Shown: in pieces, positions 1 to 64,000 of the stretch | Position numbering within the stretch: the stretch's first letter is position 1 | Layout: each line of letters opens with the position of its first letter | Assembly (NCBI GenBank): GCA_964016885.1 | Contig: OZ024746.1 | Span: 45,198,001-45,262,000, forward strand | Direction of reading: 5' to 3' | Source: Eledone cirrhosa | Taxonomy: Eukaryota | Length of the DNA stretch: 64,000 nucleotides | Translations under genes and position numbers: made by a program | The notes under the pieces: generated by a model | Told to the model about the DNA's origin: nothing | Databases searched by the model: none | What the model saw: the letters and a program-made list of their open reading frames with translations, nothing else

Positions 1-848
1 ATAATGTAAAATGTTTTTACTTTTTCTACTTACATATCAAAATGATAATTTCAAACATTGAAAGGAAAACAACATTAATATGATATAAACTTTTTTCAAA
101 TTAGAAATATTGAGAAAAATAAGAACATATGTTGCCCCTTCTTTCACGCAACCAATATAGACTATTTTCCTGTTCTTATTTAAACGAATATTTATACTGT
201 ATAGTGTCTTAATATATTATATTTTAATTTTAAGCACTATTATGTAAAAATGCCGTTACTCAGTTGTATTCAGTAATACACTTTTGACTTATGATCATAT
301 GCTAGCAATATTCGGGAAGAAACGCAATTACGATATATGATAAATTATAAGCTAATATGAAGCAGTTAGCGCAATTGCCAAAATTGATACGTGTGAATAT
401 TGTTGCAACATTATCGTAAATGTGTTATTAGATCCGTAATTATCAGTCAAAGAGATAATGAATAACATATTTCAAGAAGGTAAAGTCATGGCGAGTCCAT
501 AAACCGAACTTGAATTACCGATTCCGTCACTTACACAGTTAACACATTTGTGTGTCTGACAACATAAGTAATCATACAAACATACACTTAAGGCGTTATA
601 GGATCTGGGTAATATCTCCTCCTTAATCTTCCACGTTTCATATCAACAATTCTAAATACTCAGAATTTAGAAACATTTAAAAAGTGATCAAAATGCAATG
701 TTTTGTTGATCTTAAAGAGTTTAAATTCAAATATCAAATCGGCTGGATTTGTACAGAGAACGTAAAGGTCCGTAATAAAACGCCACAGTCATATTTTCCA
801 GTGTTTCACTGCTTTAGTAACTCCGTAGAAAGTGCATATACATGGCAT

Positions 849-940
<92 letters not shown>

Positions 941-1911
941 ATTAAAATTTAGGGTGTTTAAAGCCACCACAAAGGGATTATTTCGGCTATGAGCAGAGTA
1001 CAGTGCAAATGATAATATAGAACACCTAGGATATTGAGCCATAAGTGATGTGGTCTTATCGGAAATTTAAGCGACTACAACTACTTACAACAATAACAGA
1101 TATTGGAAAATATAATTAATATAAGCAGATACAAATCTTCAAGTCTCTTCCCTTCTTTGTAAACATAATACAGCGGTGATAAAAAGGCAAAAAGAAATAT
1201 TAGAGATGGTTTATATACTGTCAGAATCAGTGACTAGTAATAAAAATAAGAACTTGATAATCAATCTGAGTGATACATGCTTCGTGTCTAAGCTATTAAT
1301 CTGCCTGGACAGTTTTCTTAATGAAAAACAACACATGTCACAAGAAGAACTTGAGTAGATATTGCATGTTTTTCTATTGAAAAGAGCTTTTTATTCAATA
1401 TATCCTCAATGAAATAGATGAGCATTAGACATTGTTTTCCCTCTTTCTATCTCATTCTATTTTTTCCCAATTGTTGAAAGTAATAATATAGTGATTACAT
1501 GCGCAAACGTAGATGCAAGCTAACACACGCACAGACATACGCGCAAAGGATGTGTAACATGCGTACGCACTTACATGTATATGAAAACCAAGATACACAC
1601 AAATATTTCAAGGGAAAATAATTAACGCAGTTACACAATGAAGATGTTTTTCAACTTACTACCATAAATGGAGTGTCACAAAAGACATAAAAGTGTAGTT
1701 CAATTGATACATATCATATATGGTGTAGCTTTCATTGATTTTAGCAATAGTTCCAGTGCGTGTGTACATGAACATATACGCGAACATATACTCACACCCA
1801 CACATGATCTAATACGCTCCGACATCCACGGAAACTAACGCACTCAAGCATAAACACAGAACATACATGTATAAACACTAATTCAGAGACATATATTTGA
1901 GAGCGTGTATG

Positions 1912-1942
<31 letters not shown>

Positions 1943-2116
1943 ATTGGTGAGTGAGTAATGATAACATACTAAAATCATTAACATTCAGTTTGTTTACAAG
2001 TAAACAGCCTCATAAAACAGCACGTGGTAGATGAACAACTTCACCTTTTGTTCCACTGGTAGCTGAGAGAAGACAATCAACAATTGACAATTGTTTCGGA
2101 TTGCCTTGCTGTACAC

Positions 2117-2570
<454 letters not shown>

Positions 2571-2599
2571 TAATCTTCTATACACAATCATACACACCC

Positions 2600-2667
<68 letters not shown>

Positions 2668-2669
<2 letters not shown>

Positions 2670-3741
2670 TAAAACATGTCTATGGAATCACAAGATAAAA
2701 TATATACTATTTCCTCTCCCAATTAGCATAATTAACTATATAAAAAATCGAATAGACCAGGCTATACGAATGAGGCTTCTATGAAGGAATCTCCAACAAA
2801 TAACCAAAACTAGCGCTTCGCGTCGGCCGTAGTGGAATATTTATCGAATATTTCGACAGCGTAATCGCCTAGATACAGTCAACTAAGCAGAATTAGGTTT
2901 AAAATAAACTAGGAGAAAATAGAATACACTTAAATACCTCTACCATTGTTTCGTCCGTGTTTTGAGTTATCCAATAATTATGTAATAATTATATAAACTC
3001 GAGCGCCGGATTCTTCAGGAAGCTCGCTCATATCTAGACATTAAATTTTCCAAAACGATCGAGCCAAGAATTCATTTCAAAATGGCTAAAAATCGTGACG
3101 TAGTCGCGGTCAAGTTGGAAGGGGTGTGGTAGTTACTTACGACTGGTGGCATTTTTGCTAGAAAGCACAGCACAATACAGCCAAATTTGTATCTCAACCT
3201 AGTGGGAGATTATTACATATAAAAGTTTACATATATATATATATACATACACATACATATACGTGTTTTGCAACTGGTCACTTTTTGGCTCAATGAAAAA
3301 TTAATAAATTAAACAATCAGAGCTATATATCATAAAACATGTCTATAGAATCACAAGATAAAATATATACTATTTCCTCTCCCAATTAGCATAATTAACT
3401 ATATAAAAAATCGAATAGACCAGGCTATACGAATGAGGCTTCTATGAAGGAATCTCCAACAAATAACCAAAACTTACGCTTCGCGTCGGCCGTAGTGGAA
3501 TATTTATCGAATATTTTGACAGCGTAATCGCCTAGATACAGTCAACTAAGCAGAATTAGGTTTAAAATAAACTAGGAGAAAATAGAATACACTTAAATAC
3601 ATCTACCATGGTTTCGTCCGTGATTTGAGTTATCCAATAATTATGTAATAATTATATAAACTCGAGCGCCAAATTCTTCAGGAAGCTCGCTCATATCTAG
3701 ACATTAAATTTTCCAAAACGATCGCGCCAAGAATTCATTAC

Positions 3742-3746
<5 letters not shown>
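2668..3746 (-). mobile_element. Direct repeat pair (~415 bp; 2668-3083 and 3331-3746), Penelope-like partial tandem pLTRs
   Basis: Two nearly identical copies, offset 663 bp, flanked by (TA)n. Each has a minus-strand hammerhead. Confidence 0.75.
2937..3022 (-). ncRNA. Hammerhead ribozyme with extended stem II (second copy 3600-3685)
   Basis: Minus strand: CTTC-CTGAAGA-a-TCCG...CGGA-c-GAAA-CAATGG-TA-GAGG. Copy 2 has the perfect palindromic stem III CCATGG. Confidence 0.7.
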
Positions 3747-3830
<84 letters not shown>

Positions 3831-3914
3831 TATACATATATATATACATATATGCATCCCATATGCAACAACGCAGCACGCCATTTTTCATATATATATA
3901 TATATATGTGTGTA

Positions 3915-4012
<98 letters not shown>

Positions 4013-4179
4013 TATATATATATTTATTATAAGAACAGATTAAAGTTTAAGCAAAGAATCGCTGCTTTCACCCTTAACGGGATCTTCTGAACTAAGTATT
4101 GCAACAAAAAAAATAAGATATATATTAGAAAAAATGAGGAAGCTTCGTTTAAATGTATAAGATTGTTATAGTGTATCGA

Positions 4180-4269
4180 CCTGTTACGCGCGTTTTGCAG
4201 AGGATTGGCTGTAGGTTACCCATAGCAGTTATAGACCCGACTCCATTATCGATCTGCTTTTCAGACTGG
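4180..4269 (-). ncRNA. Decayed hammerhead-like motif
   Basis: Minus strand: CTGAAAA-GCAGA...TCTGC-AAAA-CGCGCG-TA. Stem II and palindromic stem III are intact; core G8 and G12 are mutated. Confidence 0.4.
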
Positions 4270-4464
4270 CGACGACTAACAATAGGTATAAAACGAAGTT
4301 GTAAACGCAGTAGAGCAGACATCAATCGAATAGTTTGAGGCTGTCACAAACCACTTAATAGTGCAAACGGTTAATAATTCTTGTCCAGAGAAAACACACA
4401 CGTATATATATATATATATCACAGAAAAAAAGAGAATCAGTGTTGCGACGAATGGAATTTATTG

Positions 4465-4559
4465 GACATATTACAATCGTTTCTCTGGCGAACAGTTCGA
4501 GGCACGATCGATGTGATGATTGAACCTGACTCTGAAAATCGCAAGTCCTCAGATACGTC
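4465..4559 (-). ncRNA. Hammerhead ribozyme with extended stem II
   Basis: Minus strand: GACGTAT-CTGAGGA-CTtGCGA...TCGCcAG-a-GAAA-CGATTG-TA-ATATGTC. 7-bp stem I, GUA cleavage triplet. Confidence 0.65.
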
Positions 4560-4576
4560 TTTATTCTACGAAGCAG

Positions 4577-4632
4577 ATTTTCCTAATTATAATTTTCCTA
4601 ATTATAATTTTCCTAATTATAATTTTCCAATT
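4577..4632. repeat. 15-bp minisatellite (ATTTTCCTAATTATA)x~3.7
   Basis: Directly visible tandem repeat. Confidence 0.9.
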
Positions 4633-5081
4633 ATATATATATATATATCATGTCTGCATTCTGTACTGTATATTCGTCTCGTTCCTCACCCTCTGAGAAA
4701 CTCATGTTAGAATCTATGATCTCGACTGGACCAGTATTACTGCTGGTATGAGATGGAACTGTGTAAATGAATTTCGATAACATGAACAAGGTGTTCGTTC
4801 TTTTCCTGTTACCCTATTATCTATAACCGACATCGCTCCTTAGTCTTCATTTCATATATCGCTGTCTATTTTTCAATATAACTGTTGCCAATTTAATTAT
4901 CTGTGACGGCAAAGAGTTCCTTTCTCTTATCGTTGATTTGTTTACTATTACTCTTATATTGCCAAAACATACCCCTTCATGGTCACTTGACCTCATCTTC
5001 TCGCCTTTTTAAATTGATGATATTACCTCGGTTATTATTTCTGTATTTGTCTCTGGCTTTCATTTTATGTGTTACCTATTT

Positions 5082-5131
<50 letters not shown>

Positions 5132-5218
5132 CATATATATCTTACATACACAGACACAAACACGCAGACTCACACACACACACATACATACACATACACA
5201 TATATATATATATGTATA

Positions 5219-5250
<32 letters not shown>

Positions 5251-5689
5251 GTATAAAAAAACGAAAAATCAGTGATGCATCTGGACTCAGTTTATTGCGT
5301 GTTACAATTGTATATATATATATACCATTAGGTACTGTCAAACACGCAACACGTGTGTATATGTGCCTGAGTTTGTGTGTAATATGCGCGTTTATACGTA
5401 CATACAGCTTAAATATACAGATACATAAAATCCATGCATATAAATATAGTATCAAACAGCCTTTCATTCTCCGTGAATGTTTACTCATTACTGGAATATA
5501 AAATATTAAAATATTATTCACTATGAATTAAAGCTTTCAAGGAATTTATGCAATAACATCTTGGCGATATAGCTTTCGTGTCTCTAAAGCTTGTCCATTA
5601 TAGTAAAGGCACGTGCAGTACAGTAGTAGCAGATTATTATAATAAGATTTCTACAGATCCAGTAGTGAATTGTATTTGCGGTTCCGATC

Positions 5690-6751
5690 GTGGACATCTA
5701 CTTTTTGCCCCGATGTCTCTATACAAAAGCCCGAGTGCTCGGATACATGAGGCTAAGGTGAAACCATTCAATATAGTAATCGGACGCCACCAAGGGTGCG
5801 TACTGTCACCCATCCTGTTTATAATCTTCATGAACAGGATTGACACACGCAGCCGGTTTTAACATGGCATCATTAATGGCAGGTATAGTATTAGTCGGCT
5901 GGAATATGGAGAGGACATGATAACTCGTCGGATGGTGATCTTCGACATGCACTTGATAGGTTTGATGCCGAGTGCTTCAAGACTGGAACGAAAATCTTTA
6001 TTACGAAGACTGAGGCACTCCTCCTCACAAGAACGCCGGCACTGAATACACTAAATGTGAATGGAGGTCCACTGAAGCAGGTGGAGAAATTCAAGTATCT
6101 CGGAGTCGTGTTGACGAGTGTTGGAAGGCAGGAGGCTGAATTAAGTGCAAAAAATTGCATGAGCTGGTGCAGTAATGCACCAGCTTCAACGTTCGGTAAT
6201 CAGAAGAAGGGAGGCAGGTGTAAATACCAAACAGGCTATCTTCAATGCGTTATTCGTGCCAGCCCTTACCAATGGTCATGAATCTTGAGTAAAGATCGAA
6301 AGAATTTCATTGCGAAAAGAAGGGGTCGAAAGTATCTTTGGAGAAAAATTACTCAATAGTATGTTTAGCTCGGAGATCAACGAAAGAGAGAGAGAGAGCA
6401 GCTACTTCTCCGAATTGAGAGATCACACCTCCTATATTACAGGCATGAAGTTAGAATGTCTTGGAAAAGTCGTTGGAATAGTTACAGGCAAAGCCAATTG
6501 GCAGGAGTCCAGGCCGCCGAACAAGATTGTTGGATAACATCCATGAGCTCAGCTGATCTCGTTTGGGGATCCTGTTGGATCAATTGGAGACGGCTATTTC
6601 TGACAGGACTTGTTAAGGAGTATTTGAGGACTCTGCCTCCGGGATCCTCTCAAGAAGAAGAAGAAGAAGAAGAAGAAGAAGAAGAAGAAGAAGAAGAAGA
6701 AGAAGAAGAAGAAGAAGAAGAAGAAGAAGAAGAAGAAGAAGAAGAAGAAGA
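5690..6751 (+). mobile_element. 5'-truncated, degenerate RTE-clade LINE with (GAA)n tail
   Basis: RT motifs KPFNIVIGRHQGCVLSPILFIIFMNRI and LKQVEKFKYLGVVLTSVGRQEAEL, broken by frameshifts. Ends in (GAA)n 6652-6751. Confidence 0.75.
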
Positions 6752-7429
6752 TGTATGGCAATCGATGTCTTCGAATTCAGCTAACAGGTGACATATCGTG
6801 TTCCTCCCAAAATTATGCTGGAACTAAGCGTCTGTATGTCTATGTATTGCGTAAAACTTAAAATATTTGAATTGATACCCCACCTCCTTGCCAATACACA
6901 CACAAGCACAATTGTTTTGAATCATGAATGTCTATTGTGTTCATAGCTAATGGCCTTTCATTGTATCTCTCGAAATGTGACTTGTTTCCGTTTATGGAAG
7001 CTTCATAAGATGTTCTATAAAGGATACATATGGCAGCCTGGTGATTATCAAGGTCAGAGTTTGTGAATGCATCAACTCAATAGAAAACCATCTTGCAGCG
7101 TAACACAAAAGAAGCACAGTATATGAACAAACGTAGCATCTCATGAGACTGATTATTTATATACACAGGATAGCACACAAGCAGTCATATCAATATATCT
7201 AACCAGACATTGCTAAAAACTTACTTAGCTTTACGATATCTGACAGTAACTTACTAAGTCATCTTATCAGCGTATTCAGTGCTTGCTCTAGCAATATTTT
7301 GATCAAATCGAAACAATCTGGCAACAAGTTTAGTTTAATCATTCTCTGAACTTTGTCACCTGACCTTCATAATTGTAATTATTGTTTGACAAGATTCTCT
7401 TAAATCTAATATTTAGAAACAGCAGAATA

Positions 7430-8070
7430 ATTCAGAATTACAAAAGACATGTCTATATGCAACTTAATGTACCTTTAGTGTGTGGATTATTGGCTGAATG
7501 TCTGTGTGGAAGTTAGCGAGATTATATATTATTGATATCTTCACACTGAAAACAATTAAGACTTTTACATAGTTGTCATCACTTTTCCTTTATTTTGTTA
7601 TGTTTATGTGCCTGAAATATTGTGAAAACTACACTATAATCTCAAATATTAGACTATGACTGAATTTAAGTGATAGGTTTTTGAAATGTTATTGTTACCC
7701 TCGCAACCCGTAAGCAACTCTTTGTTCATTGAATTTACAATATGTTACAAACTTTGTGAAGAATTTGTTTCATTTAAAACTCTCACTGAGAAAGATTTGA
7801 TTTCATATTGATCATATTGGATCGTTGGGTGATAATTGGTAGATATCATAGTAACGGGCTACCTATTACATTAGCTGTTATTTCAGTCAAATTTTCTTTG
7901 TTGTAAGACGTCTACTAATTCTAAATGTCTTTCCTCATCATCGATGTTTGATTTGTCTAGCATATTAATTAAATTGGAATCGCTAGCATGTCATGTCAGT
8001 AATTACAACAGATTCCCTACGTAATCCTCTAACCCATTATTATAATTTAATATTCCGGGTGCATATATGA
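7430..8070 (-). pseudogene. Possible very old pogo/Tigger-like transposase fossil
   Basis: Fragmentary minus-strand peptides (DIQPIIHTLKVH resembling QPxDQGIIxxLKxxY; ARVTI). No ORF or TIR is visible. Confidence 0.3.
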
Positions 8071-9213
8071 TGTAATTAAGTCTAGTAAAGACAAATGACA
8101 AAAATCATTTGTGTATCCATTTAGTCAAATAAATTGATTCCATTTCTTCACTGTGGTTTTATTTTACCGACTCGGAAGAATAATTAGCCAACTGAACTTC
8201 TCAATGAGTAAATAGCGCAATACATTTTATATAACAATTATATAACTTATTATTTGATCAATGAAATGTGGAACCGGAGACGAAATAGCAACCGGGTAGG
8301 TTGTGGGGAATAATATAAAGAGCACAGGAAAAGAAATAATAGGAATGGGACTGATGACAAAATATCATTAGTAGCAGTCAGGGGAAAATAAAATGAGCCT
8401 ACCCTAATTCACAACCCAGAAAAGATATTAATTTGAATCGATAGAATAACAACATGGCTAGAACGTAAGTGCCGTGATTACCTTTCTAAATACTGATTCA
8501 ATTTATTTGTGGATATTCGTTGTTTTATGCTTTATATGATTAATGTATGGCAAATGTTGAGACCAATCGCCTATTAACCTAGAAAAGGTATCAAACGATA
8601 TTAATAAAAACCGAATCTTTTGTTACAATGTGATTGTTTTAATATGTAACACAAGCACTCATGTTATATTTACATTAAATTTACACTAAATATTCTAATG
8701 TACACATTCATATATATCTTAATATACGCATACATTTATATCGAGCATACGTATGTATCATTTGATTGATTACGTCAGTAAATGTACGAGTATCAGGGCA
8801 ATAACACCGACTGTTTCGCCTAAGATTTAAAACCTACTTGACATATATAGTGTTGCAAAGTAATATTCCACTGTATCCGGAATCATAGAGATAGTAATGT
8901 TTTGATAAGGAGAGGAACATTTCTGAAATACAGCATGGTTATTTTTATAGAGTTTTCTGTATATAAAGGAATATTTGAAAAAATGCTGATGAACAATACT
9001 GAAATAAATACATAGACACACGCGTGCAAACGTATATGTCATAACTGTTCATTGCAAATTTTTCCGGTAGACAGACATGATGTGGCATGAAAAGAAGTAT
9101 TATATCTAAGTAGAATGCACGTTAAATCTCCACATTCACGCACGCGTGGATTCACATATATAAGCTCAAACACATGCACAGAAGTACATGTAAACATATG
9201 TATATGTATATAA

Positions 9214-9286
<73 letters not shown>

Positions 9287-9830
9287 CGTGTGCGTGCGCA
9301 CGGGTGTGTGTGTGTGTGCGTGCGTACGGGTGTGTGTGTGTGTGTGCGTGCGTGAGGGAGTGTGTGTGTGTGTATGTGTGTGTGCGTGTTTTTGTGTGTG
9401 TGTGTATATACAAACTGTACATACTAATATGTATACAGCTATGTTCGAGTGTTGGAGCAAACAGCTTAATTATATTTCTTGTTCAGGCCGAGCCATCCTA
9501 TAACTCCGTATGCAAATTAGGCTAATCAGCCAATATACATAGATGTTAGATCTATATTTGCGCCTATTTTGAGTACCGACAGAAAGCGATATGGAGGGGT
9601 GCGTTACTAAGACAACGGTCGATAGGTCAGAAACAGGTGTGGGTAAATTCCCCTTGTTTCTGCTCGAGCTCGCTGGGTGGCACCCTGCCATCACATTTAC
9701 GCCTACATAATAAAGGGTTTGCAAATGTTTATTCGTAAGCACATCGTATATTCTCCGATATACAAAACTTACATACTCATATGTATACAGCTATGATGGA
9801 GCGAATAGCTTAATTATATATATATATATT

Positions 9831-9912
<82 letters not shown>

Positions 9913-10649
9913 AAAGAACGTGTGGTAAGATACCAGGTGAACCATATACTATGCTGCTCACTTAGTTCGGATCTAGCTGTTGAAACGGCCTGAGCTCAGC
10001 CGTCGGAGTCCTGACTCTCTTCCATATATATATGGTGGGGAGCGTGTGTGTCTGTGTGAAAGTAAGAGTGTGTAAAATGTAAACAGAAATATTAAAGCAA
10101 ACAACCCAGTACAATGAATATAGATTGAGAAATACAAGACGAAATAGAAAGATAAAGAATAAGAAGGGGAACGAACGGAACAAAATTGAGAGAATAAAAA
10201 ACAAGTACTTATTCAGTGAGTCATTTTGGAGAGATACATGCACCCTGCACTTGATATATATAATTTCAGTTGATCTAATTATAGTTTGTGATTTAACTGC
10301 ATGGCTGACGGCCAGAGTATCGTGTAAATAATAAGATGTTGCCTACTGATATCTTCAGAATAGCTTTTGTCTCATTATGGTATTCTGCATTACCTTATAT
10401 CGGCTAGAAATAGATCAGTATAGGTTATAAATCGGTTTTTGTCATCTTCTTGTAAGTTGATTGCTTGCCCTCCTGCCTTTGTTGTGTTTTTTTCATGTCT
10501 TTTCGTTTATGCATGGCCTTAGATACATTTGATATGTACATATATATATGAACTGATGTGTACGCACTAATCATTTCTTTTTGCAACCGTTTTGTATTTA
10601 ATAAGATCGATAACATTGCGTATTGATCAAAATTATTCTCATATATATA

Positions 10650-10733
<84 letters not shown>

Positions 10734-10922
10734 AGAGTCGTTTAAATAGCCGTCGAAACGGCTTGAGCTCTGCTGTCGGGGTCCTGACTCTTTTCCTATT
10801 ACTGACTCTACTACCCAAAGTATCGAGTACTCGGGTGCGTTATGGTCCACCTGATTCCTTCAGAAGATCCCGTTAAGGGGGAAAGCACCGAGTCTTTGCT
10901 TAAAATTTAATCTGTTATTTTA

Positions 10923-10992
<70 letters not shown>

Positions 10993-10997
<5 letters not shown>

Positions 10998-11452
10998 TAT
11001 CTATACGTACATACATATATGTATACAGACGTACAGTAGTATGTATATATATATACATACATGCACACATATATATATGTATGTATGGATTCACCGAACA
11101 TTTATTATAATGCTCGGTGTGTTTGTAAACAAACATCCCGAATTAAGCCGTACAGTGTCTAGCAACCATCGTTGCTCATTTGTTCAACACTGACAAAGGA
11201 ACGCTGAACTAATAAGCTTGAAATTAGTACAGCGTTCCTTTGTCATAGTTGAACAAATGAGCAACGATGGTTGCTAGACACTGTACGGCTTAATACGGGA
11301 TGTTTGTTTACAAACACACCGAGCATTATAATAAATGTTCGGTGAATCCATACGTACATATATATATGTGTGCATGTATGTATATATATATATATATACA
11401 TACTACTGTACGTCTGAACACATATATGTATGTACCTATAGATACTTATATT
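10993..11452. mobile_element. ~460-bp palindrome, inverted pLTR pair of a hammerhead-bearing family also at 17360-17690 and 20960-21290
   Basis: Arms ~10993-11212 and ~11222-11452 are reverse complements. The centre is AAGCTTGAAATTAGTACAGCGTT, the 3' half of the family's hammerhead. Confidence 0.8.
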
Positions 11453-11615
11453 TAAGTAACAGCCGTACTAAGAGTGAGAAATGAAATTTTGTTTCATTTT
11501 TTACGTTTATATATATATATATATAAATATATCCATATAGTAAGTTTTTTTGGTTGATTTTTTAGGTTAAGAATCGATGGTGTGTTCCAACTTAAGTTAC
11601 CCAAGCCGTTATTCC

Positions 11616-11709
<94 letters not shown>

Positions 11710-11988
11710 TAATTAAAAAATGTTGATATTCTCGAACGCAGAAAATAACTGAATATAATCGGTAGCTATAAATAATAGCTTAGAAAATAGGGTAACATTT
11801 TCCCTATTGAGGCCAGTAGACTCTAAAATGTATCGAACCTGTACCTCGCGAATTCCCACCCCTTCGATTTTTTCAACTTTTTCTAAGAATACACACACTC
11901 ACATACACACCCACTCATACACACATACACACCAACGCACTACCACCCCTATACATACATATATATATATATATACGTACATATATAT

Positions 11989-12066
<78 letters not shown>

Positions 12067-12102
12067 GGAGAGAGAAAGAGAGAGAGACAGAGACTATCGA
12101 TA

Positions 12103-12147
<45 letters not shown>

Positions 12148-12754
12148 TATATATATAGTCTCATGTTTGTTTATTCGGATTTATCTATTTCTATTTGTAT
12201 ATTTGTATTCGCTCGTGTGCATATATAGTTATGATTATCTCTCGAGCTGACTATATCTAAACCATCGCTGATTGATTTGAATCTAGTTCTTTTCACGGAT
12301 ACAATGATAGAAAAGAAGCTATCCTGGCTCTATTCTAAGCTGCATTAGTTTAAGCTGTGTTATTTATTTTTGCATACCTATATACGTTTCAAACCAATCA
12401 CTTTGTTTATTCAAGCGATTAGCTAATAGCAGATTTTCTCAGGCACTTCCAAAAATAGCCCTATTTATATTTTATTTTGGTGTATTTAATATTATATCGT
12501 TATACAGTCGTATATTTGTATATTCTCTTATAGACTTTTATTACCTATACATATATTTCCTTATTAAAATGTAAAGGTCTGAATGTCACTTTACTTTACG
12601 TATGTGTACACACTTTTTTGTTTATATCCTACTATCATTCCTACCCTCATACTAAATAATATTATTGTTATAAAATGCAATATATTTCTATCACATTACA
12701 TTTCAATAGTTAAATTATAAAGAATCTATATGGATATCTAACCTTCATATTTGT

Positions 12755-13165
<411 letters not shown>

Positions 13166-13589
13166 ACATATGAGGCTACTATGCTTCCGTTTTAAATGTT
13201 TTTTATTGGATTGGATATAAAACGTTATATATGATTCAGACATGATTGGCTCTAGGTCTTTATCGATATGATAGACCTGATTGGAGTGTCGAACTGGTTA
13301 TCACACTTGTGTACTCAATCAACAAATGCTCTATATATACCCGAGTATATACACTACCCAATATTAGTGCCATAGATTTCGAATGCTGCATGGTTGTACT
13401 GGGCTTGTTTTAATCATATTGTAGTGGGGGCATGTGTTGAGCGGTTGGGATCATATTAGGCCAGTTGACCTGACGATAGCTATTCAATTGGGTGGGATTC
13501 TAACAACAAGAGCAGCACAAAAACGACAACAGCAACGACAAATCCAACAACTGCAATAAGTCTCGATTTCTAACCTCTTATCTAACAGA

Positions 13590-13870
13590 TATAAATTTAA
13601 CGAAGTAGTGCCCTGTTACAACAATTCTCTAGAGGCAAATGGTTTTCAAACTAAAATTATTTACGGGCTTGACCGCTTGACCAATACAACCGGAGAGAAA
13701 TAGTTGCAATACTATCTGCATCACGCGAGACTTCTTAATGACTGTCGAAACCTACATCGACCAAACATTACTAGCTCTTATAGATAAACACTTCACCCCT
13801 AAGTATATACACAGGAAGTTATTTAACATGTATAATCATAAGATTAGTCTTATACCTATGCCTTACTTAT
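13590..13870 (+). pseudogene. Penelope-like element ORF fossil (RT-thumb/GIY-YIG linker)
   Basis: Translates to TVETYIDQTLLALIDKHFTPKYIHRKLFNMYNHKISLIPMP, matching the PLE linker pattern NVxTNIGxxFLxLIDKHFPxxHxLxKIFNRNxxKxSYSCMPN. Confidence 0.6.
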
Positions 13871-14651
13871 AAGGTAAAGTAACGAAGAATCTCCGATTTG
13901 TTTATTGTATGACCAGAGATAAAAATCAACAAAATATTGCCTGTAAAACAGAAGTTATAATCTATGACACAACACTGAAAGCAACGATATGTCGGAATCA
14001 CATAAGACCAGTCCAAAGAGCACAATAATAACAATGTGCCATTGTCTCGTGTCCGGGTAAAAAATAATTCTACAAAAATGCCCAGTTACGTCTGATCTCT
14101 GATGACGACTGCACCAACTGGAGCATTGCAGAAAGTTACACACCTAATAGCAACAGAATCAGTAAATAAGGGTTCATTAGAACCTAACGCCTGCCTTAAT
14201 ACCAAAACTGAACTATGCAAACCTTGCCCAAACTGCGCAACTTTCCATCTTCACTGCTCTCCTCCAAGTAGTAAAACACCTACGATACATCAGAAGCACC
14301 CATCAAGTAATGCATTATCACCGAAGTTCGCAATGCAGCCAATAATATCGACGCGGTATCGAGTAACAATTTCCAATCGCACCTAAATATATCGAACAAA
14401 AATCAAATATACTTGATAAAATATATCCCTCTCCTCATAATCAGAATAACAAAAGGAATTTGTTTTTCAAAAACATTTTTCAAATGTATTCAACACCATA
14501 AGTAAACAATCCCAAGAAGTATATATATTTCTTCATAAAGGTACACGCTGGTGAATGCGGTATTAATCATCTACAGTCAATTGGAACCTATCATGATGCC
14601 AATATATGCTTAGTCGCATGTAATTTTAAACATTAAACACACATATAGACA

Positions 14652-14712
<61 letters not shown>

Positions 14713-14716
<4 letters not shown>

Positions 14717-15426
14717 AATATGAAAACATGGCGTGCTGCGTGGTTGCAAATGGGTTACATACGAATAAATTTAGTCCTTCATCAGTGATCTTCCAGCCTT
14801 CATTGGTATTTCATGGCTTTAAAGACCATATACCTCTGGCTGGTGTGAGCATCTGCTAAAGATAGTCGTTGGGACACGTAAATAGGGGGAACGAGCGAGA
14901 CAGTAAACAAACAGAGATGGTAATGCAACGAAAAGTGAGGAAGAAGGAGTCAAGTCCCTGAAATCGATGAGCATAAGTTCTGTGAAATCGTGGACGAGAC
15001 AGAATAAAGACCATCAAACCTGGTCGAAGTGTGAGTGAGGAAAGAATCTCGCACAGGTCAAACGGGAGGAAGTAGGAGAGGGATTAGCAGAGAGTGAGTG
15101 AATGAAAGTATGAGGAAGAGGCTAACAGAGACTGTGACTGGTAGAGGGGGTAAAAGGAAGTGAGAGATACAGAGAAAAGGAGAAGTAGTAAGAAAGAAAC
15201 AGACGGGTCACAGCGGAGGAAAATATATATGAAAAATATGAAAACATGGCGTACTGCGTGGTTGCATATGGGTTACATATGAATAAATGTAATCCTTCAT
15301 CAGTGATCTTCCAGCCTTCATTGGTATTTCATTGCTTTAAAGACCATATACCTCTGGCTGGTACGAGCAACGGTTAAAGAAAGTCGTTGGGACACGAAAA
15401 ATAGGGGGAACGAGCGAGACAGTAAA
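14713..15426. mobile_element. Direct repeat pair (~195 bp; 14713-14907, 15231-15426) around a purine-rich spacer; end fragment also at ~3854-3892 inverted
   Basis: Visible duplication next to (TA)n. Minus strand has CTGATGA plus a stem but no canonical GAAA. Confidence 0.6.
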
Positions 15427-15485
15427 TATATATATATAACACATTTCAACACCATGTTTACCTGTTCTTTCTACATTAATTCGTA

Positions 15486-15540
15486 CTGCCTGAAGAGGTC
15501 ACAGCCAATAATAGCTGTCACTGAAATATATATATAGCAG
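15486..15540 (+). ncRNA. Minimal type-I hammerhead ribozyme
   Basis: CTGC-CTGAAGA-GGTcACAGC(caataata)GCTGTcACT-GAAA-TATATATA-TA-GCAG. Stem I CTGC/GCAG, palindromic stem III. Confidence 0.65.
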
Positions 15541-15864
15541 AGAATTTATAATAAACGAAGCCAAATTTAACATGTTTGACTTACTTATTTTATATATATA
15601 TATATATATGTGTGTGTGTGCGTGTGTGTGTCCGTGTATGTGTGTATGTGAGCGTGTCTACGTGTCAGCATGTACATATGTCCCGTATCTTAGCGGTTGA
15701 GCAATACCAAATCGATAAATATAAACCAATTACCAGACGTGAATGAAATGAGGACTGCAATCGGTATACCCAACCAAATCCAATAGATTCGGTGCTACAG
15801 CATGGACGCTGTTGTGGAACTGGAACCAGTAAATGAATAAATGAATATGTGTGTGTATATATAT

Positions 15865-15903
<39 letters not shown>

Positions 15904-15908
<5 letters not shown>

Positions 15909-17074
15909 TATGAAGAGAGAAGAAACATTTAGATATAATTAGTAATAAAATGTATCATACCCAAACTGCTCCTAAATTCCTCGACTACGTAGTTTCGTGG
16001 CATAAACAAAAACAATATATCATAAAGATATAGAGTCCTTGCGAGGTCTGCCGACTTATCAAGAGGATACCTCATTTTACTAGTCTCAAGAACGCGTCCA
16101 CACGACGTGAGAAAGAATCCCAAAAGGCAGAGGGGGAGATAGTCACGCGATATAACCGATGTTGCTCAATGAATGACTGGGACAGACCAATTCAGTTGAA
16201 CTAGACTGAACCAGTATCAGAGTTAAAAATACATTATGAAGAGAGAAGAAACATTTAGATATAATTAGTAATAAAATGTATCATACCCAAACTGCTCCTA
16301 AATTCCTCGACTACGTAGTTTCGTGGCATAAACAAAAACAATATATCATAAAGATATAGAGTCCTTGCGAGGTCTGCCGACTTATCAAGAGGATACCTCA
16401 TTTTACTAGTCTCAAGAACGCGTCCACACGACGTGAGAAAGAATCCCAAAAGGCAGAGGGGGAGATAGTCACGCGATATAACGGTCGAGAAACAGAGCTA
16501 AGCCTCTTATAACCCCGAAGAAAATACCACGGAGGCGGAGGGGGTATTTATATCGAGGCCGTAGAGGAGGTGGTGAAGAAGGCGAGAAGTATGAGTAATG
16601 GAAGCTTTCCAGCTGTCCCCACACTTCAAAGATTGCTCGACCAGAGGGAGTTATTAACAATATATTTAGAAACACACAGATACACGCGGACACACACATA
16701 TATACATGAATTCATCCGCACCCAACTGTGAGTTAAGGGTGCCAACTTCACCGATGTTGCTCAATGAATGACTGGGACAGACCAATTCAGTTGAACTAGA
16801 CTGAACCAGTATCAGAGTTAAAAATACATTATGAAGAGAGAAGAAACATTTAGATATAATTAGTAATAAAATGTATCATACCCAAACTGCTCCTAAATTC
16901 CTCGACTACGTAGTTTCGTGGCATAAACAAAAACAATATATCATAAAGATATAGAGTCCTTGCGAGGTCTGCCGACTTATCAAGAGGATACCTCATTTTA
17001 CTAGTCTCAAGAACGCGTCCACACGACGTGAGAAAGAATCCCAAAAGGCGGAGGGGGAGATAGTCACGCGATAT
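15904..17074 (-). mobile_element. Triple partial-tandem ~250-bp repeat (15904-16154, 16230-16480, 16825-17074), young Penelope-like pLTR/retrozyme array
   Basis: Three virtually identical units, two preceded by the same ~75-bp spacer. Each contains a hammerhead. Confidence 0.8.
15978..16067 (-). ncRNA. Hammerhead ribozyme, U3-A8 core variant (copies also 16304-16393 and 16899-16988)
   Basis: Minus strand: TCCTC-TTGATAA-GTcGGCA...TGCCAC-GAAA-CTACGTAG-TC-GAGGA. Perfect stem I, 8-nt palindromic stem III, GUC triplet. Confidence 0.75.
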
Positions 17075-17115
17075 ATACACATATACACATGCACACATAC
17101 ATACACATCTGTACC

Positions 17116-17157
<42 letters not shown>

Positions 17158-17629
17158 TTATTAAAATAACAGATTAAAGTTTAAGCAAGGAGTCGTTGCT
17201 TTCACCCCTAACGGGATCTTCTGAATCTCTTTTCTTAAATTTTAATCAGTTATTTTAATAAATATTTGCTCTACGGTTCTTATGTATTTGATATATATTT
17301 ATCCTTATCGAGCCCTCTTTGGATTTTAGTCTTCAAATTTATCATTATTACTATATATATAAACGGAAAAAATGAAACGAAATTTCATTTCCCACTCTTA
17401 GTACAGCTGTTACTTAAATATAAGTATGTACACGTACATACATATATGTATACAGACATACAGTAGTATGTATATATATATATATACATACATGCACACA
17501 TATATATATGTACGTATGGATTCACCGAACATTTATTATAATGCTCGGTGTGTTTGTAAACAAACATCCCGTATTAAGCCGTAGTGTCTAGCAACCATCG
17601 TTGCTCGTTTGTTCAACACTGACAAAGGA

Positions 17630-17664
17630 ACGCTGTACTAGTTTCAAGCTATCGTCAGCAACGT
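17630..17664 (-). ncRNA. Hammerhead with collapsed stem II
   Basis: Minus strand: ACGTTG-CTGACGA-TAGCTT-GAAA-CTAG-TA-CAGCGT. Confidence 0.6.
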
Positions 17665-17976
17665 ATAACTTCCTGCCAGATTGTTGATATATATATATAT
17701 ATATTTATTAAAATAAAAGATTAAAGTTTAAGCAAAGAATCGCTGCTTTCAACCTTAATTTTGCGATAGAGAGATTTTAATAACCGAATCTAACTCCAAA
17801 GTCTAATGGATAAATGGTGTATGCTCACCAATATTTGGAATTGTTCAATTCATATTTTTAACATTTAAATACCTCTTCTATACAAACACATATACACATG
17901 CACACATACATACACATCTGTACCGGTATATATATATATTATAAACATACCCACACACACACTCGCGCGCGCACAT

Positions 17977-18031
<55 letters not shown>

Positions 18032-18739
18032 TATATATATATACATATTCCGTAGAGAAAATTGGCACTGACCCCGAAGTTTTACTGATTGTTGTCTCGC
18101 TCTCTCTTACTCTCCCTCTCTACCCACTCACTTTTTCTCTATCACACACACTTTCTCTGTATTCATATATGTGTTTGTGTATGTAGGTGAATATACGCTG
18201 GTACGTATATGTGTGTGTGTGTCTTTCAGTCCGCCTCTCCGTGTCTGTGCATATGGGTGTTTGTGTGCGCATATCTCTAAGGAAATGAATGTACATTCAA
18301 TTTGGGAATTATGGAAATATATACGAAATAAAGAAAGCATTAATTATTCAGTGCAATTCTCGCACTTTGCTTCATATAATTTAATTTTAATGTGCTTGTC
18401 TATCTCATAGTAGAACCAAATGGCATTATGTAAAATTAATGGATCTTAACACGTTCTCCCTTAACACACAAATATGTTTGTGTCAGTGTGATTGAATGTG
18501 TCTGCATGTGAATGCGTAAGCGGGCGTCCATGTGATTATGTATGCATATATATTTTAATAGCACGATTGAATTCCAAGTGTTACACTCGGGAAAGTGCTC
18601 AAATAAATGAAGAATATGATGCCTCTAGACAAATATTATCGGAAGAGAATTCTCTTTGCTTTCTTAGATAAGTAGAATATATATTATAATTTTTTACACA
18701 CATATACGAGCTTATCACACAGACACACGCACACACACA

Positions 18740-18823
<84 letters not shown>

Positions 18824-20158
18824 ATATATATTATGTAAGCATACATATACATATATACATACATGTATATATATATATATGTGTGTGTCGGTGTGTGTGT
18901 GTGTGTGTTTATATACACGTATAAGAATAATGAGTCCATATTGATTTATGTAGATTTATGTATGTGATTTATTCCAAATGCTTACAAACTGTTTCTCAAA
19001 CAAATAGAGCATCTCCTCACACACACACGTGTATATGTGATATCATATGTTAGGTGACGAACACGACAGATTGTAAGGCGTCCAATTCTATTATTCTAAG
19101 TGAGTACAGGTGTCTTATATGTTCAAATATACATTGTCATCTAAATTCCTTGACGAAGACATACAACGCATCAACTTGTTCAAACATCAATGTAAGTTTT
19201 ATGTTGTTTGCACAAATATGTATAAATCATTTTAAAGATTATTTTCCTTTCTATGTGATTCGTTTTTAATATAAATTGCACCTTTATCAATTTTCAGATC
19301 TTTGAATTTAAAATAGGATTTATGCCAAATGTAGTTCTATTTTTTTTTTCAACAGTGATGTTTGAGCAAAGGAAATATTTATGAATGCAAAATACAACAT
19401 CAGTTTCCAACATTCCGTCGCGAGGAAGTAACTCTTGGAGGTAGGGTATGTCGCGGTTGTGTTTATGTTATTAACGAAGCGAAGCTCAATTGAAGAATTT
19501 GTAGAACTAGACGTAGGCATAGGAAACTTTTCTGAGAATTTTAACTGAATTGGAAAGTCGAAGTATCTTAAAATATATATGTGCCTCACAAACTGAACTA
19601 AAACAAGAAACTTCACTTTTACGAAGTCTGGTTACACTTTTTTGAAATCCATTTCTTGGTTGTATTGTGGATTTTATCAACAATCGACAACATTCTCCAT
19701 GCTGATTAAATCAAAATGAAGCACCTAAACGTTTTCGAAAGTCGACATTGCACCAAAAGAATGGTGCCGAAATAAAATCACTAAAACATAGTCGTATATT
19801 CACGAAATACATAAACACAAGATCCACGAAATACATAAACAATTACAGCATATTGTACCCAGAATTATTCAATAGAAAAGGGAAAAGATTGAATCATCTT
19901 GCACAAAAGCAGTCGACTTCACATCGCACAATCAACGCCCCAGCAATTGAACAAATTGAGCTAAGAAGTGTTTTGCAATGAAATATTTTCAACAAGTCAG
20001 CAGTCAACAGAAAGGCCTTCGCAAAATTCATCGCCTGCATGACTTCAAAATGTTATGTTGGCAAGCTTGTTTAGATTCTCATAGTTTTTATTCCAATCAA
20101 CCACATACTCAATTGCGAATGTCGAGTGTGACATACGTATATATATATATATATACAT

Positions 20159-20242
<84 letters not shown>

Positions 20243-20758
20243 TATAATAACGAAGGAATTATTGTAAGGAATCAGATGGACCATAACACACCAGAGTACT
20301 CAATACTTAGGGTAGTAGAGTGGGTAATAGGAAAAAGTATGACCCCGACGGCAGATATATAATAAATATATATATATATGTGTGTCTGAGTGTGTCTGTG
20401 TGAGTGTGTGTGTGTACTTAACGTACACCTTTGTTTGTATTGCACTTGTTTTATTATCTAAGCTTCTCGTATGAAAATATGAGCTTTATATATATTTCCA
20501 ACGTAAAAGCATCAATATATATCACTGTTCTCACGCAAATACACTATCTCATCGTATAGACATATAGACGCATCCAGAACTTACAATGAACAGAAAATGA
20601 CGCTAATATTATTGCACCTCATATATTACTGAGAATATGTTTTGGTTTGTAACATTCAATTCATAGTTGTTCGTGAATGCACCATAAATGCGTATAATTA
20701 TCCTATTATTCTTCATCCCGTATTTTCTGATCATATCGATAATGAAAGCAGAAAGATT

Positions 20759-20817
<59 letters not shown>

Positions 20818-20888
20818 ATATATATATATATATATGTATATATGCATGTATACATATATATATACATATATATATGTACATATGTATA

Positions 20889-20958
<70 letters not shown>

Positions 20959-21116
20959 TTGAAAAAAAATGAAAACGAAATTTCATTTCTCACTCTTTCG
21001 TTTTCGGTATGCCTGACCGATTTAACTCACTCAATATGCAAATTAGGCTGCTCAGCCGTTAATTTTCATAAGGAAAGTATATACTTTCGAACGTTCAACT
21101 ATCTGGCAGATGGGTA

Positions 21117-21161
21117 AACGGTGCTGATGATAGCTAACAAGCTTGAAACTAGTACATCGTT
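21117..21161 (+). ncRNA. Minimal type-I hammerhead ribozyme
   Basis: AACGGTG-CTGATGA-t-AGCT(aaca)AGCT-t-GAAA-CTAG-TA-CATCGTT. 7-bp stem I, canonical core, palindromic stem III, GUA triplet. Confidence 0.8.
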
Positions 21162-22260
21162 CCTGTGTCAGTGTTGAACAAAAAGGTGACGTGGTTGCCT
21201 TAACACCGTATGGCATAAATTCAGGCTGTTCGGTTTGTTGACAAACAAACGAACAAAGCGGCGTTATAATAAACGTCGGCTAAACTGATGCGTGCATATA
21301 TGTATGTGTACCTGTATGCATATGTATGTGTATGTGTGTATATATGTATATATATATATGTGTATATATATGTGCATGCTACTGTACGTCTGTATACATA
21401 TATGTATGTACGTATGCATACATACTTACATTTATATATATATATATATATATATATATGGGCGTGTGTGTATGTGGAAATGTATACGTCAGTCTGTGCG
21501 TTTAAATATTGTTAGTGTGACCGCGATTTTCTACTTGTTAATCTAACAGTTTCGACACAAAACAGGTCATAATGGATACCTATCGACATCAAAATACCGC
21601 TTACAAGAAAATATAATTCATTTGTGTTAAAACTCCCAGATTGCTCTGATACCTTTTCTACGCTTTGACATAAATTCACATATGTCATATCTAACTTACA
21701 TCACCTGATTATTATGTACGAATGTGGATTTTCTCACCATAGCACATTGATTTTCAATTGTTGTTTATGGAAATGCGTGCATATAGTGTTTGGAATAATT
21801 TTACTTCTGGATGTTCTGAAGATTGATGTTGAATAAAGTAGACAATATTAAGGGGGACAAGATATGACATAAAATATATGTGCTGAGAATGTGATTTTTT
21901 AGAGAATTTTAACTGATTATAGATATTAATCGGTAATATTGATAATGTATTTTCACATTATTGAAATGATGTAGCGTTTATGTAGACATGATGTTTTGGG
22001 GATAAGTTCATTCGTCCAGATCTCCTAAATGATTTATATTTATAGTAAAGTTTCCAATGATATATGAATTGCCATAATATCTTCCGTGGTGGAGATGTGG
22101 AGCTGAGTTGAGTCAAAACAAGGACATATTGAAACATATAGTTCCTGTAAAATATACCTAAAAGAGAACGAGATGGCCCTGCTGGAACACAGTTTTTTCA
22201 CAGGCGTGCTTGATCAGAGCTTAACTAAAGCTAAGCAAAAACATGAGAAAAGAGTTACAC

Positions 22261-22330
22261 CAACAACCACCACCACCACCACCACCACCACCACCACAAC
22301 AACAAAACAACAACAACTACTACTACTACT

Positions 22331-22384
<54 letters not shown>
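22261..22384 (+). repeat. Compound trinucleotide tract (CAC)n(CAA)n(CTA)n(AAT)n; 3' flank of Tx1 copy A
   Basis: Directly visible. Confidence 0.95.
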
Positions 22385-22386
<2 letters not shown>

Positions 22387-25300
22387 TTTCTTTATTAACC
22401 ACAAGGGTTTACATAAAGTAGACATTAAAGACAGTACAGGACAATATAGGGCGGTACAAATGGGCATTTCTGCGTGTAAAAAAACAAGAAACAGAGGATC
22501 TAATAATAGAACAATCTAAAAATTCCCCAATAGGGGGTAGACTTCGGAGGGACATTGGTGGAGAAAGCCCATTAAAAAGCCACAGTGACCCTGACCACCA
22601 GGGCAAGTGCCCTCTCCCAGTTTTCCACCTTTAATTTACAGACACATACTCAGAGTAGGCCCATTCACTCGGGCCATTCTTGCCTCTCTCACCCATCTTT
22701 CAACAAAATGCTGGGAAGAGAGCATTTCCTTTATACCCTGATTTGCCTTTTCAAATGAAATTTGAAAAAGTTAATCAGGGCATCACCGAAGAGGTAAGTG
22801 CTCGTCTTCAGCCCTTTCAAACGTGTCCAACATACTATCTCCTTCGCCATGACAGATAAATACTGCCTGCCATTCCCGGCAATCCTCACGATGGACTCAG
22901 CTGATAGCTGGATCCGTCCTACACGTGACAGCAGGTGTTCGACATAAACCCACAAGTCAGCAATGCTCGGACACTGGACGAGTGCGTGCAAGACGGTTTC
23001 GTCGCCCTGTGCGCATCTCGGACATGCCCGGCTGACGGCAGCTCCATGTCTGTAGAGTTTATCCCGAACTGGCAAAGCTCCTAGGTAGAATTGCCAGGCC
23101 AGAGATTTCTGGAAGTTGTCCATAGGCCCCGGCCCGCAAATCCTTCCGAAGAGATTGGCTAGTTGATTTTCGTCGACGCCTAGAGTTTCTCCAAGTACGT
23201 CGTAGCACTTCCCCTCCACTAATCCTCTATAGAACGCCAAGGTAGAGTTTCCACCGATCACATTGCCCGATTGGTCGAGGTCTGTGAGGGCCTGAAGACA
23301 TTCCAGTCTCCAAGCGCTCACTCTCGGGCTTCGCTTGACTCAGGACTGCAGCTCCGTCAAGGAGACGAGCTGGGGAAAGACGTGTCTAGCAAACGGCGAC
23401 CACACCTGATCACTGTGGAGAAAGAAGTTGAGATGTCGTAGCCTGAGCGCGTGTTTATGCATCATCATCCACGGCATACCCAGCCCTCCACGTAGCGGGT
23501 GTTGACAGCAGATGGACCGCCTGACCATCGGAGCGCGTCCCGTCCACAAAAACCGAAAGAGCAAACGCTCCAGCGCAGTCAGGCGTGGTTTAGGACAAGG
23601 TACGACGGTCAGGCGGTAGTAGATGACGGACGCGATGTACGCGTTAGCCACCTCCGATCGACCTTTCAAGGATAGCTTCCTCTCCGCCCATTTCTGGGTG
23701 AGAGAAGCCACCCTGTTCGTCACCTCGTCCCAGTTTTTGTCCGTCTGGAGGTCTGGACCGAACCAGAACCCTAGCAATTTAACCGCTTCGTCCGTCCAGC
23801 GCCCGACAACGCTGTTGGACGGCATGGACCTGCCTCTCCAGGTGCCGAGCTGCAGGCCCCCTGACTTTTCCTGGTTGATCATTGCTCCTGTCACCACTTC
23901 GTATTCTCTTAGTGTAGTGTTGATCGCCTCGATGTGTTTGGCGTTCGACACCTCTACGGTGACATCGTCCGCATATGCTGACACGGATCTTCCGCATCCT
24001 AGTTCGCACGGGACCACCCTCAACGTCTCCAGTTTGTGGAGTAATGGCTCGAGAGTCAATATGTACAAGAGTGACGATAGGGGACATCCTTGGCGGACTG
24101 AACGCATGATGTTGAACGGTTCCGAAAGGTGACCGTTCACTCTCACCACGGAGCAGATGTCGCTGTGCATGGCAGCGATCCAGCCTCTGAAGACGGGCCC
24201 AAAGCCAGCCGCCCTCAGGACTGCCGCTAGGTAACGATGGTCGACCCTATCGAACGCATTCGACTGTTCTAAATTGATCAAGGACCCACCCGTGCCAGGT
24301 TCCCTAGCTACCCTCTCTACGATGTATCGCATGAGGTGGAGGTTGTCGTGGATGGATCTGTCGGGACCACCAACGACAAGCGCCAACCTCTTTCCTCCCA
24401 CCTTGGCCAAGATCTTGAACTCTATGTTTAGCAGAGTTATGGGCCTAAAATTATCTATGTTATCCCCTTTGTTCGGGTCCTTTCTCAGCTGCGCCACAAC
24501 TCCTCGGCTCACAGAGCTGGGAATTCTCCCGTTCTGTTGCCAGTTGCAGTAGACGTCCGCCAAAAGGCCTCCGAATAAGTCTGGCATCTGTACGTAAAGT
24601 TCATATGGCAAACCATCCAACCAAGCGATTTACCCCTTGTGCAGCCAGTCATTGCCTCCCTTAATTCAGCGGCTTTTATCGGCTTTTCGCAACACTCCGC
24701 CTCAATAGCCGAAAGCCGCGGCAGTCCGTCGAGGTAAACACTAAGGTCCATCCCTTGATCCGGCCCGTCGCTGCCCCCGAACAACTGTGTGAAGTGTCGC
24801 TGAAAAGCTTCACACATTTTCCCTGGATCGAGTAGCATGCGCCCGTCGTGGTCCACCAAAGATCGGATCGTGGCTTTGTTGCCACGACGCGCCTCGGCCA
24901 CTCAGGCCCAATGAACGGCTTTCCTCCCCTCGTGTCTGAGAGCACGCACCATAGCTCTGACAACGCAGCCTTCGTGCTTTGCATTGAAGAATTGTTCAAG
25001 GGCCAATTTCGCCGCAAGTACGTCGGTCGCGATGCCTTTGCTAAGCGCCTCGTTTAATTTTCTAACTAATTCTCCCTCTGCTCTATTTTTCTCTATTGAT
25101 AAAGACTTACTAAACCTAATGAACTCTATTCTGGTCTCGCCGATGGCCACTACATCTATGTTTAGTGACCTGAGGTCGTTGAGCAGGTGGCCCTGCTTCC
25201 ATGACGACCCCAAGCCACGCGCGTTTATGCTGCCTATTCTGAGTGAGGTCATGGAGTGGAAAAGATGTGAAAGACCAATTATCTTACTTCTCGTAGAGGA

Positions 25301-27429
25301 AGGATGGTTTGTCCATCCTTTTCACTGCTTGTGGCCTCCTCCGGAAAGATGTCCTTATAAATCCTCCTGGATAGTGTTTGTCGGAAGTCTCCGATGTCTT
25401 TGGGGAATTTTTGTTTTAGTATCGTGTACATTTTCTGTGTGATGCGAGTGATTTGTATGTGAACTTTTGGCTTGTTGTGTAGTCTTTTTTGTGATTCTGG
25501 TGTTGTGTTGGATGTAGTGTAATAATTGGTTGTTGTTCAAATTTAATTGTTTCTACTTTAGGCACAATGCTGTGTAGTGTGTAACGTTTTGGTTGTTTTG
25601 TTTTGTTTGCGTTTGTTGTGGGTTTGTTTCTGTTTCGCTTTCTGGTGACTTTTGTGGTGTAGGTGATGGTGGTTTTGGGGTTAATGATGGTGATGGTGTT
25701 GGTGTTTGTGGTGATGGGGTTGGTGATGCTGCTGTGGATGGTGGCATATCTGTCCTGACTTTTTTGTTTGATAGTTTATTTGTTTTCCTCTGTATTTTGT
25801 TTTTGGAGAGGAAGGAAGATAATTTTTTCTTTTTTGATTTCTTTTTTTCTTTTTTCCTGATACCATTTCCCACACCTCGTCGTCACAATCTGTCTCCAGT
25901 TGTGGCCAGGGAGTGGAAAATCCTCCACAGGCGTTGGTTTTGGTTGTGGCGTGGTGGATGGTGTCGGCGCTGGTGCTAGTTCTGGCGCGTTGGGTGGTGG
26001 TGGTGTTGGTTTTGCTACTGTTGCTGGGGTTGTTGCTGTTACAGTTGCTTCTGTTGTTGCTGCTACAGTTGTTGCTGCCATCTCTGATGCTGGTGGTGTT
26101 GATGGTTGAGTCACTGGGGTGGGTAAGAGAGGTGGCCTCAACCTTTTAGCCTGAGAGCAGAAAGGCCTTAGGTGGGTTCCTTCACAACAAACGACACACC
26201 TATGCCTTCTGCCATCGACGATTACGGTGAGGTGGCTGCCGTCAGTGAAGTCTATTACCTCTGGGATCTCCTCAATGCTTTTTTGGTCCGCTTGGATCAG
26301 GACTTCCATCCCAGATCCGGACCAGTTCTCCTGCTTTTCTTTCGCTATTTCGATTATCTTCGTGTTGGCTTCGATGCCGGCGAGGACGGCCGCTATTAGT
26401 CAGGGAATTTCGATGGCCGGTGGAACGTGGGTGACCCTGATCTTTACGAGTCTCTGGCCACAATAGCTTGGGACGAGTGTGAAGTCGTCACTTCTTAATG
26501 GGGCTATGGAGTGTTCTCTAGCCTCCTGTGGTGTTTCAAAGAACACGTCCACGGTTCCATATTTCTGCCCACGTCTGATGTTGCGTTTTTTTGCCCACAC
26601 ATGTCCCAAAGATTTTGGATTTGGGACTCGGATGCCCGTCCACTCGGCGCGATTTTATGTTAATTGTTCGATAAGCCACGGTGCATAGGCGCCGATGCTC
26701 TATTTTATTAGGTGTGGGGGGGGCTGACCCTGTACCCATCTTTCTTTACCATTTTTTTGGCTTCTTCTAATTCCTCCCGAGTTACCTGAAATGCTTCGCA
26801 CAGTTTTGCTACTCTGGCAAAATTGAGGGTGGTTTTCTTAATTTCATTGTTGCTGTTGTTGTTATCGTTATTTTTGCTATTGTTAATTTTAGTTTCAGTT
26901 GTGGTGGTGGTGGCGTCAGTGGTGTTCGGTGTGGAAGAGTTTATTTTGGTTGAATTCATTTCGATATCACGAGTTAATCTTTTTTCTTTTGTTACTGCTG
27001 TCGTGGTGGGGGGGGGGGGTTGTCGCGGTGGTGGTAGTGGTGGCGGCTTTAACACCTGCAGTCATTGGTAATTGCGGGAAATGAATGTCTGCTTGAGACA
27101 AATTTAAAATATTGCTACTGCTTATAATTTTTGTGTTGGCAAACGTAGTAATATTTACAATGGCGGTGTCGGTGTGAGGTGTTAGTTTGTGAGGAGGACT
27201 GACTCTGCGTCGTCCATGATTTTTCAAAGAAAAATGTTTGTTTGATAATTATAAAAGTTTAAATTTTGGACTCAAGGCCCCAATGTTTTTGGGTGTCCTT
27301 TTCAGATAACAATGTATGTGCACTTATATACAGTTAACAATAAAAATTTCCATAAATGCCATTTTAAACAACTGAAAATAACAAACCTTTGCGGAGCTCA
27401 CAATGATACGATTTACTACGTAGGTCGCC
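22385..27429 (-). mobile_element. Tx1/L1-clade non-LTR retrotransposon copy A (5' module type 1), degenerate, endonuclease deleted
   Basis: Frameshifted ORF1 and ORF2 pieces (RT with QGCPLS, YADD; CCHC). (AAT)n at both ends (22334-22384, 27430-27482). In-frame 744-bp APE deletion at 25128-25132. Confidence 0.95.
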
Positions 27430-27482
<53 letters not shown>

Positions 27483-27569
27483 GGGAAGAAAACGCACATG
27501 GTGGATATATATCGTTATGGAATCGCTCCCGTAAGTGTTTGATTTTTACTTATTTAAAACAACTGTGAG

Positions 27570-28070
27570 AGAATAATTCTTATTACAAATGAAATATAAG
27601 ATTACAGTTTTGACCCTCAGCAAGCGACAACGCATCACATTACGGCATAGGGCCCCAATATTTAATATTTAATTTTGGATCAGAAATGTTAAAGGCGAAA
27701 AAGAGAAACAAAGTGGACAGACAGGCAAATAATTTCACCACCAACACCACCACCGCCACCATCACCACTGCCACGCCAAAAACTCTTTTCAAGTTACCTC
27801 AACTTCAATTTCTACTTCAACTTCAACACCATCACTACAGTACTACGATCACATCACCACCACCACTGCCTCATTATCGCTACCGCCGCTATTCTCTCCC
27901 ACTACCTCCTGCTAAGTACTACTAGCACATCACCACCACCACCACTGCCTCATTATCGCTACCGCCGCTATTCCCTCCCACTACCTCCTGCTAAGACAGA
28001 CATCGTAGTATACCCACTAAATGAGGAAGGCATCAAAAGATATAAATAGACTGATTTGATGACCCGGTCA
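27570..28070 (+). repeat. Old duplicated segment homologous to ~57230-57890; includes ~70-bp tandem duplication (27850-27995) and a TATAAATA motif
   Basis: Shared colinear blocks: aattcttaNtacaaat, aatttcaccacca, CAC-rich tract, caaaagatataaatagaYtgaYtt...cccggYca. Confidence 0.65.
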
Positions 28071-28264
28071 AAAAATCAAAAAATCAAAAATCAAAATTAA
28101 AACACCACAGCAGCAACGAAAAACGAAAAGAAAAGAAAAAAGAAAAGAAAAACAAACAGAGAAACAGACTAAGTCAGACATTCAAACATTACATTACAAT
28201 GAAACTTATGCTTTTTTTTTGGGGGGGGGGGGGTTTACCTATTTGTTTGTTTGTTTATTTATGT

Positions 28265-31200
28265 TCGTCTACAGCGTGATGGTGCCACGCTAAAATCACC
28301 GAGGGTGATGAAATCACCGGTGTTATGTAACCATACATTCACCAATCCTCGATATGAGTGTTTCAATGTCGAACCTAAACAGTTCGAATAACGGTGAAGT
28401 GGAGAATGGAATGTCATGTGACAGACTCTCACCCAGCAGGTGCTCCCTGGCTCAGCAACAGGGACCTGGCTGTCAACCAAATACTGCTGGTGTCGGAGGA
28501 AGAAGAAGGATAGAGATCAGAACCAACTGGGTGCAATGTTTCCTGAAGAGTAACCCCAAGGAAAAAGGCTATAGGAAACGGATGCATAACATCTGGAACG
28601 AGATTGGTCTATTTAAATTAGATGAACAAAAATTGGCCGGGTAGGCTCGGGGTAATAAGAACTAATAGGTGGATAAGCGAGCTGGAACTGGAGGAACTTA
28701 GCAGAGAGATTAGGTTGGAAATGGAGAGTGGAGTATGCCAGGCAAACGAGCCAGTGGGAAATGAAGGTGAAGAGATTGAGAGAACGGAGGAACCATCCGA
28801 AGCAGACAATGATCTGAATGCTGAAATAAATAATACCTGGAACAAAGATACGACCATTGAGGAGATGAATGCTGACGGGCTAGGACCAGATTTGGTTGAT
28901 ATCCTAAACTTAGTGGCAGATGAAATGAATAATGATAGTGGGAAACCTATGAACCTAAGATTTGTAGACAGGAAAAAGTTAAAAGAAACAACAGCTAAGG
29001 TAAACAAAGTCATCCCATACCTTGAGGCGAGGAGCCTTCACCAGTGCAACAATATCCTCAAAGCAACAGCAAATGCGGCGAGGAAATTACTTGGCATAAA
29101 AGCGAGAGGAAACAACAAACAAGAAAGATCAGAACCTTAGTGGAAGAAACGACTGAATGGTCAAATCAGGGAAATGACAAATGACATTGGAAAGCTTGAG
29201 TCCCCACTAAAAAACATAGATACTAAAAATAGACTGGAAATAAAGTACAAAACTAGGAGGAAAAAGCTAAATATTATCATAGAGGAAGTGAAGCAACGGA
29301 TTGTAGCAAAGAATGCAAAAATTAGGCGATACGAGAGCAGAGTCAGTCAGTATAGACAGAACCGCATGTTTGACAACAACCAGAAGATGTTGTTTGGACA
29401 GCTTGAAGGGAAAGAAAGAGGCAACGACTTGATCCCTGAGGCGGAGCAAACTAAGACATTCTGGAGAGGAATCTGGGAGCAGGATGTTAAACATAATGAC
29501 CAGGCAGTGTGGATTGAGACAGTACAAAAGGAGATTAGTGAACAGGCGCACCAACAAACTGATTTGAGTATCACAGTTGAAACTCTTAAGGGGCAGGCCA
29601 AAAAACTAACCAACTGGAAATCACCATTAAAAATATAACATCGCTCCACCCGAAACTGACAACCATGTTCAATGACTGTTTGATGTCAGGTGAGGTACCA
29701 GAGTGGTTGACAAAAGGTACCACAGTTCTGGTAATGAAAGACCGAATCAAGGGTAATGATGTTACCAACTATAGACCTATCACATGTGTGTCCGTAATGT
29801 GGGAACTGTTGACAAGCATTGTGTCTGAGGAAATCTACCATCACCTCCACACAAACAACTTGTTACCGGACGAACAGAAAGGATGCCGAAAGAAGTCCCG
29901 TGGTACAAAGGACCAGTTACTTATTGATAAGATGGTAATGAGGAATTGAAAGAGGAGACACACTGGTCTTGCCATGGGATGGATAGACTACAAAAAGGCA
30001 TTTGACATGGTGCCTCATTCTTGGATCACCAAAAGCCTAGAGATCTTCAAGGTGGCAGATAACATCAGACAGTTGTTGAGCAAAAGTATGAAGTCCTGGA
30101 AAACAGAGTTAACATCAGCTGGAGAATCCTTGGGAGGCGTGAATATCAAGAGAGGTATCTTCCAGGGAGATAGTCTGTCCCCTCTGTTGTTTGTCCTTGC
30201 CCTGATGCCCCTGACCATTATACTGCGAAAAGTGAGAGCAGGATACAAGTGGGGAAAGGGAGAGCTTACCATCAATCACCTCCTCTTCATGGAGGATCTT
30301 AAGCTATTCGGGAAGAGTGAGAAGGAGTTGGGTGTGCTTGTTGACAATGTCCGTATTTTCAGCAATGATATATGTATGCAATTTGGTATTAGTAAGAGTC
30401 CTTGTGTTGAAGAGGGGTAAATTGAGCAGAGCAACGGAATCCAGGTACCAACAGGTGAGATGATAAAGGGAATTGACACTGAAGAAGGATACAAGTATTT
30501 GGGTATTCTGGAGGCTGATGACATCAAGAACAAAACAATGAAGGAATTGATAAGATCTGAATACATTCGGAGAGTAAAGAGCGTATTAAAGTCACATTTG
30601 AACTGTAGGAATGCCATAAGTGCAGTAAATTCCCGAGCTGTGTCTATTATTAGGTACAGTGCGGGAATTCTGAGATGGAATGTTGCTGAACAAAAAGAAA
30701 TGGATAGGAAGACTAGGAAGTTATTGACTATCTACAACATGTTCCACAAGAGGAGTGATGTCGATAGACTCTACTTAAGAAGATCTGAAGGGGTAAGAGG
30801 TTTATCAGCATAGAGGACTGTGTTCAGATGGAGAAAAACAACCTACACAAATACGTGACTTATAGTAAGGAGCCAATGCTCAGAACTGTACTGAAGGAGA
30901 GGACAATAGACCAGGGTATGTCCAAGGAGGAAATAACAACAAGGAGAAAGAGCAGCCTTCATGAAAAGACCCTTCATAGTACCTTCTTTGAGAAAACGGA
31001 ATTCAGGGATCCACAGACATGGAACTGGTTGAAATGAGGAGACCTTAAAAAGGCTACAGAAGGAATGCTAATGGCTGCGCAAGAGCAGGACCTCAAAACG
31101 AAGTGGTTGAAACACCATATTTACAAAGAGGAGGCTATCCCTCTGTGCAGGATCTGTGGAGAGAGAGAGGAGACTGTGGCTCACATTGTATCCGAGTGTA

Positions 31201-31757
31201 AACCCCTAGCCCAGATTCACTATGGGCAGGGTGATCCACTAGCACCAATTTACCACATTCTGAGAAGTGGTATGAGCATAAACCAGAGTCGGTGATAGAA
31301 AACGATCAGGTGAAGGTGCTGTGGGGTTTTAGGATACAGACGGACAAGAAACTGGAACACAATAGACCTGACCTGGTGGTTTTGGACAAGGAAAGAAGAT
31401 CGTGCCTGATTGTGGATGTGGCCAGCCCATTCGACACAAGAGTGCAAGAGAAGGAGAGGGAGAAAATTAACCGATACCAGGACTTAAAGTGGGAGGTAAA
31501 AAGGATTTGGAACTGCCATGAAGTCAAAGAGGTCCCGATTGTCATAGGCGTACTAGGTACTATCTCAAAAAGTTTCCAGGGATGGTTAAAGAAAATTGGC
31601 TCCTTCACGCTTTTTGAAAGGCTTCAAAAGGCATGCTTGCTGGGAACAGCAAGAACTCTCCGATACGTCCTGAATATCTGAGGCTGCAGGTAGTGGCTTA
31701 ATATTCATTTCATCAAACTTTACAGTTAACTAACATCAATGACTGAGACTCAAAGAA
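28265..31757 (+). mobile_element. R4/Dong-clade (RLE) non-LTR retrotransposon copy B, near full length, inactivated
   Basis: Single broken ORF 28354-31681: N-terminal Myb-like region, RT ([34 protein letters not shown]), CCHC CRICGEREETVAHIVSEC, and restriction-like endonuclease NRPDLV...VDVA...EKINRYQDL. (TAA)n tail at 31759-31806. Confidence 0.92.
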
Positions 31758-31758
31758 C

Positions 31759-31797
<39 letters not shown>

Positions 31798-32050
31798 TAT
31801 AATAATGTTTTCTTTATTAACCACAAGGGTTCACATAAAGTAGACATTAAGGACAGTACAGGACAATACAGGACGGTACAAATGGGCATTTCTGCGTGTA
31901 AAAAAAACAGAGGTTGAAATAAAATAACAAAGAAAAATTCCCCAATAGGGGGGAGACTTCCAAGGGACATTTGTGGAGAAAGCCCATTAAAAGACCACAG
32001 TGGCCCTGACCACCAAGGCAAGTGCCCTCTCCCAGTTTTCCACCTTTAAT

Positions 32051-35000
32051 TTACAGACACATACTCAGAGAAGGCCCATTCATTCGGGCCATACTTGCTT
32101 CTCTCACCCATCTTTCAACAAAATGCTGGGAAGAGAGCACTTCCCTCTCTACCCTGATTTTCCTTTTCAAATGAAATTTGAAAAAGTTAATCAGGGCATC
32201 ACCGAAGAGGTAAGTGCTCGTCTTCAGCCCTTTCAAACGTGTCCACCATACTATCTCTTTCGCCATGGCCACCAGACAGATAAAAACTGCCTGCCCTTCC
32301 AGGCTAAAGGAAGGGGGCGGGGCAATCCTCACGATGGACTCAGCTGATAGCCGGATCCGTCCTACACGTGACAGCAGGTGTTCGACATAAACCCACAAGT
32401 CAGCAATGATCGGACACTGGACGAGTGCGTGCAGGACGGTTTCGTCGCCCTGCGCGCATCTCGGACATGCCCGGCTGACAGCACCTCCATGCCTGTAGAG
32501 TTTATCCCGAACTGGCAAAGCTCCTCGGTAGCACTGCCAGGCCAGGGATTTCTGGAAGTTGTCCATAGGCCCCGGCCCGAAAGTCCTTCCGAAGAGACTG
32601 GCTAGTTGATTTTCGTCGACGCCTAGAGTTTCTCCAAGTACGTCGTCGCTCTTCCCCTCCACTAATCCCCTATAGAACGCCAAGGTGGAGTTTCCACCGA
32701 TCACATTGCCCGATTGGTCGAGGGCTGTGAGCGCCTGAAGACATTCCAGTCTCCAAGCGCTCCCTCTCGGTCTTCGCTTGACCCAGGACTGCAGCTCCGT
32801 CAAGGAGACGAGCTGAGGAAAAACGCGTCTTGCAAACGGCGACCACACCTGATCACCGTCGAGGAAGAGGTGGAGATGTCGTAGCCTGAGCGCGTGTCTG
32901 CGCATCATTAGCCACGGCATGCCCAGCCCTCCACGTAGCGGGTGTTGACAGCAGATGGACCGCCTGACCATCGGAGCGCGTCCCTTCCACAAGAAGCGAA
33001 AGAGCAAACGCTCCAGCGCAGTCAGGCGGGGCTTAGGACAAGGTACGACGGTCAGGCGGTAGTAGATGACGGATGCGATGTACGCATTCGCCACCTCCGC
33101 TCGACCTTTCAGGGATAGCTTCCTCTCGGCCCATTTCTGGGTGAGATAAGCCACCCTGCTCGTCACCTCGTCCCAGTTTTTGTCCGTCTGGAGGTCTGGA
33201 CCGAACCAGACCCCTAGCAATTTAACCGGTCCGTCCGTCCAGCGCCCGACGACGCTGTTGGACGGCATGGACCTGCCTCTCCAGGTGCCGAGCTGCAGGC
33301 CCACTGACTTTTCCTGGTTGATCATTGCTCCTGTCACCGCTTCGTATTCTCTTAGTGTAGTACCGATCGCCTCGATGTGTTTGGCGTTCGACACCACTAC
33401 GGTGACATCGTTGGCATATGCTGACACGGATCTTCCGCATCTTAGTTCGCGCGGGACCCCCCTCAACGTCTCCAGTTTGTGCAGTAATGGCTCGAGAGTC
33501 AATACGTACAATAGGGACGAGAGGGGACATCCTTGGCGGACCGAGCGCATGATGTTGAACGGTTCCGAAAGGTGACCGTTCACTCTCACTACAGAGCAGA
33601 TGTCGCTGTGCATGGCAGCGATCCAGCCTCTGAAGACGGGCCCAAAGCCAGCCGCCCTCAGGACTGCCGCTAGGTAACGATGGTCGACCCTATCGAAGGC
33701 TTTCGACTGATCTAAATTGATCAAAGACCCACCCGTGCCAGGTTCCCTAGCTACCCTCTCTACGATGTATCGCATGAGGTGGAGGTTGTCGTGGATGGAT
33801 CTGTCGGGAATGGCGCATGTCTGCGCCTCTCCCACCAGACCACCAACGACAAGCGCCAACCTCTTTGCTAGCACCTTGGCCAAAATCTTAAACTCTGTGT
33901 TTAGCAGAGTTATGGGCCTAAAATTATCTATGGTATCCCCCTTGTTCGGATCCTTTCTCAGCAGCGCCACCGCTCCTCGGCTCACAGAGCTGGGAATTCT
34001 CCCGTTCTGTTGCCAGTTGCAGTAGACGTCCGCCAAGAGGCCTCCGAACAAGTTTGGCATTTGTACGTAAAGTTCATAGGGGAGACCATCCAAACCAGGC
34101 GATTTACCCCTTGTGCAACTAGTCATTGCATCCCGTACTTCAGCGGTTGTTATCGGCTTTTCGCAACACTCCGCCTCAGTGGCCGAAAGCCGCGGCAGTC
34201 CGTCGAGGTAGACACTAAAGTCCATCCCTCTACCCGGCCCCCCGCTGCCCCCGAACAGCTGAGCGAAGTGTCGCTGAAAAGCTTCACACATTTGCCCGGG
34301 ATCGAGTAGCATGCGCCCGTCGTGGTCCACCAAAGACCGGATCGTGGCTTTGTTGCCACGACGCGCCTCCGCCACTCGGGCCCATTGAACGGCTTTCGTC
34401 CCCTCGTGTCTGAGAGCACGCACCCTAGCTCTGACAACGCAGCCTTCGTGCTTTGCATTGAAGAATTGGTCAAGAGCCAATTTCGCCGCAAGTACGTCGG
34501 TCGCGATGCCTTTGCTAAGCGCCTCATCTAATTTTCTAACTAATTCTCCCTCTACTCTATTTTTCTCTATTGCTAAAGTCTTACTAAACCTAATGGACTC
34601 TATTCTAATTGCTCTTTTCAGAGCAAACCACCACTTGTTGTTGACGATGCCCCCCGTCAACGCCCGCTTAACTAGTTCGCTAATCCGGTCTCTGTAGGCC
34701 TTGCGCGCTGGTAAGGACGCGTTTAGCTTCCAATAGCCGGGTCCTCGTCTATGAAGCCTATCTAAGTCAAGCACACAGATCACGAATTTGTGGTCCGTGT
34801 AGCTGACTATCTTGAATTGTGGACAGCCTATGCTAGACCTATCTATTTCCCTACAAAATACTCTATCTAGATATGATCTGGATGACCCTATGCGATTTGT
34901 CCAAGTCCACATTGGTACATTCGGGAAATCCATTCGGTACCTGTCAGACAGTTCAAAACGTCTGAGCAGGTTGGTGAGACTCTTGCACCCTCCTTCCCTA

Positions 35001-35470
35001 TCCACTAATCCCACACAATCCCAGCGTGCATCTAAGATCCCGTTCCAGTCGCCCACTAACACTAAAGAGCGGGACGTTCCAAGAAAGGTCTCCAGACGCC
35101 GGAAGAAATCAGGCCGCCCTGCTCCTGTCGGGGCATAGACGGCCACTAACCTGAAAGCTTTCCCGTCTCCGCTGGTCACGTCCAGCACCACCAACTTACC
35201 TTCTGGGTCCAGGAAGATGGCCCGTATGGCAAGATCCAAACCTCTCCGAAAAAGCACAGCAACTCCTCCCCCCGATCCCGGACGGCTGGGAGATGCGTAC
35301 ACATCGTAGCCGCCGAAGATCGGTGCGAAAGCCTGTGCTTCGGAGATTCTGGTCTCGCTGATGGCCACTACATCCATGTTTAGTGACCTGAGGTCGTTGA
35401 GCAGGTGGCCCTGCTTCCATGACGACCCCAAGCCACGCGCATTTATGCTGCCTATTCTGAGTGAGGTCAT
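32051..35470 (-). CDS. ORF2 polyprotein: APE endonuclease + reverse transcriptase + C-terminal CCHC (1139 aa); catalytic YADD mutated to YAND
   Basis: SINARGL, ISETR, VYAP, GDWN, SYLDR, TDH (APE). KSPGLDG, FRPITLLN, DQSKAFDRV, QGCPLS, YAND (RT). CPRC...H...C. Confidence 0.95.
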   Translation of the reverse strand: MTSLRIGSINARGLGSSWKQGHLLNDLRSLNMDVVAISETRISEAQAFAPIFGGYDVYASPSRPGSGGGVAVLFRRGLDLAIRAIFLDPEGKLVVLDVTSGDGKAFRLVAVYAPTGAGRPDFFRRLETFLGTSRSLVLVGDWNGILDARWDCVGLVDREGGCKSLTNLLRRFELSDRYRMDFPNVPMWTWTNRIGSSRSYLDRVFCREIDRSSIGCPQFKIVSYTDHKFVICVLDLDRLHRRGPGYWKLNASLPARKAYRDRISELVKRALTGGIVNNKWWFALKRAIRIESIRFSKTLAIEKNRVEGELVRKLDEALSKGIATDVLAAKLALDQFFNAKHEGCVVRARVRALRHEGTKAVQWARVAEARRGNKATIRSLVDHDGRMLLDPGQMCEAFQRHFAQLFGGSGGPGRGMDFSVYLDGLPRLSATEAECCEKPITTAEVRDAMTSCTRGKSPGLDGLPYELYVQMPNLFGGLLADVYCNWQQNGRIPSSVSRGAVALLRKDPNKGDTIDNFRPITLLNTEFKILAKVLAKRLALVVGGLVGEAQTCAIPDRSIHDNLHLMRYIVERVAREPGTGGSLINLDQSKAFDRVDHRYLAAVLRAAGFGPVFRGWIAAMHSDICSVVRVNGHLSEPFNIMRSVRQGCPLSSLLYVLTLEPLLHKLETLRGVPRELRCGRSVSAYANDVTVVVSNAKHIEAIGTTLREYEAVTGAMINQEKSVGLQLGTWRGRSMPSNSVVGRWTDGPVKLLGVWFGPDLQTDKNWDEVTSRVAYLTQKWAERKLSLKGRAEVANAYIASVIYYRLTVVPCPKPRLTALERLLFRFLWKGRAPMVRRSICCQHPLRGGLGMPWLMMRRHALRLRHLHLFLDGDQVWSPFARRVFPQLVSLTELQSWVKRRPRGSAWRLECLQALTALDQSGNVIGGNSTLAFYRGLVEGKSDDVLGETLGVDENQLASLFGRTFGPGPMDNFQKSLAWQCYRGALPVRDKLYRHGGAVSRACPRCAQGDETVLHALVQCPIIADLWVYVEHLLSRVGRIRLSAESIVRIAPPPSFSLEGQAVFICLVAMAKEIVWWTRLKGLKTSTYLFGDALINFFKFHLKRKIRVEREVLSSQHFVERWVREASMARMNGPSLSMCL

Positions 35471-35504
35471 GTTGAAAAGGAGTGGAAAAGATGGGAAAGA
35501 CCAC

Positions 35505-37475
35505 TTACCTTACTTCTCGTAGGAGAAGGACGGCTTTTCCATCCTTTTCACTGCTTGTGGCCTCCTCAGGAAGGATGTCCTTATAAATCCTCCTGGAGAG
35601 TGCTTGTCGGAAGTCTCCGATGTCTTTGGGGAATTTTTGTTTTAGTGTCATGTACGTTTTCTGTGTGATGCGAGTGATTTGTATGTGTGGAGGTGGTGTG
35701 AATTTTGGGGTTGTTGTGTAGTCTTTTTCTGTGATGCTGGTGTTGTTCAAATTTAATGCTGTGTAGTGTGTATCGTTTTGGTTGTTTTGTTTTGTTTGCG
35801 TTTGTTGTGGGTTTGTTTCTGTTTCGTATTTTGGTGACTTTTGTGGTGTAGGTGATGGTGGTGCTGGGGATAATGATGGTGATGGTGTTGGTGTTTGGGT
35901 TGATGGGGTTGGTGATGCTGGTGTGGATGGTGGCATATCTGTCCTAACTTTTTTGTTTCTTAGTTTATTTGTTTCCCTCTGTATTTTGTTTTTGGAGGGG
36001 GAAGGAAGAGAATTTTTTTCTTTTTTGGTTTCTTTTTTTTTTTCCGGATATCGTTTCCCACTCCTCGTCGTCACAATCTGTCTCCAGTTGTGATAGGCCG
36101 GGGAGTGGAAAATCCTCCACAGCCGTTAGTTTTGGTTGTGGTGTGGTGGATGGTGTAGGCGCTGGTGCTTGTTCTGAAGCGTTGGGTGGTGGTGGTGTTG
36201 GTTTTGCTGGTGGTGGTAGTGGTGTTGGTTTTGCTACTGTTGCTGGGGTTGTTGCTGTTATAGTTGCTTCTGTTGTTGCTGCTACAGTTGTTGCTGGCAT
36301 CCCTGCTACTGGTGGTGTTGATGGTTGTGTCACTGGGGTGGGTAGGAGAGGTGGCCTCAACCTTTTAGCCTGAGGGCAGAAAGCCCTTAGGTGGGTTCCT
36401 TCACCACAAACGACACATCTAGGTGTTCTGCCCTCGACAATTACCGTGAGGTGGCTGCCGTCAGTGAGGTCTATTACCTCTGGGATCTCCTCAATGCTTT
36501 TTTGGTCCGCTTGGATCAGGAGCTCCATCCCAGATCCGGACCAGTTTTCCTGCTTTTCTTTTGCTATTGTTATTATCTTCGTGTTGGCCTCGATGCCGGC
36601 GATGACAGCCGCTATTAGCCAGGGAATTTCGATGGCCGGTGGAACGTGGGTCACCCTGATCTTTACGAGTCTCTGGCCACAATAGCTTGGGACGAGTGTG
36701 AAGTCGTCACTTTTTAATGGGGCCATGGAGTGTTCTCTAGCCTCCTCTGGTGTTTCAAAGAACACATCCACGGTTCCATACTTTTGCCCACGTCTGATGT
36801 GGGTTTTTCTTGCCCACACATGTCCCAAAGCTTTTTGGATTTGGGACTCGGATGCCCGTTCCACTCGGCGCGATTTTACATTTATTGTTCTATACGACAC
36901 GGTGCACAGGCGCCGATGCTCCATTTTATTAGGTGGGGGGGGGGGGGGGGGTGAGGCTGACCCTGTACCCATCTTTCTTTACCATTTGTTTGGCATTTTC
37001 TAAATCTTCTTGAGTTACCGTGAACGCTTCGAATTGTTTTGCTACGATGGCGAAACTGAGGGTCGGTTTTATAATGTCATTGTTGTTGTTGTTGCTATCG
37101 TTAATATTAATTTTATTTTCAGTTGTGCTGGTGGTGACGTCAGTTGTCTTTGGTGGGGAAGAGTCCATTTTGCTTGATTTCATTTCGACGTCACGAGTTA
37201 ATTTATTTTTTTCTTCTTTTGTTTCTGTTGTCGCGGTGGTGGTGGTGGTGGTGGTGGTTGTCGCGGTGGTGGTGGTGGTGGAGGGTTTAACACCTGCAGT
37301 CATTGGTAATGGCGGGAAATGAATGTCTGCCTGAGACAAATTTAAAATATTGCTACTGCTTATATTTTTTTTTTGTGTTGGCAAACGTAGTAACATTTAC
37401 AATGGTGGTGTCGGTGTGAGGTGTTATTTTGTGAGGAAGGCTTTCAGCTGCTTCGTGCAGAGGGGAATTAGCCAT
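35505..37475 (-). pseudogene. ORF1 type 1 (gag-like, RRM-like region + single CCHC knuckle, Pro/Thr-rich), frameshifted, partly at homopolymer runs
   Basis: Pieces 36929-37396, 35965-36972 and 35505-36074. Knuckle CVVCGEGTHLRAFC. One shift lies at the G-run 36935-36951. Confidence 0.85.
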
Positions 37476-37684
37476 TTTTTTTCAAAGAAATTTTTGGATA
37501 ATAATAAAAGTTAAAATTTTGGGCACAAGGCCCCAATCTTTTTGGGTGTCCTTTTCGGAAAACAATGTATGTGTGCTTATAAACAGTTTACAATAAAATT
37601 TTCCATAAATGGCAATTTTTAAACAAACGGAAATAACAAACCTTTGCGGAGCTCACGATAATACGATTTCCTACGTAGGTCGCC

Positions 37685-37729
<45 letters not shown>

Positions 37730-38661
37730 AACAATTCCCTAAATGTATAGTGGTTTCATTTAGCATCAGGAAACAATTTTTTGAAACGATGATTTTTTGA
37801 AAATATGTCTGTCTATTATTTTCATTGATCATGAATAACTTGGATAGAAAGATACCTATCAGCTTCTTCCGTTATGCTGTATCTGTTTCCATTACGTGAA
37901 ACCTGGACAGGCAATAAAGATATTCCTATAGAATGTGATATAAGCGATTATTGGGGACAGAAAAATATTAACGATATTTACTTATACGAAAGAAAATAAT
38001 CTATTTGACATGAAGAAGATATGATCATTTTCACAACACTGAGCAAATAAATAATACATAGAAAACACACCTTTAAATTACTAACCAGAATAGTTTAATA
38101 CTGAATCTATATAACCAAATAGCTGCAGTTCAATATCAATATTTCTACATCAGATGTTGCCAGAGAAACTCTCTTAACATGACACAAATAATAACATCAA
38201 ATATTTTGTTAGTTTCAAATTACAATTGAATGAATTAGTTGCCGGAAAATGTGTAGTCTGCATATGCACGGAATTGCCATGTCGCACCTAGATATTATAT
38301 AATTTAGATCTACACTGTCGAACTGAGTAAAATTACTACGAAGAAAGATAAAGTAATAGAAAGGTGTTATATAACTCGATATTGATCAACTGAATAGACA
38401 AAGTTATTAAAATCTATAGAAACAAAACATGTTCTTTAATTAATATATTATGTCTAACTGATCGAAACATAATAATTAAAGAGACTGAAAAGAATACTGA
38501 CATTTTAACCTGCTGATAAATGTATCAAATATTGAAAGTGTGAAATAAGGAAAAAGAAAATATATCACTAAACATATACCATGCCAGTATATTGCACATC
38601 CAGTTATATTGGTTCCGAAAAAACTATACACATTTGCATGACAAGTTATTTCTGGTATACC

Positions 38662-38734
<73 letters not shown>

Positions 38735-40233
38735 ATAATGCACATGTATAATAGAAAGCATTTTCAAAAAAGTATATGCAATTATTTATCTAGAGTTTAC
38801 GAGACGAAGGGAATAACAGCATTATCTTTTGGAGCATCCTTTATAAAATAACTAATTTCTCTCCATGGCTTTTCACATGACATATCTGCTTCTCTGAGGG
38901 ATTGCATATATTGGAGTAACCCGCTATATCCACTGACAGACTAACAGAATGACCGGTATGAGTTTTTGGCTGTTTTAGCGAAATGTCCTGTTAAACAGTT
39001 GCAAGCACCTATCTCATCATACTTCCGAAATACCAACCTATCACCACCATGCAAGTGCATGATGGACAGTCCTTTTCTTCTAACTAACATGTACACATAT
39101 ACAAAAAGGACGCCTGCAGGAATTTTACAGCGACATTGGATTGGATACGAGTCCTACTTTTTTATATCACTAGTTTGTCACTATACTTGATTTCCAGATT
39201 AATCCTTCGACCCGGTAAGCAGCCGTGATACACTGATTTGACTGACCATTGAAAACCAGCATGTGGCCTTAATATTTATCTTTATGAAATGCCTTTCTCT
39301 CCCACCCCCGGTACTTATTCAGAACGCATATGAAGAGATGGGTCTGATTACATCTAGGAAGCCACTAGTAATGCATGAAGAAATTAAATTTATAATTTAT
39401 TTCTAACAATTGATGCGAAAGTGTTTCTAAAATGTCACGTGTGGAAAACTGATGTTTTTACCTGAAAAGGTTTGACAACAGCACAAGATATACATATATA
39501 CAGAAGAACATTGACTGCATTCATGTTATCAATTGCATCCATTTTATTGTTGTTCATGGTCCCAGTAGATAGAATGGTAAATGTGTTATCCTGATAGAGA
39601 TTAATATATTTTAAAGTACATGCGATGAATGAGGGTATATTTCCCAGTGGATGACATTTCAACCAACCTTAGCAGTAAATATTTCAGGGATCTTGGTACA
39701 CAATAATATATTTACTTAGTTTGTCGAATTTGAACCCTAATATACTCGACACATGATGAAATGACATCGTAATGCATTCAGTAGAGCTACTCATTATTTG
39801 CACTTTTGTTGCAGATTTCATTAAATATAGAAACACAGCTGACATACGCACAAAACCTTGCACTTGGTTTCGTGATTATACTTTTTTCTATTTCTAGATC
39901 TAACTATTTAGTCTTATACTTCAAAAGAATGTTCTGCCACTGGCAACTATGAAAATTCTAACACTGAATTAGAATCGATCTATTCAGATTCTACTAAACG
40001 TTTGCAATATTTACATTATTCCTTTACAGAGATCTGCTTAATTGAGTTCGCTACTTGGATATAAATTGATAACACGTCATTAACAACAACACCATCGCCG
40101 GCATAAGCTACAGAGTTAACAGGATATTACGAATAACAGTAGTTACGTCAACGAAACTGATTTGGAAACAATAGCAACATCCAAACACGATTTCTGTAAT
40201 ACCAACATTAACAAGAGCAACAGCAAATACTCA

Positions 40234-40265
<32 letters not shown>

Positions 40266-40266
40266 G

Positions 40267-40314
<48 letters not shown>

Positions 40315-40315
40315 G

Positions 40316-40378
<63 letters not shown>
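40234..40378 (+). repeat. (ACT)n microsatellite, 3' flank of Tx1 copy D
   Basis: Directly visible. Confidence 0.97.
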
Positions 40379-40383
40379 TAAAT

Positions 40384-42914
40384 GATTTCTTTATTAACCA
40401 CAAGGGTTTACATAAAGTAGACATTAAGGACAGTGCAGGACAATACAAGACGGTACAAATGGGCATTTCTGCGTGTAAAAAACAAAAACAGAGGATGTAA
40501 CAAAAAAATAACAATGAAAAATTCCCCGATAGGGGGAGACTTCGGAGGAACATTTGTGGAGAAAGCCCAGTAAAAGGACACAGTGACCCTGACCACCAAG
40601 GCACGTGCCCTCTCCCAGTTTTCCACCTTTAATTTACAGATACGTACTCAGAGTAGGCCCATTCACTCGGGCCATTCTTGCTTCTCTCACCCATCTTTCA
40701 ATAAAATGCTGGGAAGAGAGCACTTCCCTCTCTACTCTGATTTTCCTTTTCAAATGAAATTTGAAAAAGTCAATCAGGGCATCACCGAAGAGGTAAGTGC
40801 TCGTCTTCAGCCCTTTCAAACGTGTCCACCATACTATCTCTTTCGCCATGCCCTTCCCGGCTAAAGCAAGAGGCGGGGCAATCCTCACGATGGACTCAGA
40901 TGATAGCCGGATCCGTCCTACACGCGACAGCAGGTGTTCGACATAAACCCACAAGTCAGCAATTTTCGTACACTGGACGAGTGCGTGCAGGACGGTTTCG
41001 TCGTCCTGCGCGCATCTCGGACATGCCCGGCTGACGACACCTCGATGCCTGTAGAGTTTATCCCGAACTGGCAAGGCTCCTCGGTAGCACTGCCAGGCCA
41101 GAGATTTCTGGAAGTTGTCCATAGGTCCCGGCCCGAAAGTTCTTCCGAAGAGATTGGCTACTTGATTTTCGTCGACGCCTAGAGTTTCCCCAAGTACGTC
41201 GTCGCTCTTCCCCTCCACTAATCCTCTATAGAACGCCGAGGTGGAGTTTCGACCGATCACATTGTCCAATTGGTCGAGGGCTGTGAGCGCCTGAAGACAT
41301 TCCAGTCTCCAGGCGCTCCCTCTCGGTCTTCGCTTGACCCAGGACTGCAGCTCCGTCAAGGAAACGAGCTGGGGAAATACGTGTCTAGCAAACGGCAACC
41401 ACACCTGATCACCCTCGAGGAAGAGGTGAAGATGTAGTAGTCTGAGCACGTGTCTGCGCATCATCAGCCATGGCATGCCCAGCCCTACACGTAGCAAGTG
41501 TTGACAGCAGATGGACCGCCTGACCATCGGAGCGCGTCCCTTCCACAAAAAGCGAAAGAGCAAACGCTCCAGCGCAGTCAGGCGGGGCTTAGGACAAGGT
41601 ACGACGGTCAGGCGGTAGCAGAGGACAGACGCGATGTACGCGTTAGCCACCTCCGCTCGACCTTTCAGGGATAGCTTCCTCTCCGCCCATTTCTGGGTGA
41701 GAGAAGCCACCCTTCTCGTCACCTCGTCCCAGTATTTGTCCGTCTGGGCAAGAAGGGGCCATCCCGGGGGGGGGGACGTGGGTCAGTTTGACCCTCACAA
41801 TTTTTTGTCGGCAGTGAAGGGCACCAACACAATTTTCTCGCTCCTTAGGGTCACTAAGGATTGAGCCTTTGCCTCCTGGGGTGTGGCAAAAAGCACGTCC
41901 ACGTTGGCATATTTCTTGCCCCGGGTGATATGCGTTTTCCGCTGCCACACAGACCCTAAGGCTTTTTGTATTTGAGCCTCTGTGGCCCTTTCAACCCTAC
42001 GAGATTTTGTGCTTACTGTACGGTACGTGACCGTACAGTGCTGTTGGGTTTCGAAAAGTTTTCGGCTGCCTTCCAGATTGCTCGGTGTCCGGTTTTCGTC
42101 ACCATCTTCTTTGCTTCCTGTAATTCCTCATTTGTTATAAGGATGGTTTCCAGGTTCTTTGCGATACCTTACAAACGAGATTGGTTTTTCTTTCTTGTTG
42201 TTGTCGTCGTCAGAGCTGCTGTTACTTTTGTTGTTGCTGCTGGTACTACGACTGCCGCCGCCGCTGTTGCTGTGGTTGTTGTTGTTGTTGCTGCTGCTGT
42301 TGTTGTTTCTGTTGCTGCTAATGCTGTTGTTGTTTATGCTGCTGCTGATGCTGTTGCGGCTGCTACTGTTGTTTTCCGTGTCACTGTTGCTGCTGCTGCT
42401 GTTATTACGGCTGCTACTGCTATTATTCATGACGTCAGACGAATGAAATGGGTTTTCGTATTTACCGCACACCTTTTTGATCGTTGTCGTCGTCGTGGAG
42501 AAATCTTCCACGTTTCGCACGTGATTTTGGAAACTATTTTTCTTTACTGGTGTCGCTTTACTGGCGTCTCTGGGAGGGAGAGAAACACATTTAGAGAAGG
42601 GAGGGAGAGAGACAATCTCCTCTCTGGTGTAGTGACCATTGAAGAAGAAGAAGACGGAATGAGTGGGAGTGACTTGTGAAAATTATTTTTTGTAGCCATG
42701 TTTCATTTTGGTTTAAAATAAATATTGGGCATAAAACCCCAATAAGCGGTTATTTAACCCCGAAGGGCCGAATAATGGGCAGAAAGACCCCTCTCACGAG
42801 GAGGAGGGTGTTTTTGTCTACAATTTGGTTAAAGTTTTAAACAATTTACAATTGTTATAGCGGTTAAAATTTAAAATACCTTACAGAGCCGCGCATCCGT
42901 CAACCATGGCATTC
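40384..42914 (-). mobile_element. Tx1 copy D (5' module type 2), internally deleted (~3.5 kb removed, junction ~41747)
   Basis: Both termini intact. Mid-ORF1 (VKLTHVPP) is fused directly to late ORF2 (…DEVTRRVASL). Confidence 0.93.
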
Positions 42915-42949
<35 letters not shown>

Positions 42950-43211
42950 TTTCTTTATTAACCACAAGGGTTTACATAAAGTAGACATTAAGGACAGTGC
43001 AGGACAATGCAGGACGGTACAAATGGGCATTTCTGCGTGTAAAAAAACAAAAACAGAGGATGTAACAAAAATAACAATGAAAATAACAATGAAAAAATTC
43101 CCCAATAGGGGGGGAGACTTCGGAGGGACATTTGTGGAGAAAGCCCAGTAAAAAGCCACAATGACCCTGACCACCAAGGCAAGTGCCCTCTCCCAGTTTT
43201 CCACCTTTAGT

Positions 43212-46200
43212 TTACAGATATATACTCAGAGTCGGCCCATTCACTCGGGTCATTCTTGCTTCTCTCACCCATCTTTCAACAAAATGCTGGGAAGAGAGCA
43301 CTTCCTTCTCTACTCTGATTTTCCTTTTCAAATGAAATTTGAAAAAGTCAATCAGAGCATCACCGAAGAGGTAAGTGCTCGTCTTCAGCCCTTTCAAACG
43401 TGTCCACCATACTATCTCTTTCGCCATGGCCACCAGACAGATAAAAACTGCCTGCCCTTCCCGGCTAAAGGAGGAGGGCGGGGCAATCCTCACGATAGAC
43501 TCAGATGATAGCTGGATCCGTCCCAAACGCGACAGCAGGTGTTCGACATAAACCCACAAGTCAGCAATTTTCGGACACTGGACGAGTGCGTGCAGGACGG
43601 TTTCGTCGCCCTGCGCGCATCTCGGACATGCCCGGCTGACGGCACCTCCATGCCTGTAGAGTTTATCCCGAACTGGCAAGGCTCCTCGGTAGCACTGCCA
43701 GGCCAGAGATTTCTGGAAGTTGTCCATAGGCCCTGGCCCGAAAGTTCTTCCGAAGAGATTGGCTAGTTGATTTTCGTCGACGCCTAGAGTTTCCCCAAGT
43801 ACGTCGTCGCTCTTCCCCTCCACTAATCCTCTATAGAACGCCGAGGTGGAGTTTCCACCGATCACATTGCCCGATTGGTCGAGGGCTGTGAGCGCCTGAA
43901 GACATTCCAGTCTCCAGGCGCTCCCTCTCGGTCTTCGCTTGACCCAGGACTGCAGCTCCGTCAAGGAAACGAGCTGGGGAAAAACGCGTCTAGCAAACGG
44001 CGACCACACCTGATCACCGTCGAGGAAGAGGTGGAGATGTCGTAGCCTGAGCGCGTGCCTGCGCATCATCAGCCACGGCATGCCCAGCCCTCCACGTAGC
44101 GGGTGTTGACAACAGATGGACCGCCTGACCATCGGAGCACGTCCCTTCCACAAAAAGCGAAAGAGCAAACGCTCCAGCGCAGTCAGGCGAGGCTTAGGAC
44201 AAGGTACGACGGTTAGGCGGTAGCAGATGACAGACGCGATGTACGCGTTAGCCACCTCCGCTCTACCTTTCAGGGATAGCTTCCTCTCCGCCCATTTCTG
44301 GGTGAGAGAAGCCACCCTGCTCGTCACCTCGTCCCAGTTTTTGTCCGTCTGGAGGTCCGGACCGAACCAGACCCCTAGCAATTTAACCGGTCCGTCCGTC
44401 CAGCGCCCGACGACGCTGTTGGACGGCATGGACCTGCCTCTCCAGGTGCCGAGCTGCAGGCCCACTGACTTTTCCTGGTTGATCATTGCTCCTGTCACCG
44501 CTTCGTATTCTCTTAGTGTAGTGCCGATCGCCTCGATGTGTTTGGCGTTCGACACCACTACGGTGACATCGTCCGCATATGCTGACACGGATCTTCCGCA
44601 TCCTAGTTCGCGCGGGACTCCCCTCAACGTCTCCAGTTTGTGCAGTAATGGCTCGAGAGTCAATACGTACAAGAGGGACGAGAGGGGACATCCTTGGCGG
44701 ACCGAGCGCATGATGTTGAACGGTTCCGACAGGTGACCGTTCACTCTCACCATAGAGCAGATGTCGCTGTGCATGGCAGCGATCCAGCCTCTGAAGACGG
44801 GCCCAAAGCCAGCCGCCCTCAGGACTGCCGCTAGGTAACGATGGTCGACCCTATCGAAAGCTTTCGACTGATCTAAATTGATCAAGGACCCACCCGTGCC
44901 AGGTTCCCTAGCTACCCTCTCTACGATGTATCGCATGAGGTGGAGGTTGTCGTGGATGGATCTGTCGGGAATGGCGCATGTCTGCGCCTCTCCCACCAGA
45001 CCACCAACGACAAGCGCCAACCTCTTTGCTAGCACCTTGGCCAAAATCTTAAACTCTGTGTTTAGCAGAGTTATGGGCCGGAAATTGTCTATGTTATCCC
45101 CCTTGTTCGGATCCTTTCTCAGCAGTGCCACCGCTCCTCGGCTCACAGAACTGGGAATTCTCCCGTTCTGTTGCCAGTTGCAGTAGACGTCCGCCAAGAG
45201 GCCTCCGAACAAGTCTGGCATCTGTACGTAAAGTTCATAGGGCAGACCATCCAAACCAGGCGATTTACCCCTTGTGCAGCCAGTCATTGCCTCCCGTACT
45301 TCAGCGGCTGTTATCGGCTTTTCGCAACACCTCGCCTCAGTGGCCGAGAGCCGCGGCAGTCCGTCGAGGTAGACACTAAAGTCCATCCCTCTACCCGGCC
45401 CCCCGCTGCCCCCGAACAGCTGAGCGAAGTGTCGCTGAAAAGCTTCACACATTTGCCCGGGATCGAGTAGCATGCGCCCGTCGTGGTCCACCAAAGACCG
45501 GATCGTGGCTTTGTTGCCACGACGCGCCTCCGCCACTCGGGCCCATTGAACGGCTTTCGTCCCCTCGTGTCTGAGAGCACGCACCCTAGCTCTGACAACG
45601 CAGCCTTCGTGCTTTGCATTGAAGAATTGGTCAAGGGCCAATTTCGCCGCAAGCACGTCGGTCGCAATGCCTTTGCTAAGCGCCTCGTCTAATTTTCTCT
45701 ATTGCTAAAGCCTTACTAAACCTAATCGATTCTATTCTAATCGCTCTTTTCAGAGCAGACCACCACTTGTTGTTGACGATGGCCCCCGTCAACACCCGCT
45801 TAACTAGTTCGCTAATCCGGTCTCTGTAGGCCTTGCGCGCTGGTAAGGACGCGTTTAGCTTCCAGTAGCCGGGTCCTCGTCTATGAAGCCTATCTAAGTC
45901 AAGCACACAGGTCACGAATTTGTGGTCCGTGTAGCTGACTATCTTGAATTGTGGACAGCCTATGCTAGACCTATCTATTTCCCTACAAAATACTCTATCT
46001 AGATATGATCTGGATGACCCTATGCGGTTTGTCCAAGTCCACATTGGTACATTCGGGAAATCCAATCGGTACCTGTCAGACAGTTCAAAACGCCTGAGCA
46101 GGTTGGTGAGGCTCTTGCACCCTCCACCCCTATCCGCTAATCCCACACAGTCCCAGCGTGCATCTAAGATCCCGTTCCAGTCGCCCACTAACACTAAAGA

Positions 46201-46602
46201 GCGGGACGTTCCAAGAAAGGTCTCCAGACGCCGGAAGAAATCAGGCCGCCCTGCTCCCGTCGGGGCATAGACGGCCACTAGCCTGAAAGCTTGCCCGTCT
46301 CCGCTGGTCACGTCCAGCACCACCAGCTTACCCTCTGGGTCCAGGAAGATGGCCCGTATGGCGATATCCAAACCTCTCCGAAAAAGCACAGCAACTCCTC
46401 CACCCGATCCAGGACGGCTGGGAGATGCGTACACATCGTAGCCGCCGAAGATCGGTGCGAAGGCCCGTGCTTCGGAGATTCTGGTCTCGCTGATGGCCAC
46501 TACATCTATGTTTAGTGACCTGAGGTCGTTGAGCAGGTGACCCTGCTTCCATGACGACCCCAAGCCACGCGCATTTATGCTGCCTATTCTGAGTGAGGTC
46601 AT
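43212..46602 (-). pseudogene. ORF2 (APE-RT-CCHC) split by a 29-bp deletion at ~45692; YADD intact
   Basis: ORFs 45676-46602 and 43212-45656 align with copy C ORF2. Confidence 0.92.
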
Positions 46603-46637
46603 GTTTAAAATAGAGTGGAAAAGATGGGAAAGACCAC

Positions 46638-48734
46638 TTACCGTACTTTTGGTAGAGGAGGGATGGTTTTTACATCCCTTTTCACTTGATCGTCTGGTGA
46701 AGGGACCGTTGAATCGTCCCTTCGGCTGGTCGTCGGCTCTTCTAAGAGAATGTCTGAATATACTCTTCGATTGATGGTTCCTCCTAGGTCCCTGAAATCA
46801 CCAACTGCGTTGGGGAATTTCGTTTTAATGTTTGTGTATTGTTTCTGTGCTATTTTTAGCAGTCTTATGTTAGTTGGCGTTTTGATTGGTGCTGGTATTA
46901 TGTAGTCCTGTTGTGAAATGTCTGTGTGTTCAATTATGTAAGTCATTAGTTTCTTGTTGTGTGTGTTTATTGCCGTGCATTTGTTTTTCTGGGGGTGGGG
47001 TGTGGTTCTGCTATTTTCTTGTCGTTGTTGCTGGGTGTGTGTGTTTTGTTGTTGTGTTTGCGATGTTGGTGCTTGTGGTGGTGGTGTTGAAGGTGTTGTT
47101 GGCGGTGGGGTTGTCGCCGGTGGTGATGGTGGTGCTGGTGTGGGTGGTGATGGTGTTGGTGGTGTTGCTGCTGTGGGTCTCTTTGCAGTAGACTTTACCC
47201 TTTTCTCATTTCTTTCCTCCCTTTTCAAAGGCGACGATGCGCTGCTTCTGCGTTTGTGCCTTCTTGCAACCTTTTGCCACCCCTCTCCCACCTCACACTC
47301 CATGTCTGATTCTGTGAGGTCGGGGAGGGGTACCAGCTCCACTCTTTCACTTGTTGTTGTTGGTGATGTTTGCACTGGAGTCTCTGTTGCAGCTGCATTT
47401 GGTATTGCTGTTGTTGTTGTTACTATTTCCACTGCTGCTGCTGTTTTTGATTTCCGTGGAGTGGGTATGGGTGCCACGGACCTATCGTTCCTGGTTGCCG
47501 CTTGTCCTGCTGCTTGTAGCCGTGGAGCCGGATTCGGAAGGAGGGGGGTTTTCTCCTTTCTCAGGGTCTTCTCGTTGCAGAAGGCCCTGAGGTGAGTCTT
47601 CGATCCACAGCGAAAGCATTTCGGGCATTTGCCCTCAACACTTATGGGCAGTTGAGTGCCGTTATCGAAGTCTATCACATCCGGGATAGCTTCGATGCAC
47701 TCCTGGTTGGTTTGGATTAGCATCTCAATGGAGGAGCCGCCCCAATCTTCTCTTACTTTTTTCTGTACTTGCAGTACAGTTGTTTTGTCCTCGATTCCGA
47801 CGAGGACAGACGCGGCCAGCCAAGAAGGGGTCATTCCGGGGGGGACGTGGGTCAGTTTGACCCTCACAATTTTTTGCCCACAGTAGGAGGGCACCAACAC
47901 CATTTCCTCGCTCCTTAGGGTCACTACTGATTGGGCCTTTGCCTCCTGGGGTGTGGCAAAAAGTACGTCTACGGTGGCATATTTTTTGCCTCGGGTGATG
48001 TGCGTTTTCCGCTGCCACACAGACCCCAGGGCTTTTTGTATTTGGGCCTCTGTGGCTCTTTCCACCCTACGGGATTTTGTACTTACTGTACGGTACGTGA
48101 CCGTACAGTGCTCTTGGGTTTCGAAACATGTTTCCGCTGCCTTGCAGATTGCTCGGTGTCCGTTCTTTGTCACCATCTTCTTCGCTTCCTCTAATTCCTC
48201 ATTTGTTATGAGGATTGTTTCCAAGTTTTTCGCAATACCTGCAAATGAGATTGGTTTTTCTCTGCTGTTGTTGTTGTCGTCAGAGCTGCTGGTACTTTTG
48301 TTGTTGCTGCAGGTGCTACGACTACTGCCTCCGCCGCTGTTGCTGTGGTTGTTGTTGGTGTTGCTGCTGCTAATGCTGTTGTTGTTTATGCTGCTGGTGA
48401 TGCTGTTGCGGCTGCTACTGTTGTTTTCATTGTCACTGTTGCAGTTGTTATTACGGCTGCTACTGCTATTATTCCTGACGTCTGACGAATGAACTGGGTT
48501 TTCGTATTTCCCGCACACCTGTTTCGTCGCTGTCGTCGTCGTCGTGGAGAAACCTTGCACGCTTTGCACGAGACTTTTCTTTTCTTTCGTCACTTGCGAA
48601 AGAGAAGGGAGGGAGAGAGACACATTTAAAGAAGGGAGGGAGAGAGACAATCTTCTCTCTGCTGTAGTGATGATTGAGGAAGAAGAAGACGGAATGAGTG
48701 GGAGTGACGTATGAAATTTCTTTTTCGTAGCCAT
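46638..48734 (-). CDS. ORF1 type 2, intact 698-aa gag-like nucleic-acid-binding protein
   Basis: Ser/Asn-rich N-terminus, RRM-like region, knuckle CFRCGSKTHLRAFC, EGWQKVARRHKRR motif, Pro/Thr-rich linker. Lies directly upstream of ORF2. Confidence 0.9.
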   Translation of the reverse strand: MATKKKFHTSLPLIPSSSSSIITTAERRLSLSLPSLNVSLSLPSLSQVTKEKKSLVQSVQGFSTTTTTATKQVCGKYENPVHSSDVRNNSSSSRNNNCNSDNENNSSSRNSITSSINNNSISSSNTNNNHSNSGGGSSRSTCSNNKSTSSSDDNNNSREKPISFAGIAKNLETILITNEELEEAKKMVTKNGHRAICKAAETCFETQEHCTVTYRTVSTKSRRVERATEAQIQKALGSVWQRKTHITRGKKYATVDVLFATPQEAKAQSVVTLRSEEMVLVPSYCGQKIVRVKLTHVPPGMTPSWLAASVLVGIEDKTTVLQVQKKVREDWGGSSIEMLIQTNQECIEAIPDVIDFDNGTQLPISVEGKCPKCFRCGSKTHLRAFCNEKTLRKEKTPLLPNPAPRLQAAGQAATRNDRSVAPIPTPRKSKTAAAVEIVTTTTAIPNAAATETPVQTSPTTTSERVELVPLPDLTESDMECEVGEGWQKVARRHKRRSSASSPLKREERNEKRVKSTAKRPTAATPPTPSPPTPAPPSPPATTPPPTTPSTPPPQAPTSQTQQQNTHTQQQRQENSRTTPHPQKNKCTAINTHNKKLMTYIIEHTDISQQDYIIPAPIKTPTNIRLLKIAQKQYTNIKTKFPNAVGDFRDLGGTINRRVYSDILLEEPTTSRRDDSTVPSPDDQVKRDVKTIPPLPKVR

Positions 48735-48973
48735 GTTGTTTTTTGTTTAAAATGAAATTTTGGGTACAAAACCCCAATAACTGGTTATTTAACCCCGAAG
48801 AGCCAAATAACGGACAGAAAGACCCCTCTCACGAGGAGGAGGGTGTCTTTATCAACAATTTGGTTCAAGTTTTAAACAATTTACAATTGTTTTAACGGTT
48901 AAAAATTACTATACCTTACAGAGCCGAGCCTCCGTCAACCATGGCATTCAATAATAATAATAATAATAATAAT

Positions 48974-51900
48974 GATTTCACAAGGGGTTACATAAAGTAG
49001 ACATTAAGGACAGTACAGGACAATGCAGAACGGTACAAATGGGCATTTCTGCGTGTAAAAATACAGAGGATGTAATAAAAAAAATAACAATGAAAAATTC
49101 ACCAATAAGGGGGGAGACTTCCGAGGGACATTTATGGAGAAAGCCCATTAAAAGGCCACAGTGACCCTGACCACAAGGGCAAGTGCCCACTCCCAGTTTT
49201 CCACCTTTAATTTACAGAGAGATACTCAGAGTAGGCCCATTCACTCGGGCCATACTTGCTTCTCTCACCCATCTTTCAACAAAATGCTGGGAAGAGAGCA
49301 CATCCCTCTCTACCCTGATTTACCTTTTAAAATGAAATTTGAAAAAGTTAATCAGGGCATCACCGAAGAGGTAAGTGCTCGTCTTCCGCCCTTTCAAACG
49401 TGTCCACCATACTATCTCTTTCGCCATGGCCACCAGACAGATAAAAACTGCCTGCCCTTCCCGGCTAAAGGAAGAGGGCGGGGCAATCCTCACGATGGAC
49501 TCAGCTGAGAGCCGGATCCGTCCTACACGTGACAGAAGTGTTCGACATAAACCCACAAGTCAGCAATGCTCGGACACTCTACGAGTGCCTGCAGGACGGT
49601 TTCGTCGCCCTGTGCGATTCTCCATGCCTGTAGAGTTTATCCCGAACTGGCAAAGCTCCTCGGTAGCACTGCCAGGCCAGAGATTTCTGGAAGTTGTCCA
49701 TAGGCCCCGGCCCGAAAGTCCTTCCGAAGAGATTGGCTAGTTGATTTTCGTCGACTCCTACAGTTTCTCCAAGTACGTCATCGCTCTTCCCCTCCACTAA
49801 TCCTCTATAGAACGCCAAGGTGGAGTTTCCACCGATCATATTGCCCGATTGGTCGAGGGCTGTGAGCGCCTGAAGACATTCCAGTCTCCAAGCGCTCCCT
49901 CTCGGTCTTCGCTTGACCCAGGACTGCAGCTCTGTCAAGGAGATGAGCTGGGGAAAGACGTGTCTAGCAAACGGCGACCACACCTGATCACCGTCGAGGA
50001 AGAGGTGGAGATGTTGTAGCCTTAGCGCGAGTCTGCGCATCATCAACCACGGCATGCCCAGCCCTCCACGTAGAGAGTGTTGACAACAGATGGACCGCCT
50101 GACCATCGGAGCGCGTCCCTTCCACAAAAAGGGAAAGAAAAACGTTCCAGCGCAGTCAGGCAGGGCTTAGGACATGGTACGACGGTCAGGCGGTAGTAGA
50201 TGACGGATGCGATGTACGCGTTGGCCACCTCCGTTCGACCATTCAGGGATAGCTTCCTCTCCGCCCATTTCTGGGTGAGAGAAGCCACCCTGTTCGTCAC
50301 CTCGTCCCAGTTTTTGTCCGTCTGGAGGTCCGGACCGAACCAGACCCCTAGCAATTTAACCGCTCCGCCCGTCCAGCGCCCGACAACGCTGTTGGACCGC
50401 ATGGACCTGCCTCTCCAGGTGCCGAGCTGCAGGCCTACTGACTTTTCCTGGTTGATCATTGCTCCTGTCACCACTTCGTATTCTCTTAGTGTAGTGCCGA
50501 TCGCCTCGATGTGTTTGGCGTTCGACACCACTACGGTGACATCGTCCGCATATACTGACACGAATGTTCCGCATCCTAGTTCGCCCGGGACCCGCCTCAA
50601 CGTCTCCAGTTTGTGCAGTAATGGCTCGAGAGTCAATACGTACAAGAGAGACGAAAGGGGACATCCTTGGCGGACCGAGCGCATGATGTTGAACGGTTCC
50701 GAAAGGTGACCGTTGACTCACATCACAGAGCAGATGTCGCTGTGCATGGCAGCGATCCAGCCTCTGAAGACGGGCCCAAAGACAGCCGCCCACAGGACTG
50801 CCGCTAGGTAACGATGGTCGACCCTATCGAAAACTTTCGACTGATCTAAATTGATCAAGGACCCACCCGTGCCAGGATCCCTAGCTACCCTCTCTACGAT
50901 GTATCGCATGAGGTGAAGTTTGTCGTGGATTGATCTGACGGGAATTGCGCATCTCTCCACCTCTCCCACCAGACCACCAACGACAAGCGCCGACCTCTTT
51001 GCTAGCACCTTGGCCAAAATCTTGAACTCTGTGTTTAGCAGAGTTATGGGCCTGAAATTATCTATGTTATCCCTTTGTTCGGATCCTTTCTCAGCAGCGC
51101 CACAGCTCCTCGGCTTACAGAGCTGGAAATTCTCCCGTTCTGTTGCCAGTTGCAGTAGACGTCCGCCAAGAGGCCTCCGAACAAGTCTGGCATCTGTACG
51201 TAAAGTTCATAGGGGAGACCATCCAAACCAGGCGATTTACCCTTTGTGCAGCCAGTCATTGCCTCCCGTATTTTAGCGGCTGTTATCGGCTTTTCGCAAA
51301 ACTCCGCCTCAGTGACCGAGAGCCGCGGCCCGCCGATTCCCCCGAACAGCTGTGCGAAGTGTCGCTGAAAAGCTTCACAGATTTTCCCGGGATAGAGAAG
51401 CATGCGCCCCTCGTGGTCCACCAAAGAACGTATCTTGGCTTTGTTGCCACGACGCGCCTCCGCCACTCAGGCCCATTGAACGGCTTTCATCAAGTCGTGT
51501 CTGAGAGCACGCACCCTAGCTCTGACAACGCAGCCTTCGTGCTTTGCATTGAAGAATTGGTCAAGGGCTAATTTCGCCGCAAGAACGTTGGTCGCGATGC
51601 CTTTGCTAAGCGCCTCGTCTAATTTTCTAACTAATTCTCCCTCTGCTCTATTTGTCTCTATTGCTAAAGCCTTACTAAACCTAATGGACTCTATTCTAAT
51701 TGCTCTTTTCAGAGCAAACAGTCACTTGTTGTTGACGCTGGCCCCCGTCAACGCCCGCTTAACTGGTTCGCTAATCCGGTCTCTGTAGGCCTTGCGCGCT
51801 GGTAAGGACGCGTTTAGCTTCCAGTAGCCGGGTCCGCGTCTACGAAGCCTATCTAAGTCAAGCACACAGATCACGAATTTGTGGTCCGTGTAGCTGACTA

Positions 51901-54713
51901 TCTTGAATTGTGGACAGCCTATGCTAGACCTATCTATTTCCCTACAAAATACTCTATCTAGATATGATCTGGATGACCATATGCGATTTGTCCAAGTCCA
52001 CATTGGCACATTCGGGAAATCCAATCGGTACCTGTCAGACAGTTTAAAACGCCTGAGCAGTTTGGTGAGACTCTTGCACCCTCCTCCCCTATCCGCTAAT
52101 CCCACACAATCCCAGCGTGCATCTAAGATCCCGTTCCAGTCGCCCACTAACACTAAAGAGCGGGACGTTCCAAGAAAGGTCTCCAGACGCCGGAAGAAAT
52201 CAGGCCGCCCTGCTCCTGTCGGGGCATAGACGGCCACTAACCTGAAAGCTTGGCCGTCTCCGCTGGTCACGTCCAGCACCACCAACTTACCTTCTGGGTC
52301 CAGGAAGATGGCCCGTATGGCGAGATCCAAACCTCTCCGAAAAAGCACAGCAACTCCTCTCAACGATCCCGGACGGCTGGGAGATGCGTGCACATCGTAG
52401 CCGCTGAAGATCGGTGCGAAGGCCCGTGCTTCGGAGATTCTGGTCTCGCTGATGGCCACTACATCTATGTTTAGTGACCTGAACTGGTTGAGCAAGTGGC
52501 CCTGTTTCCATGACGACCCCAAGCCACGCGCATTTATGCTGCCTATTCTGAGTGAGGTCATGTTGAAATGGAGTGGAAAAGATGGGAAAGACCACTTACC
52601 TTACTTCTCGCAGAGGTAGGACGTTTTCTCCATCCTTTTAACTGCTCGTGGCCTGCTCAGGAAGGATGTTCTTATAAATCCTCATGGAGAGTGCTTGTCG
52701 GAAGTCTCCGATGTCTTTGGGGAATTTTTGTTTTAGTGTCATGTACGTTTTCTGTGTGATGCGAGTGATTTGTATGTGTGGAGGTGGTGTGAAATTATGG
52801 GTTGTTGTGTAGTCTTTTTCTGTGATGCTGGTGTTGTGTTGGATGTAGTGTAATAATTGGTTGTTGTTCAAATTTAATGCTGTGTAGTGTGTATCGTTTT
52901 GGATATTTTGTTTTGTTTGCGTTTGTTGTGGTTTTGTTTCTGTTTCGCTTTTTGGTGACTTTTGTGGTGTAGGTGATGGTGGTGTTGGGGTTAATTATCG
53001 TGATGGTGTTGGTGTTTGGGGTGATGGGGTTGGTGATCCTGGTGTGGATGGTGGCATATCTGTCCTAACTTTTTTGTTTGATAGTTTATTTGTTTCCCTC
53101 TGTATGTTGTTTTTGGAGGGTGAAGGAAGAGAATTTTTTTCATTTTTGGTTTCTTTTTTTCTTTTTTCCTGATACCGTTTCCCACACCTCTTCGTCACAA
53201 TCTGTCTCCAGTTGTGGCCAGGGAGTGGAAAATCCTCCACAGGCGTTGGTTTTGGTTGTGGTGTGGGGGATGGTGTAGGCGCTGGTGCTAGTTCTGGCGC
53301 GTCGGGTGGTGGTGGTGTTGGTTTTGCTACTGTTGCTGGGGTTGTTGCTGTTACAGTTGCTTCTGTTGTTGCTGCTACAGTTGTTGCTGCCATCTCTGAT
53401 GCTGGTGGTGTTGATGGTTGAGTCACTGGGGTGGGTCAGAGAGGTGTGGCCTCAACCTTTTAGCCTGAGGGCAAAAAGCCCTTAGGTGGGTTCCTTCACC
53501 ACAAACGACACACCTAGGCCTTCTGCCCTCGACAATTACGGTGAGGTGGCTGTCGTCAGTGAGGTCTATTACCTCTGGTATCTCCTCAATGCTTTTTTGG
53601 TCCGCTTGGATCAGGAGCTCCATCCCAGATCCGGACCAGTTCCCCTGCTTTTCTTTCGCTATTTCGATTATCTTGGTGTTGGCCTCGATGCCGGCGAGGA
53701 CGGCAGCTATTAGCCAGGGAATCTCGATGGCCGGTGGAACGTGGGTGACCCTGATCTTTACGAGTGTCTGGTCACAATAGCTTGGGACGAGTGTGAAGTC
53801 GTCACTTCTTAATGGGGTCATGGAGTGTTCTCTAGAATCCTGTGGTGTTTCAAAGAACACGTCCACAGTTCCATACTTCTGCCCACGTCTGATGTGGGTT
53901 TTTTTTGCCCACACATGTCCCAAAGCTTTTTGTATTTGGGACTCGGATGCCTGTTCCACTCGGCGCGATTTTATATTAATTGTTCGATAAGACATGGTGC
54001 ATAGGCGCCGACGCTCCATTTTATTAGGCTGACCCTGTACCCATCTTTCTTTACCATTTTTTTGGCTTCTTCTAATTCCTCCTGAGTTACCTGAAATGCC
54101 TCGCACTGTTTTGCTACTCTGGCAAAACTCAGGGTGGTTTTCTTAATGTCATTGTTTCTGTTGTTGTTATCCTTGTTTTTGTTATAATTAATTTTAGTTT
54201 CAGTTGTGGTGGTGGTGGCGTCAGTGGTGTTCGGTGTGGAAGAGTTCATTTATGTTGAATTCATTTCGATATCACGAGTTAATTTATTTTTTCTTTTGTT
54301 TCTGTTGTCGCTGTGGTGGTGGTGTTGGTGGCGGCTTTATCACCTGCAGTCATTGGTAATGGCGGGAAATGAACTTCTGCCTGAGACAAATATTGCTACT
54401 GCTTACATTTCCAGTGTTGGCAAACGTAGCAATATTTACAACGGTGGTGTCGGTGTGAGGGGTTAGATTGTGAGGAAGGAGTGACTCTGAGTCATCCATG
54501 ATTTTTCAAAGACAAATTTTTGTTTGATAATTATAAAAAGTTTAAATTTTGTGCTCAAGGCCCCAATATTTTTGAGTGTCCTTTTCAGAAATCAATGTAT
54601 GTGCACTTATATAGTTAACAATAAAAATTTTCCATAAATGGCAATTTTAAACAACTGAAAATAACAAACCTTTTCCGGAGCTCACGATGATACGATTTAC
54701 TATGTAGGTCGAC
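48974..54713 (-). mobile_element. Tx1 copy F (5' module type 1), full length but multiply frameshifted; AATAAA signal deleted
   Basis: Fragmented ORF1/ORF2. (AAT)n 54714-54756 at the 5' end. 3' end reads gatttcacaagg instead of gatttctttattaaccacaagg. Confidence 0.95.
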
Positions 54714-54756
<43 letters not shown>

Positions 54757-54849
54757 TATGTGTATATGTGTGTGTATATATATATATGTGTGTGTATGTG
54801 TATATATATATATAAATATATATATGTATATATATGTATATATATAAAA

Positions 54850-54934
<85 letters not shown>

Positions 54935-54937
54935 AAA

Positions 54938-55000
<63 letters not shown>

Positions 55001-55189
55001 TACAATATATACATATATATATATATATATGTAAATTATAATCAATGTGGTATGTTAACTTGCTTACCAATGTACACAGTGAATTCATTTGCCCTAGGTG
55101 TCAGGAGGACACTCGGCATATATCAGAAACAATACTGAAGGAAAAGGGAAAACAATAAAAAAAATAATGATAATAATTCGAAGAAAAAG

Positions 55190-55700
55190 GACAAGAACAA
55201 GAACAACAAGCACAACAACTAAGAACAAACAGAGAAAACACTAAACACATGAAAACCCTTACTAAAAATACAGCATTTAATAATCTTAAATGCAAATGGC
55301 AAGAAAAACAACATGATGGGAAGTCAACAATGATAATGTTGACAAAATTCTTACCAATCAGTGCTTAGTGTCCTCTGGCTTAAAATCAGATACAGAAGTG
55401 TTCATCACACATTAACCAAGCCCTCTCTTCGACATGACTGTCCAATTCGATAAAAATGTAATTGTGCAAGCCTACCAAAAATTTAGCAAGTACAAAGATC
55501 TTGGGAGAAAAATTGGCAAAATCTGCAAATTCAAGACTAGAACAATACATATGGTTGTAGGTGCCCCAGGTATAATAGAAAATTGGGCTGATTATTACCT
55601 ATATTAAATCCTGGGAAATTCCCAAATGGAAGAATTACAGAAAATAGTGCTCATAGGGACTATTCATATCCTGCGAAATATACTGCCTATGTACCTCCAA
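55190..55700 (+). pseudogene. Old R4/Dong-clade 3' fragment
   Basis: Peptides VDKILTNQCLVSSGLKSDTE, KFSKYKDL, ELQKIVLIGTIHILRNIL match the C-terminus of copy H. Confidence 0.75.
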
Positions 55701-55967
55701 AACAATCTTGTTTTACAAATTATCAAAAGAACTTGTACTTGTTGCAAATATTTTTATCGTTATTGTTTTCATACTATTAGTTTATTACTAGGAAATTACC
55801 TTTAAACAAGCTTAAAATGTTCTTGTGTGTGAAAGACATTTTCTAGAACGACACCTATCACCGAACTACATATTATTCCAAACCACAAAGAACAGGGAGG
55901 TTATCAACCATCACAGTCATAATACAAATATTTAATTAAAAATAACAGTAATAATAATAACAATAAT

Positions 55968-56880
55968 TGTTTCATATGTCACAAGAACACATTTGAACAG
56001 CAAAGGCACGTTTCAAAACACAAGTAGTAAAAGCAAAAAATGAAACAATGCTTATAATAAAACATAAAAATTAAATGTTCTCAATAATGCGGACAGTTGT
56101 TTATAACTAATCAAAGAAATTCCTGAAACTTGGTTCAATTTGACCACCAATGGCATGTGCCATCTTGCAGCTGTCATCCTCCAACCAACAGGTGAATGCT
56201 CAAGGTAGTCCCATTCACTCCGGCTATACACGAACTTTCACGAACCTTTCAAAATATTTGCTGGAGAGTAGCACACTCGCTTCTGCCCTTTTTCTTCCTT
56301 TCGAACTGATTCTTGAAAATATTGATAGAAGCTTGAGAGAAAGGAAATGTGTGTCCCGTTTGCCTTTTTAATCGCATCCAACACACATCTTCGCCATAGC
56401 AAGCAGACAGAGGTTAACTGCTGTCTTTGTGGTGAAAAAAGGCAGACGAGACTAGCCTCATAAATTCGGTCGATAGCTGTTCAATAAACGCTACAGATCA
56501 TCAAGCTTCAGACGCTAAAACACGTGCGTGCAGAACGGTTCCGAAAGGTAGTTATTTATCCTGACCACCGAGCTGATGTTACAATGCATTGAAGCCTAGC
56601 CTGAGTTGGAGGTTGTCATGAATAGATTTGATCGGGACGGCATTACTCAAAGCTCTCAGCACCACTACCACGTCTGTCACACTGAACTTGGAATTCTGTT
56701 TCTGTTGACAGTTTCAAAAGAAGTCTTCCAAGACAACCACACTCCACAACTTTGCACTCCAAGCTTATCCCTACCCTTTCTTATAAAACTTTCCCTCCTT
56801 TTTAACACGCGAAAAAAATAAAGATAAAGTGTACCTTTCTGCAAAGCTCTAGCCTCTATAAAATGTCTCTAGCATCTAGA
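55968..56880 (-). pseudogene. Old divergent Tx1 3' fragment adjacent to a decayed (AAT)n
   Basis: cccattcactccggc, ttcgccatagc and cgtgcgtgcagaacggtt are colinear with the ORF2 3' end of copies A-G. AAT tract at 55950-55967. Confidence 0.65.
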
Positions 56881-56883
56881 ACT

Positions 56884-56989
56884 GTCTCGGGTTCAATCGG
56901 GGGTAACCAAAATAATATATTAAACTTGATATATATGTATGTGTCTATGTATATATAAGTATATACATATGGTCATACATATGTGTATG

Positions 56990-57023
<34 letters not shown>

Positions 57024-57073
57024 TATATCAAGTTTAATATATTATTTTGGTTACCCCCGATTGAACCCGGGAC
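56884..57073. mobile_element. Small foldback/MITE-like inverted repeat (~60-bp arms, (TA)-rich centre)
   Basis: gtctcgggttcaatcgggggtaaccaaaataatatattaaacttg... is mirrored at 57013-57073. Confidence 0.7.
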
Positions 57074-58072
57074 TCACATATTCATACATACATACATACA
57101 AAATCTAATCGTTTTTTTAATATATTTTCATATGGACTCTACTCTACTATTTTAATATATTTTCATATGGACTCTACCGTCTTTTGTATATTCTATTGTT
57201 AATATTATTGATATTGCTATTACTATCTGGATAACAATTCTTAGTACAAATAATACATAAAGCACCAGAAAATTCAGATCCATAATATCCTGTTATATCG
57301 CTCAAATATTCAATTTTGTATTATAAATGTTATATTCAAAAAAGAAAATGGTTATAAATGGAAGAAAAAACCCTCTCTGTCTACACTATATAGAACAGCC
57401 AAATAACAGCAATTTCACCAACACCAGAAACTAGATACACCACCTATCCCATCACCCCTCTGTGTACACTAAATACAATAGCCAGATAACGGTAAATTTC
57501 ACCACCACCACCACCAATCGCAGCATAATAATAATAATTACTATTATTATTGTCTCAAGTTTTCACAAAATGTTTAATTCCAATATTAAGAAAATATGTC
57601 AACACATATATTAAACATACGCGACAAACCGCAATGATACACAGATCAAACAAACTACAGTCTATTCAACAAAACTCAGTAACGACAACGCCATCGCTAT
57701 AGTCACCGCCGCCACCACCTCATCTATCATTGCTACCACTATCCCATCACCGCCGCCACCACTCCTTCATTGCTACCACCACTATTCCCCCATTACCTTC
57801 TGTTAACTTAAGAAAGGGGAAGGTGGCGGTATCACTAGACAAGGGAGAGGCTAGCAAAAGATATAAATAGATTGACTTAGTTTCCCGGCCACCGGCCAAA
57901 CGTCAACGACTATGGCACTGCTGGCTCCCCCTTCACCCACCAACAATAGAAAAAGCCCCAACACCACCACCGACATAGCCAACAACAATAACAGGCAACC
58001 TCAGCACGCAATGCTCACATTAAGGAACCACTCATGATAATAACAATTTAAAAAAAACAACAAAAAAGAAAA

Positions 58073-61058
58073 CCCCGTGACCAAGAAATACCGGGATGGC
58101 GACCAGCGAGGAATAGCCGTGTCTCTAGGGGAGGACGACCCCTCTAGTCTTGGTTGACACTCGTCCTAGAAGTGGTAACACGAAATGATTACCCCTTGGC
58201 GGATAAGGATAAAACGCAACAAAATAAAGTAAATGTCAAATGATAAAATCTCATACCGGATCGGCCGTCACCCGGGTCAAAAAGGGCCGCGTCCCTCAGA
58301 GAGGAACCAGACTGGGGTCGAAAAATCAGCTAATGGTTCAAACCTTCCCATCACTTTGGAGCTGGAGACCTCCCATAACCGGAATACTCCTACTGTTGGC
58401 CCTCCATGCTCACCACCAAGAAATCAAAAGAAAAAGAGAGAAAAATGGTCAAGGGAAGATAATAAAGAAGTCCTTGAGGCTTTCTACACTGCCATGTACT
58501 ACCCATCAAATACATCGAATAAAGAACAGACATATATCAACTGGAAAAAGAAACATCCCGAAAACAGAGGCTATATTGACAGTAACAAACTAGCCAATAT
58601 ACGAAGAAATATTGTAAAAAAAAGTTACTAACTGATATAGAAATTGATCAGATCAAGCTATTAGCACAAAGTCAGCGAAGGGAAAATGAAACATGTGTCA
58701 GTGAAAACGAGGTAAATTGTAACACTTCAAATCCCAGGGTTGGGGCGGAATCACTGACAACAGAACAAATTAAAGAAAGTATCGAAAAAGTGGAGGGAGT
58801 GCATGCTCAAGATGAAACTCAAAATGAAAACAATGAGATCGTAAATGATAAAGAAATGAATGAGAATGGACTTGACAACTTGAAGGATGAAATTATGATC
58901 GAATGGATGAAAATGAAAGAATCTGACATGGGGGAACGAGACACCCTCCCTAAGATCCAGAACTCCAAACAGAACCAAAAGATAATACACAAGACGAACA
59001 TAATTCTCAAAAACATTATCATCACAAACAAACTAAACATTACTGATTTAAATCATCTCTATTATGCATCGGCTAAAGTCACCACTCACTTATGTGGAGT
59101 GAAAATGAAAAAACAAAGGAATTCCCACAAGAAATCTACTTGGCAAGAGAACATCAATCGCCAAATAAACCGATCTGACATAGAAATGTTAACAAACTAT
59201 AAAGTAGCTGAACATGCTAAACAAACTAAACTTAGAAAATTGAAAAGAAAGTACAGTATAAAATCAACAAGTGACATAGACATGCTGATAGAAATAATCA
59301 AGCAAAAAGTGTCGGCCAAAGCTGCTCGTATAAGGCGCTTTGAAAAACGATCTAGATTCTATAAGGACAATAATATGTTCAAAAACAACCAAAGAAACTT
59401 CTACAGAAAAATTGGTAAGTCAACAATAACTGCTAAATCAATACCACCCAAGGAGGAAGTGCAAGAATTCTGGGAAAAGATCTGGGCCGAAGAAAAAGTT
59501 CATAACATACATGTCCCATGGATAGACAGACAAATGAAAGATACAGCTCACCTTGAGAAACAAATATGGGAAAATATAACAGATGAACAGTTGCGTTTGG
59601 TTCTTAGAAAAACCAGCAAATGGAAATCCCCAGGAACAGACAAAATACAAAATTTTTGGATAAATGCCTTCGCAGAGTCTCATGAGCTGCTAGACCAACT
59701 TTACAGTGGAATAATTAAGGAGCCAGAAAAGATACCATCATGGCTAGTTAACGGCATTAAATTCCAGCTTCCGACGAATGATGAGACAAACAATCCCAAA
59801 AATTACAGACCGATAACTTGCTTGACCACAATGTATAAAATGTTAACATCAGTCCTAACTGAATATACATATGACCACCTGATAACAAATGACCTATTTC
59901 CCATTGAGCAGAAAGGGTGTAAACGAGGCTCATATGGCTGTAAGGATCAGCTTTTGGTTAACAAAAGGATACTGGAAGATTGTCATAATAGACACAAAAA
60001 TCTATCAATTGCTTGGATAGATTATGAAAAAAGCATTAGATAGTTTGCCACACAGTTGGATTGAAAAATGTTTAGAGATTTTCAAAATATCTCCCGTTGT
60101 CTGTCAGGAGGTTTTTGTCATTCAGTATGAAGACATGGAAAATGACACTCCTTTTGAATAGTGAAACAAAATCACTGGAAGCGTGCTAACAATCCTGATG
60201 TTGACAAAACTTTAACCCATCAGTGGTTGGCATCCTCTGGACTGAAATCGGAGGCTAAAGGACTGATTATATCAGCACAAGATCAGTGTCTGCCAACAAA
60301 AAATTACCAACCCAACATAATAAAAAATGGATGCAGCCCATTATGCCGTGTATGTAAAAAAAAACAACCAGAGACCATTGACCATATAATTTCAATGTGC
60401 AGTCCTATAGCTCCAACCGAATACCCAAACAGGCATGACAGAGCTGCACAATACATACATTGGATAATGTGTAAGCATTTTGACCTGCCCCATCATAAGA
60501 ATTGGTGGGAGCATCAACCACCTCCCATACTTGAAAAAGATCACATCTCAATCTTGTGGAACTTTAGCATCCAAACAGACCGAAAAATAGATGCAAATAG
60601 ACATGATATAATACTGAAGGACTTTAAAAAGAAGGTATGCCTGCTAATTGATACGTCCCTTCCAATAGACAAGAATGTATCTATAAAAACATTTGAAAAA
60701 TTGAGCAAGTATAAGGACCTGGAGATAGAAATTGGAAAAATGTGGAAATTGAGAACTAAAACAATGCCAGTGGTTGTAGACGCTCTAGGAATGATACCTA
60801 AGGGGTCTAATGATTACTTATCGCAAATCCCAGGAAACCCGCGTATAGGATAAATACAAAAGATAGTACTAATGGAAACTGCCCATATACTAAGGAAGAT
60901 TCTGTCAATATAAGTACATCACAAGTCTAAACACCTAAAGATGCATGTGTGAGTATATATGTTCTTTCTTGAACATGGTGGACCTTGTTGTCTCTTGAGG
61001 TCACTGGTTGTGACTTGGTCGATAACTCGTATGAACATAAAGCAAGATAAATGCAGCT

Positions 61059-61060
<2 letters not shown>
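58073..61060 (+). mobile_element. R4/Dong-clade copy H (second, divergent family); RT core internally deleted near 60165
   Basis: KWSREDN Myb-like N-terminus, [22 protein letters not shown], then a jump to CRVC...HIISMC, RHD, and RLE motif NRHDII...LID...KYKDLEIE. (TAA)n tail 61060-61089. Confidence 0.9.
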
Positions 61061-61088
<28 letters not shown>

Positions 61089-61090
<2 letters not shown>

Positions 61091-62648
61091 CAACTATAGA
61101 CCTATCACATGTCTGTCCGTAATGTGGAAACTGTTGACAAGCATTGTGTCTGAGGAAATCTACCATCACCTCCACACAAACAACTTGTTACCGGATGAAC
61201 AGAAAGGATGCCGAAAGAAGTCCCGTGGTACAAAGGACCAGATACTTATAGATAAGATGGTAATGAGGAATTGCAAGAGGAGACACACTGGTCTTGCCAT
61301 GGGATGGATAGACTACAAAAAGGCATTTGACATAGTGCCTCATTCTTGGTTCACCAAAGGCCTAGAGATCTTCAAGGTGGCAGATAACATCAGACAGTTG
61401 TTGGGCAAAAGTATGAAGTCCTGGAAAACAGAGTTAACATCAGCTGGAGAATCCTTGGGAGACGTGTAGATCAAGAGAGGTATCTTCCAGGGAGATAGTC
61501 TGTCTCCTCTGTTGTTTGTCCTTGCCCTGATGCCCCTGACCATTATACTGCGAAACGTGAGAGCAGGATACAAGTTGGGAAAGGGAGAGCTTACCATCAA
61601 TCACCTCCTCTTCATGGACGATCTTAAGCTCTTCGGGAAGAGTGAGAAGGAGTTGGATGTGCGTGTTGACACTTCGTATTTTCAACAATGATATATGTAT
61701 GTAATTTGGTATTAGTAAGTGCGGGGTCCTTGTGATGTAGAGGGGTAAATTGAGCAGAAGCAACGGAATCCAGGTACCAACAGGTGAGATGATAAAGGAA
61801 ATTGAAAAGAGCAGCCTTCATGAAAAATCCCTTCATAGTACCTTCTTTGAGAGAACTGAATTCAGAGATCCACAGAAATCGAACTGGTTGAAAAGAGGAG
61901 ACCTTAAAAAGGCTACAGAAGGAATGTTAATGGCTGCGCAAGAGCAGGTCCTCAAAACGAAGTGCTTGAAACACCATATTTACAAGGAGGAGGCTAGCCA
62001 ATGTGCAGGATCTGTGGAGAGAGAGAGAGGAAACTTTGGCTCCCATTGTATCCGAGTGTAAACACCTAGCCCAGACTCACTATAAGGGCTGGAGACATGA
62101 TGTCATGGGCAGGGTGATCCACTGGCACCTATGCAAAGTAAACAATTTACCACATTCTGAGAAGTGGTATGAGCATAAGCCAGAGTCGGTGTTAGAAAAC
62201 GATCAGGTGAAGCTGCTGTGGGGTTTCAGGATACAGACGGACAAGGGAACACAATAGACCTGACCTGGTGGTTTTGGACAAGGAAAAAAGATCGTGCCTG
62301 ATTGTGGATGTCGCCTTCCCATTCGACACGAGAGTGCAAGAGAAGGAGAGGGAGAAAATTAACCGATACCAGGACTTAAAGTGGGAGGTAAAAAGGATTT
62401 TGAACTGCCATGAAGTCAAAGTGGTCCCGATTGTCATAGGCGCACTAGGTACTATCTCAAAAAGTTTCCAGGTATGGTTAAAGAAATTGGCCCCGCCACG
62501 CTTTTTGGAACGCTTGAAAAGGCATGCTTGCTGGGAACAGCAAGAACCCTCCGATACGTCCTGAATATCTGAGGTTGCAGGTAGTGGCTTGATATTCATT
62601 TCAACAAACTTTCCAGTTAACTAACATCAATGACTGAGACTCAAAGAG
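61089..62648 (+). mobile_element. 5'-truncated Dong copy I (same family as B) inserted in the (TAA)n tail of H
   Basis: Starts at accaactatagacc (= B 29764). Retains FMDD and RHD. Internal ~470-bp deletion at ~61805. Same 3' end as B. Confidence 0.92.
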
Positions 62649-62676
62649 TAATAACAACAATAATAATAATAATAAT

Positions 62677-64000
62677 GATTTCTTTATTGGCCACAAGGGC
62701 TGGTACACAAGGGCCACAAGGGCTGGTACACAAGGGCCACAGGACGGTACGATGTGGATTTTGTGCGTGTAAATATTTTTATTATTTATATAAGAAAAGA
62801 AAAAAAAAGGACACAGAAACATATATATATATATATATATATATAAACAATAAAAATGAAAATTGAAACAATGAAAAATTCCCCAATAGGGGAGAAACCT
62901 CCGAGGGTTACTCGTGGCGAAAACCACACAAAAGACCACGGCCACCCTGCCCACCAGGGCAAGAAGCCTCTCTCAATTTTTCCATCTCTCAAACTACAGA
63001 CGTATATTCAGAGTGGTCCCGTTCACTCGGAGCATTCTCGCTACATTCACCCACCTTTCACCAAACTTGCTAGAAGGCAGAAAAAGATAATTAGGAATTC
63101 GCCGAAGAGGGAAGTGTCTGTCTTTAACCCTTTTAACCTTGTCCACCACACAATCTCTTTCGCCATGGCAACCAGGCAGATGAAAACCGCCTGCCCTTCC
63201 TCCTCGAAGGAAGACGGCGAGACCATCTGCACAATGGACTCAGTCGACAACCGGATCAGTCCCACACGCGACAGCAACTGTTCGACATAGCTCCACAAGT
63301 CAGCCATGCTCGGGCACTGAACGAGTGCGTGCACGACGGTTTCGTCGCTCTGCGTGCATCTCGGACAGGCTCGGCTGACGGCACTTCCGTGCCTGTAGAG
63401 CTTATCTCGAACCGGCAGCGCTCTCCGGTAGCACTGCCAGGCCAGGGATTTTTGGACGTTATCCATAGGCCCCGGGCTGAAAGTTCTCCGGAAGAGAGAA
63501 AACAGCTGATCTTCTTCGACGCCCAGGATCTCTCCGAGAATGTCGTCGCTCTTCCCATCCAATAGTCCTCTATAGAACGCCGAGGTGGATGTTCCACCGT
63601 TACTGGTGCCCAGCTGGCAGAGGGCAGTGAGCGCCTGGAGACATTCCAGTTTCCAAGCGCTATGCCTCGATCTTTTTCTGACCAAGGGCTGCAGCTCGGT
63701 CAAGGAGACGAGCTGTGGGAAAACGTGCCTGGCGAACGACGACCACACCTGTTTACCATCAAGGAAGTACCAGAGATGTCGCAGCCTCAGCGCATGTTTG
63801 CGCATCATCAGCCATGGCATGCCTAGTCCTCCACGCAACGGGTGTTGACAGCAGATGGATCGTCTGACCATGGGAGCGCGTCCCTTCTACAAAAAGCGGA
63901 AGAGGAGGCACTCCATTTTGGTGAGAGTTGGACTGGAGCAAGGGACGACGGTGAGGCTGTAGCAGATGACGGATGCGATGTACGCATTCGCCACCTCCGC
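62677..64000 (-). mobile_element. Tx1 copy G (more divergent subfamily), 3' part; continues beyond the window; inserted in the tail of Dong copy I
   Basis: ORF 63047-63871 is homologous to the ORF2 C-terminus. 3' end AATAAAGAAATC(ATT)n. 23-bp tandem duplication at 62691-62740. Confidence 0.93.

Follow-up and report, generated by a model that had tools for sequence, protein, structure and literature searches.

Hammerhead motifs with a U3-A8 core in a high-copy, non-coding 595-nt repeat of Eledone cirrhosa

A 64,000-nt stretch of the Eledone cirrhosa genome (assembly GCA_964016885.1, contig OZ024746.1, forward-strand positions 45,198,001 to 45,262,000; hereafter the window) contains three near-identical segments, each with a motif that resembles a hammerhead ribozyme and reads UUGAUAA at the place of the usual CUGANGA core. 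Such an arrangement raises the question of what kind of repeat carries these motifs, how large its unit is, and whether the motifs can be expected to cut the RNA in which they lie. The answer that we hold with good confidence is that a high-copy, non-coding 595-nt repeat has inserted here once. This repeat is likely a non-LTR retrozyme (a non-autonomous Penelope-like element), which would have been copied into a (TA)n tract by a helper RT, and cutting by its U3-A8 hammerheads is predicted to require that they pair up.

Anatomy of the insertion

The insertion occupies 15903..17075 on the minus strand and reads, from 5' to 3', R(252) - body(343) - R(252) - 74-nt body remnant - R(252), followed by (TA)n. 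R is a pLTR-like, hammerhead-bearing terminal repeat of 252 nt, present in three copies on the minus strand, here called A, B and C. The parts are as follows.

16481..17075, minus strand: full 595-nt family unit (R plus body), delimited by read depth across the whole stretch and by a joint going back 595 nt in public runs X5 and X11
16824..17075, minus strand: R copy A, whose 5' end abuts host TA-rich sequence
16823-16481, minus strand: body
16483..16751, minus strand: 269-nt part of the body, kept between A and B and deleted between B and C
16229..16480, minus strand: R copy B
16155..16228, minus strand: 74-nt body remnant in the deleted (326-nt) unit
15903..16154, minus strand: R copy C, whose 3' end lies 80 nt beyond the cut site and is joined to (TA)n
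15856..15905, strand not given: (TA)n microsatellite, likely the target site

An earlier note on this DNA, made from its letters, had described a triple tandem. The three hammerhead copies are indeed there, but the tandem is not uniform: the cut sites are spaced 595 and 326 nt apart, and the leftmost copy is just 252 nt long. About two units are present, flanked by microsatellites. The 326-nt unit is what remains of the 595-nt unit once 269 nt are taken out, and 2 nt of microhomology mark the joint (16155-16156). The ends of the insertion lie 80 nt and 171 nt from cut sites, and neither end coincides with one. In the window's ORF list no ORF of at least 150 aa overlaps the 595-nt unit (GC 0.42), the frames of the 269-nt spacer being open only over short distances, and neither an inverted copy nor a 30-40 bp tail was identified at the insertion.

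The window is rich in short tandem repeats, chiefly di- and trinucleotide, and LINE-type ORFs (RVT_1, Exo_endo_phos, zf-RVT) make up 10 of the 18 window ORFs scanned; these 18, from 45 listed, gave no match to GIY-YIG families. The minus strand carries, at 22636-54439 and 63080-64000, a LINE cluster with no fewer than six related copies or fragments (endonuclease, RT, zf-RVT), 81-96% identical to the copy at 32051-37400; three members of this cluster end at (TAA)n with the same adjoining sequence, and from its domain order we take the cluster to be Tx1/L1-like. Fragments of another RT-bearing element, 89-95% identical, are found on the plus strand at 29764-31788 and 61089-62679, and a common sequence of about 75 nt, which may represent another repeat's 3' end or its target, precedes (AAT)n at 27403-27480, 37658-37735 and 54687-54756. 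Short dispersed repeats immediately to the right of the element (17158-17225, 17510-17650 and 17705-17758) recur at 4024-4091, 10859-10926, 11079-11357 (an inverted pair) and 21095-21250. On the opposite strand, about 370 nt from the element, a second and unrelated type I hammerhead (15486-15536, plus strand) has the canonical core CUGAAGA, a UA site and a palindromic stem III made up of A and U only; it occurs as a single copy in the window, and its palindrome pairs in the predicted dimer. Close by, two copies of a repeat of about 200 nt (14705-14907 and 15223-15426; 91-93% identical, 518 nt apart) carry a minus-strand CUGAUGA without GAAA behind it, possibly marking a decayed hammerhead repeat.

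The hammerhead motifs: predicted folding and variation

Three type I hammerheads lie on the minus strand of the element, with U3 at 16983, 16388 and 16062 and C17 (of GUC) at 16904, 16309 and 15983.

16899..16988, minus strand: hammerhead A, C17 at 16904
16304..16393, minus strand: hammerhead B, C17 at 16309
15978..16067, minus strand: hammerhead C, C17 at 15983
16988-16984 with 16903-16899, minus strand: stem I of hammerhead A (5 bp)
16983-16977, minus strand: core of hammerhead A, U3 to A9
16976-16918, minus strand: stem II of hammerhead A, a 59-nt domain (16918..16976) predicted to consist of 2 bp, a bulged C, 4 bp, an internal loop, an irregular 8-bp stem and a distal hairpin at 16953-16937
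16917-16914, minus strand: GAAA of hammerhead A
16914-16905, minus strand: palindromic stem III of hammerhead A

Each motif combines a 5-bp stem I, the core UUGAUAA (U3-A8), G10.1-C11.1, GAAA and a 10-nt palindromic stem III, and in all motifs checked G10.1 follows A9 directly (offset 0). The marks of a type I core, namely a Watson-Crick 3-8 pair, GAAA and a UH cut site, are present in all three copies, so that each of the consecutive tandem units (at least two being expected of a retrozyme) has its own type I hammerhead. A single position differs among the copies (17050 versus 16455/16129). The earlier note is borne out in its claim that UUGAUAA occurs in every one of the near-identical copies, and its reading of a U3-A8 hammerhead within a retrozyme-like repeat is supported. 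None of 3000 dinucleotide shuffles of the 595-nt unit yielded a hammerhead under the same rules. The Rfam hammerhead models had no match in the window at gathering score and were absent from the 28 matches to E 10, in agreement with the claim that standard searches miss the motif; the miRNA-type matches obtained were far under their gathering scores and fell mainly on TA-rich sequence.

Folding was predicted at equilibrium and without tertiary contacts. Stem II is predicted to form one long irregular stem-loop, at -23.3 kcal/mol. The note had drawn it with two extra hairpins, one of which, the distal UAUAUC/GAUAUA hairpin, reappears with a pair probability of 0.98-1.0, whereas the other, CCU-cgca-AGG, has a probability of 0.0; the branched two-hairpin form, at -13.9 kcal/mol, is 9.4 kcal/mol worse and was rejected on these two counts. 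Stem III, which the note overlooked, is a perfect 10-nt palindrome with a predicted +1.5 kcal/mol as a hairpin and -12.9 kcal/mol as a duplex. Because it is a perfect palindrome, a double hammerhead is the predicted active form, and this is also the unconstrained best fold of two 91-nt motif copies (-62.5 kcal/mol, against -48.8 for two monomers). Within the 91-nt motif, three helices open at stem I come within 1.1 kcal/mol of the free fold, and G10.1-C11.1 is weak (probability 0.16). In full-length transcripts the predicted probability of stem I is near 0, and two hairpins compete for its arms.

16984..16994, minus strand: predicted decoy hairpin engaging the stem I 5' arm, the same in copies B and C, with a probability of 0.67-0.98 across the contexts folded
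16833..16903, minus strand: long hairpin on the 3' side of the cut site, predicted to capture the stem I 3' arm, with a probability of 0.81-0.97 once transcribed

One active site lies a predicted 0.9 kcal/mol above the best fold (probability 0.12) in an RNA ending just behind the second copy, and is 5.7 kcal/mol worse than the best fold in the finished R-body-R RNA. As a circle, the 595-mer has 42% GC, is 63% paired and reaches a z of -5.15 (15 shuffles), and the sequence features of retrozymes (no ORF of at least 150 aa, GC under 45%, strong self-pairing) are all found.

These predictions suggest a mechanism. The palindromic stem III of two tandem copies would pair to give a double hammerhead in which U3-A8 preserves the 3-8 pair. 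Since stem I would be blocked by the hairpins on either side, the finished RNA would stay closed, and cutting would be confined to the transcription of the second copy and probably be slow. Cut 595-nt monomers would then circularise, circles or uncut multimers serving as template as in known retrozymes, and a Penelope-like RT/endonuclease acting in trans would prime at (TA)n about 80 nt beyond the cut site and copy more than one unit. The private 326-nt unit may have been made by one template jump or by a later deletion. Sequence-level features make membership of the non-LTR retrozymes, or non-autonomous Penelope-like elements, likely; cutting, circles and helper we infer from known systems.

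From 24 listed public runs, four (X1, X5, X11 and X22) were compared with 16470-17090, and variants were counted where they reached 5% or more in the three of these runs that cover the core. At this threshold no variant is listed at 16896-16938 and 16945-17019, which comprise the core, both stem I and stem III, and the proximal part of stem II. As there is no variant row in the core, U3-A8 is the majority state of the family: it is the family norm and not a private mutation, a C3-G8 subfamily below 5% being possible. The note had named a CUGAUGA family consensus, with the present copies as private mutants, as the outcome that would count against it; this was not observed, as no variant row is listed at 16977-16983 at the 5% threshold in the three runs. 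Two variants within the motif leave the distal hairpin intact, one turning U-A into U-G and the other making the loop 2 nt shorter.

The variants offer weak support for the structure. The counts leave aside eight of the 38 variant rows, those of the microsatellite-like stretch 16660-16710, and the related copies behind them are not independent. Of the 22 variants that fall at paired sites, the pair survives in 12 and is lost in 10, and no two-sided compensatory change was seen. Transitions keep the pair in 12 of 14 cases (0.59 expected, p 0.035), and 18 of 20 do no harm (p 0.10); transversions at paired sites break it in eight of eight. Low variation spans the whole of 16896-17076 (2 of 181 positions, versus 28 of 363; p 0.001) and, as it extends beyond the ribozyme, does not prove selection on cleavage.

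It is conceivable, if on the whole unlikely, that the hammerhead is a passenger derived from a Penelope terminal repeat, hardly cutting at all, in a mobile element that uses uncut transcripts as templates. The distances of 80 nt and 171 nt between insertion ends and cut sites, the intact copying of three such sites and the predicted sequestration of stem I in full transcripts would all follow. Outside this locus, eight of the nine Xenopus dimers tested in a bioRxiv preprint (10.64898/2026.07.22.740005) remained uncleaved, and a passage of PMC8557442 calls hammerhead function in EN+ elements unclear. However, a mere passenger would not lead one to expect that the core, stem I, stem III and the proximal part of stem II should be free of listed variants where the other scored positions show 29 in 454 (Fisher p 0.043), nor that the double hammerhead should be the free best fold of an isolated pair, and intact sites are expected from circular templates too. 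The preferred reading is a likely non-LTR retrozyme predicted to cut in pairs.

The family in public runs

In X1, 1950 contigs give a summed depth of about 0.9-5.9 x 10^5 over 16470-17078, the 269-nt part included, as against 54 in the flank; this sum does not measure copy number as such, and depths of 7-18 are found for the single divergent contigs that are listed. From it we infer a family that probably has thousands of copies, and the high copy number of a non-LTR retrozyme is thus matched by an X1 summed depth of about 10^5, read as depth and not as a count of copies. A head-to-tail joint going back 595 nt occurs in two of the four runs compared: in X5 its depth is 163.3, next to a neighbouring depth of 166.3, and X11 has the same joint, which fits a circle or tandem DNA equally. 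Neither a 326-nt nor a skip-269 joint is listed in the three runs that cover the element, contigs showing presence and not absence. Cleavage at the two left-hand copies would, as the note proposed, release 326 nt, but by the read evidence the family unit is 595 nt, and the 326-nt unit is a 269-nt deletion that appears in none of the runs covering the element.

Loose (AT)n ends at 16824 in 11 X1 contigs mark the same 3' end as that of the last copy in the window. Median X1 depth is 265k in R (11 of 12 rows), 309k at 16510-16557 (5 rows) and 120k farther up (10 of 13 rows), with the rows at 16884, 16614, 16789 and 16712 (the last at 411k, beside the microsatellite-like part) and eight microsatellite-like rows left out. 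Depth is thus greater over roughly the last 350 nt before the 3' end than farther up, which fits 5' truncation, albeit noisily. Together with the partial tandem, the fixed 3' end and the microsatellite target, a variable 5' truncation of this kind, its depth gradient noisy, completes the Penelope-like pattern. Past 17075, two X1 contigs run into different upstream sequence (median 143 loose letters, agreement 0.63) and may lead to a sister family or to the autonomous partner.

At least 0.25 of the element's words occur in 15 of the 24 listed runs, labelled as 12 organisms. No RNA data set is listed among those that contain them, which carries no information on expression. X11, labelled as another organism, has the element at a depth of 2-13 in few contigs, with majority letters identical to those of X5; X22, again another organism (1,938 million letters of raw reads), has 12 reads, all on the microsatellite-like part. 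As carry-over or mixed samples explain these runs equally well, we make no claim of horizontal transfer. A scan with a 19-nt pattern returned none among viral contigs and two metagenome contig stretches (L001 and L002; GC 0.57 and 0.67), which were rejected as chance since only 19-20 nt match.

The 5' boundary of R coincides with a possible promoter.

16475..16511, minus strand: TATA-like box (16511-16504) plus initiator (+1 at 16479), both candidates, at the 5' edge of R, a post hoc consensus match only

This is the sole TATA-plus-initiator pair in 16157-17076, and 44 of 2000 shuffles hold such a pair anywhere; the pattern is what we take to be the usual one and was chosen after the place had been seen. 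The 5' end of R copy A (17075) and that of copy C at the deletion joint (16154-16156) agree to within 2 nt in register, and both adjoin the pair. An RT that runs off the 5' end of the RNA and then jumps would account for the coincidence. As the family's usual 5' end the pair was weakened as a candidate, in that nearly all X5 depth crosses the boundary and depth in X1 remains high as far as about 16550; because the X5 joint carries 163.3 of a depth of 166.3, the boundary is not where family members usually begin. A bolder and rather unlikely extension would make the double hammerhead self-gated: a U3-A8 core and a 59-nt stem II domain fixed in an abundant family, two competing hairpins that leave only a co-transcriptional window for cutting, and an element that moves on uncut transcripts from its own TATA/initiator, the coincident 5' boundaries reflecting RT run-off and a jump. 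If true, the role of hammerheads in Penelope-like elements would be directly testable in one small element.

We think it improbable that the 595-nt unit belongs to a longer, autonomous Penelope-like element as its 3' terminus, with the locus made up of stacked 5'-truncated ends. The fall in depth away from the 3' end and the two X1 contigs that extend beyond 17075 would suit such an origin, and partial tandems are described as typical of these elements in PMC8557442; yet the unit closes on itself at 595 nt, as the nearly full depth of the X5 joint and its recurrence in X11 attest, and overlaps no ORF of at least 150 aa. Very improbable, in our judgement, is a satellite-like tandem repeat spread by recombination with the ribozyme motif as a relic: head-to-tail joints do occur in the runs, and the preprint (10.64898/2026.07.22.740005) includes a discussion of local tandem amplification, but only about two units lie here between microsatellites, 11 contigs have the common 3' end at (AT)n, and depth is uneven along the unit. 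The earlier version, a 326-nt retrozyme with a monomeric hammerhead and a branched stem II, is hardly tenable, for although the B-to-C cut spacing is 326 nt and a circular 326-mer folds well (z -3.77, 40 shuffles), no joint of that size is listed where even a single-contig 112-nt skip is, the CCU/AGG hairpin is not predicted to form, and stem III is unstable as a monomer.

Relation to known hammerhead-bearing elements

The U3-A8 core has precedents, and the novelty that the earlier note implied for it was set too high. Natural U3-A8 cores were reported by Perreault et al. in 2011 (PMC3088659, where their in vitro activity is cited), and the text of PMC4209133 describes about 1,300 hammerheads of this variant in Schistosoma mansoni, found in a search that started from a Penelope-like element; row S. 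mansoni 3 of its supplement has the same UUGAUAA core. The compensatory change at 3-8 is the same as in the hammerheads of PMC3088659, active in vitro there and here part of a predicted motif that is fixed in an abundant animal repeat.

Several known systems resemble the element. Animal non-LTR retrozymes, as portrayed in PMC7229834 and 10.64898/2026.07.22.740005, likewise consist of tandem units that are non-coding and that all bear a type I hammerhead; their GC is under 45%, their self-pairing strong and their copy number high, and they have been proposed to be non-autonomous derivatives of Penelope-like elements. At 595 nt the present unit exceeds the circular retrozyme RNAs of 170-400 nt given in PMC7229834, yet falls inside the preprint's range of 51-972 bp for families that are linked to pLTRs; one of nine Xenopus dimers tested there cleaved. 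In contrast to these retrozymes, the element here has the U3-A8 core and the 59-nt stem II domain.

With the pLTR hammerheads treated in PMC4209133 the element shares the U3-A8 core UUGAUAA, a short helix I, a helix II bulge of the D. virilis type and a palindromic helix III that requires a dimer. The same source describes palindromic helix III in elements of shrimp, rotifer, Drosophila and mosquito, reports that helix II is bulged in D. virilis and puts activity in vitro as low; dimeric cleavage is summarised in PMC6765202. The differences are three: there is no extra nucleotide between A9 and G10.1, the helix II insert is far larger than the 6-8 bp described in that source, and, unlike the metazoan Penelope-like elements it covers, no RT-endonuclease ORF lies between the repeats.

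As for the manner of insertion, partial tandems, 5' truncation, microsatellite targets, a target duplication that is not discernible and non-autonomous head-to-tail copies all recall the Penelope-like insertions of PMC8557442, which gives their insertion pattern and mentions non-autonomous Chlamys elements. The (TA)n bias in that source, however, is that of Naiads, which lack canonical hammerheads, and the inverted copy and the 30-40 bp tail have no counterpart identified here. Three exact motifs of the element are absent from the supplement of PMC8557442, and a fourth matched once, in an unrelated context. In the literature covered, with PMC7151607 and PMC3884650 as background only and with subscription journals and Repbase outside its scope, neither the 595-nt family nor so large a stem II insert is described in the parts consulted.

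The element adds a high-copy family of retrozyme type that covariance models and CUGANGA searches miss. As such searches pass it over, counts of ribozyme-bearing repeats in animal genomes are underestimated, an argument that was made for Schistosoma in 2014. Since it is small, has a U3-A8 core that occurs naturally and a stem II insert of large size, and is predicted to form competing hairpins, the element is also a handy object for testing cutting of the Penelope type, and whether the cut or the uncut transcript serves as template.

Follow-up and report, generated by a model that had tools for sequence, protein, structure and literature searches.

An L1/Tx1-like LINE family in (AAT)n microsatellite arrays of the octopod Eledone cirrhosa

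Retroelements of the window

The window, meaning the whole 64,000-nucleotide stretch that was analysed (Eledone cirrhosa, contig OZ024746.1, positions 45,198,001 to 45,262,000), contains copies A, C, D, E, F and G of a LINE family of ~6 kb, along with Dong/R4-like elements on the opposite strand, an old remnant and intervening (AAT)n arrays. These include:

22333..22384: (AAT)17 array bordering copy A at its 3' end and joining ACT/AAC/ACC repeats
22385..27429, minus strand: copy A, with a GGCGACC head and broken ORFs; ~0.78 kb deleted internally
27430..27480: (AAT)17 flanking both copy A (at its head) and Dong-like element 1 (at its 5' end)
27481..31758, plus strand: Dong/R4-like element 1; broken, with RT, zinc finger and motifs of a restriction-like endonuclease; runs antiparallel to the LINE family
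31759..31806: (AAT)n separating the tail of element 1 from copy C at its 3' end, a tail-to-tail arrangement
31807..37684, minus strand: copy C, full length; GGCGACC head, ORF1 frameshifted
32051-35470: ORF2 of copy C, open, 1139 aa; APE, RT and zf-RVT, with YAND replacing YADD in the RT
37685..37726: (AAT)14 at the head of copy C
40384..42914, minus strand: copy D, with a GAATGCC head; a large part of the interior is deleted, and the 3' end has one ATT and then (AGT)n
42915..42947: (AAT)11 spacer between copies D and E
42948..48949, minus strand: full-length copy E with a GAATGCC head; its ORF1 is open and encodes 698 aa of RNA-binding/CCHC type, its ORF2 carries a frameshift
48950..48973: (AAT)8 spacer between copies E and F
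48974..54713, minus strand: copy F, full length; GTCGACC head, ORFs broken, AATAAA deleted
54714..54755: (AAT)14 at the head of copy F
55968..56740 (upper coordinate approximate), minus strand: old L1/Tx1-like remnant, 66-70% identical to pieces of the family ORF2
57551..61059 (start approximate), plus strand: Dong/R4-like element 2, of a second family; CCHC-type finger, RHD, D..KY; ends in (TAA)10
61090..62658, plus strand: Dong-like element 3, of family 1; 5'-truncated, stacked behind the tail of element 2
62659..62676: (AAT)6 separating copy G, at its 3' end, from the Dong-like tail
62677..64000, continuing ~1 kb past the window, minus strand: copy G, of a divergent subfamily; internally deleted, GTGGTTGG head after (ATT)6

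All six copies lie on the minus strand, as the original prediction had stated, although this orientation is fixed only relative to the repeat; genome-wide, copies divide 2,873 to 2,778 between the strands. ATT repeats directly follow the 3' end of every window copy without poly(A), copy D indeed having a single ATT there, and all five visible 5' ends come after ...ATT in the same phase. The proposed 3'-end consensus requires a small correction, as AATAAAGAAATC is present in A, D, E and G but C ends in AATAAAGAAAAC; the reported lack of AATAAA in F is a deletion at its 3' end. Copies D, E and F do form a head-to-tail array, with only their two short spacers between them. Copy G is ~77-82% identical to copies C and E. 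It had been claimed to share its flank with the remnant, and G-type heads do lie in ATT arrays, but a short degenerate ATT run adjoins only the 3' end of the remnant, which is therefore weak evidence for an old preference. The remnant was also considered as a SINE tail, a possibility ruled out by its match to the family ORF2 at the DNA level.

By their sequences, the plus-strand LINEs are Dong/R4-like and thus of the restriction-like endonuclease class. Three pieces carry the C-terminal motifs C..C/H..C finger, RHD, PD or HD, and K..KY, which we take to be the zinc finger and restriction-like endonuclease of Dong/R4; an RTE assignment was dropped on sight of these motifs. The 3' end of element 1 has 10,133 exact copies in the genome. 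Elements 1 and 3 have (AAT)n on both flanks, and 30 of 30 sampled Dong-like tails run into AAT repeats. Dong-like neighbours are antiparallel to the LINE family in every case, both on the 3' side (28/28) and on the 5' side (11/11; 39/39 in all), and for a third of copies an array is common, with fixed polarity, to a Dong-like end and a family copy.

Junctions of the family across the genome

The genome holds at least 11,401 3' ends of the family. Among 34 full-length copies, nine have an open ORF2 with YADD and four have both ORFs open, and close pairs of full-length copies are up to 99.7% identical. Genome-wide, ATTATT precedes, in phase, 5,002 of the 5,191 intact 5' ends that carry one of two head types (96%; 2,462/2,584 for GGCGACC and 2,540/2,607 for GAATGC), where the chance background is 786 in 800,000 positions (0.1%). 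The third, G-type head follows ATTATT in 30 of 30 cases by eye and 29 by regex. All 14 heads with a non-T neighbour are situated in ATT arrays, 13 because their last unit carries a point change and one because of a phase shift, and 28 of 30 positional heads have at least five repeat units. At the 3' side, two ATT units follow 8,921 of the 11,401 ends and four follow 7,168, while 262 have one ATT and then a non-A base. An AAT-specific lineage, as originally proposed, is supported both by these 5' flanks, which do not lack the repeat, and by the use of one target by three head types, among them the ~80%-identical G subfamily. (CTT)n occurs beside the family only as a neighbour in compound repeats.

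On the evidence of such junctions, the (AAT)n array is assigned as the insertion target and not a tail made by the element, because 4-23 units are present upstream of each of 12 full-length copies whose 3' ATT is single or interrupted, and because 12 of 28 5'-truncated copies, broken at differing positions, adjoin ATT repeats (one marginally). None of these 12 full-length copies duplicates a non-repeat flank, nor does window copy D, nor does any full-length copy in another set of 14. Of the 16 truncated copies without ATT at the 5' junction, six adjoin an antiparallel Dong-like piece, one is cut by a SINE and nine are unexplained. The truncated sample was chosen by a 3' pattern requiring three ATT units, and the count leaves out four pattern matches without a family body, two insertion-interrupted copies, one near-full copy and every copy running off the retrieved stretch; in a separate set of 17 loci, L415 was not counted. 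A nearly full copy, L414, 115 bp short, has an array on neither side. The strict phase originally claimed is a property of full-length copies; truncated copies join by microhomology, sometimes at a single ATT or out of phase, as appears at two junctions (L032, L207). In two truncated copies, exact duplications of 15 bp begin at ATT. As a stand-in for empty sites, SINE duplications into which a family copy had inserted were sought, but none of seven cases was informative, most lying in larger stacks. Three scans for related loci, aimed at the flanks in other species, found none.

A SINE with more than 126,000 exact tails in the genome is likely the dominant SINE and, judging from sequence, the probable partner of the LINE family. 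In ungapped alignment to the 3' end of copy G, two SINE copies reach identities of 18/24 and 16/24 (p 2e-6, 9e-5), one of the two having been picked for its likeness, but the commonest SINE tail reaches only 8-10/24. Flank matches of at least 10 bp, mostly starting ATTA, are found in 26 of 47 SINE copies (shuffled control mean 5.0, maximum 9). The SINE duplications, of ~15 bp and starting at ATT, carry the same signature as the two truncated family copies, and SINE neighbours are co-oriented with the family in 12 of 13 cases. Only four of the 47 have four units upstream, the SINE being mostly outside long arrays; thus, if the same enzyme moves it, that enzyme would need only a short motif.

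Classification and comparison with known systems

The ORF2 protein matches the Pfam domains Exo_endo_phos (an N-terminal APE), RVT_1 and a C-terminal zf-RVT, and by this APE-RT-zinc finger layout the family is placed in the L1 group (L1/Tx1) of LINEs. The APE catalytic positions are conserved, and the nearest solved structure is human L1 ORF2p (E 7e-52), to which the hairpin-loop region of the APE aligns without a gap; a structure predicted for the APE domain from one sequence was of too low quality for use (pLDDT 41). ORF1 shows CX2CX4HX4C and has lead-level Atlas matches of 0.90-0.93 to CCHC and ZCCHC3-like RNA-binding clusters, and its Pfam search returned neither RRM nor Transposase_22. 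Tx1-clade ORF1 proteins are of the RRM/CCHC type, not Transposase_22 (PMC5203782). In an RT tree of 35 sequences (FastTree, midpoint root) the family groups with sequences from Argonauta (support 0.999); neither this tree nor the homolog matches included a named Tx1 or L1 element. The probable membership of the Tx1 clade accordingly rests on domain layout and target specificity. The 96% of 5,191 heads exceeds the threshold of Kojima for target preference, >20% of flanks (PMC4494074).

Among known systems, Kibi, Koshi and the crocodilian Tx1-1_Crp group target (TC)n, (TTC)n and (TTCC)n/(TTTC)n, respectively (PMC4494074, PMC3812793). Like this family they are APE-type LINEs specific to a microsatellite, but their hosts are vertebrates, whereas the present family is octopod, numbers at least 11,400 copies, has three interchangeable 5' modules and uses (ATT)n, which is not a target of the Kibi/Koshi subgroup. 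The crocodilian Tx1-Mar prefers a Mariner target, and SINEU likely uses its machinery with looser preference (13-90% by SINE family; PMC4494074). That pairing of a target-preferring Tx1 with a SINE, and its tandem copies around a regenerated target, are shared with the present system, in which the target is instead a microsatellite and the SINE has ~15-bp duplications from ATT. In Octopus vulgaris, 80 L1-Tx1 families have been annotated, 13 of them recently active, and Dong-R4 is also recently active (PMC13282606). These share class label and host group with the present family, as compared by description only, and the available passages and supplement text of that source held no target analysis.

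Dong, of the R4 clade (Bombyx, Anopheles, the snail Biomphalaria), and Rex6 are TAA-repeat specific (PMC3812793, PMC1635306). The Dong endonuclease is restriction-like (PMC1635306), although a list in PMC3812793 places Dong among the APE types. As Dong uses the same repeat and Dong-like elements occupy these very arrays, in the window and genome-wide, AAT is not new as a retrotransposon target in general; the Dong sense strand, however, reads (AAT)n, opposite to the (ATT)n of this family. No AAT-specific Tx1 was found in the literature searched, outside Repbase and Dfam; the supplement of PMC4494074 may list further targets. AAT is likely a new target for a known microsatellite-targeting habit of Tx1 elements, whose target catalogue gains a member.

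Proposed mechanism and its alternatives

The favoured account, held with somewhat better than even confidence, is that the family enters (AAT)n arrays by target-primed reverse transcription, its APE endonuclease nicking the AAT-reading strand at T|A so that the primer would end ...AAT-3'. The transcript would read through the AATAAA signal into a few AUU units, and since the primer would pair with these units beside the last base of the element, no poly(A) would be copied. For full-length copies the 5' junction would be closed in the array after ATT, either because the ATT strand is itself cut at T|A or by pairing of the co-transcribed upstream repeat. Every insertion would keep array on both sides, so that later copies could stack head-to-tail. 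Dong-like elements would enter the same arrays from the opposite strand, and the SINE would borrow the proteins of the family, or of an older relative, at short ATT motifs. The ATT-initiated duplications of the SINE and of two truncated copies fit the geometry of such a nick. Weighing against the account are the 16 truncated junctions without ATT, copy L414, the two apparently out-of-phase junctions, the rarity of the SINE in long arrays, the poor alignment of its commonest tail and an excess of heads behind another family copy. Priming in human L1 and Alu is on poly(A). Their nick is at 5'-TTTT/AA (PMC1950540), and if the proposal holds, T|A nick, pairing of primer and RNA tail, and tail-initiated duplication follow the same logic, with an ATT repeat in place of poly(A), an RNA-binding/CCHC-type ORF1 and a near-exclusive target as differences.

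The endonuclease is the likely determinant of target specificity. A rival considered distinctly less probable departs from this reading only in the division of labour: a relaxed, L1-like T|purine nicker would act in pre-existing arrays, with specificity arising from (AUU)n pairing at the RNA 3' end and upstream-repeat pairing at the 5' junction, such that a 6-kb copy could be completed in long arrays only. The ~15-bp duplications of the SINE and of two truncated copies, at ATT motifs of one or two units, are in its favour, as is the lack of non-repeat duplication in both full-length sets. So is the ungapped alignment of the APE with human L1 at the hairpin loop, whereas the loop of the sequence-specific Tx1L is longer (loop-graft chain of 240 versus 238 residues); the sequence-specific nicking demonstrated for Tx1L nevertheless argues the other way. 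Additionally, most 3' ends, truncated copies included, are in arrays even though short ATT motifs are far commoner (786 versus 54 positions per 800 kb).

That the element itself makes the arrays, carrying ATT repeats at both RNA ends into ordinary sites where slippage then expands them, is very unlikely. By eye, 12 of 13 (ATT)n runs in 400 kb touch a retroelement end, and as ATT tails terminate the SINE and one other element, arrays are indeed seeded by tails here; yet truncated copies, without the RNA 5' end, adjoin ATT at the frequency given above, no flank beyond the upstream array is duplicated in full-length copies whose 3' ATT is single, and random landing does not give the fixed-polarity sharing with Dong-like ends. 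A passive pile-up, by random insertion and selection or by tandem duplication of one locus, is the most improbable of the accounts. Copies do cluster regionally, and heads directly after another family copy (9-10/30; 14/30) exceed the ~6-9% predicted by equal use of ~122,700 arrays, an excess for which array-length weighting accounts only in part (weight share 24/102, one array class). Base-exact phase in 96% of 5,191 heads is nonetheless beyond selection, so that the junction counts effectively refute this account; moreover, the stacked copies D, E and F are only 85-93% alike with differing heads, and C-type heads, although identical, lie behind the tails of several different subfamilies.

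A broader reading, to which slightly less than even probability is given, holds that an APE LINE and the unrelated Dong came by convergence to use one microsatellite, each from its own strand, and supply targets to one another, that the same LINE lineage drives the dominant SINE at minimal ATT motifs, and that full-length copies need long arrays, their 5' junction being closed by repeat pairing. Were this true, ATT would stand in for poly(A) at every step of an L1-like mechanism, and a single enzyme would act at two levels of stringency. Two endonuclease classes here use one target in opposite polarity. The choice of microsatellites by APE-type retrotransposons has been described as poorly understood (PMC3812793). 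Because this family combines junctions in the thousands with heads of three types, copies that are young and a SINE, its likely partner, whose duplications can be read, the roles of endonuclease and RNA pairing become separable. The family may also account for a sizeable part of the octopod genome, as ~5% of 400 kb sampled matches it (a rough figure), and AAT loci act here as hot spots of insertion, a point relevant to their use as markers.

ATT repeats at the ends of the family

In the 3.0-Gb assembly containing the window, the flanks of the AAT-LINE family, the ~6-kb L1/Tx1-type elements represented by copies A and C to G, were counted as exact pattern matches. The subfamilies typified by copies C and E have 11,401 such 3' ends; two ATT units follow in 8,921 of these, four in 7,168, and one ATT and then a non-A base in 262. 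Among 17 inspected ends missing the two-unit pattern, 16 were real, six with an array behind a variant junction and ten with short or altered ATT. At the heads (5' ends), ATTATT directly precedes 2,462 of 2,584 GGCGACC and 2,540 of 2,607 GAATGC copies, against a chance level of 786 in 800,000 positions, and the predicted 5' flank is thus borne out genome-wide. A non-T base precedes only 14 GGCGACC heads, all still inside arrays; two of the remaining 108 misses were inspected, both being arrays with a point change. The third head type, that of the divergent G subfamily, gives 326 exact matches, and an upstream array was found in 30/30 sampled (29 by regex). The fixed phase proposed for this junction also holds, with A before just 6 of 2,584 GGCGACC heads where random phase predicts one in three.

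The AAT observation is therefore real, and AAT is a further target beside those known for microsatellite-specific Tx1 elements, namely (TC)n, (TTC)n, (TTCC)n and (TTTC)n (available portions of PMC4494074). The family works like Kibi and Koshi. An AAT-specific Tx1 was not found in the literature searched, which included PMC8967140, PMC5203782, PMC4640811, PMC4758252, PMC9115989, PMC1950540 and PMC3747384; a catalogued consensus may exist, for instance in Repbase, Dfam, Kojima and Fujiwara (2004) or the PMC4494074 supplement.

Existing arrays as probable targets

The family very probably inserts into arrays already in place, as favoured by truncated copies abutting ATT, by copies with short 3' ATT and by array sharing with Dong-like elements in fixed polarity. 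5'-Truncated copies with differing breakpoints adjoin ATT repeats in 12 of 28 cases (one marginal); the 16 without ATT at the junction comprise six adjoining antiparallel Dong-like DNA, one cut by a SINE and nine without explanation. Full-length copies with a single or interrupted 3' ATT carry 4-23 upstream units, and their non-repeat flank is not duplicated (each 10/10 + 2/2), as is also true of copy D. Several full-length copies with short 3' ATT read (ATT)n-element-ATT(CTT)m, the layout expected if a compound repeat is nicked at its last ATT unit. Against insertion into existing arrays stand the 16 truncated copies lacking ATT at the junction and one near-full copy that lies outside any array.

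For one third of the copies, the array also borders a Dong-like end. Three Dong-like LINEs lie in the window, bearing motifs that we take to be those of zinc fingers and a restriction-like endonuclease:

27481-31758, plus strand, Dong-like LINE with zinc-finger and restriction-like endonuclease motifs
57551-61059, plus strand, Dong-like LINE with the same motifs
61090-62658, plus strand, Dong-like LINE with the same motifs

They are best read as Dong/R4, with two families in 27481-31758 and 57551-62658. Dong is a known TAA specialist (PMC3812793, PMC1635306, each in part), and Dong-R4 and L1-Tx1 have both been recently active in Octopus vulgaris (PMC13282606, in part). Exact 3' ends of one Dong-like family number 10,133 genome-wide, and an AAT-LINE 3' end directly occupies 10 of 30 sampled tails. 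At 87 AAT-LINE 3' ends sampled by position, the next element was Dong-like in 28 cases, always antiparallel and never parallel, with 20 family copies (parallel), 12 parallel SINEs, one antiparallel SINE and 26 others. At 30 heads, 11 neighbours were antiparallel Dong-like elements and 8 were parallel family copies (with 2 more from a subfamily outside the comparison library); the rest were one SINE, one low-complexity antiparallel match and nine others. Dong-like copies truncated at the 5' end likewise terminate at (AAT)n, and stacking of Dong-like copies within their own tails is also seen. A further repeat, ending ...CACTGTACACAATAATTTC and then (ATT)n, was seen at 8/30 sampled arrays (at the centre of L283, L286, L290, L292, L293, L297, L304 and L310) and rarely serves the family as a target (2/30 heads).

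Probable nick position, selectivity and stacking

Exact 15-bp duplications beginning at ATT flank two truncated family copies, of 12 short ones. At L347 (G000:C1:24835050-24842550), a truncated copy entered a single ATT inside the AAC-rich ORF1 of a family copy lying in the opposite orientation, with a 15-bp duplication. An abundant SINE of 187-216 bp ends in ATT; exact tails of a single variant exceed 126,000, and the SINE head is presumably tRNA-derived. Of 47 copies from evenly spaced samples totalling 400 kb, 26 have flanking matches of at least 10 bp, mostly beginning ATTA (control mean 5.0, maximum 9), and only four have four ATT units upstream. The SINE occurs at L113, at L095 and in 82 matches within L241-L280, and its duplications of 10-19 bp begin at ATT; no match to the SINE was found within the window. 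The last 24 bases of the family, taken from G, match at 16-18 positions in two SINE copies, one of them picked for its likeness, and at 8-10 ungapped in the commonest variant. Duplications beginning at ATT would put the first-strand nick immediately behind AAT on the other strand, where a pure array offers a T|A step, and they appear to link the SINE with the family.

The APE would accordingly be a putative nickase at AAT|AAT, and on balance we favour the enzyme as the source of most selectivity. The primer may then pair with read-through AUU adjoining the element end, six bases before which sits AATAAA, and the 5' ends of full-length copies would close inside the array, after ATT. That this RNA-primer pairing, rather than the enzyme, supplies most selectivity is the less likely alternative. 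Each insertion would leave two arrays, so that stacks would grow by successive insertion; D, E and F, which form one, are 85-93% alike with differing heads. Perfect ATT runs of at least five units number 122,745 genome-wide, and heads lie behind another family copy in 9-10/30 and 14/30 cases vs ~6-9% expected with equal array use, an excess explained in part by array length and otherwise without explanation.

Copies, relatives and the remaining window

Self-comparison and translation recover six mutually related elements from 22385 to the window end, all on the minus strand as originally noted; the element junctions stand as first described, except in copy C, whose end reads AAAAC. Copy C has an open ORF2 (1139 aa; APE, RT and zf-RVT domains), to which human L1 ORF2p is the closest solved structure, and copy E an open ORF1 (698 aa) with a CX2CX4HX4C knuckle, the Atlas neighbours of its core being CCHC and ZCCHC3-like RNA-binding proteins. 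The best named protein matches, from Argonauta hians (73-75% in RT), form a single clade with copy C in the RT tree (support 0.999), which makes an octopod the likely host. Tx1-clade membership of the family is likely. A large sister clade at ~50% RT identity (P0441-P0500, ENA contigs) groups with cuttlefish sequence P0405. In Patella caerulea, a relative at ~30% identity (P0141, P0302-P0311) has at least 11 near-consecutive locus tags on one chromosome, which suggests that it is arrayed in tandem at a specific target.

Among 34 full-length copies (32 positional and two chosen as G-type), nine keep an open ORF2 with YADD and four keep both ORFs, and identity reaches 99.7% in the closest pair; the first 160 bases of copy C recur exactly in at least 40 copies. 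From the ORF1 end (breakpoint 35552/46686) onward, ORF2 included, copies C and E share 95% identity; they differ in heads and ORF1, hence the 5' modules (5'UTR and ORF1) were swapped between subfamilies with the target unchanged. Head types total three. The preference had been proposed to be old; G-type copies, at ~80% identity to C/E, keep the target and support some age, and the L1/Tx1-like fossil at 55968 contributes little. The upstream flanks of L132, L135 and L182 and the downstream flanks of L099, L186 and L239 contain two sequences outside the comparison library, the tail of a fourth subfamily (…GCCAATAAATGAAATC) and another head that recurs behind (ATT)n.

Positions 1-22300 form an AT-rich stretch crowded with microsatellites, (AT)n and (AC)n among them, that also contains short local duplications (e.g. 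2661-3083/3324-3746; 15903-17075). It holds no (AAT)n of at least three units and no family copy. In the fossil region, a short inverted repeat at 56880-57075 (88% over ~190 bp), flanking an (AT)n run, is possibly a MITE.

Follow-up and report, generated by a model that had tools for sequence, protein, structure and literature searches.

Two long-diverged 5'UTR-ORF1 modules on one young ORF2 in a Tx1-like LINE family of Eledone cirrhosa, with predicted splicing

In a 64,000-nt stretch of the Eledone cirrhosa genome (assembly GCA_964016885.1, contig OZ024746.1, positions 45,198,001 to 45,262,000; hereafter the window), copies of one LINE family carry either of two 5' modules, each a 5'UTR with an ORF1, upstream of a shared ORF2. 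The two modules are probably long-diverged sisters that came to lie on one young ORF2, likely via recombination between neighbouring copies, in an element with predicted splicing. The initial annotation of this DNA had described such a module swap, and that observation is partly confirmed: it holds, with the corrections given below. The coexistence of LINE families and the turnover of their 5' ends and ORF1s have so far been argued mostly from mammals. The window family and a related family that forms tandem arrays are two invertebrate-type families offering natural chimeras, with which it can be asked whether the promoter, ORF1 or neither faces host pressure. Repeat libraries based on the reverse transcriptase (RT) would lump both types into one family.

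The LINE copies of the window

The window copies are L1-clade, Tx1-like LINEs inserted in (ATT)n repeats. In ORF2 the Pfam families Exo_endo_phos, RVT_1 and zf-RVT were all found above cut-off, indicating an N-terminal APE endonuclease, an RT and a C-terminal cysteine-rich zinc domain, and the closest solved match is human L1 ORF2p (E 7e-52), with R2 at 3e-20. The layout is that of the L1 clade, with an own ORF1 upstream of ORF2, a 3' poly(A) signal, a simple-repeat tail and no LTRs. As in Tx1-type elements, ORF1 is of type I, with an RRM upstream of a CCHC knuckle. The structure model of ORF1 (pLDDT 90) has tandem-RRM proteins (HuD, Sxl) as its top folds, at modest TM-scores (0.35/0.45). ORF1 contains one CX2CX4HX4C motif, and zf-CCHC was found in 8 of 47 homologues. 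A Pfam MBD match on ORF1 was weak and below cut-off, and was dropped in favour of the RRMs of the fold model. The Tx1-like label rests on ORF1 type and targeting, the RT tree being made of unnamed rows only. A profile search with the ORF1 core gave 501 proteins at E<=1e-3, and a word-indexed search with it matched 0 of 975 candidates. Related loci were found neither in metagenome or viral contigs by a single-ORF2 search nor in viral contigs by an alignment-based search.

All five complete 5' ends and all six 3' ends adjoin ATT repeats, a count from one window in which tails are inseparable from targets. Nine (AAT)n tracts of at least five units lie in the window, and eight of them flank these elements (22334, 27430, 31759, 37685, 42915, 48950, 54714 and 62659). 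Rfam gave no matches in the window or in five array loci, so no RNA-gene target was found in these.

All copies lie on the minus strand. Copy A (type 1, 22385..27429) has a deletion of ~740 nt in the endonuclease region and is the oldest, with 43 private changes in 1296 columns. Copy C (type 1) consists of a 5' module (35471..37684) comprising the 5'UTR (37476-37684), an ORF1 broken by frameshifts (ATG 37475, stop 35507-35505) and a 34-nt spacer, then an ORF2 open over 1139 aa (32051..35470; APE endonuclease, RT, zf-RVT) and a 3'UTR (31807..32050) in which an acceptor-like site and AATAAA precede the (ATT)n tail. Copies F, E and D form a head-to-tail array. At its head, copy F (type 1, 48974..54713) is full length and decayed. 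Copy E (type 2) has a 5' module (46603..48949) with a 5'UTR (48735-48949), a 35-nt spacer and an intact ORF1 of 698 aa (48734-46638; two RRMs, one CCHC knuckle, low-complexity arms, C-terminal box); its ORF2 and 3'UTR follow (42948..46602). An (AAT)11 tract (42915..42947) separates E from the internally deleted copy D (type 2, 40384..42914), in which the 5' 1.15 kb of the module runs at 41748 directly into the 3' third of ORF2; the second half of ORF1 and two thirds of ORF2, counted from its start, are missing. The tail of D is a remnant, with AGT repeats in its place. Of copy G (62677..64000) the window contains the 3' part, the 5' part lying outside; it belongs to an older sister family with 77% nucleotide identity to the other copies (pS 0.40-0.47). 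Both ORFs are intact in no copy of the window.

Two diverged modules on one ORF2

Copies A, C and F share one 5' module (91-93% identical mutually) and copies D and E another, as initially annotated. Over 1129 codons the ORF2 products of C and E have 96.5% amino acid identity. The 3' third still separates D and E from A, C and F. C and E do not differ only by scattered residues: a 29-nt deletion near 45698 splits the ORF2 of E by a frameshift, and the YADD motif of the RT reads YAND in C.

The ORF1 cores are, as first described, moderately similar (56% identical between types). Equal synonymous divergence in the ORF1 core and ORF2 had been set beforehand as the outcome that would speak against a swap. 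Between C and E, pS is 0.74 in the ORF1 core (95% interval 0.645-0.83; 0.79 at fourfold sites) and 0.086 in ORF2 (0.069-0.106), and the core values for F-E and A-E are 0.78 and 0.79. Synonymous saturation of the core beside so young an ORF2 indicates a true breakpoint. With pN at 0.26 against pS at 0.74, the core is under purifying selection.

The 5' ends had been called unrelated, which is not borne out: the modules are homologous sisters, in which the RRM/knuckle core and the C-terminal box (46% amino acid identity over 56 codons) align. Type-1 and type-2 ORF1s are sisters among the 77 rows of the ORF1 tree (98/81). A weak motif is common to the final ~50 nt of the 5'UTRs, the C/E score being reached by 2 of 300 shuffles and those of the other three pairs by 10, 13 and 42 of 300.

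Since the main exchange the 3' ends of the two types have descended separately, as indicated by the 3' 1.3 kb, where 16 of 29 informative sites unite D with E and any other grouping has three at most. The interpretation first offered, recombination or continual ORF2 homogenisation between co-targeted subfamilies, is thus partly supported: recombination is favoured by the saturated ORF1 beside a young ORF2, the sharp step in identity and the incongruent trees of the array family (see below), whereas the 16 sites show that ORF2 was not fully homogenised. The further proposal of that annotation, that module exchange lets the element evade host silencing, is a conjecture. Sites specific to E are fewer in the RT zone (12/1312 vs 29/1315, Fisher p=0.011), a weaker signal that suggests a later exchange there. 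A nested discordance was observed within type 2, where D and E differ at pS 0.28 in the ORF1 core versus 0.068 in 3' ORF2.

Where the modules meet ORF2

The break had been placed about 50 nt inside the 3' end of ORF1. The best single step lies instead at the last ORF1 codon (35509 in C, 46642 in E), where identity rises from 66% to 96%; its interval in C is 35515-35504 (minus strand), a change within about 12 nt. A BLAST match does begin 44 nt inside ORF1 (35552/46686), but that stretch is only 22/30 identical. Position 35509 is the last base before a donor-like GTAAGT (first base 35508), which in copy C contains the ORF1 stop; the donor-like site of E is at 46641.

A related family as replicate

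A related family, with an ORF2 41% identical to that of the window family, forms tandem arrays. Among its 38 complete units (contigs CAXXMW, loci L081-L118, L121 and L123), 11 clusters of modules lie on 8 clusters of ORF2. The ORF2s are up to 100% identical, and ORF2s at pS 0.002 carry ORF1 cores at pS 0.76-0.84. The trees are incongruent, module M3 grouping with M7/M10 (0.999) by ORF1 and with M1 (1.0) by ORF2. Module M7 combines the core of M10 with the C-terminal half of M8, and the cassettes have 99-100% identity on both flanks. The array family is therefore an independent replicate of ORF1 cassette exchange. Its 3' breakpoints lie 83-133 nt before ORF2, that is, 70-120 nt upstream of the donor motif, so the donor does not set the breakpoint in the arrays, and splice-driven exchange is ruled out as a general mechanism.

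Splice-site-like motifs and their possible use

At the junction both families share a motif that fits the 5' splice site consensus, a feature overlooked in the initial annotation. It was found before ORF2 at 3 of 4 window junctions (degenerate in copy A) and at 72 of 74 ORF2 starts of the array family (the loci overlap, and some are counted twice), compared with 0 of 36 other loci and a chance of 0.0036 per 60 nt. The protein ends of P0067 and P0070 are compatible with the motif and were left out of these counts. The donor is thus conserved at the end of the structural ORF, although it is absent from L113, a family nearer to the array family than the window family is. By itself the heptamer GGTAAGT is no rarity, being found elsewhere too, 11 times in the window, both within ORF2 (35200, 52291) and in antisense orientation in every copy. 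In the 3'UTR, an acceptor-like site (pyrimidine tract and CAG) is present in 38/38 array units and 5/6 window copies (minus strand; CAG ending at 31892 in C, and 22470 in A, 40469 in D, 43033 in E and 49049 in F); copy G has CAC in place of CAG.

Given the donor at the end of ORF1 and the acceptor-like sites, ORF2 may lie within a predicted intron whose removal would give an ORF1-only mRNA. The junction motif would bind U1 snRNP and pair with the 3'UTR acceptor, ORF1 protein would be made from the spliced subgenomic RNA, and the unspliced RNA would be both ORF2 message and template. If these splice sites work, this LINE would set its ORF1:ORF2 ratio by splicing and not by re-initiation. No DNA copy of a spliced form turned up, either at the 5 acceptor contexts of the window or at the 55 junction matches of the arrays.

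The motif could also bind U1 snRNP without any splicing, protecting the A-rich ORF1 from premature 3'-end formation or retaining full-length RNA in the nucleus, and be a mere homology island for exchange. A U1 role against premature termination has been named for an LTR element (PMC5580714). The donor is kept in two reading-frame settings, another donor-like site lies after the ORF2 stop in 38/38 array units and in L113, and the ORF1 of C contains five AATAAA, both ORF2s none. We nevertheless regard this alternative as rather unlikely, as it would leave the conserved 3'UTR acceptor-like sites superfluous and the ORF1 of E has only one AATAAA.

The junction motif might instead be the donor of a mini-intron, splicing of which would fuse ORF1 and ORF2 into one frame, Gag-Pol-like; the exchange between types would then result from this fixed exon boundary. 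The stretch from donor to first AG measures 52 nt in C (35457..35508, minus strand; 34/44 pyrimidines in its tract) and 53 nt in E; donor, AG-free pyrimidine tract and first AG would place both ORFs in a single frame in C, E and F despite differing intron lengths, the tract is the joint richest 30-mer of copy C, and the best breakpoint would be the last exon base. Such a frame fit is, however, expected by chance in one case out of three, and the spacer is kept in all copies. The would-be intron is very short and retains ORF2's own ATG. In the arrays ORF2 begins only a few bases beyond the donor, which itself lies after the ORF1 stop, and neither tract nor acceptor is present. No close fused protein was seen among the 20 matches listed (lengths up to 1994 aa; 8000 candidates scored). 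The mini-intron is accordingly improbable.

Exchange versus apparent exchange

A quite different explanation involves no exchange, with ORF1 simply evolving faster than ORF2 under relaxed or positive selection. Within types the 5' module is indeed the more diverged part (C versus A and F, core pS 0.15-0.16 vs 0.08-0.11 in ORF2). Yet saturated synonymous and fourfold sites beside the ORF2 value, a change so abrupt that the mutation rate would have to differ about tenfold across one codon, and identical array ORF2s with saturated cores on incongruent trees make this highly improbable.

Because of the deletion in D, copy E alone shows the type-2 junction within the window, and type-2 sites are not over-represented in its RT zone; it is nevertheless very unlikely to be a one-off chimera or assembly error with a type-2 5' end on a type-1 ORF2, since in copy D, although the junction is deleted, a type-2 5' end goes with a 3' end sharing the 16 sites with E, and the type-2 junction recurs in reads. 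The read comparison covered 4 of 24 listed runs and the smaller part of their joints and loose ends, 1206 and 4378 more lying beyond the listing, so spliced forms or third modules may be present unseen. In run X4, from another study, the junction is spanned by one 2370-nt contig that matches the type-2 ORF1 end with 2 differences over 665 nt before it enters ORF2. In run X6 the longest contigs of both modules, type 2 included, stop at the junction motif, with module depths of 44 and 34 and four ORF2 contigs listed at 74-116. Both junction types were thus shown to exist as family-level forms. In run X1 the module depths near the junction (137k + 228k) are below that of ORF2 (569k), which makes further modules or truncated copies possible, summed contig depth not being copy number. 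Run X22 (raw Hi-C, about 1 in 100 reads) gave matches in low-complexity stretches only.

A possible route of exchange

Shared targeting would collect both types in the same (ATT)n repeats, where ORF2 could pass between them by homology-limited crossover, gene conversion or a template switch during reverse transcription. Replacement of one lineage's ORF2 would have extended as far as the final conserved bases at the stop of ORF1, the boundary marking the end of usable homology at the conserved 5'-splice-site-like motif. After this main exchange the types would have run as separate lineages again, with later partial exchanges probable. A bolder, tentative extension, possible but not favoured, is that in a Tx1-like clade with intronic ORF2 and Copia-style spliced ORF1 RNA, a lasting library of interchangeable promoter and ORF1 cassettes is shuffled onto a common RT in tandem arrays, as variation against host recognition or mutual interference.

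Comparison with known systems

Module exchange as such is already known from mouse L1; for recurrent whole-ORF1 cassettes with splice signals in a Tx1-like clade, no precedent was found in the literature searched. That search, of full texts with few subscription journals and exclusive of Repbase and supplements, returned no ORF1 cassette exchange or ORF2-spanning intron in Tx1-like elements, and the passages seen of PMC9115989, PMC5203782, PMC10951436 and 10.1101/782904 contain no direct precedent.

In mouse L1 Tf and Gf, likewise co-active families with different 5' ends, a 5'UTR and ORF1 were joined to another family's ORF2 by inter-family recombination (PMC3600994). There the parents are close relatives and the breakpoints lie inside the 5' part of ORF2, whereas in the window family ORF1 synonymous sites are saturated and the break is at the ORF1 stop, and the related family holds many array cassettes. 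Mammalian-type 5'UTR replacement, in which a non-homologous 5'UTR is acquired and ORF1 retained, is only a loose analogy, because here the whole ORF1 moves and the modules are diverged homologues. Little 5'UTR replacement is described for fish, frog and lizard L1 (PMC5381506). CR1/L2 elements are similar in that ORF2 is tree-like and ORF1 exchanged (PMC4120745), but those are ancient transfers of different ORF1 types between clades, unlike the recent exchange of homologous sister ORF1s here.

In Ty1/Copia, a donor at the end of the structural gene gives a spliced subgenomic GAG RNA and excess structural protein (PMC5580714), the same logic as predicted here; those are LTR elements, with experimental evidence and coupling to premature termination, whereas the window family is a LINE with a predicted 3'UTR acceptor. 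Drosophila TART is, similarly, a targeted LINE with head-to-tail arrays, several subfamilies and functional splice sites (PMC1636488), but its introns are in antisense transcripts, and it is a telomeric element of the Jockey clade.

Elements of much the same design are known from the Tx1 group, for example Kibi in (TC)n and Koshi in (TTC)n (PMC4494074), which share the APE-RT-zinc-binding ORF2, type I ORF1, microsatellite insertion and tandem copies. In Octopus vulgaris, 13 recently active L1-Tx1 families have been reported, and the repeat library of that species may list both types as consensus entries (PMC13282606). Compared with the Tx1 group as described in these sources, the window family is set apart by its (ATT)n target, its two saturated ORF1 modules on one ORF2 and its splice-site-like motifs.

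Two 5′ modules on one ORF2

Six copies of a LINE of about 6 kb lie on the minus strand of the window: A (22385–27429), C (31807–37684), D (40384–42914), E (42948–48949), F (48974–54713) and G (62677–64000), an older relative represented by its 3′ part. Copies F, E and D are arranged head to tail. As the initial annotation had proposed, A, C and F carry one 5′ module (5′UTR plus ORF1) and D and E another, on a nearly identical ORF2, and this observation is real. Between the two types, ORF2 is 96.5% identical with a synonymous difference (pS) of 0.086 (0.069–0.106), whereas the ORF1 core shows 56% identity and a pS of 0.74 (0.645–0.83); the equal synonymous divergence that was to speak against a breakpoint was not observed. 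ORF1 merely evolving faster than ORF2 cannot explain this, since faster evolution does not yield saturated synonymous sites next to a young ORF2, and the breakpoint is therefore a true one. The ORF1 core was found to be under purifying selection.

The best single step was located at 35509 in C and 46642 in E (interval 35515–35504), where identity rises from 66% to 96%, rather than about 50 nt inside the ORF1 3′ end as first annotated; the 44 nt upstream of it, taken in by BLAST, are only about 73% identical. Nor are the modules unrelated, as had been stated: the core and a C-terminal box align, the 5′UTR ends share a weak motif, and the two ORF1 types are sisters (support 98/81) in a 77-row tree of three window cores and those of 150 listed matches that align over at least 110 residues. 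C and E do not differ by scattered residues only: E has a frameshift in ORF2 and C a changed catalytic motif. The junction is missing in D.

Class and surroundings of the element

ORF2 contains APE, RT and zf-RVT domains, and human L1 ORF2p is its best solved match. The ORF1 core has a confident predicted fold (pLDDT 90) matching tandem-RRM proteins and is followed by one CCHC knuckle; as modelled, ORF1 is of type I as defined in the available text of PMC4120745. (AAT)n tracts flank these elements in 8 of 9 cases in the window. According to the accessible part of PMC4494074, Tx1 group members often target repeats, and the type I ORF1 and repeat flanks fit this group. Named ORF1 relatives (9 of 20 looked up) come from Octopus sinensis, O. 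bimaculoides, O. vulgaris and Argonauta, the best with core identity of only 39–47%, which points to an octopod or another cephalopod as the likely host. Two database proteins, P0072 and P0202, join fragments of window-type ORF1 to unrelated host-like sequence and are probably gene-model artefacts.

Internal deletions in A (25128–25132) and E (45698) end in short direct repeats, and one in D (41748) fuses ORF1 to the 3′ third of ORF2. D ends in a tail that passes into an (AGT)n tract (40234–40378), and A in one that passes into (GGT)n (22266–22332), which suggests that the target repeat has decayed or been converted. An old ORF2 3′-end remnant (67%) lies at 56141–56411 on the minus strand. Copies C and G lie, in opposite orientation, in the tails of decayed plus-strand single-ORF RT elements with (AAT)n 3′ ends (about 28600–31758 and 58586–62658), whose C-terminal region resembles a restriction-like endonuclease and which we take to be similar to Dong/R4 elements. 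Local direct duplications of 200–420 nt (93–100% identity) occur at 14705–17075 and 2661–3746.

History within the window family

Four of 24 listed sequencing runs were compared with window positions 46601–54700, contig depth not being equivalent to copy number. In run X4, a single contig spans the type-2 ORF1 end into ORF2, and module depths are about 6 and 4 versus about 10 for ORF2. Both modules are present in X6, their longest contigs ending at the junction motif (depths 44 and 34), and listed ORF2 contigs have depths of 74–116. Run X22 matched only low-complexity stretches. That E is a one-off chimera is thus refuted. Summed module depths in X1 do not reach the ORF2 depth, making further module types possible.

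Within the 3′ 1.3 kb, 16 of the 29 informative sites unite D with E (next grouping, 3), indicating that the two types have descended separately after the main exchange; continual homogenisation of ORF2 holds only in part. Sites private to E number 12/1312 in the RT zone versus 29/1315 in the 3′ zone (p=0.011), with no such difference in A, C and F, suggesting from this one copy a later partial exchange in the RT zone of E. Between D and E, pS is higher in the ORF1 core (0.28) than in 3′ ORF2 (0.068), which is a second, nested discordance.

A replicate in tandem arrays

An ORF2 alignment search revealed a related element (ORF2 41% identical) in long head-to-tail arrays with a 6.4–6.9 kb period in contigs CAXXMW (loci L081–L118, L121, L123). 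These are filed in a bacterial MAG (GTDB genome labelled Arenicella), but are evidently eukaryotic repeat DNA, likely host DNA binned into the MAG. Rfam detected no RNA-gene target in five loci. The 38 units with enough flank, among 58 ORF2 starts, fall into 8 clusters by ORF2 and 11 by module, one of the latter a deletion form. In ten representatives, ORF2s at pS 0.002 bear ORF1 cores at pS 0.76–0.84, and the ORF1 and ORF2 trees conflict with high support. Cassettes start in the 5′UTR and end 83–133 nt before ORF2, with flanks 99–100% identical; different modules alternate inside a single contig, and one is a mosaic of two others. Some array mis-assembly may have occurred, but the main modules recur across several contigs. 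The pattern fits homology-limited conversion or crossover in arrays. With this independent replicate, cassette exchange belongs to the clade rather than to a single locus.

Splice-site-like motifs and proposed mechanism

The step coincides with a consensus 5′ splice site, G|GTAAGT. In C, E and F this site contains the ORF1 stop, and A has a degenerate form; the heptamer is found 11 times in the window, partly within ORF2. In the array family, 72 of 74 listed starts have the motif directly behind the ORF1 stop; array breakpoints do not lie at it. At most 60 nt from the ORF2 start, it was found in none of 36 other loci (those of 86 with an alignable start, mostly 21–32% identical, plus L113 at 40%), its chance occurrence being 0.0036 per 60 nt. 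L113 (L113:1971, L113:5471), from a second family in the same contigs, does not have the donor at the ORF1 end, and forms one fully supported clade with the window and array families (unnamed rows). An acceptor-like 3′UTR site is present in 5 of 6 window copies (G lacks the AG), all 38 array units and L113; in the array family and L113, the ORF2 stop is directly followed by a donor-like site. In L113, the acceptor-like site lies about 140 nt past this donor-like site, marking a putative 3′UTR intron.

Exchange between the types is very probable. Recombination between co-targeted subfamilies, as initially suggested, is supported by the divergence step and array replicate, and a homology-limited, array-aided route is likely. 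Shared (ATT)n flanks, a tandem arrangement and a boundary at a conserved motif are also seen. Shared targeting would gather both types in the same repeats, recombination would move ORF2 between them as far as homology reaches, and the constrained splice-site-like motif would be the last homology island. Tentatively, and by analogy, an ORF1-only RNA may arise if the ORF1-end donor is spliced to the 3′UTR acceptor; no spliced DNA copy was seen in the window or arrays. Alternatively, the junction motif may bind U1 without splicing. Another alternative is a 52–53 nt mini-intron whose removal would fuse ORF1 to ORF2; C, E and F would keep the frame, but the array family does not allow it. The data speak neither for nor against escape from host silencing as the reason for exchange.

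Comparison with known systems

Exchange of 5′UTR and ORF1 is itself a known kind of event: the available portions of the sources describe swaps between mouse L1 families (PMC3600994), an ancient ORF1 transfer in CR1/L2 (PMC4120745) and little 5′ replacement outside mammals (PMC5381506). ORF1 cassettes or ORF2-flanking splice signals in Tx1-like elements were not found in the searchable full-text literature. Ty1/Copia elements make a subgenomic GAG RNA, and this spliced RNA, as presented in the accessible text of PMC5580714, resembles the ORF1-only RNA predicted here.

Follow-up and report, generated by a model that had tools for sequence, protein, structure and literature searches.

The window analysed here is a 64,000-nucleotide stretch of Eledone cirrhosa DNA that is eukaryotic, AT-rich and rich in microsatellites. 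From 22 kb onward it carries six copies of a LINE (A, C, D, E, F and G), all on the minus strand. The ORF1/ORF2 junction could be read in four of these, A, C, E and F, hereafter the window family. The main features of copy C and the other junctions are the following.

31805..37685, minus strand: copy C, an L1/Tx1-type LINE with (ATT)n at each flank
35505..36978, minus strand: ORF1 of copy C, with a CCHC zinc knuckle, one frameshift near 35965-36125 and the stop TAA at 35505-35507
35471..35504, minus strand: inter-ORF spacer, 34 nt (35 nt in E), pyrimidine-rich, containing the 3' arm of a local hairpin
32051..35470, minus strand: ORF2 of copy C, 1139 aa, APE endonuclease, reverse transcriptase (RT) and zinc finger
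31813..31818, minus strand: AATAAA poly(A) signal of C, lying 3687 nt past the ORF1 stop and 196 nt past the 3' end of predicted helix I
46602..46686, minus strand: junction of type 2 copy E, with donor CG/GTAAGT and a 35-nt spacer
52561..52643, minus strand: junction of copy F
25252..25326, minus strand: junction of decayed copy A, with a mutated donor, a spacer short by 8 nt and a helix I of just -20.4 kcal/mol

Judged from its translated ORFs, copy C is an ordinary L1/Tx1-type LINE, having both the ORF2 domain set and a separate upstream ORF1 with a nucleic-acid-binding motif. The Pfam families Exo_endo_phos, RVT_1 and zf-RVT each exceeded the cut-off in ORF2, and the best PDB match to this protein was human L1 ORF2p (E 7e-52, residues 5-855). 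The zinc knuckle of ORF1, read from the translation, has the spacing C-X2-C-X4-H-X4-C; a Pfam search with ORF1 gave no family above the cut-off. Searches for ORF1 homologues with residues 210-420 (longer proteins) and 200-410 found no relatives, which is weak evidence. The window gave no matches to Rfam, and none were found in the viral contigs and plasmids searched. Eight of 12 supplementary files of PMC9115989 were scanned for two motifs and neither was present; other cephalopod repeat libraries could contain further families.

The Tx1- and L1-clade LINEs Kibi, Koshi, Keno and human L1 share with the window element the two ORFs and an ORF2 comprising an APE endonuclease, RT and zinc finger. 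Kibi and Koshi are described as sitting in (TC)n and (TTC)n microsatellites (PMC4494074); the window copies also lie in a microsatellite, but one of (ATT)n. Copies A, C, E and F have (ATT)n on both sides, and the tail of the element is itself ATT, so that target duplications are indistinguishable. A short piece of a protein named from Octopus sinensis is 64% identical to the window LINE, and L1-Tx1 families of O. vulgaris are reported to have been active recently (PMC13282606).

Several other arrangements were seen in the window. At 40353-54756, copies D, E and F form a head-to-tail series, the 5' end of each abutting the (ATT)n tail of the next copy. Copy D joins a type 2 5' part to an ORF2 3' part with about 3.4 kb gone, and copy A is missing about 740 nt of the endonuclease. 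Plus-strand ORFs at 58586-60853 belong to another RT-bearing element, with further pieces near 28.6-30.5 kb and 61-62.7 kb. An imperfect palindrome of 190 bp with a self-match of 88% occupies 56884-57073.

The junction between the two ORFs had drawn attention in an earlier note because of a long hairpin spanning the ORF1 stop, proposed as a conserved cis element for ORF2 translation. One arm of this hairpin lies in the spacer and the other in ORF1.

35534..35552, minus strand: 5' arm of the local hairpin, the purine-rich last codons of ORF1; an alternative local partner for the spacer, competitive in copy C only

The geometry described for copy C was confirmed. On the minus strand the 19-nt arms pair at 17 of 19 positions (16 Watson-Crick pairs and one G-U pair, with two A-C mismatches), flank the ORF1 UAA and end 10 nt upstream of the ORF2 AUG at 35470. 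The segment folded at a z score of -2.95, the opposite strand folded at -4.24, and neighbouring windows in C folded equally well (z -3.1, -2.8 and -3.9). Purines dominate the 5' arm and pyrimidines the spacer, and significance was therefore assessed with pattern-kept shuffles, in which each purine can move only to another purine position and each pyrimidine only to another pyrimidine position. When the spacer was included in full, the local fold of C preferred a shifted register of -29.2 kcal/mol, which was equalled by 21 of 1000 such shuffles.

The same stem had been said to be retained in E, A and F, and this did not hold. Copy E folded at z -1.49 without the stem and copy F at z -0.21, while pattern-kept shuffles matched the local pairing 349 (E), 259 (F) and 77 (A) times per 1000. 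The inner CUUCUC/GAGAAG hairpin is present in C and private to it, since site 35524 differs in A, E and F. In sequencing run X1, this site differed from C in 114,450 of 114,615 summed contig depth, and the last pair of the stem (35534) differed in 74,749 of 77,142; the runs compared were X1, X10, X15 and X22 out of 24, with X22 spanning 4 of 30 bins and X15 consisting of 28 records. The 3' arm was found four times in the window where none was expected, identical in C, E and F and with two changes in A. This arm being near-invariant, the changes in the 5' arm are uncompensated, and examination for covariation gave no compensatory change in the local stem. Furthermore, antisense local pairing was stronger than sense in all four copies, and the hairpin was absent from 17 junction variants of a related LINE family, family a (z -0.9 to +1.15).

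The 5' arm had also been taken as the exact boundary of similarity between type 1 and type 2 copies. Identity between C and E does fall in this region, but stepwise, from 92-100% below 35500 to 80-84% at 35501-35550 and 52-60% just above 35550, and the ORF1s of the two types are still homologous, with protein identities of 53% and 39%.

The possibility that the local hairpin drives termination-reinitiation or internal entry at the ORF2 AUG was considered in light of these results. The stem is stable in C, the opening 10 nt of the 5' arm are preserved in copy E though in another ORF1 frame, and a local hairpin could form ahead of 3' UTR transcription. However, the stem is non-significant and uncompensated in the other copies, pairs better in antisense, is no better than adjacent windows of C and is lacking in family a. 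Moreover, the TURBS motif UGGGA, as defined in PMC5972666, was absent from the 130 nt before the AUG of A, C, E and F. A role of this kind for the hairpin is decidedly improbable, and the structure is at most a transient alternative fold that would precede transcription of the 3' UTR. The part of the proposal that stands is that the junction appears to be cis-acting, structure-forming and under nucleotide-level constraint, and that it marks what moves with ORF2 across ORF1 types. The structure assigned to it was wrong: the local stem is not conserved in E and F and is absent from a family 42% identical in ORF2, and the best partner of the spacer lies 3.4 kb downstream.

Frameshifting or readthrough at the ORF1 stop was also evaluated and was rejected because the frame from ORF1 to ORF2 varies (C and F versus E) and spacer length varies, with spacer-length variants present in the sequencing runs.

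The distant partner of the spacer is at the end of ORF2 and the start of the 3' UTR, where two helices, I and II, are predicted.

35481..35512, minus strand: helix I 5' strand (donor and spacer), predicted
32014..32044, minus strand: helix I 3' strand, predicted; in the first ~40 nt of the 3' UTR, with a donor-complementary stretch
35450..35462, minus strand: helix II core 5' strand, predicted; ORF2 codons 3-7, weaker pairing continuing to 35431
32063..32075, minus strand: helix II core 3' strand, predicted; final ORF2 codons, weaker pairing continuing to 32090
43175..43250, minus strand: distant partner in copy E, covering the end of ORF2 and the beginning of the 3' UTR; helix I of -40.7 kcal/mol
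49175..49250, minus strand: long-range partner in copy F, helix I of -35.8 kcal/mol

Helix I of copy C has a predicted energy of -43.6 kcal/mol over 29 bp. It was the top site in 5.9 kb, 12 kcal ahead of the runner-up, and was reached by none of 1000 pattern-kept shuffles. In copies E and F helix I was likewise the best site in its own element, with 0 of 1000 shuffles each, and in decayed copy A it was matched by 73 of 1000. When the spacer was scanned across the whole element, the best partner was directly after the ORF2 stop in C and E; in copy F, a G-rich site in ORF2 outcompeted the 3' UTR for the 24-nt arm alone. The 3' UTR of copy G, which is 73% identical, was predicted to pair with the junction of C at -32.4 kcal/mol. 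The predicted arrangement places the ORF2 AUG and the ORF2 stop opposite each other between helices I and II.

Minimum-energy folds of whole 3.8-3.9 kb RNAs formed the helix in C and in a second related family, family b, and lacked it in the single family-a unit tried (one of three folds). In two-piece ensembles of C, E and F, which omit the cost of closing a 3.4-kb loop, the spacer paired long-range (19-20 of 24 nt) and not locally. The long-range preference in C is due to the donor segment, which alone tips the balance over the rivalling local stem: without it, the long-range energy was -30.7 kcal/mol as compared with -29.2 kcal/mol for the local fold. Within the window family there were no compensatory changes in the long-range helix. 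The 3' UTR arm was invariant in 35 of 40 columns and other 3' UTR blocks in 31-34 of 40, so that the arm is barely more conserved, and the 3' UTR start can fold locally too.

A scan of GTDB contigs for relatives gave 80 loci, mostly head-to-tail LINE arrays in animal-like DNA binned into one bacterial assembly. This assembly, labelled Arenicella (G001 contigs C3-C19; loci L081-L144 and L161-L199), contains several hundred kb of animal-like DNA with intact L1/Tx1-type LINE arrays of 6.4-6.8 kb period, the array copies within one contig often being identical; the animal-like sequence is likely host contamination. Families a and b both come from this one assembly and, together with the window family, make three independent families. 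The ORF2 of family a is 42% identical to that of C, family b is 41% identical to C and 49% to family a, and silent sites are near saturation, third positions matching at 83 of 260. Family a was represented by 47 units, of which 8 were repeats, leaving 39 distinct; units with a broken ORF2 were excluded from pair counts. As distant controls, 24 distinct elements with a whole ORF2 were taken out of 88 loci (L001-L080 and L145-L152). One of these, at L146-L152, is an L1-like element with 24% endonuclease identity in an assembly labelled Endozoicomonas. It is interspersed with U5 snRNA genes (4 Rfam matches in L146), which suggests that it may target U5 arrays. An exact 18-nt match in the 3' UTR (window 31926-31943, starting GGGGAATTTTTC) is common to C and a family-a unit and may be part of an RT recognition signal.

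With a 90-nt query from the ORF2 start, about 175 segments of each element were ranked as partners; the segment at the ORF2 end came out on top in C and in all 6 of the family-a representatives, and took second place in family b. Controls that kept codons synonymously or kept the purine-pyrimidine pattern matched this result in 0-2 of 300 cases. Among the 24 distant L1-like elements, the ORF2 end ranked first in one, about the level of chance. In the core of helix II, 65 of 72 cells were paired in a single register across the three families, as against 15-45 of 72 in slid registers. Six of the nine core columns had two-sided changes, homologous codons pairing in the same register with different bases. 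Of the nine pairs in the core, the strands of each family formed 8, 9 and 9 as Watson-Crick pairs with each other, and strands swapped between families formed 4-5. The nine-column core was picked after inspection of the data, and the lineages are too few for a formal covariation test. Core column 6 was paired in just 3 of 8 variants. Opposite to the local stem, all 11 of the whole duplexes were more stable on the sense strand than on the antisense, each having 6-10 G-U pairs. Shorter 33-nt tests were less clear-cut: L081 had no match near the ORF2 end, and in family a the best site led the next by only 0.1-4.8 kcal.

Sequence and computation together show the complementarity, its top rank within the element, the sense-strand bias and, across the three families, a shared codon register in which both strands have changed. 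The predicted long-range helix joining the start of ORF2 to its end very probably exists. In the window family, column 6 of the helix II core (window 35455), the first position of ORF2 codon 6, is an A-C mismatch in each of A, C, E and F. A-C mismatch sites in helices are favoured by ADAR, and with a cephalopod host this mismatch would matter.

It was also considered that purine-rich and pyrimidine-rich stretches pair anyway and that both stems are by-products of composition. Chance pairing accounts for most of the local stem. Control queries along C found partners of -36 or -43 kcal/mol in some cases, and one of 39 attained the -43.6 kcal/mol of helix I, with a GC content of 70% versus 42%. 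However, the long-range helix exceeded both the pattern-kept and the codon-kept controls and occurs in the same place and register in three families, while distant elements rank at chance level. For the long-range helix, this explanation is very improbable.

Strong splice motifs adjoin the helix in all three families. Those of copy C are as follows.

35503..35511, minus strand: 5' splice-donor (U1-site) motif AAG/GTAAGT, overlapping the ORF1 stop; the first intron base would be 35508
31892..31915, minus strand: candidate 3' splice acceptor in the 3' UTR, a pyrimidine tract and CAG; ranked first among the 391 AG sites of C with an ad hoc score
35457..35459, minus strand: proximal CAG in ORF2 codons 4-5, inside helix II; with the donor it would fuse ORF1 and ORF2 in frame

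Donors were scored with a splice-donor consensus, and the ORF1 ends of families a and b were located by protein anchoring, independent of the motif. AAG/GTAAGT was found at the ORF1 stop in C, F and 65 of 65 family-a ORF1 ends, in weaker form in E, and at none of 3 family-b ends. The motif occupies a different ORF1 reading frame in family a than in the window family, and its retention therefore points to a constraint on the RNA. A shared 14-mer is the longest exact match between copy C and a unit of the C9 array outside conserved RT coding motifs. In distant elements, donors scoring 8 or more occurred at 0.026 per kb; 2 of 54 had a weaker donor before ORF2, and 0 of 24 had one near the ORF2 stop. 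The same motif is also present in the endonuclease coding region of C (35199) and F (52290) and not in that of family a. Of 1935 joints in the four sequencing runs, the 15 inspected included none with splice ends at 35508, a result without weight for or against splicing.

Just past the ORF2 stop, a second donor occurs in 61 of 61 units of family a, with variation confined to GTRAGT; family b has it too, and the window family lacks it. The AG of the family-a 3' UTR acceptor was kept in 60 of 61 units. The 3' UTR acceptor ranked first in C, E (in a tie), F and family b, first or second in 5 of 5 family-a units and fourth in A; an equally high score was reached in 3 of 24 distant 3' UTRs. A donor after the ORF2 stop with a 3' UTR acceptor forms an intron-like unit retained in the LINE 3' UTR at L081:7000-7300 and its equivalents and at L162:16088-16400. 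Among 150 ORF1 relatives listed of 242, the C-termini of the 30 inspected that reach at least 280 aa had no spliced-type extension.

These motifs raise the possibility that the helix chiefly controls splicing. A donor at the ORF1 stop would be joined to the 3' UTR acceptor to give an ORF1-only mRNA, in the manner of copia elements, or U1 binding would block premature 3' end formation, and the helix, through bridging or masking of the donor, would determine how much of the RNA is spliced. The placement of the first donor despite the differing frame, the rarity of such donors in distant elements, the second donor and the ranking of the acceptor are all in keeping with this, as is the predicted helix itself, which covers the donor fully in the window family and partly in family a. 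A precedent is described in plant Ty1/copia (PMC5580714). However, family b carries the helix yet no first donor, the ORF2 of C and that of F each contain the same 9-mer once by coding coincidence, and the position of the acceptor, ranked by an ad hoc score, relative to a shared 3' UTR motif is reversed between the window family and family a. Furthermore, no ORF1-only unit was found among 68 ORF1 ends in the arrays. Splicing is also reported to inhibit retrotransposition in human L1 (PMC5860796). Control of splicing is somewhat unlikely on its own merits, although it is a close rival to the reading that is preferred below.

A shorter intron of 52-53 nt was also conceivable, one that takes in the spacer and that, when spliced out, would leave the two ORFs fused in frame. 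The signals follow each other in the proper order (donor, pyrimidine tract, CAG), the frame is open in C, E and F despite the difference in spacer length, and the proximal AG ranks second or third in A, C and F. Opposed to this, ORF1 of family a ends before the donor and without the tract, homologous ORF2 proteins begin with their own Met, both sites are within the predicted helix, and an in-frame outcome has a one-in-three chance. Such a fusion is extremely improbable.

The preferred reading is that the junction acts at the level of translation. A role of the junction in ORF2 translation, exerted through the long-range helix, is plausible. The spacer would be one strand of the predicted helix, clasping the start of ORF2 to its end with 3.4 kb looped out. 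This fold-back would act at the ORF1 stop, drawing the poly(A) tail near, so that the two-ORF RNA escapes nonsense-mediated decay (NMD). In C the predicted distance between the ORF1 stop and the poly(A) signal would shrink from 3687 nt to about 200 nt. A ribosome completing ORF1 would open the helix and thereby give access to the ORF2 AUG. In the window family the helix would also hide the perfect splice-donor motif and so contribute to keeping the full-length RNA unspliced.

We infer the formation of the helix in cells, its effect on NMD and the gate on ORF2 from the pairing and from two known systems, and the combined proposal, in which the RNA escapes NMD and the ribosome finishing ORF1 opens the gate to ORF2, is held tentatively, at somewhat less than even probability. 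A role in translation is favoured because an engineered fold-back suppressed NMD and because SART1 needs structure downstream of its stop-start. In human cells, NMD was suppressed by a 26-nt engineered fold-back placed about 50 nt past a premature stop (PMC2689704), and the coupling of SART1 ORF2 is reported to require RNA structure downstream of the stop-start (PMC5972666, PMC3894237). Moreover, family b has the helix without a donor at the ORF1 stop, and a function independent of that donor is therefore indicated. Against NMD escape and the ORF2 gate, part of helix I would be melted by a ribosome that terminates on ORF1, whereas 42-50 nt separate the stop from the start of the engineered fold-backs, and the splice motifs that adjoin the helix in all three families favour control of splicing. 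Since the 3' UTRs of family a (about 700 nt) and family b exceed that of the window family in length, their poly(A) tails would lie less close.

Alternatively, the helix could serve the RNP or template step, certifying RNAs that have both ends of ORF2, or toggling the 3' UTR between a translation fold and a fold read by the RT. Its 3' strand coincides with the beginning of the 3' UTR, a region also able to fold locally, and the pairing is found in all three families regardless of splice motifs and spacer lengths. However, 5'-truncated copies without the 5' strand exist in the C9 array, and the middle of the 5' strand falls on the ORF1 stop and the ORF2 AUG, a placement needless for a template signal. 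This function is improbable.

A broader proposal would combine these elements. An invertebrate LINE clade would regulate itself in the manner of RNA viruses, with a 3.4-kb helix switching splice donors at each stop, a spliced mRNA for ORF1 only and an unspliced, clasped RNA serving for ORF2p and as template, while intron-like units survive retrotransposition. We regard this as speculative and unlikely.

The predicted helix was compared with known systems. Like the structure predicted in the window element, that of SART1 lies at the ORF1/ORF2 boundary; it is linked to ORF2 expression (PMC5972666, PMC3894237). SART1 has an overlapping UAAUG, absent from C, E and F, whereas the window family has a spacer of 34-35 nt and a predicted partner 3.4 kb away at the ORF2 end; family b has a TAATG stop-start overlap at its ORF1/ORF2 boundary. 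In the engineered poly(A) fold-back of Eberle et al. 2008 (PMC2689704), intramolecular pairing likewise brings the 3' end near an upstream stop. That fold-back is described as an artificial 26-nt insert, while the window helix would be natural, begin at the stop and enclose a second ORF. The Ty1/copia element EVD likewise has a conserved strong donor near the end of the structural gene, used there for a short mRNA and for suppressing premature termination (PMC5580714). EVD is an LTR element with one polyprotein and demonstrated splicing; the window element is a LINE whose putative donor would be covered by its own 3' UTR.

A full-text literature search, covering few subscription journals or Repbase reports, found no RNA helix joining the start and end of ORF2 in a LINE. 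In RNA viruses and phage MS2, RNA pairing over kilobase range gates translation of the downstream replicase gene. Long-distance pairing that gates translation is thus already known; what would be new here is the version that joins the start and end of a LINE ORF2. Its partner strands are the two ends of one ORF in a nuclear-transcribed retrotransposon, and the pairing is predicted only.

The initiation of ORF2 is described as unresolved for most elements (PMC3894237, PMC5972666). The question addressed by the predicted helix is how a LINE translates ORF2 from a two-ORF RNA, with ORF1p in excess, and avoids decay with kilobases past the stop. The sharp rise in identity between ORF1 types at the ORF1 stop would be explained by the need of the 5' strand to stay complementary to a 3' UTR that moves together with ORF2. 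With the start and stop of ORF2 held opposite each other by a natural helix, this question would gain a precise, mutable handle, consisting of two short strands with natural compensatory variants. Additionally, the ends of the ORF2 protein would evolve under a constraint imposed by the RNA.
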